A stretch of 64,000 nt of DNA from Psammoneis japonica (GCA_008632985.1 QPGO01000024.1:310001-374000); one strand, 5' to 3'. Counted from the stretch's first letter, positions 1-64,000 are shown. Numbers and translations are program-made. Notes: generated by a model from the sequence alone, not told the origin.

Positions 1-590
1 GGCAAAATGGAAAGCATTCTTGAGCACATTCTGGCATGTGGGCAGCACTGTCACCAAGAGGGCTGCTCTGCAGAGGAAGAGGGAAACAGGCAACAACATT
101 TTGCAAGAACTGTTTTGTGTCAATGGTCGGGTGGGATGTGGCAGCATCTGGACTTTGATGGAGCATTTGGCGGACAAAGCTTGAGCACAGAGAGTTGTCC
201 ACTCAAGCTCCACAAGTGGCACTTTCCAAAGGTGACACCACACATGGGCCATGTGTTCATGCATCAACATGCCTCAAGCTGCAAGTCACATAAAAAAACC
301 ACCACCGACCTTTCAACCAACCACCATCATGGACAGAACAGGTCAAGAGGTTCAAAACAAGAGCGATTCATTGACTCTCTTCTGGTTCCATGCATTCAAG
401 AGCTTCTTGTCCTTCTCAAATGTTTGTTGTGCATTGTTGTCTCTTTTAATTCAAGTGCAAAGAGGAGTCACTTTTCTTGTTTCCATCTCTTGAGATGTTG
501 TTGGTTGTTGAGTGATGCAATTTTTGTTGTCACATTTTTGGAAATGTTGGCAAACCCGATCACTGCTTGATTGTCAACCCATTTACTGTT
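1..590. other. TpA- and CpG-depleted hypermutated domain D1 (runs off the window start)
   Basis: TA and CG nearly absent, TG/CA abundant; ORF-track peptides are Cys/His-rich and lack Tyr. Border approximate. Confidence 0.75.
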
Positions 591-1022
591 TTAAGTCTCC
601 ATGGCATAAAATGCCATAATTCCAGAGCCCTCAATTGTTTCATCAAACGCAGTGCTTTGAAACACGTCCAACATCAACTCGACTCAGTTGAAATCCCAGT
701 TTGTGGGCGATGAAAAATCACGAATGTCAAACAAATGGCTACTTTCGACATCAAGATCCCCGAGTTCAATCCAAATGTGACGGTACGCCTCACAGCTTAT
801 GGCCATGACACATACAAGCATGCCTCATTGTTGTCATCGCGTCGAGTACTCGTATCGAAAATGCCGATAGATCAAAGTTCAGGAAAAGGATGGAATACAA
901 ATTCATTTGTGTATTCATTAGTGGCATTGGCGTAATGATATTTACGGCAGAAGCAATCTAAAATCCTTATTCATCATTGACATTTCTGTATTGCTCAGAT
1001 TTTGAAATCTGACCACTACCGT

Positions 1023-1159
1023 TAAGCATTTAGCTGTCTTTGTATGGAAGTGGAAATGACACTTAAGTATTTACACTAACCATTTAGCTTTCTTTGTGTC
1101 GAAGTGGAAATGACACTTAACGATTTACACTAACCATTTAGCTTACTTTGGCTCGAAGT
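1023..1159 (+). repeat. 54-bp tandem repeat, about 2.5 copies (TAACCATTTAGCT..CTTTG..GAAGTGGAAATGACACTTAA..ATTTACAC)
   Basis: Units start at 1023, 1077 and 1131. Confidence 0.9.
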
Positions 1160-1225
1160 CAGACAAAGAGATTGGGCTATGGGCTTATCGTTAACCAGCC
1201 ACGAGCATGAAATCTTTACCGCAAA
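1131..1225 (+). repeat. Dispersed repeat; inverted homolog at about 24515-24670
   Basis: Shared blocks AACCATTTAGCTT, TACTTTGGCTCGAAGT, TGGG.TATGGGCTT and AGCCACGA.CATGAAATCTTT.CCGC match the reverse complement of 24515-24670. Confidence 0.8.
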
Positions 1226-1329
1226 AAGAGGTTTTCAAAAGGTCCCCGATGACGGCAAGACGAAATTGTGGCACTGTAAGTAAGTAAGTGGCAATTAAGT
1301 AAAGTGGGGCCCTCAGTAAGTTGAAAGTT

Positions 1330-4300
1330 GTTGAAAGCATGTTGGATGTCAACAAAGAGCAGAGAGAAGGTGAGCATTGTTGGCCAATTGGCCTGGGTGA
1401 AAGATGGAATTTCTTTTCACTCCTGAACAATTTTGGTCCCCTCTGCCGCAGGTTCTTGGTCTTTTGAGTTCGATCCATTCGCGGCTCATTCTCTGCCATG
1501 CTCAATTCGCAGAAATTGTCAGGTGCTCCAGACCACGGCAAAATTGATTGAGTGCCGACAATGCCATGTGGCGACATTTCTTGCACAGCTTCCTTCCCAC
1601 ATTGGCATGGCCGGCGACGAAGAGCAGCTTCTCGGGTCTGTCATGAGCCAAATCTTCTGCGAGCCGCGTGGATCAAAAGAGCATGTCCTGGAGGAGTGGC
1701 TGCAATTCAAGGAGGAAGGTGAGCAAAGCAGAGACAATGAGAGCTTTTGATGCCCGTTGTGACAGAGAGCTCCTTCGACAGTCTTGCCGACGTGCTCCAC
1801 GGAGGCAATGTTCAGGTCAGAGCTACGACGGCAGGCCCAGCACAAGGAGAGGATGCCCTGTGGGTGGCTGCACTCTTGGAGGAGTCACCGCATGACAGCA
1901 GCGCGAAGTGGAAGGCAGACAGACAGACAGATGGATGATGACGAAAGGCCGCCCCAGTTCCCCTCATTGTGTTTGGCGGATCACTGGCGACGATGGGATC
2001 AGTTGCGTCGACCCGCCATGGGCCGACAACGCTGAAAACATTGTTTTTGCACACTGGCATGCCTCACACAAATGCCCACAAGCTGTGTGTGGTGCCAACT
2101 GACCCATGGATTGGCTTCACCATCCTGATCAGCCTGCAAAACCATGATGAATCAGCCGTTGCTCTTGGATCTGGATGTGGTCTGCAAGCCAAGGCAATTG
2201 TGCATGATGCCTGTGCTGCTCTCGCCATTTCTGATTTATTCTGTCAGAATGCAAACAACACAGTTTGGTGTTTTGTTTCAGCAGGCTGAGATTTTCTCGC
2301 CACCGCAAACACCTTCTCTGATCACACTGAACTTGGGTGATCTCCGCAAACCAGTTGATCCGGATTGCATGTGATCCACCTTGTTTTGTCTGATCTCAAT
2401 GTCAGAATGCAAGCACATTGTGAAAATGGCCCAATGCCATCTGGGTTTGTCATCCTGAAACTGTCAGGTTGCTCCAAAAAATTGGCACATGCACCGCACC
2501 TTTCCTCTTTTTCCTCCGCCATTGCGGTTTTCAGATCTCACATCTGCCCCTCTTGTGCGCTCATTTTTGTGAATGCATTCTGACAATTGCAACGGTTCCA
2601 CATGAAAAAACTTCATGTTTTGTCATGTTCCGAACACATCCTGTCTTCAATTGTTTGGGAGCAGACATCCTCTCAAAACCACTTTGACCAAATGTCCTCA
2701 CATGAAGTCTGACACTGAATCACACATGTTTTCAGACATGTCTCTCAGATCCGGGAGCTCCCACAAATGTTTGATTCCTGATGCAACCAGCAGATCATCT
2801 GTGTGTTCCATGCTTTTTGTGCAAAAAATCGTGACCACAACTTTCTGAGATTTCAAATCTCTTAGGACGGAGCCTCGTTTCCCTCCATTTCTTTCTGTTC
2901 ATCAAAAATTTCGACCTGCTCCGCGTTGCTCTTGCTGTTCACACAGTGTTGGGGAACAAAATGGATGGAGCTAGATCCGCAGATTTGTTCCCTGTTTTCT
3001 AGCTGCTGTCTCAGCAGCACCACATGAGTGTGTGTGCTCGTGTGTGCCTCCATGCATTGGACATGTCCGTGCACTTGCTGTTGCGACCATTTGGCAGCTG
3101 GCACTGTGTCATGTCATCGGGGTCCAAGCCAAGGTGGTGGCAGGGAATCTGCAATTCCCAATGCTTCTGGTTTGGATCAAATTGAAAATGATGAAGCTGC
3201 GCTGTGTGACAGCTGTGTGTTCGCGTGCTTGCTTCAGGCTCGGTGTGCATTGTGTTGTCCTTCTTTGATGTTGCACTTTCATCACGCCTCACTGTTGAGT
3301 TGCATCTGCATTTGTTTGTGCTCTGGAGGCATTTGCTTCTCTGTTGCATGACCTTGCTGCTGCAAACAGCACAGCGGTTCTAACTGCGAAGCTGACAGGC
3401 ATTGCCACATCTCATGACGGCAACATTTTAGGCACGGAGGACTGCTTTGACAGAGTCAGCAGTTGTTCTGTCTTTGCACCCATGTCTTGCAACCTTGGCA
3501 TGACTCTCATTGAAGAACAAGAAGAAAGCGCCGTTGGCTGTTCAGACACAGATCAACAAAAGTGGCAGCGTCATTTTGGAAGGATTCAAATGGCAGTCAT
3601 CACATCTTGTCTTTCTTTGGAGCCAATTTGTGTGATTCTTGCAAAGCCAGAAAGAGGGAGGCAGGGTTCCTGTGTCACTCATTGACAACTTGCATGGATT
3701 CGCGCATTCTTGAAAGCTCGTGGTTTCTGTCTGATTTGCGGTTTACGCACATGACCAGGTCTGGTGGCAACAAAAGAGTGGTTAGCCCGAGCAGCCTGTT
3801 GTGACTCAAAGTGGACACAGATCATGCTGTTCCAGTGCAAAGTGGATTGACAGCATGTCGTTTGCTCTTGACACATGACTCACTTGAGAAAATGCCACCC
3901 GAGCTTTTTCTCTTTAAGAGAAACTGCCCGATGCAGTCACAGGTCTGTTTTGGGAAGTGCGGAACATGCACACTTGGACTCAAGGTTTGAAGATGAAACA
4001 TGTGTTGAGCGTGCAGCCAAAGTTTTGGAAATTAGAATTGCCAAGGCAAAGGCCCACCATATGAACCAACTGATTGAGCAATTCGGTGCGGGATGACAGC
4101 AATCCATTGTGCCACAACACAACAAATTGCAAAGCACTTGGCAAAGTCCATGCGCAAAGGTGCCTCATTGCCTTGTCAGGGAAACTTTCCATTCTATGCT
4201 CAGGACGACATCAAGCTCCACAGGGCAAACATAATGGCATGAGACTTTCAGCAGGTGCTTGGACTTGCAGAGCAAAGACCAAATCCTTTTGTGGAACAAG

Positions 4301-5870
4301 AGTTTGCCCTTCGTGGGCTTCCAGCCATTGAGCACTTGGGAGCAGCAGGAGATGCCTGCGATGCAATTGATCTTTGTGACAATCGAACATCGCGCCTTGA
4401 AAACTTGCCGCGGCTCACATTGCTGAGCAATTTGATGCTGTCAGGAAAGGATGTCAAGCCCATGGATTCTGCAAATTTGCTGAAGAATGCACCCAAGCTA
4501 AAGCATCTTATCCTTGCATCTCAACCCTGCGCCGCCACTTGTGGCGTCTGGGGAAGCTGCAGAAGATGAGGAATCGCATCCCAAGAAGAAATGCAAAACA
4601 TGATTTGTCATTCTGGGATGCTTTTTGTGGGGAAAATGTCACTCTGGTGGTGCTGTGATTGGCTAAAGCAATTGGACAAATGCAGCTTTGCCAAACTTGT
4701 AAAAAATGCTTTTCAGATTTCTGAGCTTTTCCAAAGAATGTTCTGCATCTGACATGACAACAATGTGGTTGCTGCATCACTGATGCACACACCTGTGTGC
4801 CCAATGTTGGTTCACTTGCCTCACAAGATTCCTTCCAAGACTCAACCACATGCATCAAAAGGTGCATTTCTTGGGACTTGTCATTCACCCACCCTCCTCC
4901 TCTGTCCCTTCAAGATTGACCCCCTTGCCCCCAACTGTGCTCCCCCCAATCATGTGTTCTCCACTCCATTTTTTGTTGCTGCGCAAATCCACTCAATTGC
5001 TGCACATCTTGTGCACCATGATGTCATCTGACCACAATGGCTGCACATCAAGGTCTTTCCACCCAAGCACATCAAGCGCCCCTGCATTTCCTGGATTTCC
5101 CATCAACCCACCCTCCTGCACCTTCAACTCAAAACACCTGAGCAAACAAGAACTGTGGCATTCAATCTTCACACTGCCACAACCACACTGATGCCACTCA
5201 CTCCCATGTGTGGCTTTGTGCTCCTCCTCCTGCTGCTGCATTTTGTGCCATGTTGTGCAATGCAATGCCCCCACACTCCCCATCTTGTCTCACAATTTTT
5301 CAAACTGGCTTCTCCCGCCAGAGCAGCTGCAATGCAACCCACCCCCCCCCTCCCCTCCATGAAGACAATGTCCAAATGCAATGCCAGCTGCTGAGTGGGA
5401 CAGCCCAGGACAACTGGCCTCCCTGAAGAAGACTGGCTGCACCACAAACCTCCTTTGCCACCAACCCCAGCTTCAGCTTTCTCTCAACCAGCGCGCTTCC
5501 TGTGCGCTGTGTGGCAGCTCTCTGTGTCATGCCCTTTGCACTTTGAGCTCCAACCTCACTGCACAGAAAATGCTGCAAACAAATCGTTGCAGACACACTG
5601 AATCAATGCTTTTGCACTGCTTTGTTGTTGCCCCCTTTTCGCAGCTGGTGAGAGCTCTGAGGTGTTTTTGTGGGGCTTGTCTCTCTCACGAGAGTTGCCT
5701 TCTTCTCTCTTTCAGCGTGGCTGCTGGCCGCTCGTTGTCACACACACTGTACATTGAACATGTGATGACATGGCCTGCTTGGTTTCAGCCGTGCCCAAGC
5801 TTGTTGCACCATGTGGCAAGGATTTGTTGTGTGGGGCCCGCTTCCTTGGCATGTGTGAGTTGTGGGTGAC
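1330..5870. other. TpA-depleted hypermutated domain D2 containing degenerate gene fragments
   Basis: Near absence of TA; Tyr-poor, Cys/His-rich ORFs in all frames; includes the U2A' relic. Confidence 0.8.
4239..4520 (+). pseudogene. SNRPA1: U2 snRNP protein A' (LRR) N-terminal pseudogene fragment
   Basis: MRLSA / VLGLAEQRPNPFVEQEFALRGLPAIEHLGAAGDACDAIDLCDNRTSRLENLPRLTLLSNLMLSG matches the U2A' N-terminal LRR pattern. Frameshift after codon 5; conserved Ile is now ACA (Thr). Confidence 0.8.
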
Positions 5871-6059
5871 GCGCAAGATAAACAACGCGCGAATCATCTT
5901 CAAGATCTGGATCTGGATCTGCGAGATCTTTTTTTTTTCTCATTTTGCTATGCGCTATGCCGTTGGCCGTCGGCAACTGGCGATTCGTTGCTATAGTCAT
6001 TTACGAGTAATCTGTTACTCCATCGTCCCAGTCTCTCTTCTGTTATCTGCCCATTTGTA

Positions 6060-6804
6060 GTGATAGCTATCATGTTGATCCCCACTTCCTCTTTTGCTGT
6101 GAGCAAGGCGACGTCGGCGTTTGCATCGACTGCTCTGCCCTCAACATCATGTTACGTCGGAGACGTGTCGACGTCCCTAAAAATGTCCACGACAAAGTCA
6201 ATCGCTAAGTCAATTGTTATTCCTGTCGCTCTATCCATCGTTGGAGGAGGTGAAAGTATCCCCGAGGTATTTTCCCGAGCTGCAAAGAGTCCCCTCGACA
6301 TCAACCGCGTCAAAATGAGGTTGGAAGGCCTCCAAGCGTACGGAACCATTTGCGCCTTGTTGATAAACACCAGCCTTCGACTTTTCTCTTCAACCCCCAC
6401 TGATCCTGATGCTGGGTCGAAAAATTATGCAAGAAAAGAGGCCGTAGCCATGGAAGTATTTGCAATCTGCGTGATTGTGTCTGTTCTTTTTGGATCATAC
6501 ACGACTATTGTCTTTACATTACTTTCGCTGTATTCCAAACGAGCTCTTGGACAGGGGTTGGACAAGCAATTTTTGGACTTTTTTGCCGCAACAGAGAGCT
6601 TGCGAGACAGCGGAATCCGCTCCTTCATTTACTCTCTCGTGTCTCGTGTCGTTTGAGACCGCCTTTGTCTTGTCTCTGTTCTTGAATTACTCAAACCGAA
6701 GGCGGTGGAGGTTGGTAGGAATCGCTGCAGTCATAACCTTGATTTCTTTTTGGAGATGGTCTGCGGTCCTAACTCTTGCAGGCAAACTCCTTGGGCTAGA
6801 ATAG
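6060..6804 (+). CDS. Hypothetical membrane protein, frameshifted by a 7-bp duplication at 6635-6648
   Basis: ORFs 6060..6656 and 6475..6804 join (…YSLVS FETAFV…) if one TCTCGTG copy is removed. Several hydrophobic helices; normal TA content. True start uncertain (first in-frame ATG at 6072). Confidence 0.65.
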
Positions 6805-7121
6805 CACCACCGGGAATCCGACACATGGTTCTACAGACGGAAGAGGAAGAGATTATCAACTGATTCGCAATGACTAAACAAAACTTTACCACGCATGTCA
6901 CGGCATTATAGATCCTTGCTTTATGTAGTCTAATGGCTTTCACTCTAGACGGCAGTATCGTGTGAATTAAAATGGGTTATGAAGCTTGAAGTGTCGCGAT
7001 CTTGCTGCTACGAGCGCGAGACGTCACAAACGAAACATGGAGATAGGAGGAGTACAACAAAGAACACACTGAACACGGTGTATTCATCATTCACAATCGA
7101 GTTAGTTACCTGTACAGTACC

Positions 7122-9239
7122 ATGAACCCTGATTTGCAAAAGGAGCGCGACCAAGCGACGTTCGATGTAGAGCGTATAACAAACCTAGTGGACGGAGGCA
7201 AGGACCGAACAGAGCGACGTCGTCAACTGGAAGCGATTGTTGCTCGGGATCCAACAGGGGTCTTCGACAACACCGACAACGCGTACATACATCGAACCGA
7301 TCGTCATGTTAGGTCTCTTGCCAAACACGTGCGTTTTGTCGAGCTCTGTCGCATGCTCAAGATCGGTGACGAATGCGACGGTCACATGATTCTAAGCAAG
7401 GACTTCTTTCCCATGCTCAACGCGATTGCGGATGATTCGCCTCTCGCCCTCCACTGGGTCATGTTTGTGCCCAACATTATCAGTTTGTGTGACGAAGATC
7501 AAAAAGCAGAATGGCTTCCACTCTGTCGGGACTGGCGTATGATTGGCTGTTACGCTCAAACCGAGCTCGGACACGGCAGCAATGTTCGGGCACTCGAAAC
7601 CACAGCCACATTCTTGCCGGAAAGCAAAGGAGGAGAGCCCGGTGGCAGCTTTGTTATCAACTCGCCGACCCTTACGAGCCATAAGTTCTGGCCTGGGACG
7701 CTTGGACGCACTGCAAACCACGCCATGGTGATCGCTCGGCTCATTGATGGTGACGGTGTCGACCAAGGTATCCACAACTTCTTGGTGCCCTTACGATCCA
7801 TGGAGAACCACAAACTCCTAAAGGGAGTGACGACCGGAGACATTGGACCGAAGATAGGATACAATGTTATGGACAATGGCTTTGCAAGCTTTGATAATGT
7901 GGTCATTCCACGTCGGAATATGGCGATGCGATTTTCACAGGTGGACGAGAATGGAAAGTACTCAAAGAAGACCATGTCAGACGCCACCTCCAAGATTGCC
8001 TACATTACAATGATGCAGGTACGAGCGTATATCATCAACGAGGCCGGCAATAAGTTAGCAATGGCGTGTACGATCTCGACTCGTTACTCGGCGGTTAGGA
8101 GGCAGGGGTTCGATGAAGACGGGAAGAAGGAGTTGCCGGTGCTGGACTATTTTCAGCAGCAACATCGTCTGTTGCCTCTGCTCGCCGCATCCTACTGTTT
8201 CTTCTTTACAGGAAGCAAGTCTCTAGCGCAACTGATTGAACTCGAAAGGCGCGTAACGGCCGACGAAAATGTAACCAAAACGGAAGTGTCCGACAGCCAT
8301 GCTTCCCTCTCCGCCTTGAAATCCTTCACTTCTACAGTAGCAGCGGATGGCATTGAAGACTGTCGCAAGGCATGCGGTGGCCATGGCTTTTTGATGTGCT
8401 CCGGGTTGCCCGAACTGCTCACAACCTACCTTCAGAACCCCACCGTCGAGGGCGACAACCACATGCTTCCTCAACAGGTTGTCAAGGTTCTTCTCAAACT
8501 GGTACAGGCTGTTGAGAGCAACGATGGGGTCGAGGCGTATGCGAACTGTGATTCTCGTCACTTGATTGGATCTCTCCAGTCCATTCTGCATTCTGATTCT
8601 CCTGAGCGCTGTGAGGCTCAAAAGGATCTTGATTTGTGTAATTTCAGAGTCATGATAAAGGCATTTGGTCACCGTGCAGCACGGTTGCTTGTGGAATCTG
8701 CCCAGCAAATTCAAACTGCCGTAGCCGACGGAAAGTCAATGCAGGAGGCGTGGAACGAAACCCTTGTGCGCATGTCTCGCTTTTCTCGTGCCTACTCCAT
8801 TCTACTTGTTATGACCCACACCGTGTCTTCGTTGCAGGACGAATTGCGCCAGGGAACGATTGGTCAGAATGAACTGCGGGTCCTAGAGGATATAGCCCAT
8901 CTCTTTGGGATGTATTGGATGGAACGAGAGATTGGCGATTTTTTGGAGGATGGATACCTTTCGTCCGAGCAGTCTCAATGGGTTCATTCCAATGTTCTGA
9001 ACTTGTTGAAGGTGGTACGGCCGAATGCTGTGGCTCTTGTGGACGCTCGCGACTTTTCGGATTTTCGCCTCAAGAGTGCCCTTGGGCGCAATGATGGGGA
9101 TGTTTACCCTGCAATTATGGAAGCAGCGCGACGTGATCCACTCAATCAATCTGAGCCTGGGCCTGGCTACGAACAACACTTGAAGCGGCTCATCGTGGAC
9201 GGTGTAGGTGTTTACACTGGAACGGCCTCAAGGCTCTAA
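7122..9239 (+). CDS. ACOX1: Peroxisomal acyl-CoA oxidase
   Basis: 705 aa; GCYAQTELGHGSNV, KFWPGTLG, CRKACGGHG, TVEGDN motifs; C-terminal PTS1 SRL. Confidence 0.97.
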   Translation: MNPDLQKERDQATFDVERITNLVDGGKDRTERRRQLEAIVARDPTGVFDNTDNAYIHRTDRHVRSLAKHVRFVELCRMLKIGDECDGHMILSKDFFPMLNAIADDSPLALHWVMFVPNIISLCDEDQKAEWLPLCRDWRMIGCYAQTELGHGSNVRALETTATFLPESKGGEPGGSFVINSPTLTSHKFWPGTLGRTANHAMVIARLIDGDGVDQGIHNFLVPLRSMENHKLLKGVTTGDIGPKIGYNVMDNGFASFDNVVIPRRNMAMRFSQVDENGKYSKKTMSDATSKIAYITMMQVRAYIINEAGNKLAMACTISTRYSAVRRQGFDEDGKKELPVLDYFQQQHRLLPLLAASYCFFFTGSKSLAQLIELERRVTADENVTKTEVSDSHASLSALKSFTSTVAADGIEDCRKACGGHGFLMCSGLPELLTTYLQNPTVEGDNHMLPQQVVKVLLKLVQAVESNDGVEAYANCDSRHLIGSLQSILHSDSPERCEAQKDLDLCNFRVMIKAFGHRAARLLVESAQQIQTAVADGKSMQEAWNETLVRMSRFSRAYSILLVMTHTVSSLQDELRQGTIGQNELRVLEDIAHLFGMYWMEREIGDFLEDGYLSSEQSQWVHSNVLNLLKVVRPNAVALVDARDFSDFRLKSALGRNDGDVYPAIMEAARRDPLNQSEPGPGYEQHLKRLIVDGVGVYTGTASRL

Positions 9240-9448
9240 GAGAGTACGCTCTCTATGTTGCTTGTGTTTGAGTTACTGTGTTTCTAGAGAAAGAGGGTAA
9301 AATTTATCTCAAAATCTATTTTCATTACTCTCTACTAGAGTAGAACATCCGCCACTCCGACGCTACCATCCCATTGTGCCGCCAATCTTGCACGTGCGGT
9401 TTGTAAACGCGATTAAAAAACACTTTGAGGGAAAGCAACGCACACCGC

Positions 9449-12400
9449 TCAGGCTCGTTGCTTGAAAACTCCTTCCATTTCGCCATTGATGCCACGGCCA
9501 GCATAAGTATTTCTTCGTGGGGTGGAGTAAGCGATTTCTACTCCATCAAATCCTCGCTCGTATTCGTCATCATCACACGTCGAATCGTGCTCCGATTCAG
9601 AATCACCGTAGCCCCACGAATTACTTCGTCTCGGGCCTTTCTTTCCATCAAGTTGGTCAAGGGATTTTAACTGCTGCGCTAACATCTGAATTCTGCGACG
9701 AGGTTTCAAGTTGGTTGCACCATCTTGCATCTCCAGCCGGGCAAGGCAATCATCTATGGCATGAACAACACTGTAATGTAACTTAATCATCACACAGTGC
9801 TGATATGCAGCCACGGAACCACCTTGAAAGTATCTGTGAAGGTCATTTAAGCTTTGATTCCGAAATAGCTGCAAGATGAAGCAACGGCGACAAAGGACAA
9901 AGGAGTAAGATCCAGAAAGAAGAATGGTCCAACGCAAGACGAGAGCAATAAATGAATGACTCACCTTAAAATAGTCAACCAACTGAACTTGCGGAACAAT
10001 TGTCGTCGTTCCTTCGTACTGCTGTGTCATGAGAGTCGACGTGAAACCGACAGCTGCCTCAAGATCGTTGAGAAAGTGGAATTTTGCCTTCATATCCAAC
10101 TTTAAGTACTTTTCGAGCGCACTAAGCAAGAAGCCGCCTCGCCAAGAATGTAATTGCTTCCCGCTTGACCACCTACTAGGTTGGCCAACGGCACCCTTTG
10201 TGTTGTAGAAAAAGGGGACAATGTGAGGATTGCATTGCGCCGCAAGGAAAAACTGGCAGTTCAACATTTCTGCCAAGCCTGACGTGGGAATGTCCTGCTC
10301 GATGGACCCATCCCAGTAAAGCTGGTCTTTATTTGCTGACTGGTCGCGTACGATACCGTTGGAGTCTTTCACTTTTAGCATTACGGGTGGAATGAAACCC
10401 GGAACAGCAGCGCTTGCCACTACCGCTGACGCTATAACTACGTTCGGCGCCGAGACGTGGTTAAGCAACACAGGCGGGGCTTTCTTTGTTGTTGCCGACA
10501 ATGTAATACAAAACACACGCCCAGTCTTCTTGTACGCCTCTTCAAAGGTGAGAGATCCGCAGGTGAACCTTAGAATACCGCAAAAGAGTCGTTAGCTGTT
10601 CCCGCGCGTACTTATAAAAAAAAATATTCGGGAAATATTCCTGGCTTCTTACCACTGTATCATGTCCATCCACTCTTGGGTCTCGAACATGTTACCAGTT
10701 TTGATGACAGATCGAATACGATCAGGCCAACTCCTCGAAAAACACTTGAGCTTGTCTACTAGAATTTCCGGGACCATGTCTCGTTTTAATTCTTCCGCAG
10801 TCCTCGTGCAAACCATGGCTGCTATCGCACTACCCGCAGATGTCCCTGATATAATGTGGGGTAGACAATCTTCCTCCAAGAGTGCCTTGATGTGGCCAAA
10901 ATGATAATTACCCATCATGGCACCCCCACTGAGACAGAGGGCTGTCCTGCCATAAGCCGCACGGGCCCGCTTCAAAAATGTAATAACCTTTTCACGATGA
11001 ATGGTTGGTAGCATGGTCGGGGAGGAATCAGACGAATGCGAATCTACAGAAGAAGAGGGAGTTATTGTCGGGACAGAAGAAGAATTCTTGATTGGTGGGT
11101 TGGAAGTGAGTGCACCGTCACTCTTGACCGTCTTCATAAGATGACCTTTTTGTTTTTCAACTCCAAACGACAAGGTTGCCCAAGAGATGAGTGAGCCCCA
11201 CATCTTGTTCATGAGAGCAGAATCATACGTGTAAGAGGCACCAAGAAAAAGGCGAAGGTTAATCAAGGAAAGTTCGAGTGCACGAAAAACACCTTACCTT
11301 GTTCTTTTCTTGCTGACTCTTCTTTCGCAAACGTTCTTCGTACTCGATTTATCCGTGTCGGGCAGCTGTGTATCTGTCGGGATTTTACTGGCCTCTTCTG
11401 CTACCCACTGAAGAGTTGCGACGACTTCCTCGATGAATTCTTGCACAATATGCTTTGGCTCACCGGTATTCGTGAACGAGAATTGTTCTTCGCTCATCAC
11501 TCCACCGACATTCTTTCGAGTACACTGTTGCAACACGGCGAGTGCCAAGACCGAATCATTTCTTCGTCGAGCATCTCGCATATCGTTCATGAGCTCTTGG
11601 ATAAATGACCAATTGTAGCGATAGAATGAATCGTCGTGAATGTCCTCTTGCCACTTATCGCGTCCCTGGGATACGTCCAGGGCTCTCGCAATCTCATACC
11701 ATTCGTCATATGATTTTGCACGAGCCATTTGCCTCCGCAAAGCACGATGCTTGGAATTGGCAAAGATGGTTTCCACCACCCGTATAAAGAGACGAATCAC
11801 AACGTATACAATGAGTTCGACCGTAATCATAAAGTAGGTGAGGCCTAAAATGGGCCACCGCAACAATCTTCCAGAAAACTCGTGCAATCGACCAGGAATG
11901 ATTGTGCAAAACACAATCAAAAGCAAAAGACCACCACAAGACCTCCAAAGAAATACCCCCAGCTTCCAGTCCATGAGTGGCCACGTCCGATTGAACCACG
12001 AAACCCACGTCTGTGGATGTGAATAGGTTGTAAGATCTGCGATTAGTGCTTCGTTCATCTTCAACAGTTCAGCGGCGCTTATATGTCCGTCCTGGTCTGT
12101 GTCAAAATGTCGCATCAGGAATTCCGTAAGCGTTGAATTCGACGTTCCACTTCGAGCTTGTTCCCACAAGGCCACGAGTTTGTTGCTGCCCCCGTCGATG
12201 CCATGAAAAGGAGATTTCCAATCGTAGTTTTCCTCCTCAAGCCAAGAAGGAAGCAAAAAGTGTATGATTTTGGTGGAGGCTTTCGACGCCAGCTCTTTCA
12301 AGTCTGCCCCTATCCGACTGAGTAACAGTGGGAGAGACGCTAGAATAGCAGGAAAAAGGTTGTGCGCATAAAATTCATATACAGAATCAGCCGTCAGCTC

Positions 12401-12502
12401 GTCAGTGGGAGGAGGAATTTTCGACCCTCCATCCTCCCCTTTCTTTGGGTTTGTTCCAGGTATCCCTTCCTCTCGTTGGGACGCAGATGTTGATCTACCC
12501 AT
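9449..12502 (-). CDS. SDP1: Patatin-domain triacylglycerol lipase (SDP1/Tgl-like) with an EF-hand; 4 exons
   Basis: LCLSGGAMMG oxyanion loop, GTSAG nucleophile, YWDGS. Introns 11204-11297, 10569-10652, 9869-9964. Needs one extra A near 11349 to splice in frame. Confidence 0.9.
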
Positions 12503-12917
12503 TACTTCGTTCGTCTGGCTCTCAGTTACTTTCTCTCAGTTGCTATTTCAGTTCATTCAAACAATAATCAAACGACTCAAAGTTTTCTCCGCTGCTTCAC
12601 ACCGAATTCAGAATGAGAACGCCGTGACACGTGAGAAACACACCGCGATCCAGATCATCCCCGATCGATGATGGAGATTGACAGTTCCCACCTCGTCATT
12701 CGTGACCGCGCGTATCCGCCAATCAAAAACGTCGGCATCACACGACATGACGTCATGGAGAAGATTAAATTTTCAGTATTCAGCCTCGAATATTACATTT
12801 CTCTAAAACTTGAAGATGTCGAAGCCAAACGTTCTCAATGACGAGGACAATCGTAACGCTTGTGATGGGCAGCAGGAAGTTTGCCCTGCATATCTCGTAC
12901 TCTCGCTGAACAATATC

Positions 12918-13664
12918 ATGATATCTGGCATTTCTCGAATCAAAAGCGTAAGGCGTTCGCTGCTAAGTCGATTCGAAGTTCAACAACAAGGCATTCAGCA
13001 AAGATGCCACGGTGGCAGTTGTGTTCGGCATGTTTCAGGCTACAAGTGGACAAGAAGTACTCTAATCTGCGCCAACGAGGCTCGGTTTTCCACTTCTGCA
13101 ACTCTAGCTTATTTGAGTGCGCCTCATGATACAGTCCGAGTTATAATCCAACGTTGCGACAAACGACAAAGAAACACACGATTCATGTCAACCACATTCG
13201 AAAAGAGACCTGACCCAACTGCACGCCGCCCAAATCGAGTTTGTGATCCATACGGACAAGAAGGGAAACCAATGCCATACGAAGAAGCCCACGATTTACT
13301 AACAACTACCTTAAATGATGGATGGATGCTGGAGGGACAAACAAAGAGCACCGAAGCAGATCAAAAAACACTGACCGCGCCGATGTATCTGAAGCGCCAG
13401 TTCCACCACCACGATTTCTTGCAGGGATCCAACTTTGTGTCGCAAATGGCGGCCGTGGCGTACAACCACAATCACTATCCCATCATTACTCTCGAACGCA
13501 AGTTGCTTCCCAAGTCATGGCTCGTCACGACAACCATTGCTTTTCATACTGCAACATTGCGCGGCTTGTCACGTCATGATTTTTACGTTGCGCTCATGAT
13601 GGACGTGGAAGTCGAGCGACCACAAGTTCGACAATTCATATCGTTAGAAGAAGAAGCTCTGTAA
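12918..13664 (+). CDS. PCBD: Pterin-4-alpha-carbinolamine dehydratase family protein with organellar presequence
   Basis: LKRQF..DF..G..FV..MA.VA...NHYP.I and HTATLRGLSRHDF motifs; Arg/Ser-rich N-terminus. Start could be 12816. Confidence 0.8.
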   Translation: MISGISRIKSVRRSLLSRFEVQQQGIQQRCHGGSCVRHVSGYKWTRSTLICANEARFSTSATLAYLSAPHDTVRVIIQRCDKRQRNTRFMSTTFEKRPDPTARRPNRVCDPYGQEGKPMPYEEAHDLLTTTLNDGWMLEGQTKSTEADQKTLTAPMYLKRQFHHHDFLQGSNFVSQMAAVAYNHNHYPIITLERKLLPKSWLVTTTIAFHTATLRGLSRHDFYVALMMDVEVERPQVRQFISLEEEAL

Positions 13665-14019
13665 ACAGAACTCGCTCTCTCTAGAACTGATCTGCTCTGC
13701 TCTTGTATCGATTGCAACAAAGGAAGTTCAATACCTGCATGGCAGAAAGCGAGATAGTACTTTGCTTCTCCATCAAAAAGTCTCCCACAATACAGTAATG
13801 AGGCTATTTCAGTGGATTTCTTTATGTAGCCTTCAGCGATAGAGCACCAGAATGTCCAGTCTAATCTATGTCATTGCATGGTAGGCATCTGCCAGTCTAG
13901 CAGTAGAAGCTTATGGTCGTGCGAAGCCAGCACGACAGCATTGCCATGAGGAATCATCCAAGAGTACTGTTGGAATTGCACATCGCTACAAGCTAGAGAG
14001 GATGTCACTTTAGTCTATA

Positions 14020-15290
14020 ACAGGTGAGAAGAGTGGTTGCGGTTTGTCACTCCCTTGACAACGCTTGAAACTGTTCTTGTGCAGAAGTTCCTAAACAGGG
14101 TGAGTCACCACATGGGCATTGATTGACGTTGGTTACACACACAGCCTCTTGTGTTTAACCTTTTCACAGAAGAAGTCACCGATGATGTTGTGCACATTAA
14201 TTCTGTCTAATTGGTTCCTGACAAAACAATGAAAGGCTTTCAAAACACTCCCACTTCTTGCACAGTGTTCATTCAACCAGTTGAACTGATTGATCTGTTG
14301 TGCTCACAACAAGATGAGGGTGTGGGTGTGTGTTGGCCACACGGGTTGAAATGCAATGTCTGAAAGGAATGAATCTCTGACCAGAAGTCAAGTGTGTGTG
14401 CGCTTCCAAAGCATGTGGGCAGGGCATCACCAATGGCCATGACATGTGCGGCGCAAGCTTGCCAAAAATGCACAGGGCCCTCTCTTAAACCACACATTGG
14501 GTGCTTCTTGGGCCATTGTCAAAACTCTTGGCCCTCTTGCCGGCATTTGCCGATCCCAACAACATGCCTCCTGCTCAAGCCAGATGGTCTTTTTTCTGGC
14601 TGTGCTCTCAAATGCCCTGCTGATGTTGGAGCACAGCTCCTTCATGGCTCCACCACCCCTTCCAATGCTCCTCCTTCTGTGCGCCACCACTTTCTGTCTG
14701 TCAGTGTCATGTTGCTGTTCCCCTGGCTCTTCCCCACTCTGCACACCTGGTGCGGTGCTTGCCCCTCCCCTCCCAAACCTTGTTCTTGCCAAGACTCACC
14801 TCAGCAGCAGTTTGGACAAGCTCTTTTTGCTGCACAAAACACCATCCATCACCAGCTAGCTTTTTCACCGTTGCTGCCGCCAGCCAGCAGGAAGGAGGTC
14901 TTTTCCTTCTCTCTGTTGCCTTTTGCCTTTGGCCATCTTCCTTGGAGGCACTGGACATTGCACTTCCATGTCTTCCTTTTCAGAGCATCCCAGATTTCTT
15001 CCTCCTTTGTCCCCTGCCCTCCCAAACCTTCGTAGACACACTCTTCTGAATTTTCTGGTTCCTCCTCTTTGTTTGCAGCCCTTGCCATCCAAGAACCTCC
15101 TCACCCAGCCAAGCACCGACATTGCCTGGAAGCAACTCTCTTCTGACTGATTTGGCTCTTCCTGCCACTCATCCATCCCCCAATCTTGGGCTTCCCAGCT
15201 CGTCAGCCTCAACTTTGTCAATCACAGCTGTCTCCGATCATCTCTCTGCTTCACCGGTGCAACATGCAGTCCCTGCCTTCTGCCATCGCC
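14020..15290. other. Small TpA-depleted hypermutated domain D3 between two host genes
   Basis: TA drops abruptly after about 14020 and returns at about 15290; degenerate ORFs only. Confidence 0.75.
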
Positions 15291-15547
15291 CGCCATAGAC
15301 TGTGAGCCCATCCGCCCGTCTGCCCGCACACAACCCGCCCTCCCGCCCCCTTCTTTTCCTCTCGGCCGGATCAATCATCGGCACCAATCGTCTCATCATA
15401 TTATGTTCAATGTGCACCAGATTGCACAGTCGTTGTCTTGTTCTCAAGAACCAAGAACGTGGCGAAAGTAACTGCAAGTCATCAAGAAGACTTGCCAATG
15501 TTTTATGGAGGAAGTTGGAATAGAACAAGTGTCTAGTTGTTTGCGAG

Positions 15548-17807
15548 ATGTCTTCGTTGATGGCGTTTGCAAGAGTGCACAGCAGCAGTACAAGAGTTGC
15601 TGCCAGGGCACTGTCTCATCCATTGTGCAACGTATTTCCAGTAAAAGGCGATTTCCTGAAGAGGCATGGAAGGACGCCCACGCGAAGCTTAGCACCGCGG
15701 CATTCTTTTGACAGCGTACACTTAGTGGCAAGCTGCAACCAACGATGCTTGTCCACAGCGAAGACGCACTCAATTTCTGCAAAAGTGGAAACGGATTTCT
15801 TTGGCGAACCGGTTACGTTCTTTGAAGGAAACAATTCTGCTATGGAAGCCATTCCAAATGTTATGACATCCTTGGACGATCTACTTCTTTGTATTGTGTC
15901 GAGGGGAAAGTCCAGCAGCGGTGGCGGTGATGATTATGGTCTATCTGCTCAAGCGGCTCATTCGTCTGCTTTATCGTGGGGACGAGTTATACGGAACGCA
16001 TTTCGATTCCATGAAATTTGCCCCATGTTGTCTTGCGTTGCAGTTGGACCTCTCTTAGCTCAGACAGGTGTCAATTATGCTCGTTTCCTCGACAAACTAT
16101 TATCGGCCACATACACAAGAACAGAAGACACCAAACAGGATGTACCTGTTGTTGAACTTGTAGACATGGCAAAGGATGCTGTGTCCCAAAAGTCCAACTT
16201 GGGTTTATCTCTTCGCGAGCGTTGGCATCTTGAAGCCTTGGACTTCATGTTGCAGCAAGACCATCGAGGGGCGCTGCAAGTCATACTGAGGTTGCTGCAC
16301 CATTGTCCTGGCGATGCCCTTGCCCTCAGCTTAGCCATGGATCTGTCTAATACAATTGGTAACACAGAAGCAGCAATGAGGTATGTCGACGAAAGATGCT
16401 GAAACGCGTTATTTTCCGACTACGTTTTGAGAGGCTGTTAGACTTACATGAACTACTTCCCGTTGCCTTTGTTTGGAATGAAGAGCCGCCACTACAGTGT
16501 CGTCATACTGGAACGAGCGTGGTGCTCGTCGAAATTCAATTCCAGGATACTCCATTGGAGCATCGTGGATTGCTCTTGGCTTGGCTGCTGGTGGTCGTTT
16601 TGCGGAGGCTGAACGTTTGGCGGATCAAGCTATGCAGCGAGACAAAGCTGGATGTGGTGGTATCGCCACGTACGCTTTGACTCTCGCCTATGATGCTGAA
16701 GGACGCACGTCAGAGTCTATTTCGCTCCTTGTTGGATTTGATGGAGTCGAACAGTATCAGTCAAGTGGGTGGCTCTTTTTTGACTCACATTTGGGCGGGC
16801 ATGGGGCACGTTTCTCTCTCGACAGAGAAGGAACGGGTGGTGGCAAGGTCGCACTACGTGTCTACGACAATTGCTTCGAACGCATATTGCAGTATAGCGG
16901 ATTTGCAAGTGGCACTCCTTGGACACAGCCCAAGCTTCGAGCACCCACTAAGCGCAGGGACCGTGTAGTGCAAAGTGTTGAGAAAGGCACAAAATCAATA
17001 TTTCGGCAGTTGTTTGGCGCGGGATCACAAGCGCCACCGCAACATCGAGTCAGCAATGAGACCGAGAAATCTCTGGGCTCTCAGGACACAGGCATGGAAA
17101 GCATTGCCAAACAGGCCACCGTGGAAGACGTCCTTGCTTGGTTGCCTCCCACACCAAAATTGCTGACGGACGCGACTTTGTTATTGCTTCGACTCACAAT
17201 GAATGGCACTGTTACAGGATCCGACTCACGATGGCTTAGTCTTCGAAAGGCCTGGATCTGTATGATGAACATGCACCAGAATGACGCATCTCTCGACTTT
17301 TACCCACTTGCATCCATCCTGGTCAATCTCTTTGCCAGTATGCCAACAAGGAGAAGTGATATCATTTCGAGTTCTCATGAATCAAATTTTGGGGCTGCCT
17401 TGAGGTTGATGGGATGTCTCCTGAAAGTGAGAGACCAGCCGTTGGACGTCGATGATGTAGCAGAATCTGAAGTCTTTGATGGTGCGGAGACTGAGCTGTG
17501 GGCCAAGGTGGTTCAGCTGCTGTCTGCTTCCTATTCCTTTTCCCTCAACGAAATCGATGCTTGGGAGATTGACGCACGTCCAATTCTCGCGCACGCAATT
17601 TGTTATGCTGCTATCTTTTCGAATGATCACGATGCTCTCTGCACAGCTAGAGCGATTTGTAGCAAGGGCGTATGCTTACGTCCGAATTCACCAGAGGAAT
17701 GGTGGCGGTACGGAGACATTCTCGATCAACTCGGTGACGAAGTCGCAGCTGAAGATGCACGAGCAGCAAGCATTAGCCTTGGATCTGGTGAAGGATATAG
17801 TCTGTAA
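15548..17807 (+). CDS. TTC38: TTC38-like tetratricopeptide repeat protein; intron 16381-16483
   Basis: RERWHLEAL…LLHHCPGDALAL…AERLADQAM…YALTLAYDAEGR pattern. A GT-AG intron joins the two ORFs in frame (AMR|AATTVSSYW). Confidence 0.7.
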
Positions 17808-18137
17808 AGTCTCAGTTTGCACGCACCGCTTTGTTCTGTTATACCGTTGCTCTAAACTGGGTTTAGATGAGTGCACTTATCCTTCCTTACATATGTAGCA
17901 AGGCGTTGTCGATGTGCATTGAACGAGAGAACAAGAGATTTCGGCCCTTTTAGTTTCCGACCAGCCAGACAAGCTCAAGGACGTGAGCAACAAACACTAC
18001 GAATGCTCGCTACACTGCCTTTCAGCGCTCAACGCGAAACGATGATGTGTAGAAAGAATGTTTTAAAAGCCAGTATGCTATTGTCTGTCCAGGGACAATC
18101 TGACTGTGTTGTCATGGAATGAAACGGTGGCGTCTAG

Positions 18138-19337
18138 TCACCCTTCTGCGGCGTAGCCATGCTTTTTCCTCTTCTTGACCTTTTGGCCGAACTCTCCCAC
18201 CAGAGGTACTTCGTTAGACGATTCTACTGCTGCGCTGCCTCTCTTTGACGCATTCTGTTGCTCTTCCCACTGACGGAGGTACATTTTCCCAGCTTGTATA
18301 CTTAACCACCGACCGTGTAGTTCTTGTCCATCGAGTTCAATGGCGTTGGCAACCGCCTTTGGTGATTGAAACAGAACACCACAGTATCCCTTGGAACGAC
18401 CGCTGTCTTCAAAGGTAGGAAAGGTAATCTCCACAATGTTTCCGCAGTGTTCAAAATAAGATCGAACATCTTGCTCTGTTGTATCGTAGTTAAGACCAAA
18501 AACTCTAATCGACAACGGTTGCCGGGCTTTTGAACGATTTCCATCTCCTTGATTACGCTTCTTGCTTTCCAATTTTGTTAGGGCTGCTTCTTGTACTGCC
18601 CTATCGTGTTTATATGGGCATCTTTCTCCCTTCCGACACTTGCCTTTCGTTTTCCAATTTATACAATCTTTTTGGCTCTTGGGTACTTCTCCTCTTGGTT
18701 TCTGCGGCACAACGACTGCCACTTCATGAGAAAACATACAAGCATCACCGGCTTTGCACTTTCCTTTTCTAAAAGCAAAACACTTTTGCTTCTTGCTACT
18801 TGACAAATCGGCTTTCTCCTTTGGTAGGGTACCTCCTTCTCCTGCATGAAGAAACTTGCAGTTGTCACCGTAAGGACAACGGAAGGCCGACCACAAAAAA
18901 CAAACATCTTGCTGGCTACTTGGATCACCTTTGGAATTAAAATCTGAATTATCCTTTCTCACAATGGGTCGAAGATAGAGAGTGTGTCGCTTTGTTGAAG
19001 TCCTCTTTGCGCCTCCTCGGATAGTGCCGAGTTGGATTGCCTCGTTTCGCTTTTCCACAGAACACATGGTTACGAAAGCAAACCCGCGGTGCTGCAATTC
19101 CTCTTTCACTTTCTTATCGGTTTCATGATCAGCGGCAGCCTCATCATGATGCGTTTCTTTCTCGTACGCCAACGCGACTTGTGCAACCGAGCCTGTTCCC
19201 AAACGCTCTTCCAAGATTCGCTTCACCGAAACATCGTCAAAATGGGACGGGATTCTCGAAATAAAGATTTTGCAGATGTCCCAGTCGCCTTCAGGCAACC
19301 CCTCTGTTGCAGCCTCTTCATCGTACGACGACGTCAT
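18138..19337 (-). CDS. RNA-binding protein with two RRMs and three CCCH zinc fingers
   Basis: RNP motifs KIFISRIP/RGFAFVTM and IRVFGL/KGYCGVLF; three CCCH fingers. Confidence 0.9.
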   Translation of the reverse strand: MTSSYDEEAATEGLPEGDWDICKIFISRIPSHFDDVSVKRILEERLGTGSVAQVALAYEKETHHDEAAADHETDKKVKEELQHRGFAFVTMCSVEKRNEAIQLGTIRGGAKRTSTKRHTLYLRPIVRKDNSDFNSKGDPSSQQDVCFLWSAFRCPYGDNCKFLHAGEGGTLPKEKADLSSSKKQKCFAFRKGKCKAGDACMFSHEVAVVVPQKPRGEVPKSQKDCINWKTKGKCRKGERCPYKHDRAVQEAALTKLESKKRNQGDGNRSKARQPLSIRVFGLNYDTTEQDVRSYFEHCGNIVEITFPTFEDSGRSKGYCGVLFQSPKAVANAIELDGQELHGRWLSIQAGKMYLRQWEEQQNASKRGSAAVESSNEVPLVGEFGQKVKKRKKHGYAAEG

Positions 19338-19630
19338 GGTGCTCGACAAGAGAGATGTCGGAACTTGGAAATGGATGGATGATGGGAAAGTAAAATAAAT
19401 GCGGTGCGCGGGCAGACCAATAATTGGAAGTCGTCCATCCCGCCCGCCCGCCCAGCCATGCCACACCCATCACCCACACTTTTCTACCGTATTGCTTTGA
19501 GAAAGGATTGAACAATGGCACTAAGTCAAAGTGTTTCTTAAAGAAGCTCTCCTACAAAAAGCAGGAACGAGTGATCGAACTGATGGGTACATGATGATCT
19601 CACATCATTACCACGTCATTAGCTCTTTTT

Positions 19631-22021
19631 TTAAATACACTCACAGGCATCAGAAAAGAACTCCTGAATGAATGCCGGCGCACGCATGTAAAGCCTACAA
19701 AATTCAATAGCATCGATCGGGGCAGGCACAAAAGTTCGAATCCAGCCCTCCATTCTTTCAATTTCATCATCTGATGCAATCCCCTTGTTCGAGTTACGGA
19801 AAACTGCCGCAAGCTCTGACGCGTCGAGGAGACCCGAGCCATCACGATCCATACAGTCAAATAATTCTAGCATGTCATCAATGGCTTTGAGAGATATACC
19901 GGCTGCCTCGGCTGCTGCAAGTCGCAGCTCTGGTGACAACACGGAACCTTTACCCCGCACTAAAGCGGCGGCTGATCGGGATAGCTCGTCACTCTCTACA
20001 ACGACCTCGGTCGCACCCGCTGTTTTTAAGGCAAGGGCTTCGGAGCGTGTTTGTGCTCTTGAATATATAGGAGCTTGCTCAAATGAAGCTCGTAGTCGAA
20101 ACGTTGCCGACATGGCCGTGCTATGTTCGTCGTACGAAATGAAGATAGCAGCAGGATCAGTCACACCGCTGGATCGAAGAACTTCGGGATTGCTTCCATC
20201 ACCAAAGAGAACGATGATATTCTCTGCATAGGTCGGTTTAGAGTCCTCTGCCAACGACGGGTTAGTGTCAAATGCAACGATATTATGCGACGGTGATCTT
20301 TCCTCTTCCGACGGTCTGAACTCATCACCAAGAACTTGTAAGAGCGACTGCCCCACTTCGCCACATCCACATACAACAAAAGCATCAGAAGCAACCTCTT
20401 CAGTTCGGACATCTTGCGATACCATGTCTGAGTCTGAGTCCGGACGAACGATAAAGGGCTCGGATGCGTCCGCGGCAAGGTTACCCAATAAAGGCGTAAC
20501 GCCCATGGTAATGAGTACGTTGGCTGTCAGAATACCCCCGAGATCCTTTGGCAGCACATCGAGCTTTTCAGCGAGTGCGAGCACCACAAAAGCGAACTCG
20601 CCGCCACCCGCAAGAAGAAGAGAGAGCCTGATTCCGTCTGCTAACGGAAGACGATTTGGCTCCAACCAGCGGGGTACTCGTGTCGCCGAAAAGAGAGTAA
20701 GTGCCTTGATCGTAACAAGAGAGATAACCCCTGCGACTATTGTTGGCCATTCGGTAAGCAACAACTCCGAGTCAAAATTTGAACCAGCGTCCATGAAAAA
20801 GATCCCGAGCAAGATCCCTTTGAATGGGAGGATATCTGCCTGAATCTGAGCTCGATAATTTGTATTCGCGAGGAGAACACCCGCTGCAAAAGCTCCTGCA
20901 GTATCCGTTAAACCTAGTGATTTTGCAATGACTCCCATTCCCACTGAGACTAGTAAACCCAGCGCGACGAAGGTTTCCGTGGATCTGGTCTGTGCGACAA
21001 GACGAAACAGCCGTCTAAGGAAAAATGATCCAGCCACCGCGACGGATCCGAATCCAATTATTGCTTTGGCCGTCAAAAATCCAATGGCAGCCTGCACAAA
21101 GAAAATCCAACAAAAATTGTGAGAATCATCGGCAACAACAGAATCTCACGAGTTTCAAGATGATTCGTCTCACTAGTCATAACGCACATAGTCAACCGGA
21201 CCTTGGCCAACCACATAGGGAAGAATGACAAGCAACGGAGCCACGGCTAGATCTTGAAGAAGCAATATGGATGTTGCTGCTTTCCCCGCATCCTCCTCTT
21301 CCCACTCTCGTTCCTTCAAAACAGGAAACACAAACGCAGAAGTTGACAACGCCCCGGCAACGGCCAGCACAAACACTTCAGCGGGGCTGGTCAGGTCAAT
21401 CAGGTCAGTATCCAGTGGCAAGGGCAACCGCTCGGCTAGTTGTGGAGCCACGACCACAAGAGCAGCTGTGAGAGCAGCAGTTGTGAGAGAAATTTGAGCC
21501 AAGCCCAATGGTAAGTAGTTTGTGAGTTGTTGCAATCTCGTTGTGGACACCTCCAAACCCTCCGAGAAAAGCAAAAACAAAATTCCGAAGTCCCCCAGCT
21601 CGACATCTGCCCTAGAATTGGCAAACAGATCTAGTCCATGTGGACCAAGAAATGCACCTGCAATAAGATAACCCAATATAGGTGTGATACCAAGGGCCGT
21701 AGCAACTGTTGTGACAGCAACACTTGCCGACAGAAACACCAGCAGATCTCTTCCGATTGACTCGAGCACCAACGATGTCGTGGCGGCTTCGAGAACGCCA
21801 CTGCCAACGTCATCTCTTAGGGCACTACCGACATCAAGTGTGTCGGCGAGTTGCTGTCCCAATTGTTCGAATGTTTCCGGAATGCCTGGAAGTGCCATCA
21901 ACTTGTGTCCCCGGCCAGCGAATGCGGAGTCCGGTAGAGGTATCGGAAGTAGTTGTTGGAAAGCGTAGCAGCCTCCATGATCGAGCAAACTCGATGCCAG
22001 AAGCAGTAACAAAAGCGACAT
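19631..22021 (-). CDS. KEA3: Plastid K+/H+ antiporter KEA3-like with TrkA-N domain and C-terminal EF-hand; intron 21092-21187
   Basis: Signal peptide followed by CYA-F; CPA2 motifs LSTSAFV, LLLQDLAVAP, GGEFAFV; FVVCGCGEVG Rossmann motif; DRDGSGLLDASE loop. Confidence 0.9.
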
Positions 22022-22448
22022 TCTGTTCCAAAGCACTTGGCATCATCATTGCCGATCTTTGGATCGCACCTTGAATATCTTCATCGCCGCATCGCAAAGG
22101 AGAGGAGAAAGAAAGTGCCATGCTGGATGCTCCTTCAACGTGCGTACTTTCCATTTGGCTATTCGCGTGTCCGTCTCTGTACAACTGGGTGTTTCTTACC
22201 GCTGCTAGCTAATGGCATGTGCATGACAGAAAAGTGAAGTAGAAGTATGTGCAACAGCTATGCGGCACTATTTTCTTTTTAACTTCTCTAATACCGTAGC
22301 AACTCTCTACCGGTACTCTAGCTAGGTACTCCAGAGAGGGCTAGTCTCTCTCAAATAAGAGAGAGTTACCCCAAACCAAACCACAGGTTTTCCGCAACTG
22401 CTCGCCGACATATTTCAGACTAGGATAGCAAACGACAATAATGTGCTA

Positions 22449-24272
22449 TCAAGTGGCGCGTATTATTGCGTCCATAGTCAGTGTAGCCTGTCTGGTAGCC
22501 TTGACATTGTGTACACGGAGAATGTTGCACGCAGGGCTAGTCTCCAAATAGTCACCTCTGCATAGTGCGGCAACGCAGGACGCCAATGATCCTGAATCTC
22601 GTTGGCGAGGCACTTGTTCACCAGTGATCTTCCCTATGAATCCCTTACGGCTTGTACCAAGCAACAACGGGAAGCCTCCCAACCTAGACCTGAGCTCGTT
22701 GAAGTGCCTCAAAAGCAAGAGATTTCCGCGCGTCTCCTTCGCGAATCCAATTCCAGGATCTAGCACTTGCAGCCACCGAGGAATACCTGCCAGCTCTGCC
22801 TCTCGAGACCTATCCAGCAAGGCAGCAGAGACCTCAGAGACAATATCGGCGTACTCCGTCATGTTTTGCATGTCCTCCGGAGTACCGCGCATGTGCATTA
22901 GAATAAACGGGACTTGCAATTTTGCTACGGTACTCAGCATTTCTGAGTCAAATTCGCCCGCCGAGACGTCGTTGACGATATCAGCTCCGGCTTCCACTGC
23001 AGCCTTGGCTATTATTGAGTGGCGTGTGTCGATAGATATGGGAATGTCTGACACTGAGAAATCACGAGCATCATCATCGAAGAGTGTAAACAAGAAATCG
23101 GAATAACGACAAGAAAATTAAGTCTTCAAAGGAGCACATACCTTGTCGTATACGCTGAATAACCGGAATAGTTCGATCGAGTTCCTCTTGAATCGCAACT
23201 TCCTTAGCACCGGGTCTTGTAGACTCTCCTCCAATATCAATTATGTGGGCTCCTTCACGTTCCATTTGAAGTGCTCTTTCGGCTGCCAATTCAGCCGACG
23301 AAAAGTCACCCCCATCACTAAAACTGTCAGGAGTCACGTTCAATATTCCCATTACAAGAGTTTGGTTAAACGTCAAAAACCTTCCTCGTGGAAGAGGAAG
23401 CACTCGAGTCGCACTCTGGTCGGATGCGGCGGGCTTCAACTCTTCGAGCAACTCGCGCACTGTAGAGTTTAAAAGAGGATGATGCAAATGAGCGTTCAAT
23501 TCGCACATGGGCGTCAAAACAAACTGCCTCTCAGCTATTCGCGGGTGTGGAACAGTCAACTGTGGCGAATCAAAGACCAGCTGTCGACTTTGCGATAAAA
23601 GGTCTGGCTCGCTCATAAACAGAATATCTAGATCAACCGGACGGGGTCCGTTGCGCTTTCCATTTAGGTCTCGTCCCAATTGCTCCTCCACCTCTTTGAT
23701 TCGCTTAGCAGTGCATGGGGATGCAATGTGGTCTCTGCCTCTACTACTCCATTGAGGAAGGGCGGCTGTTCAACAACATACATGGGGGCAGTCTCGTGTA
23801 GAAATGACGTCTTTCGGATGCGGAGTTGCATTTGGTGCTCATCCGTACATGTATCATCGCTCTGGGAAAGCAAACGAAGGGCTGTCGCAATATTACGAAA
23901 TCGATCGCCTAAATTGGATCCAACAGCGATGTAAACGCAACGACTTGTGTTCCGAGATATGGAAGTCAAGTGTTGTGTCCCCTGTGTGTGCAAAGACGCA
24001 GCCAGAATTGATCTGCGATGATTTTGCTGCCAATACCGCCTGCGAGTTTGTGACATTTCCTCGAGGTTCCGATGTGGCGAACGACATTTAGAAGAATCCC
24101 GAGCCGAAGATTTCAAACAAGGAATCAATCGACGAAACCCGCTTGCACGCACCGATGCCATCATCCCGATCAGCAGCGTCAACACGAGTATCGCCTTGAA
24201 CAAAACTGTGGATCTTGTTGACGGTTGTGGTCGACTCGCAAAGCTGAAAGCTCCCACAGTACTAACAATCAT
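22449..24272 (-). CDS. HPPK-DHPS: Bifunctional HPPK-DHPS (folate synthesis); intron 23054-23141; 1-nt frameshift at 23705-23706
   Basis: YIAVGSNLGDR, QPPFLNGV, GPRPVDLDIL (HPPK); MGILNVTPDSFSDGG, DIGGESTRPG, DPGIGFAK, GTSRKGF, LRVHNV (DHPS). Confidence 0.93.
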
Positions 24273-24355
24273 GAAGGCGTAAACACACTCGGTCTAGCTC
24301 ATCTCCCCGTCACGCTGGACACACTGGATGTTCGTTGGTCGAGCTTTGCGGCGGT

Positions 24356-24470
24356 CGGTTAGGGCCCCTAATAGGGATGATAACGAAAAACCATTTATCT
24401 TTTCTGGTATTGTGAGAAAATAAAAATACCGGTAATGCAATCGACTGCTGTATGTACGGTTCAAAAAGGA
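24356..24470 (+). repeat. Dispersed AT-rich repeat, homologous to 36770-36922
   Basis: Collinear blocks CTAATAGGGATGATA, ACGAAAAAC, ATCTTTT.TGGT, TGTGAGAAAATAA, TACCGGTA, TGTACGGTTCAAAAAGG. Confidence 0.85.
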
Positions 24471-24514
24471 GGAGCGCAAAAAGGATTTGCAACTTGCGCA
24501 CCCGACTGCAAAAA

Positions 24515-24670
24515 ATAAAGCGGCAAAGATTTCATGATCGTGGCTCAAGCCCATAACCCACATCAACAAATTACTTCGAGCCAAAGTACCGTAGGTAAGC
24601 TAAATATGGTTTTAAAACGATATCCCATAATTAAAATTTACTTCGCTCAAAAGCTAAATGGTTAACGAAA
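24515..24670 (-). repeat. Dispersed repeat, inverted homolog of 1023-1225
   Basis: See the 1131-1225 feature; also carries CGTTAACCATTTAGCTT. Confidence 0.75.
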
Positions 24671-25171
24671 TCCCTAATTAAATTCTACATGTAAGTTGTG
24701 GCAAATAAATCGAATAGATAAAACAGGATGTCAAATACGAAATCATCATGCGTTTTCTGCACCAGTTAACTACAGCATTTACATGTTCATTCGGAAATGT
24801 CAATTGGTTTTCTCTCTCTACATTCAATGCTCGCAACAATGCTGGTTTTCAGATCTCTGCATGGGCATCCAATCAAAATGGACAATGCACACCTTTTGCA
24901 GCAAAGACAAATCAACCCATCTGGCATTGCAGCATCCTTTCAATCCACACTCAACAGAGGCGAGCACACGCCAAAGACTTGCAGAGAGAACAAAAGGCTC
25001 TTGAGCACACAAAACAAGAAGAGAGTTGATGCACCCCTCTTGTTTGAACCTTGGGCCCTCAAGTGGCACATGGTTTGGCTGGCTCTGCAACTGGTTGGGA
25101 GGTTGATGGCTTTTTCATGACTCACAGCTTGAGGCTTCTTGTTGGCACACGAACTCGCCCGTGCAATGTTG

Positions 25172-25791
25172 CCTTTGGAGCCTGCTGCTTGCTGGAGCTG
25201 AGATCATGTGGAGAGCTCTCCACATGCCTGGGCTTTGTCACTCAGATGCTCAATCACAAAATCATCTTCTCTTGCACTGTGGCTGCTTGGCTTTCATCAA
25301 CAAAATCTGTGGCAGCCCAGGCCATCCTGAGCACTCGTGACAAAACAGCTCTCCTGCAAAACCCTTCTGCTTGTTCCCCCCCCCCAGAGTGGTTCTTGGC
25401 AACAGCGCCACCCACAAACCAAGCTGCAGTCATGACTGTTTGCTGAGCTGCCAGCTGAGAAATTGAAACCAAGGTTGAGAGCCAAGCATGAGACCTCCTG
25501 TGTGATGTGCCTGCAACAAGCCTCTCCACACAACAGTGCTGCACATGGGGTCTGAAGCAAGAGGCACATGTTTTGATGCACAAGCAAGTGTGCAACATCA
25601 CCTTTGGAGCACGCTGCTCACTGGAGCTTGAGCCAAGGACAGCTCTCTGTGTCCAAACCATGTCTGTCAGATGCTCAGTCACAAAAACATCTTCTCTTGC
25701 TGTGGCTGCTTGGCTTCCATCAAAAGAAAGTTCCCACAACCCAGGCTGCCCCAGCCACCATTGACAGAATGGCTCCTGCAAAACTTTTCTG
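25172..25791 (+). repeat. Diverged direct repeat of about 200 bp with about 429-bp offset (25172-25370 vs 25601-25791)
   Basis: Shared CCTTTGGAGC…CTGGAGCT…CAGATGCTCA.TCACAAAA.CATCTTCTCTTGC…TGTGGCTGCTTGGCTT.CATCAA…CTCCTGCAAAAC. Confidence 0.8.
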
Positions 25792-26410
25792 CATGTTTCC
25801 CTCCTCCCCTGCAGAGCTGCTCTTGGCAACAGTGTTGTCTGCATGCCAGGCTCCAATCAAGATGGTCTGCCAAGCTGCACCAGCTGAGATGCCCAACTTG
25901 AGTTTGCAGGCTCCCAGAACCACAAGACACACAGAGGGCAGCAATGCATGTCTGGTGCTGGTGGCAATGCTGAGCTCTTCATCATCAGAGGGCACAACAC
26001 AGTGATCTGGCTTTGTCTTTTCATTGTGATTTTTATCTGTTTGACAGACAAAATTTTTGCAGTTTCAAACCTCGTCAGTTGTGCAGCTGGCAAAAAAATT
26101 TAATCTGTGACAGTTGATTTTTTTCACTGTAGAGACATCTTTTTATCTGCAAGAGTGAACCTCAACTGTGCAAACGTCCCCCCTCTTTTCCCAATTAGCG
26201 TGTGCCTTCATTCACTGCAACTGCTGACAATCAATGTCATTGTCAATTTTCACATCATGTGACAGTTTTACAATTTAAAGGGATGAACACAATGAACTTG
26301 GTCAGCTCTTTTCAATCAACCAAGACGCATTGCTGTGGTTTTTCAACATCGGTTGTCAATCAATGCTGAGTCAATGCCACAGTCCTGGTCATCCTACATC
26401 TCCAATTTGC

Positions 26411-27607
26411 TCACACTGGAGTCTCATTTCCTTCGCTTCCATCACTGTCTTCCTGGCTGGCTTCGTCTTCCTCCTCATTTTCTCTGCCACCTGGTGTCTC
26501 CGTTGCTTCATCGTCCTCCTCGTCGTCACTGGAAAGTTCCAATGTAGCCTGCATTCTTGTCTCCGTTTTTGCTGGCTCTTGAGTGGTTCTCGCCTTTTTT
26601 CCCTTTTCTTCGCTCTCCTTTTTCTTTTTGTCTGTGCACCACGTGTCGAAATGCACACCGTGCTCTCTCGCCCTGTCTTCCTTTGCCTCCTTTGGCAATT
26701 CGTTGAAGTGCTTCATTCCTTCATCCTTCCAAGAGTCACGCTGTCGCGATGGGTCTGTGTGCAATGGAGCCGGTTTTTCCTCTTCGCTCCCTTCCTCATC
26801 TAACTCCTGCACCTTCTTGTGCTCCCAAACCTTCCAGCAGTTTTCCATCATCAACAGGGCCAGTGCCTCATTGCTTGCAGCAGCCAGATCTGTGGCCTTG
26901 GTGCTTCCGGACTCCACCATCCTCCTCCACATCGCAGTGCTCTTCATGAATTTTAGGACGTTGTCGTAGAACCATGCGCATGCCTCTCTGTTCTTTCGCT
27001 TCTCCTTTGCAATTGTGTCCACTGTCCCATCCTCCCAAGTCGCAATGAACTCTTCCTCAATGTCAGCTTCGTCCTGTTTCCGCTTCTTTCCGCATCTCTT
27101 CTTCCTTGCTTCTTTCTTTTTTTTGTCTCGGATTTCCTCTGCTTGTTTTTCTGTTGTGACGACTGTAGAAAAACAAGCAATTCATTGGCAGCACCACTTT
27201 CTATTCTTGCTTCGGAAATGCTCCATTCCTCCTCACTTGCCACTCACCGCACTCCTCATTGTCGTCTGACACACGGTGTTTCTTTTTGCGTTGATCGCAT
27301 TGAGCACGCTTTTTTTAGCCCAGTCCTCCCATGATCCCGCCCATTCGCGCTTGCTGAACTTGCCATCTGCTGTGTTTTTGCGCACTGCCCTTGACACCTT
27401 GCCGCCACTCACCATGTCTGCCTTCACAAGGAATTTTGCCTTTGGGAAGAGCTCTCTCCGTGCCACCTCTTCCACCTCTCTCTTCAGTGGCTTGTGATCC
27501 GCCACAGCCCCCGACCGCTGCAATGCCGCCACAAGCCTCGGGCTGTGGGGCGCTCCCTCTGCCCCTGCAGCATCCATCTTAGCCGCTTTCTTCCTCCTTC
27601 CTGTCAC
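26411..27607 (-). pseudogene. Hypermutated two-exon gene of an uncharacterised, probably TE-associated family; intron 27163-27240 with a GC donor
   Basis: Exons join in frame (…SAVS|VVTTEKQ…). Motifs SNEALALLMMEN(Y>C)W and W.DEG.K(Y>H)FNEL; acidic tail. TE association is recollection and inference. Confidence 0.65.
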
Positions 27608-27954
27608 CCTTGACTCACTGTGTCGCTGTCAGTTCCTCCTGTCTGCAATCGCGCAGTGCAACAGCTCTTGCGAGGAAGATTGTCTTTGCAAAATTTCAAA
27701 CCTGTTCCCAACACTTTATGGCAATGCCACCTCCCCATCCTCATGTGTTGTTGACTGTCAAATCTTTCCCAAATCATTGCATTTAACGATTTTCATCATT
27801 TGACTTTGAAAGCCACATGCTTGGTTACATTCATTTCAGTTCAAGTGACCAATTGTTCAATTTGAATTGCACAATTAAATGTTGATGACAATCTCGACAT
27901 GCAACTGGATCATTGCATTTGAAACTTTCAATTGTGCAGAATCACACATGAACA

Positions 27955-30900
27955 TCAATCGCCACAGGTCAGAAGTTTGCATCCATGCTCCATGCGCTCT
28001 CCAACAGAAACTCGGTGCCAAAACGATCTCCAACCCAATTCTTCCATTGCATCCTCCTCCAAATGGACAATGACAAAATCGCTGCACCTCCCCTCACATG
28101 AGCAATCAGTCATGCGATCAAACGCACTGGTTGCCTCACTGACACACCCAACAAAACGCTCGACGTGATTGCGATGAATCGTTTCCTTTTTCATTTTTAG
28201 ATGTTGTCTCCGCAGTCTCCTGTCCTTTTCATTGTCACAACAACCGAAGGACCCCCCACCCAAGCCCATTTTCTTGATTGTTTCCAAAATCCAACAGTTG
28301 ACCTTCCTTGGCATCAATTCAAAGAACTCCAATTCGTCACACCGCCACAACCTGCAAGGTGCGTCTCACTCTGCTTGTCACTCGAACAAACGCGCCAGCT
28401 TCCTTGCATCAAACACGATGCCCTTTCGGTCCATGACCAGTTTGTGCACATCTCCTGAACCATTGTCCAATGTGAGCGGTCCGCAATTCCCGCTTTGGTC
28501 CATTCCACATGTGGGCAAGCTGACGGTTGATTCCCTGCTTAACGAATCAACATCTTGATTGTCAATCGCCAGACAAAGCTCGCCCTCCCTTGATCCAGCT
28601 GCAAACTCATCAAACAGCTCATCGCTTGGGTCGTTTAACCAACCGCTTGCCGCGTGCTGTTCTCCCTGCCTCTCCGGGTGCGTTGCCAGTGAGCTCCAAT
28701 GCTGGCGTGTTTTGTGAGCATTCCTCGCTTGCTCAATGATCAAACAAGAACGCTCGTCCTTGTCGTGAATGGAGAACATGGCCTGTGCAGCGTGCATGCA
28801 TTCCCTCACTTCCCTTGTCCATTCATGCATGTTCTCATGCACCCGGGTCATGATGTTGCATTTGGTTTCCCACAGTTCCTTCCACTTCTCCTTGATGGTC
28901 CATTCATCTCTTTCCATGATCATCAAATGAATCTCCCAAATTTCTTCGACATCTACGGGCTCTCCGCCCAAGTCACCGCACGCTGCTTTGCTGTGCGAGC
29001 AAATTAAACTGCACATGTCCATGCAGTCTCTTTGCAAGTGGGGGTTGTTGGATGGTTCCTTCCTGCCGAATCTCACTAAAATCTGCTCCCCTGTGTGCCC
29101 AAACATCGCAGGCAGCCTTGCAGCGTTGTTCCATTAAATTGGGACAGAACTCATCGGTGGTGACGTTGTCGTTGAGCCAAAGCAGAACTGCATGGATTTC
29201 GTCAACCATCAGGTCGACTGGGTCACCAGCGGTGCCAATGTGCCTGTCGTCAATGAAAACCTCAGCGAAATTGTCGCAGGTCAAATTGGTTGGGCTGATC
29301 CTGCCTGCCTGTGGATCACCGAACAAAACGCCAAACTCATTGATCAAGCAATTGGCGAATTGCAGAAATGGGTCAATGCCTCGGCAACATGGCTCAGGCA
29401 GGTGCTTGTCACCGACACAGTGGAATCGGTGACACCCAGTTGGACAACCAGCATGAATGGCCAACCGCATGACTCGCTTCGGATCTGGCCCAGATCTGCA
29501 CATGATGTTCTTGAAACGGAACAGAGCTGTGCTTGGGGCGGACAGGTGAAAGTCCCTCACAGGGAATGTGGGGAACTTGAGCCGATCCATGCACACACAG
29601 GGAATTCCCGTGTCACCGCCTCCACCAATGACAACATCATTCCATGGCCGGCTGTCATCAAGCAAGAGTTTTTGAATGTACGTGCGGTCAGGACAGAGTC
29701 AGGATGGGTGGGACCATTGTGTTGGAGATCCATGTCTTTAAGTGCAAAATCGAGCTGAGCTCGGTTGTGGTGCATCCGAGTCAACATCGGGTTCATGTCG
29801 CACTTGTCGTCACAGCATTGACCGATGGGGCTTCTGCTGTTGGTGACTGCCTTGAAGGACCATGTGTCGCCAAAGGCATCCATGACAAAGAAACAACCAG
29901 CAGCTGTTTTCCGATGTCGAAGCCAGGTGCAGTTTTTTACGTCGCGATGTCCTTCACAAAATTGACCACGGGACATGCACAATCCCTGCAGGGTGACGTC
30001 CTCACGACGGAAACATGGACAACCCATTTCATCACAAAATGCTTTCCAATGCTCTTTGCACCGAAGTGACCAGTTGAACGGTGGGGGGTTGCAAAGCTTC
30101 CGAAGCTCGACGTCGTTTTTGCAAAGCTGAATCGAGTCAAGAATGTCAGCGACCATGGCCTTGATTTTGGAAGACTCCTTCGCGTCGAAGTTGTCATCAG
30201 GATCAAAAACATGAAGACCACACGTGGCCTTGGGTTTGGCTGATTTTGCAGAGCCAGGCTCCTTCGGATGACATGACCGACCAGCACAGCCAATCTTGAT
30301 CCTTCGTCTGTCTTCGTTGTCAACTGCCAGCGATCCATGACATTTGAAATCTGACTCTCCCTTCAACAAAATGAAAATCAAAAGGGCAGGAATGTGCACA
30401 CGAAGGCAACCAAAGTGCCCTTTGTAAAGAGAGTTTGCATGACGGGCAACAGAGAGTTCGTCTGAGCAGTGATCGAGGTCAGGAGGATGCTCGGCTCTCA
30501 CATGAGATGCGGCAGTTGGGTCGCTGATGGGGGTTTTGTCAGAAAAGATGTGCCAGTTTTCCCTGAGGTTGTCGGCAAGGTAAAAGTCAGCAGCAGAATG
30601 GTGGAGCACACGCTCCGTGTCAGTTGCCTTGTCAATGATGTGAAGGCGTGACACATGAGCAGCAACTTCGTCTGAGGCAACAGATCGACACTTGGACGGG
30701 TCAAAGTGCTGTCGGAGTGTAGACTTGTCCAACCACGACATGTCGTTGGGGTCCAGTGGGGGAGACGATGCAACCCGGTGGAGAGGCTGGCAGCTGGGAG
30801 GGAGGACCTTCCAGTGAAGAGGAAGGTTTGTGGGAATCCATGGTTTCTGACAAAGTGGGAAGGTTGGCGGTGAGAGTGCGGTTTGCCTCCCGCAATGACG

Positions 30901-32181
30901 GCAGGTTGGCAGACGAAGGAGGACGTGCCTTGGCAGAGCGTGATGCAGTCTTTGGCTTCTTGTTGGGGACGGTCAAGGAAGGCTCTTACGCGGCGAATGT
31001 GAACAATGGGATAAAATGTGGACACATGAGAAGACAGATGCGCAAGAAACATGCTGCAACAAGGAGGGGGGGGGGCACGCACCGTCGTACAAACAGGTGC
31101 CATCTTTGTGGGTCCTCCCAATTTTGCGTTTGGTTTTGGATTGATGCTCTTGTTTGTTGTCATCATCCAAGCAGTCGGCCCTCTGACCACGCATTCTGCA
31201 TTGAAGGATTGTGAGCAACTTGCTGTGCTTGGGTTGTATGCCAGGTTGTTCTTGGGACAGCGCTTCCCAAACTCGTGGTTCAACATGGAATTTGTTTTTT
31301 CTTCACACGCCTCCCGACGGGCAAGGGAATCACCAGCCATTGTCACTTTGTTCTTTGTGTTGCCGATTTGGTCCGGAGCAAGGCATTCCTCAACATTGTC
31401 CGCCTGAGAGCCCGGGTCGTTAGAATCGCGTGGGTCAATGGCGCCACTCCTTTTGTGATTGGACATGGCAAAAAATCTGCATGAACCAGCAGTCAAAGTC
31501 ATTTTGTTTGCACTGAACGTGGCGCGTTGCGATTTTGGTGACAAAAAATGCACCGTGGAGGTCTTGTGCACGGTCGTCAATCAGTTTTTTGAGATTGTCT
31601 TCCTTTGGAAACCGGAAACAAGGCTTGCCGGAAATGGGGTCATTCAGGTCATCACCGGTGACAATCGCACAGACAAATTCTGCCATGGCTTTGATGTTGC
31701 GGTGAAGATTCACACGGCGCTCTTCTTGTTTAACTGTCTCTCCGGGCGTTTTGGAGAAATGGAGAGCTTCACCCAAATTTCGATGACGAAGGTGGCATTG
31801 ACCTTTCAGCGAGCGGGATTTCTTCAGGGACCAACCACGAGTCTTGATGTGAGACCAAACGTCAGGGCATCCAAGAGTTTTCCTGACGACATTGTTGGCA
31901 CGGACAACTTCCGCAACATGTGGAATTCGACGTAACTTCGGCTTGTGGCAAAGGAAGGGAAGAGCAAGAAATTGCGGAGAGGGAGTCCATTTCGTCGATT
32001 CCAAAAACTGCTTTTTGGATGCACGCATTGAAACCATGCTTTTGAGCTTGGGACCAAACAACTCCATTCCAAAACCATTGGCAAAATGTTCCATGTCATC
32101 AAAATCATGTTCATCAGGAAATTGGAAGGAAGGATCAGGGTCGACCTCGTCGTGAGACGGGGTGAAGTCATTGACCGCCAT
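27955..32181 (-). pseudogene. About 4.2-kb hypermutated, frameshifted gene of unknown function
   Basis: Chain of same-strand ORFs (31435..32181, 29557..30741, 28973..29665, 28378..29106, 27955..28350) with protein-like composition but almost no Tyr. Confidence 0.6.
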
Positions 32182-33505
32182 GGCAAGAGGTCAGTTGTGA
32201 ATCGCATAGAAAGCACGTGGATGACAACAGCACATGCTCAGGTGGAAAGTGCTTTGGGGAGAGGATGCACTGTTGTGAAATGTGCAGATGATTGCGCATG
32301 TAGAATGAGTGCTCGAAGCAGGGCAGAGAGCCATGCACCGAAATTCCGGGAGGTGCTGGAAAAATGACACTGGAAATGTGCATGGGGGAGACTGGAGCAC
32401 ACCGAACAGCAGAGGACATGCCAGTCAACACGGTGGGGTGTGCATGATGTGGAGCTGTTAAAAACCAAAATCAAAGATGTCGGTTCAATGCAAATGTGAT
32501 GACAAGATCAAATGGAAATGCACAAAATCCAGTGAAACCAAAAATCAAATTAAATTGTCAAGAATGATCAAACACAAACAGATGACAAATGTCGGCATAA
32601 AAAGCATTTGACAAGTTCAGTGTGTTGTTTCACTTTACATGCGAAAATCACAATTAAAGGTGCAATGAAATTGATGTTAATTGGCAACATTCGTGCACAG
32701 AAAATTGAAAACCACTGTGTTGCAGCCTCTGATGATGTGCAGCTTCCCAGTGGCACACCCAGACCTTCAGAACACCAGCACAACCACAAGAGTTGACCTC
32801 CTTGTGCAGTCACAACAGCACTTTGCACCATCTGCAAAAGGAGTGCAGGCAGCCTGGCTCCTGGGCTGCATGACCCCACATGCCACAGCTTTTCACAGCT
32901 GAGCAAGAGACACCAGTGTTTCAAAAACCCTGAGCCAAGGTTGGAGCTGGCAGGAGCTCATGTCATTGGCACCCCCAATGCCACAGCTGCAAAATTGCAC
33001 ACAAGCCTCCTCAAGCTCGTGTTTGTCATTTGTTGGCACAGCAGAACAACTTTGAGCTTGCTGTTGGCACAAAAAAGCTCTGAGCGAGGTTGGGCCCAAG
33101 AGTCATTGAGCATGCTGAGTGCACAACCTGAGACATGCCAGCAACAAAACTCTCTACACAGCAGTGCAGCCAGAACCTCTCTCACTCTTCTCTCAAGAGC
33201 TTGCTCAGGACAACACACCAGGGTTTGAAAAGCAAGCAGCCAAGCTTGCATGTTTTTCTTCTCCCTGGCCCTCCCCAGATGCAGCCTTTGAGCCAATGGT
33301 CACCCTGAAGTTGCAATGTGCACCCAGCTTTTGCCCCTGCGGCAGCCACCCCAGACCACAAAGAAGAAGCCAACGAATCTCTGGCCCAGCTTGCATGGTC
33401 AATTTTTGTGTGCATCGAATGGTTGAATCCCCTCCTTTTTTCCCTTTTCCGTTGACCGGCCACGAATGTGAAAAAATTGCCAATGAAGCAGGAATCATCT
33501 GACTG

Positions 33506-34790
33506 CAAAACCAGGCCTGCGGGGAGCATTGACCACTTGTCTTTCTTTGTGGATGTGGGTGTGTGCCGTTGCATGCTGCATTGCCTGTGCGCATGCAGGG
33601 CTCTGCCGCCGGGGCCAGCATTGTGGCGGCTGAGTGGCGTGGCCACCGCACCGGTGATGCGGATGACCGTTGTGTTTGATGTCTCATGCCATTTTTGGGG
33701 CTGCAGCGAGGTGCACAGACACTCTTTTTTTTTCCAATTTATCGCCACAATGGCGCATCGCACAAACTCACTTGTTGTTCGACATGTTTTCCCAAGTGTG
33801 GCTGTTTCGTGTAGAGTTCACGACAAATTGTCTTTGCCAACAACTGAACACATTTTTCAACATGCCACGCCGGCAATCCCAATTTTTCAGCACTTTCGAG
33901 CTCTCCTGAAAAGCCGTGCCACGCACCCGTCGCAGGGAATTTGTCGTGTTTTTAGGATGTCCCCACGACCTCTCATGTCCTCAATGATCATTCTGCGAAT
34001 CTGAAGAGTTCATCTGTGCTGAACAACCCATCCCGTTCCAAAATCCGAGGGACACACTTTCAAATTCAGATGGACAACCCGACTGCCCGACCCCCCGACT
34101 GCCCGACTGCCCGACCGACACAAAACCAGGCCTGCGGGGAGCATTGACCACTTGTCTTTCTTTGTGGGTGTGGGTGTGTGCCGTTGCATGCTGCATTGCC
34201 TGTGCGTGCGCAGGGCCCTGCCGCCGGGGCCGGCATTGTGGCTGCTGAGTGGCGTGGCCACCGCACCGGTGACGTGGATGACCGTCACATTTGATGTCTC
34301 ATGCCATTTTTGGGGCTGCAGCGAGGTGCACGGACACTCTTTTTTTTCCAATTTATCGCCACAATGGCGCATCGCACAAACTCACTCATTGTTCGACATG
34401 TTTTCCCCAACGTGACTTTTTCATGTGGAATTTCATGACAAATTGTCTTTGCACATGACTGAACACATTTTTGAACATGCCACGCCGGCAATCCCAATTT
34501 TTCAGACTTTTCGAGCTCTCCTGAAAAACCGTGCCATGCACCCGTCGCAGGGAATTTGTCGATTTTTTAGGATGTCCCCACAACCTCTCATGTCCTCAAT
34601 GACAATTCTGCGAATCCAAAGAATTCATCTGTGCTGAACAACCCACACCCTTTCAAAATCCAAGGGACACACTTTCAAATTCAGATGGACAACCCGACTG
34701 CCCGACTGCCCGACTGCCCGACTGCCCGACTGCCCACTGCCCGACTGCCCGACCCCCCGACTGCCCGACTGCCCGACCCCCCGACTGCCG
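33506..34790 (+). repeat. Tandem duplication with a 615-bp period, each unit ending in a (CCCGACTG)n array
   Basis: Units start CAAAACCAGGCCTGCGGGGAGC at 33506 and 34121; octamer arrays at 34078-34117 and 34693-34790. Confidence 0.95.
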
Positions 34791-34802
34791 GACCCACACG
34801 AA

Positions 34803-34872
34803 AAAGTCTGCAATCACCAACCACTGAGTGGTCAATGAAAGTCTGCGATCACCAACCACTGAGTGGTCAATG
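34803..34872 (+). repeat. 35-bp direct repeat x2 with an internal palindrome ACCACT-G-AGTGGT
   Basis: AAAGTCTGC(A/G)ATCACCAACCACTGAGTGGTCAATG at 34803 and 34838. Confidence 0.9.
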
Positions 34873-35113
34873 ATAAAGCAGGAATAAAAAGGGCATCACA
34901 GGAATCTTGACCTCCGATGATTCGTTGACGACTACATGCCGTGTAGGCGAGTGTGCTTTTTCACAACAACGAGCGCGCGGATCCATGACTCATTCGAATC
35001 GAGACGACAACCAACACCGCGCACAACAAAGACACAACAAACACCAAAGACGCTACGCATTGGTGACACGTCGTTGCTACCGTCTCTATCACATCATTGC
35101 GCTTACACCAACC

Positions 35114-36505
35114 ATGTCTACTCAAAGGAATTCTATTACTCCTCTACAAGATGTATTGAATGCTCCAGCAGAGAAGGCGCGAAGCCGCCGTCACGACGAG
35201 AACAACGAATCCGCCACGGATGATGAGTTTTCCGCCACCAAAAAGAAGCCTCGGCTCAATTTGTTGCAGCGCGGTGACAATGGCAAGCCTACCACCAACA
35301 AGAAGCCACGAATTGACTCGTTGTTGCCGACCCGCCACCAACCAGTCGCTTCCGCACCGAGCCGCCAAGAACAAGTCCTCGCTTCTACTGCGAGTGTGAC
35401 TCGCAGCAACAACAAGAAACCGCGCCGATCTCCGAGCACACCCAAACCGGCATCCAACAAGCAATTTCTTGATCGCCGCAAGGCAGAGGGCCGAGAAATG
35501 GAAGATGTTGCCGGCGAGGAACGTCAGAAGCTCAAGAAAGACTTGCTTCCTTTCTTGACAGACAAACAGCGTGCCAAATATGGTCCAGGCACATAAAGTG
35601 ATGGGCAAAAAAGGTACGTCAAATGGTTGTCTGATGCAATCAGCCGTATCGTAGGAAAGGTCCGTCGCAAAGATCGCATCAACACGCGATTCGCAGTTTC
35701 ACAAACCCGCCAAAACGGTGACCCCAACTGTTGCGCGGCAGAAAACGTCAGGATCAAGAATCAACAGCCGAGCATTCTTCGCAGCAAGGAAGCGTATGAA
35801 GAACGAAATCCGGATCGGATTGTCGAGAATGAGTCCAGAAAGAGTGCACGAAAGCGCTACGATCAGACTGATGAGGGCAAGGAGAGCCTCAAGCGTCGTG
35901 CTAAAGCAAAAGAGCAGCGAAGGTACGCAAAACGCCAAGAACAATTGGCGGAAGAGCTCCAGAAACGAAAGGACAGTGGATTGTCTGAGTTCAGTCCTGC
36001 TGACGTGGAAGCCAAAGCTAACGAGATCTTTGACACTCCTGGTTTGGTTGTCAAAGAGTATCCGAATTTGTCGCTTTGGGATTGCATCACCGGCAACCTG
36101 GTGACGGCGTACTATGGTCTTGCGAGATGGGAAGATCGCATGGAGTGGGGCGAACCATTCCGTTTCCTATGCCACAAGAAGGAGACAAACCGCCCGCCAC
36201 TGCAATGGCAAGTCGATTCATCGGTCCCGCCAACTTTTATTGAGTGGGACGATGCCAAAGACTTTCTTGGATTCAAGTACGGAGTTGTTTTCAAGCAAGC
36301 CAGCAACTGTGGCTTTGGTGCCTGGAGCCTTGAAAAGGCACTCGCAACCAAGGTGCAGCACCTCAAGCTTGGTGTTCAACGTCTCAACCGCGTAGCTGGT
36401 GCCGGAAAAACCTTCCGTGACAAACCTGGTGTTTACCATGTCTTCGTCACCTATGCGCTTGTAGAGAGACTCAAACAATTTCCCGCCCTGGTTGTCGTTG
36501 AGTGA
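35114..36505 (+). pseudogene. Unmutated orphan ORF split by one in-frame TAA (35594-35596); C-terminal domain possibly GIY-YIG-like
   Basis: ORFs 34907..35596 and 35627..36505 are in the same frame; Tyr content normal; NLS-like KKPR repeats; AYYGL…R…AWSLEKAL…RLNR. Confidence 0.6.
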
Positions 36506-36769
36506 TCATCATGTAAAGTAGTGAATTCCTTTTTTCTGAATTGGCCAATCATTGTAAACTTGGTTTCTCCCTCGTCAACTTGGCTTTCACCTCACTCGCG
36601 ACAGCCTTGTTCGAGGTCAGCGGATCCGGAATCATGGAGCTCAAAGCGAAGGAAGCGACGAATCTTCAGCTGTTTGTCGCCAAGGGTGCTGCAATTGGAC
36701 GCGTTGTCAATTCGCTTCCTTACCGTGTCCTGTTCCATAGGAATATTCGTCAGTTAGGTCAAAAAGGGA

Positions 36770-36922
36770 GGCCTCTAATAGGGATGATAGATGATAACGA
36801 AAAACAACCATTGATCTTTTATGGTTGTGAGAAAATAATAAAATACCGAAGTACCGGTACTGGCTGCTGGCTGGTGTTCATAAAGTAATTCAAACAAACG
36901 ACGGCTGTACGGTTCAAAAAGG
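36770..36922 (+). repeat. Dispersed AT-rich repeat, homologous to 24356-24470, immediately 3' of tRNA-Gln
   Basis: Collinear blocks; differs mainly by micro-duplications and one insertion. Confidence 0.85.
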
Positions 36923-36933
36923 GTAAAAATCAC

Positions 36934-37005
36934 TTCTCTTGCCCGGATTCGAACCGGGGATGCTTGATTCAAAGTCAAGAGTGATAACCACTTCACTACA
37001 AGAGG
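36934..37005 (-). tRNA. trnQ-UUG: tRNA-Gln(TTG)
   Basis: CCTCTTG TA GTGA AGTGGTTA TCAC T CTTGA CTTTGAA TCAAG CATC CCCGG TTCGAAT CCGGG CAAGAGA A; full cloverleaf; T5 terminator downstream. Confidence 0.95.
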
Positions 37006-38244
37006 GACGCCACGATCACCTATGACGTCACACCTTTTTCACTAGAATTGCGGAGAGTTTATAATATTTAATCCTTGTGCTTATTGACACTAAGATGAGT
37101 GCTTTTCGCGTGATGATGTCAGGCAGATGAAATAAGAACGAAACACCCTCACCATGACGCGGTCGCTCGTTCACAACGTCGGACTATCCAACGAAGGTAA
37201 GCTTTTCGTCATAGCCAAACTTGAATGCGATTGTTTTGATGACAATGTAGGATTTGCTGTTCAATTGCATCTTGGATGACTTTTGCATTGCACAGAATGT
37301 CGGTTGTTCCGACTCGACTTTTCACACTTTTCGAGTCTAATTCGAATGTGCAAGTGCATGTGTTTGCTGATTTGGCATCTCTTTTTAACTGTGAACAAAC
37401 TTTCCAACAATGTGCAATGACAATGCTGCGATGTGGTGAACTCAGCAGCGACGCAACAAACGAAGACGACGGCGCAGAGGACAGTTGGGTTTTGCGACAA
37501 ATGTCAAATGTCTCGCAAAGCTTCATTGATGGTGTCTGTGATGAGATCAATGTCATTGGGATGATGGATTCTTTTCCACCCATTGCAACACAGCAGCCAA
37601 ACCAAACGAAAACTTGGGAGCTGCAAGTCGTCGTGGCGGCAGAGCCATCACAGTCGCCTTCGAGGCGACACGAAACTGAGGCGTCATGGAAGCAGATGTT
37701 GCAGTGCTCATCATGCTCGCTGCTGTGCTCACCAGTTCATTGGGTGCTCCAATGGCATTTTTGTGTTTGGTTGGAGTCCGCTGTCTGCTTGTGGTTGTTG
37801 AAGAAGTGCAGCTCAGATCCACCTCCGCCGTCATGCGGGTTGATGCATTTTGGAACATTCTTCGTCACAAAGCAAGTGTTGTGCCCGTCATCTCTTGCAG
37901 TTGTAAACGGAAGATTCACCAATGAGCCAAGCCAAATCGTGGAAGATGCTGGCCACTGCGCTTGATTGCTGCACCCAGCACATGCTGTGCAGAACATGTC
38001 AATGAAACAAGTTTGTCACTGGAGAAGAGTGTGGGAAACACAAGGGCTCCCGCTCTCTCTTTTCCTGTTCCTAAAACGTTGATGAATCAAGATGCACTGG
38101 TTCCACCCTGTTCTCTGGCATTGCCATCCTCCGCCACCACACAACTGCAGTGCCTGTTGGTGCAAACTGCACCAATGTTTCCCTTCCCCTTGGTGAGTGA
38201 GTCTTGAATGCTTGACGAAACCAACCTGGATGGCGTCTTTGAGC

Positions 38245-39684
38245 TCAAACCAAAACTCGTCCGATGCTGTTGCTCCAGTGCTTGCCCCCCCCACACATTG
38301 CCAACTCCTTTTGCTCCTCACACTTGGTTGGGGTGACGCAGCTGTCCTCGAGTGCAAGAGGCAAGAGATCCTTGGCAATCTTGATGAGATCATCCTTGCG
38401 CACAATCTGGAGACAAACAATGTCCTTGCCACCCTCAATTTTTGAACATTGCTTGAATTGACAATTCTTTGGAATGGCAACGCCGCAAAGCTCATGGATG
38501 GCATCCAAAATGAACTGCTTGATGGAGTTGCATCTGTGAGCTGATGGGACAATGAATTCAATGCATTGATGCTTGAAACTAATTGAACCATCAAAGGATG
38601 GAAACGAGAGGATGAAATGGTGACGACAGAGATCAAAGTTGCTGCTGCAGCACCAAATCATGCACTCAAATGTGGCGCGGCAAAAGTCTCCTGTGTCATG
38701 GCTTGAACCCAAGCCAAATTCAAGGCACTTGTCAATGCATGGCGCCGCAATGCCCATCGAAGAACAAGCACAAACCATTCCGTTCATCAAAGCTTCAAGA
38801 CGCAGAAGAGTGGTCGGATCGTCCAATGGGTCTCGCATGATGCAAGAAAGTTGTTCTTCATCTCTGTGTCGGAGACATGTTCTTCAATGAGAGCAATGAT
38901 GTGCCAATGCTGACATTGTCGGGTTTCCTTCTTGATGTCATGCGCTCACTCCATGCATCCAAACGGAGCTCTTCTTGAATGGCATCATCATTTGTCGGAA
39001 TCTGCGACCTGATCAGCTGCCAGCTGCACTTCCTCGTTGATGCAGAGTCCCATTTGAGAGAAATCCAATGCAAGACAACTCCTTCATGTCAAATCCACGA
39101 GGTGCGGCAACCTTGTGCACATGGTTCCTTAATTCGCAAGCATCGTTGACTGCAGCAATGCGCAAACTGGTGGATTGGCCAGTCATTCCCAGCTGGAACA
39201 GGCCTTGCACAGGCTCCATGGACACATCCGTGCATGTTGCTGCCATGAACTTGGGGTTTTTGCCAAAGAACTCATGGCAATCAAACTCGGGCATGCCAAG
39301 CTTGACGGCTCTGTGGCATCGCTGCGCTGGAGGAGAGTCGCGTGCTGCCTCAAGCTTGCCCGCCCAACCGCCTTCCTTGGTCTTGGCTCTCTTTTTTCTC
39401 ATCTTTTTAGATTGAGTTTGAGAGTGCTTCCTACACAGGCAAGAAGCAAGAAAGCTGCAGAGTGAGTCATGCCATGCTTGTCTCATCAAACAATTGTGCA
39501 GCAGCGACAGCGGGTGCACACCTCTTTTGTTCAGCCTTTCCTTTTTCCCATTTGCATTCATTCCATTGTGAATTTCCTTGTGTGCATTGTGCAAGCCAAG
39601 CATGAATTCGCGATGCGCTTCATCTTCAAACACGTTGGCATTGATCAAGAAACAGCACTCATTGAAGCAATCATTGCACATCAT
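38245..39684 (-). pseudogene. Hypermutated gene relic of unknown function (weak GIY-YIG-like motif)
   Basis: ORFs 39013..39684 and 38245..38838 are protein-like and Tyr-free; motif GLFQLGMTGQSTSLR. Confidence 0.5.
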
Positions 39685-40645
39685 GCCTGCCTTGCAGGTT
39701 CACGCGTCACACGGCGTTGCAGCTCGGAAGGCATTTTTGCATTTCATGCAGTGGCAAGAGGGGGCCATGATGTTTGTTGGATGAATGAAAGAATGACAAT
39801 GACAGCGCATTGTGGGTCTCTCGCGAGCAAGGAAAAGCAAGCTCACGAGTGAAGGTCCCAAAGATGCCGCGCCATCGGCTCTGAATGGACTTTGCACGCA
39901 GTTCTCTGCAGAACTGAACGCGATGTAGAACTGAACATGTGAACAATGCTGCAGTCTTGAAGCAGGAATTGAGTCTTTTGAAGATGGCGGGAAAGTCAAA
40001 TTTGAATGATCCATTTAATCAGAAGTCTGCAGAAAAGACATTTCGGTGGTCTCCATCTGCTGTGTTTTGATCGATCATGCTCGTGGGAGTCAATCACTTG
40101 AGACATTCAAGATTGGACATCAGGATTGAGACAGAAGGAGTTGACAATGAACGTTTTGTGACCAAAGTGTGATTGACTCCTTGTGCGGGCTGCACAAAAA
40201 AGATTGCACCTTTCATGACATGCAACACAAAAACATGCCGCAGACATCCCTGTGATGGGGCCGCGCGAACGCGCACTCTGCAAGGTTTTAAAAAGGGCCA
40301 TGATTGGGTGGGCGTGCTGTCATCTTTTTGGATGATGGCCGCACCCAACACTGATCAAAAGTTGGAACAATGGACATTAATTTTCAATCACCTTTCAAGT
40401 TTCGCGCAGACTTGGGCAGCCACAGAAGGAGGAAAGGTGGTGCTGGGTGGGTGGGCACACGATTGATGGAAAAAGGTGATGGGTTGATGTGGGCAAGGAG
40501 GGGGGCAGCAGAGCAAAAAGGTGACAGGCTTGTTGCTGTGGTGCGGCAAATGTTGAGTGTTGGCACTCTGGTTGGCTGTTGACAAAATCAGAAAGAAGGG
40601 CCCAACAGGCAAGTGCCAGCTGCAGCACCATCATGCCTCCTGGAG

Positions 40646-41723
40646 ATCTAGAACATTTGGCACAACCTGAGTTGTGGCATGCAGGTTGAAGTCAAGGAGG
40701 GGGGGAGGGGGGCAAGAGAGCAGATGAGACAACAAAAAACTCAGGCGGGCGCAAGCCGCAGTGCCTTGGCACGGCAGGCAGCCCGCGTGAATTTTTTGCC
40801 GGAGTTGGGTCGTCGCGACGAAGTCGCCAACTCAGAGCTCCAGCGTCAAAGCTTCCACACAGTTGGAGGCTCGCTGCCCATCGGTTCATTGGGGGGAGTC
40901 TGCACAGGACATCTCTCATGTTCCTCGGTCAAGAGCATGTGACGACAAGGTGTTGGCAACCGGTGTGTCCTGCCAGAGTGTCTTCACAGGCCCAGCGCAT
41001 TTCAGCACGTGCCAGTCCACGTGGGCGATTTTCCTGGTGGAAGAAGAGAGCAGTGTCAGGGTCAGCGGCATCGGAGCGAGGAGGTGTCGGTCGGTCAAGT
41101 TTTTGGGCGGCGTCATTGAAGAGCCCTTGCAAAAAATCTCGGTCGTGGCCTCGGGCGACCAGCAGGTTGTAGAACTGTTTGACAATGGCCTTGTGGTCAC
41201 TGAGATTTGTGTTTTGAATCCAGTGTTGACAAAGGTTGCCACATGTGACACTTTTCAGGACTCCTGGTGGGTGAGCTGAGGTGGGTGGGATGTGCAGGCA
41301 AAGGTTCCTGTCTTTCTGGCATGTCACAGTTTCCATGCGTCTGGCCACTTCGATTTGCACACGAAGTTCCAGGAAGACGACTTCATTGCTTGAGGGTGAT
41401 GCAATCCATCTCAATGAGCTGAAATCATTGAGCTCTCTCTGGAAGTTTTCCCATGCTGCGCCATCTCCTCCGAGCCATGTTCCCAGGATGTCATCTGTGA
41501 ACCGTCCACAGTGCGGGAGGTGGAAGGTGCATCTTGTGAGGATGGCATGTCATTCATGGAGGGCCGTGCACATGGCGGCACACATGCAGGTGGTGCTTGC
41601 ACCCATGGCTGTGCCATCAAGTTGCAGCCAACAGGTGTTGTCAAATCTGGAACATTTGGCACAACCTGAGTTGTGGCACGCAGGTTGAAGTCAAGGAGGG
41701 GGGCAAGAGAGCAGATGAGACAA
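40646..41723 (-). mobile_element. 5'-truncated Penelope-like retroelement (RT core and thumb, no endonuclease seen), flanked by about 80-bp direct repeats; hypermutated
   Basis: CWLQLDGTAMG…GRFTDDILG…VVFLEL…TCQKDRNLCLHIPPTSAHPPGVLKS…PRNMRD matches PLE RT (Y.Q..GTAMG, R(Y/F)IDD, TYQK..NLYLYIP..SAHP). Repeats at 40646-40732 and 41645-41723. Confidence 0.88.
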
Positions 41724-44404
41724 GAAATGGTGCACTGGCACACAGAAGACACAGCAGGAGCAAGGCACCTGCTGCAGCAAACACAGGTTTTGCTGTTGGA
41801 AAAACAAAAGATTTGCATTCTCAGACAGCTCCATGGTTGGCATGAATTGCAAGTTTTGTGGAAGGAAGTTCAAGTGCCAGGCAAGTTGCACTGTGTCAAA
41901 AGGCAAAGTCAAGTCACAAAGACTCTTGTGTTGAAAGCAATGTGAAATGAAAAGCAAAAAGGGGGTTGCCTTGCTGGGGTGGAAGAGAAGTCCCGGCTCG
42001 GTCCACTCGCTGGGACGAGCTGGTTGTTTGTTTTGCAATGGGCTCAATTTTGATGACATCCAAGCAGTTGAGAGCAAACTCCGGGTGCAGCTTTGACATG
42101 AAATGACCAGTTTCTCAAGGATTTTCCTTGACCCAGTTTGTGCTGTGGTGCGAGGGCTGCATGGACAGCAGCTGCAGCTTGGGGGGCAGTGCCAGGTGGC
42201 AACCCAGACACACCAGCTTGCTCTTCGAAAAAGCTGCAGTCACAACCCAACAAAGCCAGACAGCAGTTGTCAGAAGCAGATCTCTTGCTTGAAGTGAAGC
42301 TGCTGCTGAGTTGTTTTTGCACATGAAGAAGAACAACAAGAAAGCTCATTTTGAGCTGTCAGCGGGGCTGGGTTTGCAAGTGAGAGCAGGGGTTGTGCTG
42401 CAAACTGGGGTGAGCAAAGTTGCCGGGGTCAAAGTGGGGTCATGTGCATGATCTTGAAAAAAGGGAACAGGAGCGCTGGATCAAAAGAAGAGAAAAAAGG
42501 CACTGCAAAGGCAAGGGCACCCTGCCGAGGTTGCAAAAAGCGCACCAATTGGCTTTGCTCCCCAGATGCACCCAGCTGCACCCCTGCAAAAGAGTTTTGT
42601 TGTTGCTGCATTTCTGTCTTGTGCTTGTCATCAAAGTTTTGCATGCACTGGACAAGCTGATGATTTGAACAAGGTGCTGAAGCAACACACAAGCATGGAG
42701 CGTGCATGCATGGAAGTGGGCCACATTTTGTGAAGGAGTTTCTGGCAATGCAGAGCAGCAGAGAACCTGCTGTTCAATTTAAAACCACACATGGATGAAT
42801 CATGGTGAGGCACTGAAAAGCATGACAGAACAAACCGGTGAGGGAGAACAAACTGCAAAGCATGGCCATGGTGTGCAAGCACAAAACTCTTTTTCTGTGT
42901 GCTGCAATTTTGGTGCACTGGCCGGAAGACTGCTTCAATTTTGACATCTCAGGCTTTGCTTCTGACAAAGTGATGAGGATCCCAATGCTTGTGCCATTGG
43001 CTGCAGACATCCTGTCACCTGTCATTGTTTTGTCTCTCACTGGTGTGAACACAGTGGCAGGGACTGTGTTGATCACGATCACAACACATGCACAGGCAGA
43101 AGGTGGGGGGCTGTGTCAGTTTTAAGAGGCTTGAGTGATCATTTTTGGGGGCTCAAACAATGTTTTGTCAGCGGGCATTGCATTCAAGTGTTTTGGCCAA
43201 TCAGAAAACTCTTCCTGAGACTTGCGACATTTTCATCAAGGAAAAGAACAAATGAAATGCTCTTTCTTTTGTCGCAACGACAAACTTCAATTGGCCATGT
43301 CGAAACAAAGGCAATTTGTTGACGTCACTTGCGTCATGACAGGAGGCGATCATTTGGGTTCTGCGAGTGGGCCACAATCATCACAATGCTGTTGCGCAGC
43401 CCTTCAAAAACACGATTGGCGAGCTTGGCGTCACTCAATCACACTTCCATGTTCACGAACAATTTTTAGAACTCCTCACATGCGCTCTCATCAAAGAATG
43501 CTTTTTCAGGCGATGATGTCATTCGTGCTGTTTTTTTGACAACTTCAATGCCTTCCATCTTGAAAACGAGTCAGAATCCCCCCACTTTTCTTGTTTCCAA
43601 AGCACCTCTTTTGCTCAGCTGCGTGACATGAGCAAATGACAACAAAATCTGCAGAGCCATTTTGGAGATATTTCTGCTTTCATGCAATCGTGTGGTGTGT
43701 CACGAGCTCTTTTTCTGAATTTTGGTCTCAACTTCATGATTGGTGTTCCATGCATCGCAACATGGACAGAACCCTGAAACCATCGTTTCCTCATCCATCT
43801 TCATGTGTTGCACTTGGTCCACAAAAGTCAGACCCATCCATCCGGTTTGAAAAATCACGCTCCGTTTGCTCCTCCTTTCGCCGACCAAGGAGGTCCCATT
43901 TTTTCAAAATTCCAAAAAACAACTCAAACTTCAAGGCCCTGATTGGTGCACAACACCTGGTTGACACGCACCTTTCATGTGACTGCAAGACACCTCTCCG
44001 GGTCCCTCTCCGCGAGGCCAACCACTCAGCCGGCCGAACCATGAGAGCGCAGCCGGTCCATCGAGTGCAACATGGAGTGGCAAAGGCTTTCACCATGTCA
44101 CACCTGCAGTCTACTGTAGCTACCTCTACTAGCTAGTAGAGAGTAGGGTCAGGATAGAAGTGGACACCAACTAGTCTAATGAGAACCGGGGGGCGGGGGG
44201 GTCGTGAACTTCGATGATTTCAGTGATGACCGAAGTGCGCGCGCGCGGTTCATGCCACATTTCACCGTCCGTCCTTCCGTCATGATTTCCCGCCATTTTC
44301 ATTTCTTTTTTTTGTTTTTTCGTGGTTGTTTGAGGCAACATACCTGCGGCATCTGCATTTCTCAATTCAACAACAACAGGCAATCTGAGGCCAGTCTGCT
44401 GACA

Positions 44405-45782
44405 ATGATGAATGCGTGTCGTCGTGCCCTTATCGTCGCCGCTGTCTTAATGTCGGTGGGAGTAGAATCCTTCTCTCCCGGAAGAACAAGGCTGCATTCT
44501 TATTCTCACGAGCAATCACGCAGATTCTGCAGGTCACTTCTGCCGCCGCACGACTCGTTGTTTTCCGAATCATTTTCGGATGCCAGGCAAACACGCAATC
44601 TTTGCGACAAGAAGCCCTTTGGACTAAGTGTGTCCAGGCTTGGAAGCCTTTCTCGTCCTCATGTTTTCTCCACGGCCTTAAAACGGAGGTTTACGTTGTT
44701 CCGGAAACTGGTGGTATCAACACTGGTCGCCATATGGATATCATCAGTGCTGTGGTGCAGCAGTGCGAATGCCGGTGAAACTGGTGGGCGTTTGGGTGGG
44801 TCTTTCGGTCCATGCCATTCTTCGAAACCCTCTACTCCATCTATGTCATATCGTCACACTCCATCTACCATGCCATACCGTCGAAGTCGTTACTATCGTT
44901 CGTCTTGTCGCCCTCGAAGTCATTCGGTAGTCTATCGCACATCACCGACTGTTGTCTATCGACCAAACTCTCAAGCAGTATTCGCAGCACCTGTCTACTT
45001 CACAGCTGTAGCAGGGGCAGTAGTCTATGCAATCGTAAAAGAGCAAGTAAGCGGTGGTTCGAACAACAGACGTCGAGGGGCGTTGGGCGCTGGAGTCTCT
45101 GTTGCATCGTTGACAGTCGCGATAGATGTGCCCGATCGTGACGCAAAAGATTCTCTCCTGGTGAAACTGAAGCAACTATCGAATGCGGCAAAGACGGGAA
45201 CACGAAGGGGCGTGCAGGATCTAATTACCAATGGTGAGACTTGGCTTAGAGTTATTTCTGCAAGATTTGCATTCATAATGACATGATCTCAATGATTCCC
45301 GCGTCGCTTGACATTTTGTTGAATGCACCGCAGTTACTCTTGAATTGCTCCGACGCGAAAAGTCCATCGTTTCTGCGGCTTCTAGCTCGGACCACTATTA
45401 CTCTTCTCGTGAAGCGCAGATGGAATTTAATCGATTGAGTGTTTATCAACGAAGCAAAGTTGAAAAGGAAACCATCAACAAGTTTGGCGGGGCGGATATG
45501 GGCTCGACGGATGAAGCAGTCACAGACAATTATGATGTTGGCATGCCCAGTGCAACGACAGCTGTCGTAACGATAACAGTGTCAATTGATGGAAGCCAGA
45601 CAAAACTCCCAAGGATTACATCACGAGCCGATTTGATCAAAGCCTTGTCCATACTGGCGTCCCATGTGCCGGTGGAGGATTGTCTTCAGTCTGCAGAAGT
45701 GCTATGGGCCCCAGAAGCGCGCTCGGAGACTTTGTCCAAAGAGGATCTGATTGCAGATTATCCCGAACTGTATCCAATTTGA
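44405..45782 (+). CDS. FLAP1: DUF1517 / FLAP1-like plastid protein; intron 45234-45333
   Basis: Signal peptide followed by VES-F; GGRLGGSF, LELLRR, FNRLS...RSK.EKET, EVLWAP…DYPEL motifs; intron joins in frame. Confidence 0.88.
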
Positions 45783-46049
45783 TGCGTCGAATCACTGGAT
45801 AGTTGCTTTGACCGGCTTTCGATACGAGGTGGACCTTACGGACTATCCCTCCGTTCGATTTCGTCATTCGTTGAGGATCAGTCCAACAACACGGTAGAAT
45901 CGTTTGATGATCTAAGGGAACAAATGAAGAAAGAACCGGTGGTCACTCTCTCTGCCTAGAGTAAACGCTTTTGTAATTACCTGTCAGTTTCCGCAATGCG
46001 TCAGTGTTTATTATTTCGAATGGTTTTGATTACAGTAATAGCAAGTGGG

Positions 46050-47190
46050 GAACGCACACCTCTGTGCAATGCTTGATCCTGTTTGCATCGTGCCGCGGCA
46101 CCAGCCGAAGAATCACTGACTGCAACAAGGCTGCAACGCCATTGTTTGTTTGTTTTGCCTCATGCACACAGCTCGGCTGGTGCTTTGTCCATCATTCTTG
46201 GTCCAACGTTGTGCAACATTTTGAAATCCTGCAAAGCAACAAAAGACATGAAAGAATGTAAAGACCCCTGTCTGTTTTACTTCAGTTGAGCTCAAACTTT
46301 TCAAGTCTCCACCCTGGCACTCCTGTGCACCTGACTGTGCCAGCAGTCCACAAGCTCTTCCCTCTCAACTCCCTCTCAAGTCTCCCAGCAGACAGAGAAA
46401 ACCATCACCTCAAAGACCTCTCTGGTTGCCTTCTCTCTGGTTTCCAAACTGTGAGGTGACAAGGTCAAACCCGCCACTCAGAATCTCAAGAAAAGCTTTT
46501 TGCAGGTCTTGCTGCTGCAGGTGCCCTTGGCAACAGTGATGGCTCCTTCTGAAAAAGTGGCCAGGATTGGGAAAGAAGCCAGCAGTTAGAAAAAAGACAT
46601 TGTTTGGAGCAAGCAGGAAATGCAAGATTTCTGGAGTTGAAGTTGTTGAAGAGAAGATGCTTTGGCTGCTGATGTGGTGGATTGGATGGCACTTTGGAAA
46701 TGATTCTGAGCATTTGTCACCGATCTCACTGACCTTTTTTCACCTCGCTCTTTGGAGTGGATCATCTGGTTTGTGTGAAATGCATTGTGGCATCAGTGGG
46801 CACCTGTTGTGTCGCGGGATTCAAGTTCACACTGAGGGCTTCAAGGCAAACCACAGCCACCATGGCAACCAGGACAAGTGCAATGAGTGATGCAGGAAAC
46901 CATCAAGGATTCTCTTTTGGCGGCAATGATGCTGCTGCCGGCTGCTGTCAGTTCAACAACAGCTTGTTTCTGCACCACTTGCTTTGCTCTGTTTTTGCTC
47001 TGATTGTCAGATGACCACTTGTTTGTGAGCCACGCTCATGGTCTTTGTTGGCAAAAACAAAAAATGGGTTTCACGTCCAAGTTCCAGGACAGCTCATTGT
47101 GTTTTGCATCATCTCTTCTCTTTCTTTGTCAGCAACGCAGAAGCAAAATCCAAACAAAACAGAGAGCAGGTTGCCTTTGCATCAAAAAGA
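46050..47190. other. TpA- and CpG-depleted hypermutated domain D6
   Basis: TA nearly absent between the FLAP1 3' region and tRNA-Lys. Confidence 0.75.
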
Positions 47191-47193
47191 CAA

Positions 47194-47266
47194 CACCGAA
47201 CGTGGGGATCGAACCCACGACCACACGATTAAGAGTCGTGCGCTCTACCGACTGAGCTAGTTCGGC
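47194..47266 (-). tRNA. trnK-CUU: tRNA-Lys(CTT)
   Basis: GCCGAAC TA GCTC AGTCGGTA GAGC G CACGA CTCTTAA TCGTG TGGTC GTGGG TTCGATC CCCAC GTTCGGT G; T5 terminator downstream. Confidence 0.97.
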
Positions 47267-49109
47267 CGGGGATTACACATTACCCTGCAAATCTTTCAGT
47301 ATTAGTTAATGCAATGCAGTGCGCGCCGCGGAGCTCCTGGCGACATTATTAGTCTAGCAGAAACAGTACGTGCACTCCTGCTTAATATGTTTTAGTGTGT
47401 ATCTGCATGAAACAGAGAATATTTTTGTCTGTGTATCATTATTGTCCCTGCTTTAGGTGTGTATCAGTGACGGCTCTCGCTGCCCAATCGATAGCTGTCG
47501 TCTGTCTTTGTACGTCATAACGTCTGTTCGTCGTTCTCTGTTCTGTCTCGCGCGAAAACCTGCGCAGGCAATCAGCGCAGCACCGGCGCTCGGCCTCAGC
47601 GCTCTCAGATCCTGCACCCTGCACCGATTTTGGGGGGGTTAGTGACTCCAAGAGAGGGGGGGAGGGGAGAGGAGAAAGAAGGAGGAAGAGGAGAGAAAGG
47701 AAGGAGAGAGGAGGGGTTGCGAGGGCAGCGAGCTTGGTCCAAATTGCGGAAGTGGTTTGAAGAGCGATCCTCACTTCTTTCTCCCTTTTCACCACCCGAT
47801 GTGTCAGATCTCCGGGTGCTCGCATGTTGAAGTAATTTGGCGTGGTGACACCGATGAGACATTGCAGTGTTGAAGCATCTCTGCAGCATGAATTTTACGC
47901 AGAAATCTGCGCAATTCAGTGGTTTCCCTCCGACACCAAACAAAAAATCAACCATGACAGCTGCAAGAGCCGGCAGTTGAAATTGTCGCCGTCACTTGTG
48001 ACACTGCCGTGACAACAAAGCATGCATTAAAACTCTCTCTGACAAACGAATGCACGAAAAGAGAGGTGTGAAAAAAGTGAAAAATGGACAAGAAATGCGT
48101 TGGTGCTTGGCACTTTTGCCATTTTTAGAACTCGTCTCTCACTCTTGCGTTGCAATTTCTGTTGTTCTTGACAGATTGAAGAGCCCTCCTTTGAGCACTG
48201 AGCATTGATGGCGTCTCGCACGCTTTCGTTGTGGTTCCAGACGACTCTTCTCCAGTCGTCAATGAGGGTTTGCTAGCCATCGGGGTGGCGTTTCAGGATT
48301 TTTGCAGCATCGCTGCTTGCGGCGCTGCCTCAGGTGCCATTGACACGCTACTTGAAGAGATTGATGGCCGCATTGATTGTGGGTGCGGTTTGTGTCGTTT
48401 TTTTACCTGCAATCTACCACTTTGGCTGGAAAAGTCCGCGCACAAGCGGCAGACGAGGTTGCCCTCGTCTTTAAATGACACGGGCCACTGCCGAGGTTGC
48501 TGACTGCAGCAGCGCCTCGGCAATTTTTTTCTGCAATGATGTTCATGTGGCCCCACCTCTGAATGTTGAGACGGCCGACGAGACCAAGGGGTTGCTCCCC
48601 GGCAATGCGTTGACTGGCGCTTCCAAGGACGGGAGTGCCTTCAACCGCCGCAGACCCGAATCTCCGTTGCGACAGGGTTCACCTGCCCTCAAAGGTGGTT
48701 TGGATTGTTGAAGTTTTGCAGCTGGGTGGCACAGGGAGCAGGTGGCACTGGATCAGCTGTGCAGGAGCATGGGAGTCTACGGTGTTGGAGCAGCTGGTCA
48801 TGGTTCTGTTGCATTGCAAACGTCACTTTTGTCCTGAGCTCATCTCTGTGGCATTGTTTCTGACTTCAGTCATTGACAGCATGTTCCACAGGGCACGCAA
48901 GAACGATGGCTGCTTCAGCTCTTACGACAACTGCTGCAACTCTTGTGACCACTGCTTCGGTTTTGTCCATGGCTCGGTCGCAGCATTCTTTCTGGAGGTC
49001 CTTGAAATGGTCGGCTCGCATTTGGCGCAGCATGTGCGAGAACTTGTCCCCGCCTGCGTGCGTGACAACAATGGACTCAAGGAGTCTTGTAGTTTCCTTG
49101 GCAAGATGC

Positions 49110-52100
49110 CACTTTTTGATTCATGTCTCTTTCTCTTGTTCTGCCTGCGGCCTGCAGCACAGCACATGGTTGCTGCATGGTTTCCACCAGGTAAATCACT
49201 GGTTTACACAACCACAGCAAACCATGGTGCCCGGTCGATTGCACACGCCACTGTGTTCTTGGTGTCTCATGCATCGGTGTACAAAACAGCAAATGAGAAA
49301 GTGGGTCCACCGCACACTGCACATTTGCTGTGCCAATCTGTTTCTCTCTTGTTCGTCATGCAGGAAGCTGCACTCCTCACATGCTCACAGTTGTGAAGCC
49401 TGCCCAAAGGCCTGGTCCAGTCGACATCATCATCTGCCTCTGCCAGGCAAAGTCTTCAAATTCAGAGTCTTCATCATCTGAGTCTGCTTGCAGGTCGTGG
49501 TCGTCTTCGTCTGAGTCTACTTCCAGATCATGGTCATCTGAATGCATGGTGTGCAACGAAGCGTCATCCGAAGCGTCGTCCGAGCATGTGTCTGCTAACT
49601 CATTGGAGTCAGCTGCTGCCTCCTCATCAATCCACTGACCGTAAAATGTTGGTTTCCCACGACTTCGAGGACCTGATGCATTGTTGTCAGTCGCAGGAGG
49701 GCTTGCCAATTCAACGGTCTCTTCCTCGGCGCTGTCGCTCTCTGCAGGTTCGACGGCATCAACTGAAGATGCACCGGTGGGATTCATCAAGTCTGATGCA
49801 TTGTCATCAATCGCAGCCAACGCAACAACATCTTCCTCGGGTTTGTGCTCTTTGTACGTTCGACGGCATCGACTGAAACAGCACCTGTAGGATTTGTCAA
49901 GCCTGACTCTGGCAGATCCTTCCTGTTTGCACCGGCAGCCTTCGTCGCCTTGGATTGGGGGATTTCCTTCCTGACGTTTCGGCAAGCTTCTTTCTCTTGG
50001 GTTTTGGAGGATCCTTCCTGCCGGCAGACGCCGCCGACACCGCAGCCTTCCTCTTGGTTGAATTCCCACTGGCAGACTCCACCAATGCCGCAGCCTTGCT
50101 CTTGTTTGATGACTTGGGGAATCCTTCCCAGCAGAAATGGGACGAGTGTCGTAATTGGCAACAAGGCCGCGAGCAATGGACAATGCAAGTGCCATTTTTG
50201 TGGATTTTTTGCCACGAGTGTTCCCTTCCAATTCAGCTCTGGCCATTGCAGCTGCTTCACGCTCCTCGTCAGACACCCGGCACTCTTCACGAATGTTCCA
50301 CACTTTTTGAGCTTTTTCAACTTTCATCAAGCACTTCTCCGCCGTTTCACAGCATTGAAATTTCAAGCATTTGATTTTCCCGTCCGCGGCAAATGTCGGC
50401 TCATTCATGGCAATGTTCTCCTTTTCCCGAAGAAGCAGAATGTCGAACAAGGCGACAACGTCGTTCCAGCACATGTGCGTTCTACCGCACTGACGAATGC
50501 AGCAAAGCAGGGTCCGACCACACAACTCGTTGAACCAGTCATCATGCTTCAGTCCTTTTACGCAGATGAATCGGTTTTCTTTGGTTGACTTTTTGCGAAT
50601 TCCACGGCGCTGTCAGTCTTGCTCCTCTTCGGCCCTCTTCCTGTTCCTTTCCGAACAAAGTGAATCGTCTGCGGTGAGTTTTTCTTGTTGACGGTCCTGG
50701 CAGTGCCGTTGCTTGATGCGTTCCTTGTTCTCAACAGCAATGAGACCAAGTGTTGCAACTTGCATCTCACGCACTTGTTTCACGCACTCGGAATGACAGT
50801 CAACCCACTTTTCCAAGGTGTCGAGGCGTTCCTGCTGCTCGCTGGAGAGGTCGCTCAAGCTTCGAAGGTGCGCCAACTCGCGACGCTCCATTTTGCGATG
50901 GCATCGCTGACAAACAAAACAGCCAGCACAACCGTGGCCGCCCCCTGTCGTCGACCCCACGCAAAACATGGTCCGAGAATCATTGTCCACACCATTTTCT
51001 TCGTCAGCCGTCCAAGGGCATGCTTCGGCGGGAATGCCAGCAATGGCGGGGGCACAGGGGCAGCTCCACTGAAGACTCCAAGGTGAGATTGGATCAGAGT
51101 TGGCATCCGTCAACATTTTGAGGTCATGAGCTTCCAGCAATTTGCAAAAGTTCCGTTCGGATAGAGACATGCCAAACCACAATGCATCATGGCAATTGAG
51201 CTTCAATTGTTTGGAGACCGGCAGTGCACCCTCCTTTGGTCCAGCAAAGTATCCGTTGGGCATCGCAAGGCGGCGACCCTTGTAGAAGCACTCGTCTTTA
51301 CACTTGTCAGTGTCTTGCTTGCCACAACTCATCAGGAATGACTGGAGCATATTGTGTTGGTTCTGTCTTGTCCGCCGAGATGATTCCGGACGCCGGACAA
51401 CAATTCCAAAAACGTTCGATGCGCCTTGACGGAACTAAAACGAGATTGCAGCGATGTCTCTTCGGCAAACGCAACAAAGAACGATGACGCAATGATGATG
51501 CGATGTTAGTCGATCGAGAACGGACAAGACATGGCGCGCGGTCGGGCAAGACATCAACACTCTCGTCCATGTTGACAGTCTCTTGGAACCATTTACCATG
51601 CTCTTTCTCCAGAGCGGTGACAGCACTCCGTTCAAGAACAATGACATTGTTGGTCGGCATTGACTTCAGAAGCCGTTGCAGGATGTCACGTGCACCTTTT
51701 GCAAGTGACTCCGCAGCAGGAGGTGTGCAGTGACTCTTGTTTGCCCCCTGCAACTTCGTCATGACGGTTCGAATGACCTTTTTGTTTTCACTTGTCATGG
51801 GCTTGACCAAAGACGTTTCCAACTCGGCAAGCACTTCTTGCAGTTGGAGCTCGCGTGGACTCGTCTTGATGGAGTCTTTGAAACCCCCGCAGCAATGTTC
51901 CCCAACAGACTCCATGGCTCGATTGTTCGCAATGAAGCCTCCCTTGGGTGGTGCTGGTGAGAGCATGCACTGAAGGAACTCGGTGGTCTCGGACATTTCT
52001 TGCAATCGGCATGGGAGTGTTGGCCAAGAAAATTGAAAGAATGTCCCACTTGGTGGAATGGGCGCATCAACCATGAATGCCTTGGCATCGTTGTCAATGG

Positions 52101-52720
52101 GAACCGGTGCAAGGGCATCCAGCACCGCAAATCCATTTTTGATCTAAAAGTCGTGCGGCGAATCGAATGTTTGTTTGTTTTCCGATGCGCGTGCGGCAAT
52201 GGAATGACACTCCAATCTTGATTTTTCCATTGGCTCGCACAATGATGTAGATGCCCATCTCGTCATCTGTCAAGGTGACTGGCTGCCACCATTTCTCATG
52301 AAGTTCTCCCTTGTTGTTCTGGCATTCTTGTCGGATGTGTTGCATCAAGCGTTGCTTGAGTCTTTCTGTTTTGTTGGTCATTGTGGATGGGGATCCATCG
52401 CCACCTACGGCAACGCGGGTCGCAAGTCGAAGCCGTTTGGACAAATCTTGAATCGCGTCGTTCAGCTCCGTGCAGGTCTTGGGAGTCTTTAGAGAGAACT
52501 TTTTGCCTTCCCATTCAATCCTTGGTTTCTTCTTTGCCATCTTGGAGTTGGCAGCAGTGGCGAGAGTGCACGGCGCAATGAAGGTGCGGTGCAGAGCGTG
52601 CGGCACGGAGCGCGCAGTGTTGTCAATCTGCATCGATGCGAAGAACTCGACAAAGCAGTTGGACGAAATTGACAACAATGATCAGCGCAGCACATGTGGC
52701 GTCATGGTGCTTTGCTTGCC
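49110..52720 (-). mobile_element. Unclassified repeated element, copy A: degenerate ORF(s) with an N-terminal GIY-YIG-like motif, Cys-rich region and acidic tail
   Basis: MAKKKPRIEW…EMGIYIIVRANGKIKIGVSFH(Y>C)RTRI; homologous to copies B and C. Mobility inferred from copy number. Confidence 0.65.
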
Positions 52721-54939
52721 TTGTTGCAATTGTGGTGGTGACGGCTGCGGCAAACAAACAGTTGTGAGCTCGAGGTGCAGGAGCAACAGCAACCAGATGC
52801 TTGGTCCATGGAGTCGCAACGGCTCTCTACAAAAAGGAGGAACGAGTCGATTCAACCTGCGGAAACCAGATGGAAGCACCGCATGGTTGTCAGTGATGTT
52901 CCACGAGAAGTCACGGTGCGATGATTGCGGCATGGTCGGCTTTCCTGTCAATGTGCTTTGCTGTGGCGGACGCCAATGTGCACGGGTGAATGGCAACAGC
53001 GGCAATGAGAATGGAGACAAGAGAAAGAAGCGTGATGACATTGATTTTGTGCGGCAGCAAGCACGTGATGGAAGTGCGCATCAATCAAGATCGAACTGTG
53101 CAACGAACCAAAAACGCAACAAGAACGGCAAGCGACGACGCCACAACATGCGACGTGTGTTGCGACACACGCCAACAGCATGTCTCTTGAGTGGCGAACG
53201 GACGAGCGTCATCGTTGATGCGTCATGGTGCTTTGCATTGCTTGCTTCGTACCTCGTTGATTGATTGTGGCGAGTGTGCAAAAAAAATGCCAGAACGGTG
53301 ACCGCGCTGAGGTGCGCCAGCCGTAGATTTCCACACAACCGTGCTAAAAAAATTTTCCCGCCAAAGGAGGGATGCTGGGATGAGGCCCAACGGGTCCAAA
53401 ACCCCCATTTTTTGCCAAAATGAGTTTCTGCTAGCTAGCCAACTACTCTAACACCACACTGTGTAATGATGGAATCCCGGCGACGGGTTGAACATTGGGC
53501 TCGCCAATCTTTGAGCACACGTCGGCTGCAATTTTCCGAGCCAGTGAGGAGCTCTTGACTGAGGAACGGCACTGTTGAAACGATTGGTAGAAAATCTAAC
53601 TACATTTCACCGTGCGCGTTGTTGTGCACAGTTGTGTGCTGGAATTGCAGTTTGGACTTGCCATTGCACACCTGCTGCCAGAGCACTCAACTTCTATCTC
53701 GGCACCTCATCCGGTTGACGGACGGACGCTCGCCTTTGTGCGCGAGCGTGCGCGCGCTCTGCGCAAACAATGAATGAGGCAAGCAGCAAGCAAGAATGAT
53801 CATCACAATGAGCAAGGGGAGAAATGAACGAAACCCTAACCACCAACAAACTGGCACTGCACCCTGCCTGCCACATGCATCCACTTCTGAAAGCCTTTGT
53901 GGCATTGTGAATTGTGAGTGACAAGTGTGAAAGATTGGCGCGCAAATTGATGTGTCGACGTGAGTGTAAAGATTTTCTCGGTAATGCATGGTGTGTGGTG
54001 TAGTTTAGTCGCCTTCTGCCTCTCTGTTTTGCATTTTGTTGCGACTTGTTGTTTGTCCACAATGGACGCTTGTCGCTCACATGGCAATCTCTTTCATCGC
54101 GTTTTGCGCATGCTGTGATTCTTTGTCACTTCTTTTTTTTTCAGCGTTGGGTGCATTGTGTTGAACTCCACACAATTTTGGAAAGCGTTCTGGGTTCTAC
54201 CAACAACAACCTTCATCAACACCGGCATCACATGACATTTCTGAAGACGTCAACCTCCCTCTCGAGTCCACTGCCAGGTGTTTTCTCTCTTCTCAGTGTC
54301 ATCAGTCAGCTCCGGTGCAAGCATTGCTTGGCTTGAGTTTCAGTTCACAATAGATTGAAGGGGCGCCGCTTTGTTCGAGTGGAAGGCATGCCGTACAGTG
54401 GGGCTGTCTGGAGCCGCACGTTCATTTTCAACCTCATCATTCTTCTCGCATGGTGTGCGATGCATCTCATCGTTTCATTGTTCAACAACCATGCCAAATG
54501 ATCCAATTCTCATGTTTGAGCTTCTTGTTTGTTCTTGTTCAAGGTCCCTGCTTGAGCACGGCACACCCCGACAAGAAAGTTTGCTTTGTCAATTTTGGTG
54601 AGTGCGAGCTTGCGCGTCTTTTCTGTTTTTTGTTGCACATTTTAAATCCAATGCTTCTAGTCCATTTCTCCTCCTTGGGCTTTGCTTCAACTGCATTCAA
54701 AATTCCTTTCAGCTCTCTTGTCTAAAAGACGTAAAAGTTTCTTTTATGCCTCCTCGCTGAAAATTGAGGGAGCGGCATCGCTGCAGAGCAAAAGCGATTC
54801 GAGCGTGAATGGTCTTGGCAACCAACTCCTTCAGCTTGAGGCAGTCTTCTTCTCATTTACTTCTCCGGTGAGTCTGTGAAACATCTCAGTCCATGAGATC
54901 ATCTCAAAGTGCCCACTGCACATTCAGCATGTGTTGCAT

Positions 54940-57060
54940 CAATTCCTCGTCTCTTTTCTCTCGTTCTGCCTGCAGCACGCGTTGCACTGTTCCCAAATCA
55001 TCAGTTTACACAATCACAGTAAACATTCTTGGCATCTCATGCATCGGCGCACAAAACAGCGAAAGCAAAAGTCCACCGCATGCCAAGTGCTTGCCGCACC
55101 ACTCTGTTTCTCCCGGTCGACATCATCATCTACCTCCACCAGGCAAAGTCTTCAAATTCAGAGTCTTCATCATCTGAGTCTGCTTCGAGGTCATGGTCGT
55201 CTGAGTCTGCTTCCAGATCATGGTCATCGGAATGCAGAATGTGCAACAAAGCGTCATCCGAAGCGTCGTCCGAGTGTGTGTCTGCCAACTCATTGGAGTC
55301 AGCTGCTGCCTCCTCATCAATCCACTGACCGTAAAATGTTGGTTTCCCATGACTTCGAGGACCCAATGCATTGTCATCAGTCGCAGGAGGGCTTGCCAAT
55401 TCAACGGTCTCTTCCTCGGCGCTGTCGCTCTCTACAGGTTCGACGGCATCAACTGAAGCAGCCCAGTGCCGGCAGGATTCGTCAAGCCTGATTCTGGCGG
55501 ATCCTTCCCATTTGCACCGGCAGCCTTCGTCGCGTTGGATTTCGGGTGCTCCTTCCTAGACGTGTCGGCAACCTTCTTTTTCTTGGGTTTGGGAGGATCC
55601 TTCCACCGCTAGACTCCACCGATCCGCAGCCTTTCTCTTGTTTGATTTTGTGCCGGCGGACGCCACCAATGCCACAGCCTTCTTCTTGGTCGACGATTCG
55701 GGGGGATCCTTTCTACTCGAAAGTGGACGAGTGTCGTAATTGGCAACAAGACCGCGAGTGATGGACAATGCAAGTGCCATTTTTTTATTCTCTTTGCCAC
55801 GAGTGTTCCCTTCCAAGTCAGCTCTGGCTTTTGCGGCTGCTTCACGCTCCTCGTCAGACACCCGGTGCTCTTCACGAATGGTCCACATGGACTGAGCTTT
55901 TTCAACTTTCATCAAGTGCTTTTCGGCGGTTTCGTGGCATTGAAATTTCAAGCATTTGATTTTCCCGTCCGCGGCAAATGTCGGCTCATTCATGGCAATG
56001 TTCTCCTTTTCCCGAAGAAGCAGAATGTCGAACAAGGCGACAACGTCGTTCCAGCATGCCTGCTTTGTACCGCACTGACGAATGCAGCAAAGCAGGGTCC
56101 GACCACACAACTCGTTGAACCAATCATCACACTTCAGTCCTTTTACGCAGATGAATCGGTTTTCTTTGGTTGACTTTTTGCGAACTCCGCGGCGCTGTCG
56201 GTCTTGCTCCTCTTCGGCCCTCTTCCTGTTCCTTTCCGAACGAAGTGAATCGTCTGCGGTAAGTTTTTCTTGTTGACGGTCCTGGTGGCGCCGTTGCTTG
56301 ATGCATTCCTTGTTCTCAACAGCAATGAGACCAAGTGTTGCAACTTGCATCTCACGCACTTGTTTCGCGCATTCGGAATGATGGTCAACCCACTTTTCTA
56401 AGGTGTCGAGGCGTTCCTGCTGCTCGCTGGAGAGGTCGCTCAAGCTTCGAAGGTGCGCCAACTCGCGACGCTCCATTTTGCGATGGCATCGCTGACAAAC
56501 AAAATAGCCAGCACAACCGTGGCCGCCCCCTGTCGTTGACCCTGCACAAAACATGGTCCGAGAATCATTGTCCGCATTGTTTTCTTCGTCAGCCGGACAA
56601 GGGCATGCTTCGGCCGAATGCCAGCAATGGCGGGGGCAGCTGGGCAGGTCCACTGAAGACTCCAAGGTGAGATTGGATCAGAGTTGGCATCCGTCAACAC
56701 TTTGAGGTCGTGAGCTTCCAACAGCTTGCAAAAGTTCCGTTCGGATGGAGACATGCCAAACCACAATGCATCGTGGCAATTGAGCTTCAATTGTTTGGAG
56801 ACCGGCAATGCACCCTCCTTTGGTCCAGCAAAGCATCCGTTGGGCATCGCAAGGAGTCGCGCCTTGTAGAAGCTTTCGTCTTTGCTTGTCAGTGTCTTGC
56901 TTGCCACAACTCATCAGGAATGACTGGAGCATCTTGTGTTGATTCTGTGCGCTTTCCGCCGAGACGATTCCAGACACCCGAGACGATTCCAGACACCGAC
57001 AATAACTCCAAAAACTTTCGATGTGCCTTGACGGCATGAAAGCGATGTTGGTGCGATGAT
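54940..57060 (-). mobile_element. Same element, copy B (lacks the GIY-YIG-like part)
   Basis: High nucleotide identity to 49110-51440; private 19-bp tandem duplication at 56959-56996. Confidence 0.75.
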
Positions 57061-57479
57061 GATGCTGGGCGAGCACGAACAAGATTCAGTGCTTTTTTTT
57101 TTGCGGGGAAATTCCACACCAGTGTTTTCGTAGAAATCAACCTGAATGCACCACATGTTCACAAAAACTGAACATCAAATTTGGCTCCACATTGTGCTTG
57201 TGGATTCTGCGACTCCGTGCTTTGGGCCCCAACAGTGTGTAGATGCTGTGGGGCTTTTTGGCGGGAATTGGTGTCCACCACAGTGACAAAGTGTCTCAAT
57301 GGGTGAGCTGACAATGCCAACATCACCGTGCCACGCCTCTTGATGGAACATCACTCGATCGCATCCATGCCATGCTTCCACATGCTTCCCACAGGTCGAG
57401 TCGACTGATCACTCTCTCCTGCACCTTGAGCTCACAATTTTTTGTTTGCCATGGGCAGCCATCATTCTCACAATGAGGT

Positions 57480-60000
57480 GGCAAGCAATGCACCATGATG
57501 CCACGCACTCAGCACCAGTTTGTTGATTGTTGCCATGTTTTGTCCAGCTGCTTTGTTGAGCTCATCAATCACACCACATGCTCGCTGCCATGTGCTCCAT
57601 CAATGTGCACTCTTGCTCCCATTGCCAACTCCAAGACGGCAAAGAAGAAACCAGTGATTGAGTGGGAAGACAACACACGCCTCTCAAGGCTTCCAAGGTG
57701 ATCAAGGAGCCAAACAATGTGGTGACAATTTGTCCAAATGGCCTCAATTTGCAACCCATGTTGTGCTGCAGGCAGCAATGGATCCTCAACAACAGCCAAC
57801 AAAGCTGGATGACTGAAGTGGTGCTTGACACAACACAACCTCTGACATGAGTGCAAGAGCAACAAGGCAATGCTTTGTGTGGTGGCAGCCAGGAGACACC
57901 TTGACAGAAGATGAGACTGGCACCCACATCATTGTCTGTTCCAGTGGAAGAGCCAAGAGTGGAGTGCCGCCACAACAAACAGACACTTGGCCAACTTGTG
58001 GCCCACCTTTTGGATCAAAAATGGATTTGCAAGCTTTTCACCAGGCAACTCCTTGCCAATGTCAAAGCTCTGGAGCTGGGTGGCATTGTCACACACCCGC
58101 TGATCAACGCAGGAGATTGGCAATCTCATCATGTGATTGATGCAAGTGTTCGGGAAGCAGTGGCACCACCGATGCTCAAATGCAAGTGGGGTCTTGCTGG
58201 AGAGCAGTGCATTGCTTCCCCATTCTTGCAAGTTGTGAAAACCCTTGTGCCAGCTCCTGTCAACAATGGCACCAAGGCATTTGTGGCAGATTCTCTCACC
58301 CCACCAAATGGAGTGTTCTTTCAGTTTTCTTGGCCTGCTCTTCCATCAGGACTGCACGGAAATTGCAAGACAAGTGAGCTTCTTTGTTGTGCACTCTTGC
58401 CAGCACTGCCAAAGGAAGGCAGTTTCATCAAGAACAGCCAAGCCATTGAGTTTGTTTGGGAAGATTGCTGTGGTGGCTTTGAAGACTTCACATCAAGACA
58501 AGTCCATGTGAGCTCCAATTGCAAGAAGTGTGTGTCTGCTGATTTGTTGGAGATGCCATGGTGAAATCGCATGGGAGAAATCAGAGTCATTGCACATGTC
58601 TTCTGACCATGAAGAACATCTTGCAAAGGGTGTTTGTGATGTCCTCCTTCAATGGCTTCTGGCATCAACACCTGTCAACAGCATTGTCTCACTGTGATTG
58701 AGTGGAGCAGTGCCACCACTTTGAAAAAAGAGCACAGCACCAGCTGGCCCCTCCAAGAGACACAGTTGGCAAGGATGCCACATTGACATCTTGCCTGGCT
58801 GCACACTGTGTCTTGTCTTTTGCCAAAGAAATGCAGTGCCAGTGCTGCAGCATGGCCTTTCAAGGCATGCCAAACATTTTTTGTGTTGTTGCATCATTTC
58901 AGCTGAGAATGTGCAAGATCAATGCAAAACTCTCCAGCAACTTCTGACTCCAGCCACTCTGGATTGAAAACCAGAAGCTGACAAGCACAAAGAAAGCACC
59001 TCAGCAACACAAGGGCTGTGTTCAAATGGCTGAGCCTGGGTTGCCAAGATGCCTTGTGGTTTGACACATCTCTGTCTGAGTTCCCTGTTTTGCAAACACT
59101 GATGATGCATGCTGGCAGCTCCTCTGCTGCAATTTCACCTTGGGTTTGCCATTGCCAAAATTCCAACTTAAATTTGCCCTTGGATGTTGGATGGCAGATG
59201 ACAGAATCATGTGGGCAGCGGCTGGCAGGTCTTTTGTTTGTGTGTCAGCAACGCTGCTGCCAAACAGAGACTTGAAAGTTGCCCTGCCCTCTCAGGAAGA
59301 GTGCGCCTCAGCTCCCTTGAAGGGTGGTTGTCTGTCATGGCAATTGTGCAAAGTGAGTGCATGAGAGGGGGGAGAGAGAGAGAGACTTGGGGCAACACAC
59401 AGTCTGGTCGATGATGAGACCACAAGAAGTGCACATCATCAAGAAGCAGCATTGTTGCCACTGGGATTTTTGGCTGTTGACATCACCCTTCTTCATTCCA
59501 AATGAAAGAGGAACATGGCTGACAAGGAGCAAGACTGGCAGAGCAACGGCATCCTCAAGAAGTCAGCCAAAGAAAATTGCCAACTCATCTGAAGACAAAA
59601 GGTGAATGAGAGCAAGGCAGCTGGCTCAATGAGTTGTGTGGTTGGGCCCTCTGTTTTGCTGGATTTGTCAGTGCAGCATGGTGCATGTCTGCTGGAATTT
59701 CTTTGTTGCCTTTTTTCAACACTCTGCTTCTTTGGGAAATGGGGGGAGGCATTGCTGCAGCGGTGGGAAGCAACACTTTTGTGCATGTGCGCCGCAAAGA
59801 GAGAGAAGGGAAAGAAGCCAAAAACACTTGAAATGTCAGCAGCACTGCACACAACAGCAGAAATGCACTTGGTTGGGGCAGATGAAAGTCAGTGTGGTGG
59901 ACAACAGTGAAACAAGTCATGAGCTCAAGGTGCGTGAGAGTGGAGCTCCGTCAGAAGAAATGCGTGCTCTGCGAGAGGCAACAAATGGTGCACAGAGATT
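57480..60000 (+). mobile_element. Same element, copy C, inverted and more heavily decayed
   Basis: AKKKPVIEWE, LLDQKWIC, FFQFSWP, CCGGF, DALWF, ISPW, WLNELCG collinear with copy A. Confidence 0.75.
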
Positions 60001-60481
60001 TGATTTGAGCAAGTCTCATGCTTTGGCAAAACCACCACACTGCAGCAAAAAAATGCATTTCAGTCATCAGCTTGTGCTTCTTTTGTGCTTTGCACCAGTC
60101 ACCAGTGCAGCACCGAGAAAGAAGCAACTAACAGCAGAAATCGTGTTGAGCCTGCCTGCCCACCCGGAACGCAACGCAATCGCAATGCAATGTTGTTGTG
60201 GGTGCCGTCCATCCCTCTCCCGTGCGTCGCGCTTCACGCACCCGGCCGCTCTCGCGTATTGCGCGCGGCCTGCCTCACCGGGCTTTTTGTCCCGCCCGCC
60301 CCCACGCACCACACCACACACCACGCACCAGGCACATGTTGTTGCTTGTGCCCAATTTGCCACCATTTGATTGTCCTTTCGTGCAACCATCCTGTAAGCT
60401 AACAGACAAAAAAACGGCGATCCTTGTCTTGCCATCTAAACTTGCATTGAAGATACAAAGTAAAGAGACGCAATTCCTGCC

Positions 60482-63275
60482 ATGACAACATTTGTACGGA
60501 TTTTGACGACCCACACGTTGGACTCGTCTCCGTGCGTTATGCTGTCCTCTCCCAACGGGGATCTGACAATGATTAATTGTGGGGAAGGATGCCAGAGATC
60601 GTTCTTAGAGTCGACGGGCTTACGCGCAAAGTCTGTGAAACGACTCTGTCTGACGCACTTGAGCCACAGCGCTGTGGGCGGCCTACCCGGTATGGTTCTG
60701 ACCACGGCTGATGTTGCCGCCGAGGCATCGAAACAACTGGCTACGAATAAGCAGCAGAAAAAAGCTACGGTCTCTGCTCCTTCAATAGAGAACAATTCCG
60801 CCGTTTCTCAAAAAAGTGGAGGCCTGTTACACAAGCCGCATAATGATACCGCTGGTAGCACTGACAATTCTCGTCCAAAAAGCAACAACAAACGGAAAAC
60901 TTCCACGACACTGAATGCCGCTCCTCCGGAACAATCCGAGAACTTATCTGACTTGGATATAATGGGTCCTCGAGGCACGCGTCAGTTCATGCATGCGCTA
61001 CGGCATTTCATGAGGCGGGACGCATTTCGATTAAATATCAAAGAGGGGGGGAGTTTTCAGCCGAAATCACAGACCCAAGGCAGCAAGAGGCAAAAAATAG
61101 ACGCAAAAGAGGGATTCCATGTCCAATCGATTCCATGTACCCATAGACTCTCATCGAAAGGAGTTAAACTGGACCCGAGAAATGGCACAGATGTCGACGT
61201 CGGTATAAATGTCAAGAAGCAAGCACCAACGACGCCAAGCAGTGACGAAAGCACAGGAGACAATGTGGAGGTTTTGTCGTTTGTGTTTACAACGCCGCCG
61301 ATACCTGGCAAGCTTTTACCTGACAAGGCCAATGAATTAGGAGTCCCTCGTGGTCCGTTGTTTCGCCAACTCAAGAATGGTGAGGCAGTGACGTTTGAGC
61401 ATCCCGTCACAAAGAAATCCACCACAGTGGAGAGTCACGAGGTTGTCACGACCGGGAGCCCTGGAGCTGCTGTCGCGGTTCTTTACTGCCCGTCGTTGTC
61501 TGTGTTGCAGCAAGTAATAAATTCGCCAGTTCTTTCCAAATTGACAGAGACTAGACTGCATGAAAGCAAGACGCAACCTATGCTGGAGCTTGTTATTCAC
61601 ATGGCGCCTGTTCATGTGTTCGAAGCACCACCGTACCAATCATGGATCACATCTCTACCAAAAGCAGTTGAGCACGTATTCATGCAAGCTCCAACCTCTA
61701 TTGTAGACGTAATGCCAACCATTGAAAAATGGAGTAGCCCCTCTCATGCCGCGACCCTGGGAGCCATGACGAGATCATTGCTTCATGAAGGAATCTTTCC
61801 TCCTGTCGTTTCCTCGTCGGACGATCGCCATGCTGAGAATGGTAGGAAACATACCACTTTAAGGACTTCTGAAAATCCAAAAAGCATTACTGGTTGCAGC
61901 GTGATCGATGCCGCCCCTGATTTGGAGTACATCTTGGTACCTCTTTCGAAGAAGGGTTTCATGCAGAACAGCATCGTCAAGTGGGAGTCTCCCACAATGA
62001 TTGACGGTGTCACCGAAGCGGAACGCGATGAAATGAAGAGAATGGCTGACCAGTCAGGAGCTTTGAATCTTGCAAAGTCCATTCGAAACGAGAATTCTGA
62101 GAGTCCGGTAAAGAAAGGTGACGCCTGTGGTGAACTCGTATTTACTGGCACAGGTTCCGCTATTCCGTGCAAGCACCGCAACGTAACAGGCATGTTCTTG
62201 AGAATGGATAACGGAAATGCAATGCTACTGGACATAGGAGAAAACACAATCGGCCAGCTTCTTCGGGTGAAGCACCACCAGCATGACAAGGTCAACTCAA
62301 ATGACGCGGACGGGCTAACTCTTTCGCAGGATATCGAGTTGCTTAGAAGTATCAAAGCCGTCTGGATATCTCATCCACACGCGGACCACCATCTAGGACT
62401 ACTGCGGCTCTTGTCGGAGCGAAATAGTATTTGCGGCCCAGGTGTAGATCCCATTGTGCTCATGGCCCCGGTCAACATGTTTCGTTTCCTTTCGGAATAC
62501 TCAATCGCCGACCCCCGCATCAAAGACAGCTACATTGCTTTGGATTGCAGTGATATGGTCCCGGGAAAACGTAACCCACTCGGAGACAAACTCTACAGTG
62601 ATCTTGGGATCACGTATTGTGTATCCGTGCCAGTAGCGCATTGTGCCCATTCCTATGCGGTTGTGGTGGATGGTACACCATTCGGAAGAGTAACCTACAG
62701 TGGTGATTGCCGTCCCTCTAACCGTTTCGCAGATGTTGGCATCCACGCAGACTTGCTGATTCATGAGGCCACGTTTGGTACGTTGATTCGTCTAGTATCA
62801 CCGTTTTTCGTAGCGTTATATATGTGCAAATCATAATGTTTTTCATCTCACCCATGTCATCTCGCGAAACTCAAATGAAAAAGAGGACGGTATGGAAGAG
62901 GATGCTGCGCTGAAAAGGCATTGCACCGTAAGCGAGGCGCTAGGGATAGGGCATCGAATGAATGCAAAAGCGGTTGTTCTCACTCACTTTTCTCAACGGT
63001 ATCCGCGAATTCCGCCCCTCAAAACCGACGACACTAATCTGCGGACACGTCACAACACTGACGGTGTTCCAGTTGTATTCGCTTTCGATTTCATGACATT
63101 GACGCCACAAACCGTGAAGGTCGCATCGCGTCTGACTCCGGCGCTTCGCCTTTTGTATCCTGAAAATTCGGACCAAGCAGGTGTTGAAAGCGCAAATGGT
63201 GTTGATGGAAGCGATATTACAGCTAAAGAGATCTTGTCAGTACCCGGGCTCTTTGCCAAAAGTGGATTCCTCTAA
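60482..63275 (+). CDS. ELAC2: tRNase Z long form (RNase Z, ELAC2-like); intron 62778-62883
   Basis: NCGEGCQR, PRGP flexible arm, GTGSAIPCKHRNV, LLDIGE, SHPHADHHLG, YSGDCRP, HEATF|EDG, LTHFSQRY. Confidence 0.95.
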
Positions 63276-63313
63276 CACGCCATTCTAAATAAATGGTTTT
63301 ACAGATCCATTTG

Positions 63314-64000
63314 CTACAGCTTCGAGTGTGGTAGCATATCATCAAAAGTTGCTTGAGTCTTACTCGAAGCTGCCATAAAAGACGAGACTAAATCGTCTGT
63401 CATGAGTGCGGCGGAATTGTGGGCAGCAATGTGCTCCAGTCCTTCACTCACAGCACGATCTCTAGAATAGTTGATGGACAATTTGGTGCCTACCACTGCA
63501 ACTGGGCTATTCAAAGCAATTTTTCGGCACAAGCCCAAAGCCTTTACCATCAGTTCGTTTGGATTGGGTGAAGGATTGTAACTCACAAATCCCATTCGTG
63601 CTCCCGTTGCGGCATTCCAGTCTTCACCTGTGAGACAGACTTGCCGCACCCAAGATCCATTGCCAACTATCGTTGGCAGTCTCTGAAGAGTACCAATATC
63701 AGCAGCTAGTCCCAAACGCACTTCCCGGACGCTAAACCAAGTGCCTTCCTCACACAGTCGAACATCCGCGCAGCATACCAAATCTACTCCCGCACCAATG
63801 CATGAACCATGAATGGCAGCGACAACTGGCACAGGGCAACTCTCCACTGCCGTGAAGCACTTTTGCATTTCAATAATCTGCGCTCGAAATGCAATTGCTT
63901 TCCTCGCGGTATCGGCAGTTTTGCTCTCAGAGTCACTCATCATCAACGATGTATCTGAAACATCAAGACCAGAGGAGAAGTTCTTGCCATTTCCCAACAA
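63314..64000 (-). CDS. ECH1: Delta(3,5)-Delta(2,4)-dienoyl-CoA isomerase (crotonase family), peroxisomal; 5' part outside window
   Basis: FSSGLD, IHGSCIGAGVDL, EVRLGLAADIGTLQRLP; C-terminal SKL. Confidence 0.92.
   Translation of the reverse strand: MLGNGKNFSSGLDVSDTSLMMSDSESKTADTARKAIAFRAQIIEMQKCFTAVESCPVPVVAAIHGSCIGAGVDLVCCADVRLCEEGTWFSVREVRLGLAADIGTLQRLPTIVGNGSWVRQVCLTGEDWNAATGARMGFVSYNPSPNPNELMVKALGLCRKIALNSPVAVVGTKLSINYSRDRAVSEGLEHIAAHNSAALMTDDLVSSFMAASSKTQATFDDMLPHSKL

What the first reader, a model, noticed from the sequence alone, without database searches (positions are those of the whole stretch)
1..60380. Candidate RIP-like genome defence: repeat-restricted TpA -> TpG/CpA (A:T->G:C) hypermutation
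Seen: seven sharply bounded domains (about 1-590, 1330-5870, 14020-15290, 24790-34890, 37210-44105, 46050-47190, 47540-60380) almost lack TA and are rich in TG/CA, while host genes between them use TA and Tyr normally. Direction is fixed by conserved proteins. In the PLE RT, RFIDD reads RFTDD (ATA>ACA, 41496-41498), NLYLYIP reads NLCLHIP and TYQK reads TCQK. Paralogous copies A and B differ at TA vs TG/CA: 51250 TA / 56834 CA, 56505 TA / 50920 CA, 55433 TA / 49743 TG, 56260 TA / 50675 TG, 56399 TA / 50814 CA. Established: fungal RIP and 5mC decay are C->T and cannot remove TA (RIP creates it). Inference: an adenine-directed mutator acts on both strands of silenced repeats. Candidates are a TadA/ADAT-like DNA adenine deaminase (TadA acts on UAC), deamination linked to a modified adenine, or Pol-eta-like error-prone patch repair (WA->WG). 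I do not know a described system with this signature.
Basis: partly seen in the sequence, partly recalled or inferred. Interest (0 to 1): 0.95.

Follow-up and report, generated by a model that had tools for sequence, protein, structure and literature searches.

The report
TpA-erasing hypermutation of diatom transposons
More than half of this stretch of a probable diatom genome is dead mobile DNA in which almost every TA has been turned into TG or CA while neighbouring genes are untouched, the footprint of a targeted A:T-to-G:C mutator so far reported only once, in a 2026 preprint on an unrelated alga.

Summary
They hold 184 TA in 37,249 nt (o/e 0.04-0.11), against 1,027 in 26,750 nt of host genes (about 0.57). 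The edges are step-like, within about 50 nt.

The direction is TA->TG/CA. In the Penelope-like RT fragment, consensus Tyr is kept at 0 of 7 columns (4 Cys, 2 His, 1 Asn). Phe is kept at 7 of 7, Ile at 2 of 9 (ACA x3, ATG x2), and all other residues at 50 of 58.

Both strands are hit equally (TG about equal to CA). Two duplicate pairs lost TA independently after duplication: 23 CA/TG doublets against 3 control doublets. So the process acts on DNA in place.

AA, AT and TT are not depleted. That argues against Pol-eta, ADAR and biased gene conversion. CpG decay is a second, slower process in the same domains.

"Repeat-restricted" is not shown: one 3-kb depleted stretch has single-copy depth.

The signature is not undescribed. 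A 2026 bioRxiv preprint shows de novo TpA->TpG/CpA hypermutation in Bigelowiella natans. Host-gene homologues here are diatom-like, and six literature searches found no such report for diatoms. The enzyme is unknown; an adenine deaminase is the leading guess.

The parts
1..583 (.). TA-poor domain 1, cut by the window edge
   Evidence: 2 TA in 583 nt, TA o/e 0.05, CpG o/e 0.17, TG/CA o/e 1.80.
1318..5948 (.). TA-poor domain 2. It contains a degenerate U2 snRNP A'-like (LRR_9) pseudogene fragment at 4243-4566 (+).
   Evidence: 20 TA in 4,631 nt, o/e 0.07. LRR_9 at E 1.8e-11. U2A' chains in PDB, best E 9e-10; the frame breaks downstream.
14209..15398 (.). TA-poor domain 3 (1,190 nt), an island between host genes
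   Evidence: 4 TA, o/e 0.06, CpG o/e 0.34; no Pfam match; no similarity to domain 6 although the lengths are equal.
24820..34873 (.). TA-poor domain 4 (10 kb). It has degenerate minus-strand ORFs and a 610-nt tandem duplication.
   Evidence: 54 TA, o/e 0.09; the 471-aa ORF at 29560-30972 (-) is longer than in 199 of 200 Markov shuffles; that ORF has no homologue.
33506..34730 (+). Tandem duplication 33506-34115 / 34121-34730 (91.5% identity) whose two copies lost TA independently
   Evidence: dinucleotide pairs TA/TA 2, TA/TG 1, CA/TG 6, CG/CG 27, CG against TG or CA 11, control AC/GT 2.
37387..44111 (.). TA-poor domain 5. The left 3 kb has single-copy depth; the right part is multi-copy.
   Evidence: 16 TA in 6,725 nt, o/e 0.04; depth 55.9 for 37001-40335, against 382-849 in five of the six bins between 40336 and 44337.
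40932..41640 (-). Penelope-like reverse-transcriptase fragment (RT motifs B to thumb). Every consensus Tyr is lost. It is flanked by 69-nt direct repeats at 40646-40714 and 41645-41713.
   Evidence: (1,362 homologues, best E 4.2e-42, 45% identity). Pfam gives no match to it or to 4 full-length homologues. The PLE label rests on motif resemblance that I recall, not on a call.
46040..47229 (.). TA-poor domain 6. By the HMM it runs about 36 nt into the 3' part of the tRNA-Lys gene.
   Evidence: 3 TA, o/e 0.04; tRNA-Lys at 47194-47266 (-).
47194..47518 (-). TA-normal island: the tRNA-Lys(CTT) gene and its upstream flank, between two hypermutated domains
   Evidence: segment 47230-47518 has 23 TA in 289 nt, o/e 1.14..
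47519..60394 (.). TA-poor domain 7 (12.9 kb), a nest of related elements of different ages
   Evidence: 85 TA, o/e 0.11, CpG o/e 0.72; 57501-59500 has TA o/e 0.00-0.00 and CpG o/e 0.04-0.17, while 49501-56500 has CpG o/e 0.68-1.16; 57416-59742 is an inverted copy at 68-73% identity; depth up to 1,627.
49417..51456 (+). Copy A of a two-copy element
55113..57058 (+). Copy B (87.5-89.6% identity to A by BLAST; 90.6% in the global alignment)
   Evidence: pairs TA/TA 5, TA/TG 6, TA/CA 8, CA/TG 17, CG/CG 93, CG/TG 9, CG/CA 20, control AC/GT 1.

Best explanation
The TA-poor domains are dead mobile or duplicated DNA: a Penelope-like retroelement, unclassified multi-copy elements and a U2A' pseudogene. 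They sit between ordinary genes of a probable diatom.

After arriving in the chromosome, this DNA was hit in place, on both strands, by a mutator that converts A:T to G:C almost only at the self-complementary dinucleotide TpA. The result is TpG or CpA, depending on which strand was hit. The process stops within about 50 nt of host genes and tRNA genes.

It is fast. It approaches saturation while neutral divergence is only about 1% per copy. That is roughly two orders of magnitude above background and several-fold above CpG decay, which runs in the same domains as a second, slower process and suggests they are 5mC-marked.

Its effect is to erase Tyr and ATA-Ile codons, TAA/TAG stops and, by inference, TATA and AATAAA signals. 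That disables the elements by missense changes rather than by creating stop codons.

It is the same kind of process as the TpA hypermutation seen de novo in Bigelowiella natans.

Shown here: the signature, its polarity, its strand symmetry, its post-duplication timing and its boundaries.

Inferred:
- The chemistry is deamination of adenine to hypoxanthine, read as G, by a TadA/ADAT2-type enzyme. The native tRNA site of such enzymes is U33-A34 (recalled). My odds for this are about 0.35-0.4.
- Targeting follows silent chromatin, small RNA or homology.
- The process serves as a genome defence.

The confidence of 0.78 is for the process-level statement (a DNA-level, two-strand, TpA-specific A:T->G:C mutator confined to these domains), not for the enzyme.
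For: 1. Depletion and boundaries.

2. Polarity. In the RT fragment, measured against 150 homologues, consensus (>=50%) Tyr is retained at 0 of 7 columns (TGT/TGC x4, CAC x2, AAT x1). Phe is retained at 7 of 7. Ile is retained at 2 of 9, with ACA x3 and ATG x2 among the changes. All other residues are retained at 50 of 58. Fisher's test for Tyr against the non-Tyr, non-Ile columns gives 4e-6. At the 12 columns where Tyr is >=30%, the window has 6 Cys, 5 His and 1 Asn, while no homologue has more than 4 Cys/His.

3. The family itself is TA-normal. 80 of 80 related loci from metagenomes have TA o/e 0.60-1.13, and 0 of 1,081 one-kb windows fall below 0.3.

4. Both strands. TG:CA is 0.71-1.32 in every kb. 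On the RT sense strand there are 6 A->G changes (4 Tyr->Cys, 2 Ile->Met) and 5 T->C changes (2 Tyr->His, 3 Ile->Thr).

5. In place and after duplication. There are 23 CA/TG doublets against 3 AC/GT control doublets. Only about 1-2 doublets are expected from CpG. 15 sites are TA in one copy and TG or CA in the other. One of the two pairs is an adjacent tandem duplication.

6. Specificity. AA o/e is 1.31 against 1.17, TT 1.24 against 1.13 and AT 0.87 against 0.93, so none is depleted. The TA loss (0.034) plus the CG loss (0.021) is close to the TG+CA gain (0.052).

7. TA loss precedes CpG loss. Copies A and B keep 93 of about 124 CpG in both copies, but only 5 of 36 scorable TA-lineage sites (5 TA/TA, 14 TA against TG or CA, 17 CA/TG).

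8. Precedent. In B. natans mutation-accumulation lines, 230 of 231 mutations in two integrated viral regions are A->G or T->C and all of these fall on TpA. The genome has 124 TpA-depleted clusters, with RT and DDE domains enriched among TpA-depleted CDS.
Against: - No de novo event is observed here. Everything is inferred from fixed differences in one assembly.
- No genome is held. I could therefore not search for deaminases, map the signature genome-wide, or test whether intact TA-normal copies of these elements exist in this organism.
- Only one element, the RT fragment, could be polarised against outside homologues. The two longest other ORFs have no homologues.
- A simple one-rate model does not fit copies A and B. 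It predicts 4.9 doublets against about 16 observed, so TA sites differ in rate or some TA were newly created.
- The mass balance and the context preferences assume that the elements began with host-like composition.
- Sequence alone cannot tell an adenine-directed from a thymine-directed lesion.
- 19 of the 21 listed allelic differences in the single-copy depleted stretch are at CpG and only 2 at TA. Present-day activity at TA is therefore not shown.
- The 80 comparison loci were found with a peptide pattern that contains Tyr, so they are biased towards unmutated copies.
Confidence: 0.78

Rival explanations
1. The same targeted TpA process, but directed at thymine. The T of TpA in silent DNA is enzymatically modified (for example oxidised to 5-hydroxymethyluracil or further, by a TET/JBP-type enzyme) and then mispairs or is mis-repaired, giving T->C. 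This reads as TpA->CpA on one strand and TpA->TpG on the other.
For: TpA is self-complementary and the outcome is symmetric, so the sequence fits a T lesion as well as an A lesion. From memory, not from any call: base J sits at TpA in both strands of trypanosome telomere repeats, and dinoflagellate 5hmU is enriched at TpA and TpC.
Against: 5hmU paired with A is not known to be strongly mutagenic (recalled). I know of no evidence for such a base in diatoms, and nothing in the calls bears on it. The only study of the phenomenon favours adenine deamination, though also without direct evidence.
Confidence: 0.12
2. Error-prone patch repair by a Pol-eta-like polymerase, recruited to silent or damaged repeat DNA, miscopies T opposite template A at WA motifs.
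For: Pol-eta gives A->G at WA in somatic hypermutation (recalled). A both-strand outcome would be possible.
Against: WA includes AA, but AA is not depleted (o/e 1.31 in the domains against 1.17 outside) and AG is unchanged (0.96 against 0.96). Near-total, context-exact removal of TA is unlike a polymerase error spectrum.
Confidence: 0.04
3. RNA-level A-to-I editing (ADAR-like) of element transcripts, fixed by reverse transcription, so that copies arrive already mutated.
For: ADARs prefer a 5' U (stated in the preprint's Discussion). Step-like edges at element ends would follow naturally. One domain holds a retroelement.
Against: Editing of the sense RNA would give only TA->TG on the sense strand. 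The RT fragment has 6 sense A->G and 5 sense T->C changes, and TG is about equal to CA in every kb. An adjacent tandem DNA duplication lost its TA independently in the two copies. ADAR's looser neighbour preference should also thin out AA, and it does not. ADARs are metazoan (recalled).
Confidence: 0.03
4. No mutator: the elements are intrinsically TA-free (selection or foreign composition), or the pattern is an assembly or basecalling artefact at a modified base.
For: Modified bases can cause systematic miscalls in some long-read assemblies (recalled). X1 may be the assembly's own data.
Against: The changes destroy conserved catalytic-core residues (Tyr 0 of 7, RFIDD->RFTDD), which selection for function would not do. 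80 of 80 related elements elsewhere are TA-normal. Unrelated sequences, including a host-type pseudogene, share the depletion. Contigs built separately from run X1 agree with the TA-poor sequence. Their fragmentation in the repeats looks like short-read data, which is my inference.
Confidence: 0.03

Closest known systems
TpA->TpG/CpA hypermutation of integrated viral and other foreign DNA in Bigelowiella natans (Mettrop et al., bioRxiv 10.64898/2026.01.13.699255; I read the abstract, Results and Discussion and ran a term search; supplements are closed)
   Same: The same dinucleotide target and the same two products. Host genes are spared. TpA-depleted, CpA+TpG-enriched clusters are associated with RT and transposase domains. 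The enzyme is unknown, with an ADAT2-like deaminase proposed.
   Different: That work saw de novo events in mutation-accumulation lines, mainly in a 186-kb giant-virus insert that still keeps TpA (Rho 0.45). Its clusters were defined at Rho <= 0.43. Here the host is a probable diatom (a stramenopile, not a rhizarian). The targets are a retroelement, unclassified repeats and a pseudogene. Depletion is near-saturated (o/e 0.04-0.11) over 58% of 64 kb. Only fixed differences are seen. The preprint does not mention diatoms (0 occurrences).
Fungal repeat-induced point mutation (RIP)
   Same: A DNA-level mutator confined to sharply bounded non-genic segments. It acts on both strands, acts after duplication and ruins the coding capacity of mobile elements.
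   Different: RIP is C:G->T:A, mostly CpA->TpA. It therefore creates TA and stop codons and lowers GC. Here TA is erased, TAA and TAG stops disappear and GC rises slightly. Dependence on duplication is not shown here. The RID/DNMT4 relatives reported in some diatoms are cytosine enzymes of unknown function (passages of PMC9998398).
5-methylcytosine deamination (CpG decay) in methylated transposons
   Same: It is present in the same domains. CpG o/e is 0.17-0.72. 19 of the 21 listed allelic differences in one depleted stretch are CpG against TpG or CpA. It adds to the TG/CA excess.
   Different: It cannot remove TA. It is also slower here: young copies keep their CpG (o/e about 0.9-1.0) but have already lost most TA.
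Deaminase-based restriction of retroelements and viruses (APOBEC3 C->U on cDNA; ADAR A->I on dsRNA)
   Same: Editing is used as a weapon against selfish nucleic acids. ADAR shares the A->G outcome and a liking for a 5' U.
   Different: Those act on single-stranded cDNA or on RNA and leave strand-asymmetric footprints. Here the footprint is symmetric and arose in chromosomal DNA.

Membership tests
TpA-targeted A:T->G:C hypermutation of foreign DNA (B. natans type) | Changes are A->G or T->C and fall on TpA, giving TpG and CpA | tested here: met
   Consensus Tyr 0 of 7, Ile 2 of 9, Phe 7 of 7 retained, with codons TGY, CAC, ACA and ATG. 15 sites are TA in one copy and TG or CA in the other, and there are 23 CA/TG doublets in two duplicate pairs. 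AA, AT and TT are not depleted.
TpA-targeted A:T->G:C hypermutation of foreign DNA (B. natans type) | Confined to integrated foreign or mobile DNA, with ordinary genes spared | tested here: met
   The seven domains hold a PLE-like RT fragment, multi-copy DNA and a pseudogene. All Pfam-identified host genes lie in TA-normal segments. Edges are within about 50 nt.
TpA-targeted A:T->G:C hypermutation of foreign DNA (B. natans type) | A local mutation rate orders of magnitude above the rest of the genome, seen as new mutations | not testable with these tools
   Only an indirect estimate from copies A and B: roughly 100-fold above the other substitutions (my arithmetic). No mutation-accumulation or population data.
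TpA-targeted A:T->G:C hypermutation of foreign DNA (B. natans type) | Same enzyme or common descent of the system | not testable with these tools
   The enzyme is unknown in both organisms, and no genome is held for this window.
Fungal RIP | C:G->T:A transitions that raise TpA and lower CpA/TpG | tested here: not met
   The opposite is seen: TA o/e 0.08 and CA/TG o/e 1.56-1.63.
Fungal RIP | Triggered by sequence duplication | tested here: inconclusive
   Most of the laid depleted DNA is multi-copy, but 37001-40335 has single-copy depth at >=90% identity and is still depleted. Older, more diverged copies cannot be excluded.
ADAR-type RNA editing fixed by retrotransposition | Strand-asymmetric A->G on the sense strand | tested here: not met
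   6 sense A->G against 5 sense T->C in the RT. TG:CA is 0.71-1.32 per kb.
Pol-eta-type WA->WG mutagenesis | AA is affected as well as TA | tested here: not met
   AA o/e is 1.31 in the domains against 1.17 outside.
Penelope-like elements (for the fragment at 40932-41640, minus strand) | An RT of the PLE/telomerase-like type with its characteristic motifs | tested here: inconclusive
   1,362 homologues, best E 4.2e-42. Full-length homologues show the RT motif series, but Pfam names none of the 4 tested and PDB gives nothing. The PLE label rests on motifs recalled from memory. No GIY-YIG domain was seen.

The most novel reading that the evidence does not exclude
Diatoms and chlorarachniophytes, and perhaps a wider part of the SAR clade, share a dedicated chromatin- or RNA-guided DNA editing defence. 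It is a natural adenine base editor that recognises newly integrated or duplicated DNA and rapidly rewrites every TpA on both strands. In function it is a mirror image of fungal RIP, but with the opposite chemistry. Because some diatoms can be transformed, the enzyme and its guide could be found by genetics.
Probability: 0.4. Interest if true: 0.9.

Novelty: new member of a known kind. Interest (0 to 1): 0.72.

Why it matters
Targeted A:T->G:C hypermutation of chromosomal DNA is known from a single 2026 preprint in one alga, and its enzyme has not been identified. A saturated footprint in a probable diatom has four consequences:
- The process is not a curiosity of one lineage.
- It acts on transposons and pseudogenes as well as on viral inserts.
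- It is fast enough to act as a genome defence.
- It places the question in a group that has tractable model species.

A natural DNA adenine deaminase, or whatever else does this, would also interest base-editing work.

There is a practical point too. The process removes TAA and TAG stops, so hypermutated DNA carries long spurious ORFs. It also makes TE proteins invisible to Pfam. Both mislead gene and repeat annotation.

Tried and rejected
- Whole genome: none is held. No genome-wide map and no deaminase search were possible.
- Six-frame read-through of whole domains with stops as X against Pfam: the call returned an error because too much would be printed. I then scanned 150 of the 153 stop-to-stop ORFs of >=100 aa that overlap the domains, dropping three edge ORFs that lie mostly outside them. 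Only LRR_9 was significant.
- Homologue searches for the two longest ORFs in depleted DNA, 29560-30972 (-) and 49380-50612 (-): none in the 5.8-billion-protein set and none in viral contigs. Domains 4 and 7 therefore stay unclassified. A viral origin, as in B. natans, is neither shown nor excluded.
- ACOX homologue search for taxonomy: timed out. The diatom call rests on one gene: 109 hits, of which the 3 that carry an organism name are all diatoms, best identity 49%.
- Earlier findings of this scan: nothing relevant in 4 look-ups.
- RNA: no RNA holder is listed. Run X2 behaves like RNA, with a spliced contig, but I drew no expression conclusion from it.
- Domains 3 and 6 are both 1,190 nt long, but they share no similarity, so this is coincidence.
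- Biased gene conversion: rejected, because only TA among the A/T-containing dinucleotides is depleted.
- Long ORFs as evidence of genes: mostly chance. In 2 of the 4 domains tested, the longest ORF is no longer than in shuffled sequence.
- Literature: six searches found no report of TpA-specific hypermutation in diatoms or in any organism other than B. natans. Subscription journals are not covered.

Full report

Yes. Sliding windows and a two-state HMM on the positions of TA both split the window into TA-normal and TA-poor DNA.

The seven TA-poor domains are 1-583, 1318-5948, 14209-15398, 24820-34873, 37387-44111, 46040-47229 and 47519-60394.

They cover 37,249 nt (58% of the window) and hold 184 TA. 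About 1,430 are expected at the rate of the remaining 26,750 nt, which hold 1,027 TA.

- TA o/e is 0.04-0.11 per domain. It is 0.44-0.67 in six of the seven TA-normal segments and 1.14 in the 289-nt tRNA segment.
- TG and CA rise to o/e 1.56 and 1.63, against 1.19 and 1.17 outside.
- The edges are steps. At 44111 there are 442 nt without TA, followed by 11 TA in 66 nt. At 24820 dense TA stops, and the next TA is at 26034.

**2. What lies where?**

The TA-normal segments carry ordinary genes:
- acyl-CoA oxidase
- a patatin/DUF3336 lipase
- pterin-4a-carbinolamine dehydratase
- a CCCH/RRM protein
- a Na/H exchanger with TrkA-N
- HPPK-DHPS
- tRNase Z
- enoyl-CoA hydratase

They also carry two tRNA genes.

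One of these host proteins has 109 homologues. The 3 that carry an organism name are all diatoms (Cylindrotheca, a Thalassiosira-like MMETSP entry, a Bacillariaceae MAG), and the best identity is 49%. So the window most likely comes from a diatom with no close relative in that database. This is an inference from one gene. It is not Bigelowiella.

Of 150 ORFs of >=100 aa in the TA-poor DNA, only one has a significant Pfam match. That is an LRR_9 fragment at 4243-4566 (+). It aligns to U2 snRNP A' structures (best E 9e-10) and is broken downstream. It is a pseudogene of a host-type gene.

The minus strand at about 40932-41640 encodes the C-terminal half of a reverse transcriptase. It has 1,362 homologues (best E 4.2e-42, 45% identity). 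The full-length homologues show a motif series that I recognise from memory as Penelope-like. Pfam does not name them.

The long ORFs elsewhere are largely a by-product of the loss of TAA and TAG. In 2 of the 4 domains tested, the longest ORF is no longer than in Markov shuffles. The 471-aa ORF (p 0.005) and the 411-aa ORF (p 0.035) stand out, but they have no homologues.

**3. Copy number**

Contigs of public run X1 were laid on 37001-57000. Host DNA has depth about 56-59. Depth is 382-849 in five of the six bins between 40336 and 44337. It reaches 1,627 at 47673-48339. Copies A and B stand at about 100-120.

However, 37001-40335 has single-copy depth (55.9, one contig) although its TA o/e is 0.03-0.10. 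The mark therefore follows non-genic, largely repeated DNA, but 'repeat-restricted' is not shown.

The same contigs reproduce the TA-poor sequence. Four pieces have 0 differences. One 3,448-nt piece has 29 differences, and of the 21 listed for it only 2 restore a TA. This argues against an assembly or basecalling artefact, with the caveat that X1 may be the assembly's own data.

**4. Direction of change**

I aligned the RT fragment to the 150 best homologues and looked at columns where at least half of them agree.

| Consensus residue | Kept in the window | What replaced it |
|---|---|---|
| Tyr | 0 of 7 | Cys TGT/TGC x4, His CAC x2, Asn x1 |
| Phe (similar chemistry, no TA in its codons) | 7 of 7 | none |
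| Ile | 2 of 9 | Thr ACA x3, Met ATG x2, Val GTG x1, Leu CTG x1; both survivors are ATC |
| All other residues | 50 of 58 | various |

Fisher's test for Tyr against the non-Tyr, non-Ile columns gives 4e-6.

With a looser cut (Tyr >=30%, 12 columns) the window has 6 Cys, 5 His and 1 Asn. No homologue has more than 4 Cys/His there.

TAY->TGY or CAY and ATA->ATG or ACA are single transitions at TA, so the ancestral state was TA.

The family is not intrinsically TA-poor. 80 of 80 related loci from metagenomes have TA o/e 0.60-1.13, and none of their 1,081 one-kb windows falls below 0.3. Those loci were found with a peptide pattern that contains Tyr, so hypermutated copies elsewhere could have been missed.

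**5. Both strands, in place, after duplication**

TG and CA are equal in every domain and in every kb (ratio 0.71-1.32). On the RT sense strand there are 6 A->G and 5 T->C changes. A process limited to the transcript or to one cDNA strand would not give this.

Two duplicate pairs exist in the window. One is A/B (49417-51456 against 55113-57058). The other is an adjacent 610-nt tandem duplication (33506-34115 against 34121-34730).

Aligned dinucleotides in A/B:

| Pair | Count |
|---|---|
| TA/TA | 5 |
| TA/TG | 6 |
| TA/CA | 8 |
| CA/TG | 17 |
| CG/CG | 93 |
| CG against TG or CA | 29 |
| AC/GT (control doublet) | 1 |

In the tandem pair, CA/TG is 6, TA/TA 2, TA/TG 1, and the control doublet 2.

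A CA/TG doublet means that one palindromic dinucleotide was hit on opposite strands in the two copies. From the CpG numbers only about 1 doublet is expected in A/B, so about 16 derive from TA.

The copies therefore still held many TA when they were duplicated, and lost them independently afterwards. For the tandem pair this must have happened in the chromosome.

By my arithmetic, about three quarters of TA site-copies changed, while other sites changed at about 1% per copy and CpG at about 13%. That puts the TA rate roughly two orders of magnitude above background and several-fold above CpG decay.

A single-rate model does not fit: 4.9 doublets predicted against about 16 observed. So TA sites differ in rate.

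**6. Specificity**

Only TA is lost among the A/T-containing dinucleotides. AA o/e is 1.31 against 1.17, TT 1.24 against 1.13 and AT 0.87 against 0.93. This speaks against Pol-eta (WA), against ADAR-like neighbour rules and against biased gene conversion.

Surviving TA are unevenly spread by context. The survival ratios are ATAC 0.015, ATAT 0.034, ATAG 0.05, ATAA 0.08, GTAC 0.08, CTAG 0.15, GTAA 0.16, CTAC 0.19, CTAA 0.26 and TTAA 0.41. These fit an additive rule in which the base 3' of the adenine matters in the order T>C>G>A. This assumes host-like starting composition and rests on 184 sites, so it is only a lead.

**7. A second process**

CpG is also low in the domains (o/e 0.17-0.72). The frequency losses of TA (0.034) and CG (0.021) add up to about the gain in TG+CA (0.052).

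Of the 21 differences listed between the window and the X1 contig across the single-copy depleted stretch, 19 are CpG against TpG or CpA. This is as expected if the domains are cytosine-methylated. Transposons of Phaeodactylum are methylated through DNMT5a (passages of PMC9998398).

The two processes differ in speed. The younger part of domain 7 (49501-56500) has CpG o/e 0.68-1.16 but TA o/e 0.04-0.27. The older inverted copy at 57501-59500 has lost both.

**8. Mechanism**

Shown: a TpA-specific A:T->G:C mutator that acts on both strands of chromosomal DNA, acts after duplication, and is confined to non-genic domains whose edges fall within tens of bases of genes and tRNA genes.

Inferred:
- The lesion is deaminated adenine (hypoxanthine pairs with C), made by a TadA/ADAT2-type enzyme whose natural tRNA site is U33-A34.
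- Alternatively, less likely, the lesion is a modified thymine at TpA.
- Targeting is by silent chromatin, small RNA or homology.

The consequences are loss of all Tyr and ATA-Ile codons and of TAA and TAG stops. Probably TATA and AATAAA signals are lost too (inference).

**9. Comparison with what is known**

One now exists. Mettrop et al. (bioRxiv, January-April 2026; I read the abstract, Results and Discussion) report the following for B. natans mutation-accumulation lines:
- 231 of 302 new nuclear mutations fall in an integrated giant-virus region and a virophage region.
- 230 of those 231 are A->G or T->C, and all of these are at TpA.
- The rate is about 1,000-fold above background.
- The genome has 124 TpA-depleted, CpA+TpG-enriched clusters, and RT and DDE domains are enriched among TpA-depleted CDS.
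- The authors propose an ADAT2-like deaminase.

The preprint does not mention diatoms. Six full-text searches found no other report.

The present window is therefore a second, independent lineage with the same signature. Here it is near-saturated and lies on transposons and a pseudogene. It is not RIP, which has the opposite chemistry.

**10. Verdict**

It is unproven on 'repeat-restricted' and on the enzyme, and it is out of date on 'undescribed'. This is a new member of a very recently described kind. It remains of high interest because the mechanism is open and diatoms offer a route to it.

Noticed in passing
window 47194-47518 and 36934-37005: tRNA-Lys(CTT) with its upstream flank forms a TA-normal island (23 TA in 289 nt) squeezed between two hypermutated domains. 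tRNA-Gln(TTG) lies about 380 nt before domain 5. The elements may prefer to land next to tRNA genes, or tRNA genes may act as barriers to the mutator.
   Followed up: partly
window 4243-4566 (+): A U2 snRNP A'-like (LRR_9) gene fragment lies inside hypermutated DNA, so a host-type sequence was treated like a transposon. Whether it is a retro-copy, a captured fragment or a duplicate is unknown.
   Followed up: partly
window 24820-60394 (TA-poor domains): Because TAA and TAG are gone, all six frames carry long open frames: 153 ORFs of >=100 aa overlap the domains. In 2 of the 4 domains tested, the longest ORF is no longer than in shuffled sequence. Gene finders would over-call here, and Pfam no longer recognises the RT.
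   Followed up: yes
window 37240-40266: The X1 contig differs from the window at 29 of 3,448 positions here, against 8 of 3,202 in the gene region 44030-47231. 19 of the 21 listed differences are CpG against TpG or CpA. These are probably alleles of a diploid, with a CpG-driven excess of polymorphism in silent DNA.
   Followed up: partly
window 44521-45994: Run X2, labelled as possibly DNA, holds a contig that skips 45233-45332 with GT..AG ends, so it behaves like RNA and defines a 100-nt intron in the host gene. X2 contigs also lie on parts of domain 7 (for example 54795-55166 at depth 1,341), at 90-95% likeness, presumably from other copies.
   Followed up: no
window 53400-54050: A sub-island inside domain 7 has intermediate TA (14 TA, o/e 0.34). 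It overlaps the only bin of that domain with single-copy depth (53676-54342, depth 64). This would fit lighter mutation of non-repeated DNA.
   Followed up: partly
window 34065-34872: Arrays of an 8-nt unit (GACTGCCC and variants) and a 35-nt tandem pair lie at the right end of domain 4, immediately before the host ORF that starts at 34877.
   Followed up: no
window 40646-40714 and 41645-41713: 69-nt direct repeats (91% identity) flank the RT fragment about 1 kb apart. They differ at a TA/TG site and a TG/CG site. They may be the pseudo-LTRs of a tandemly inserted Penelope-like element.
   Followed up: no
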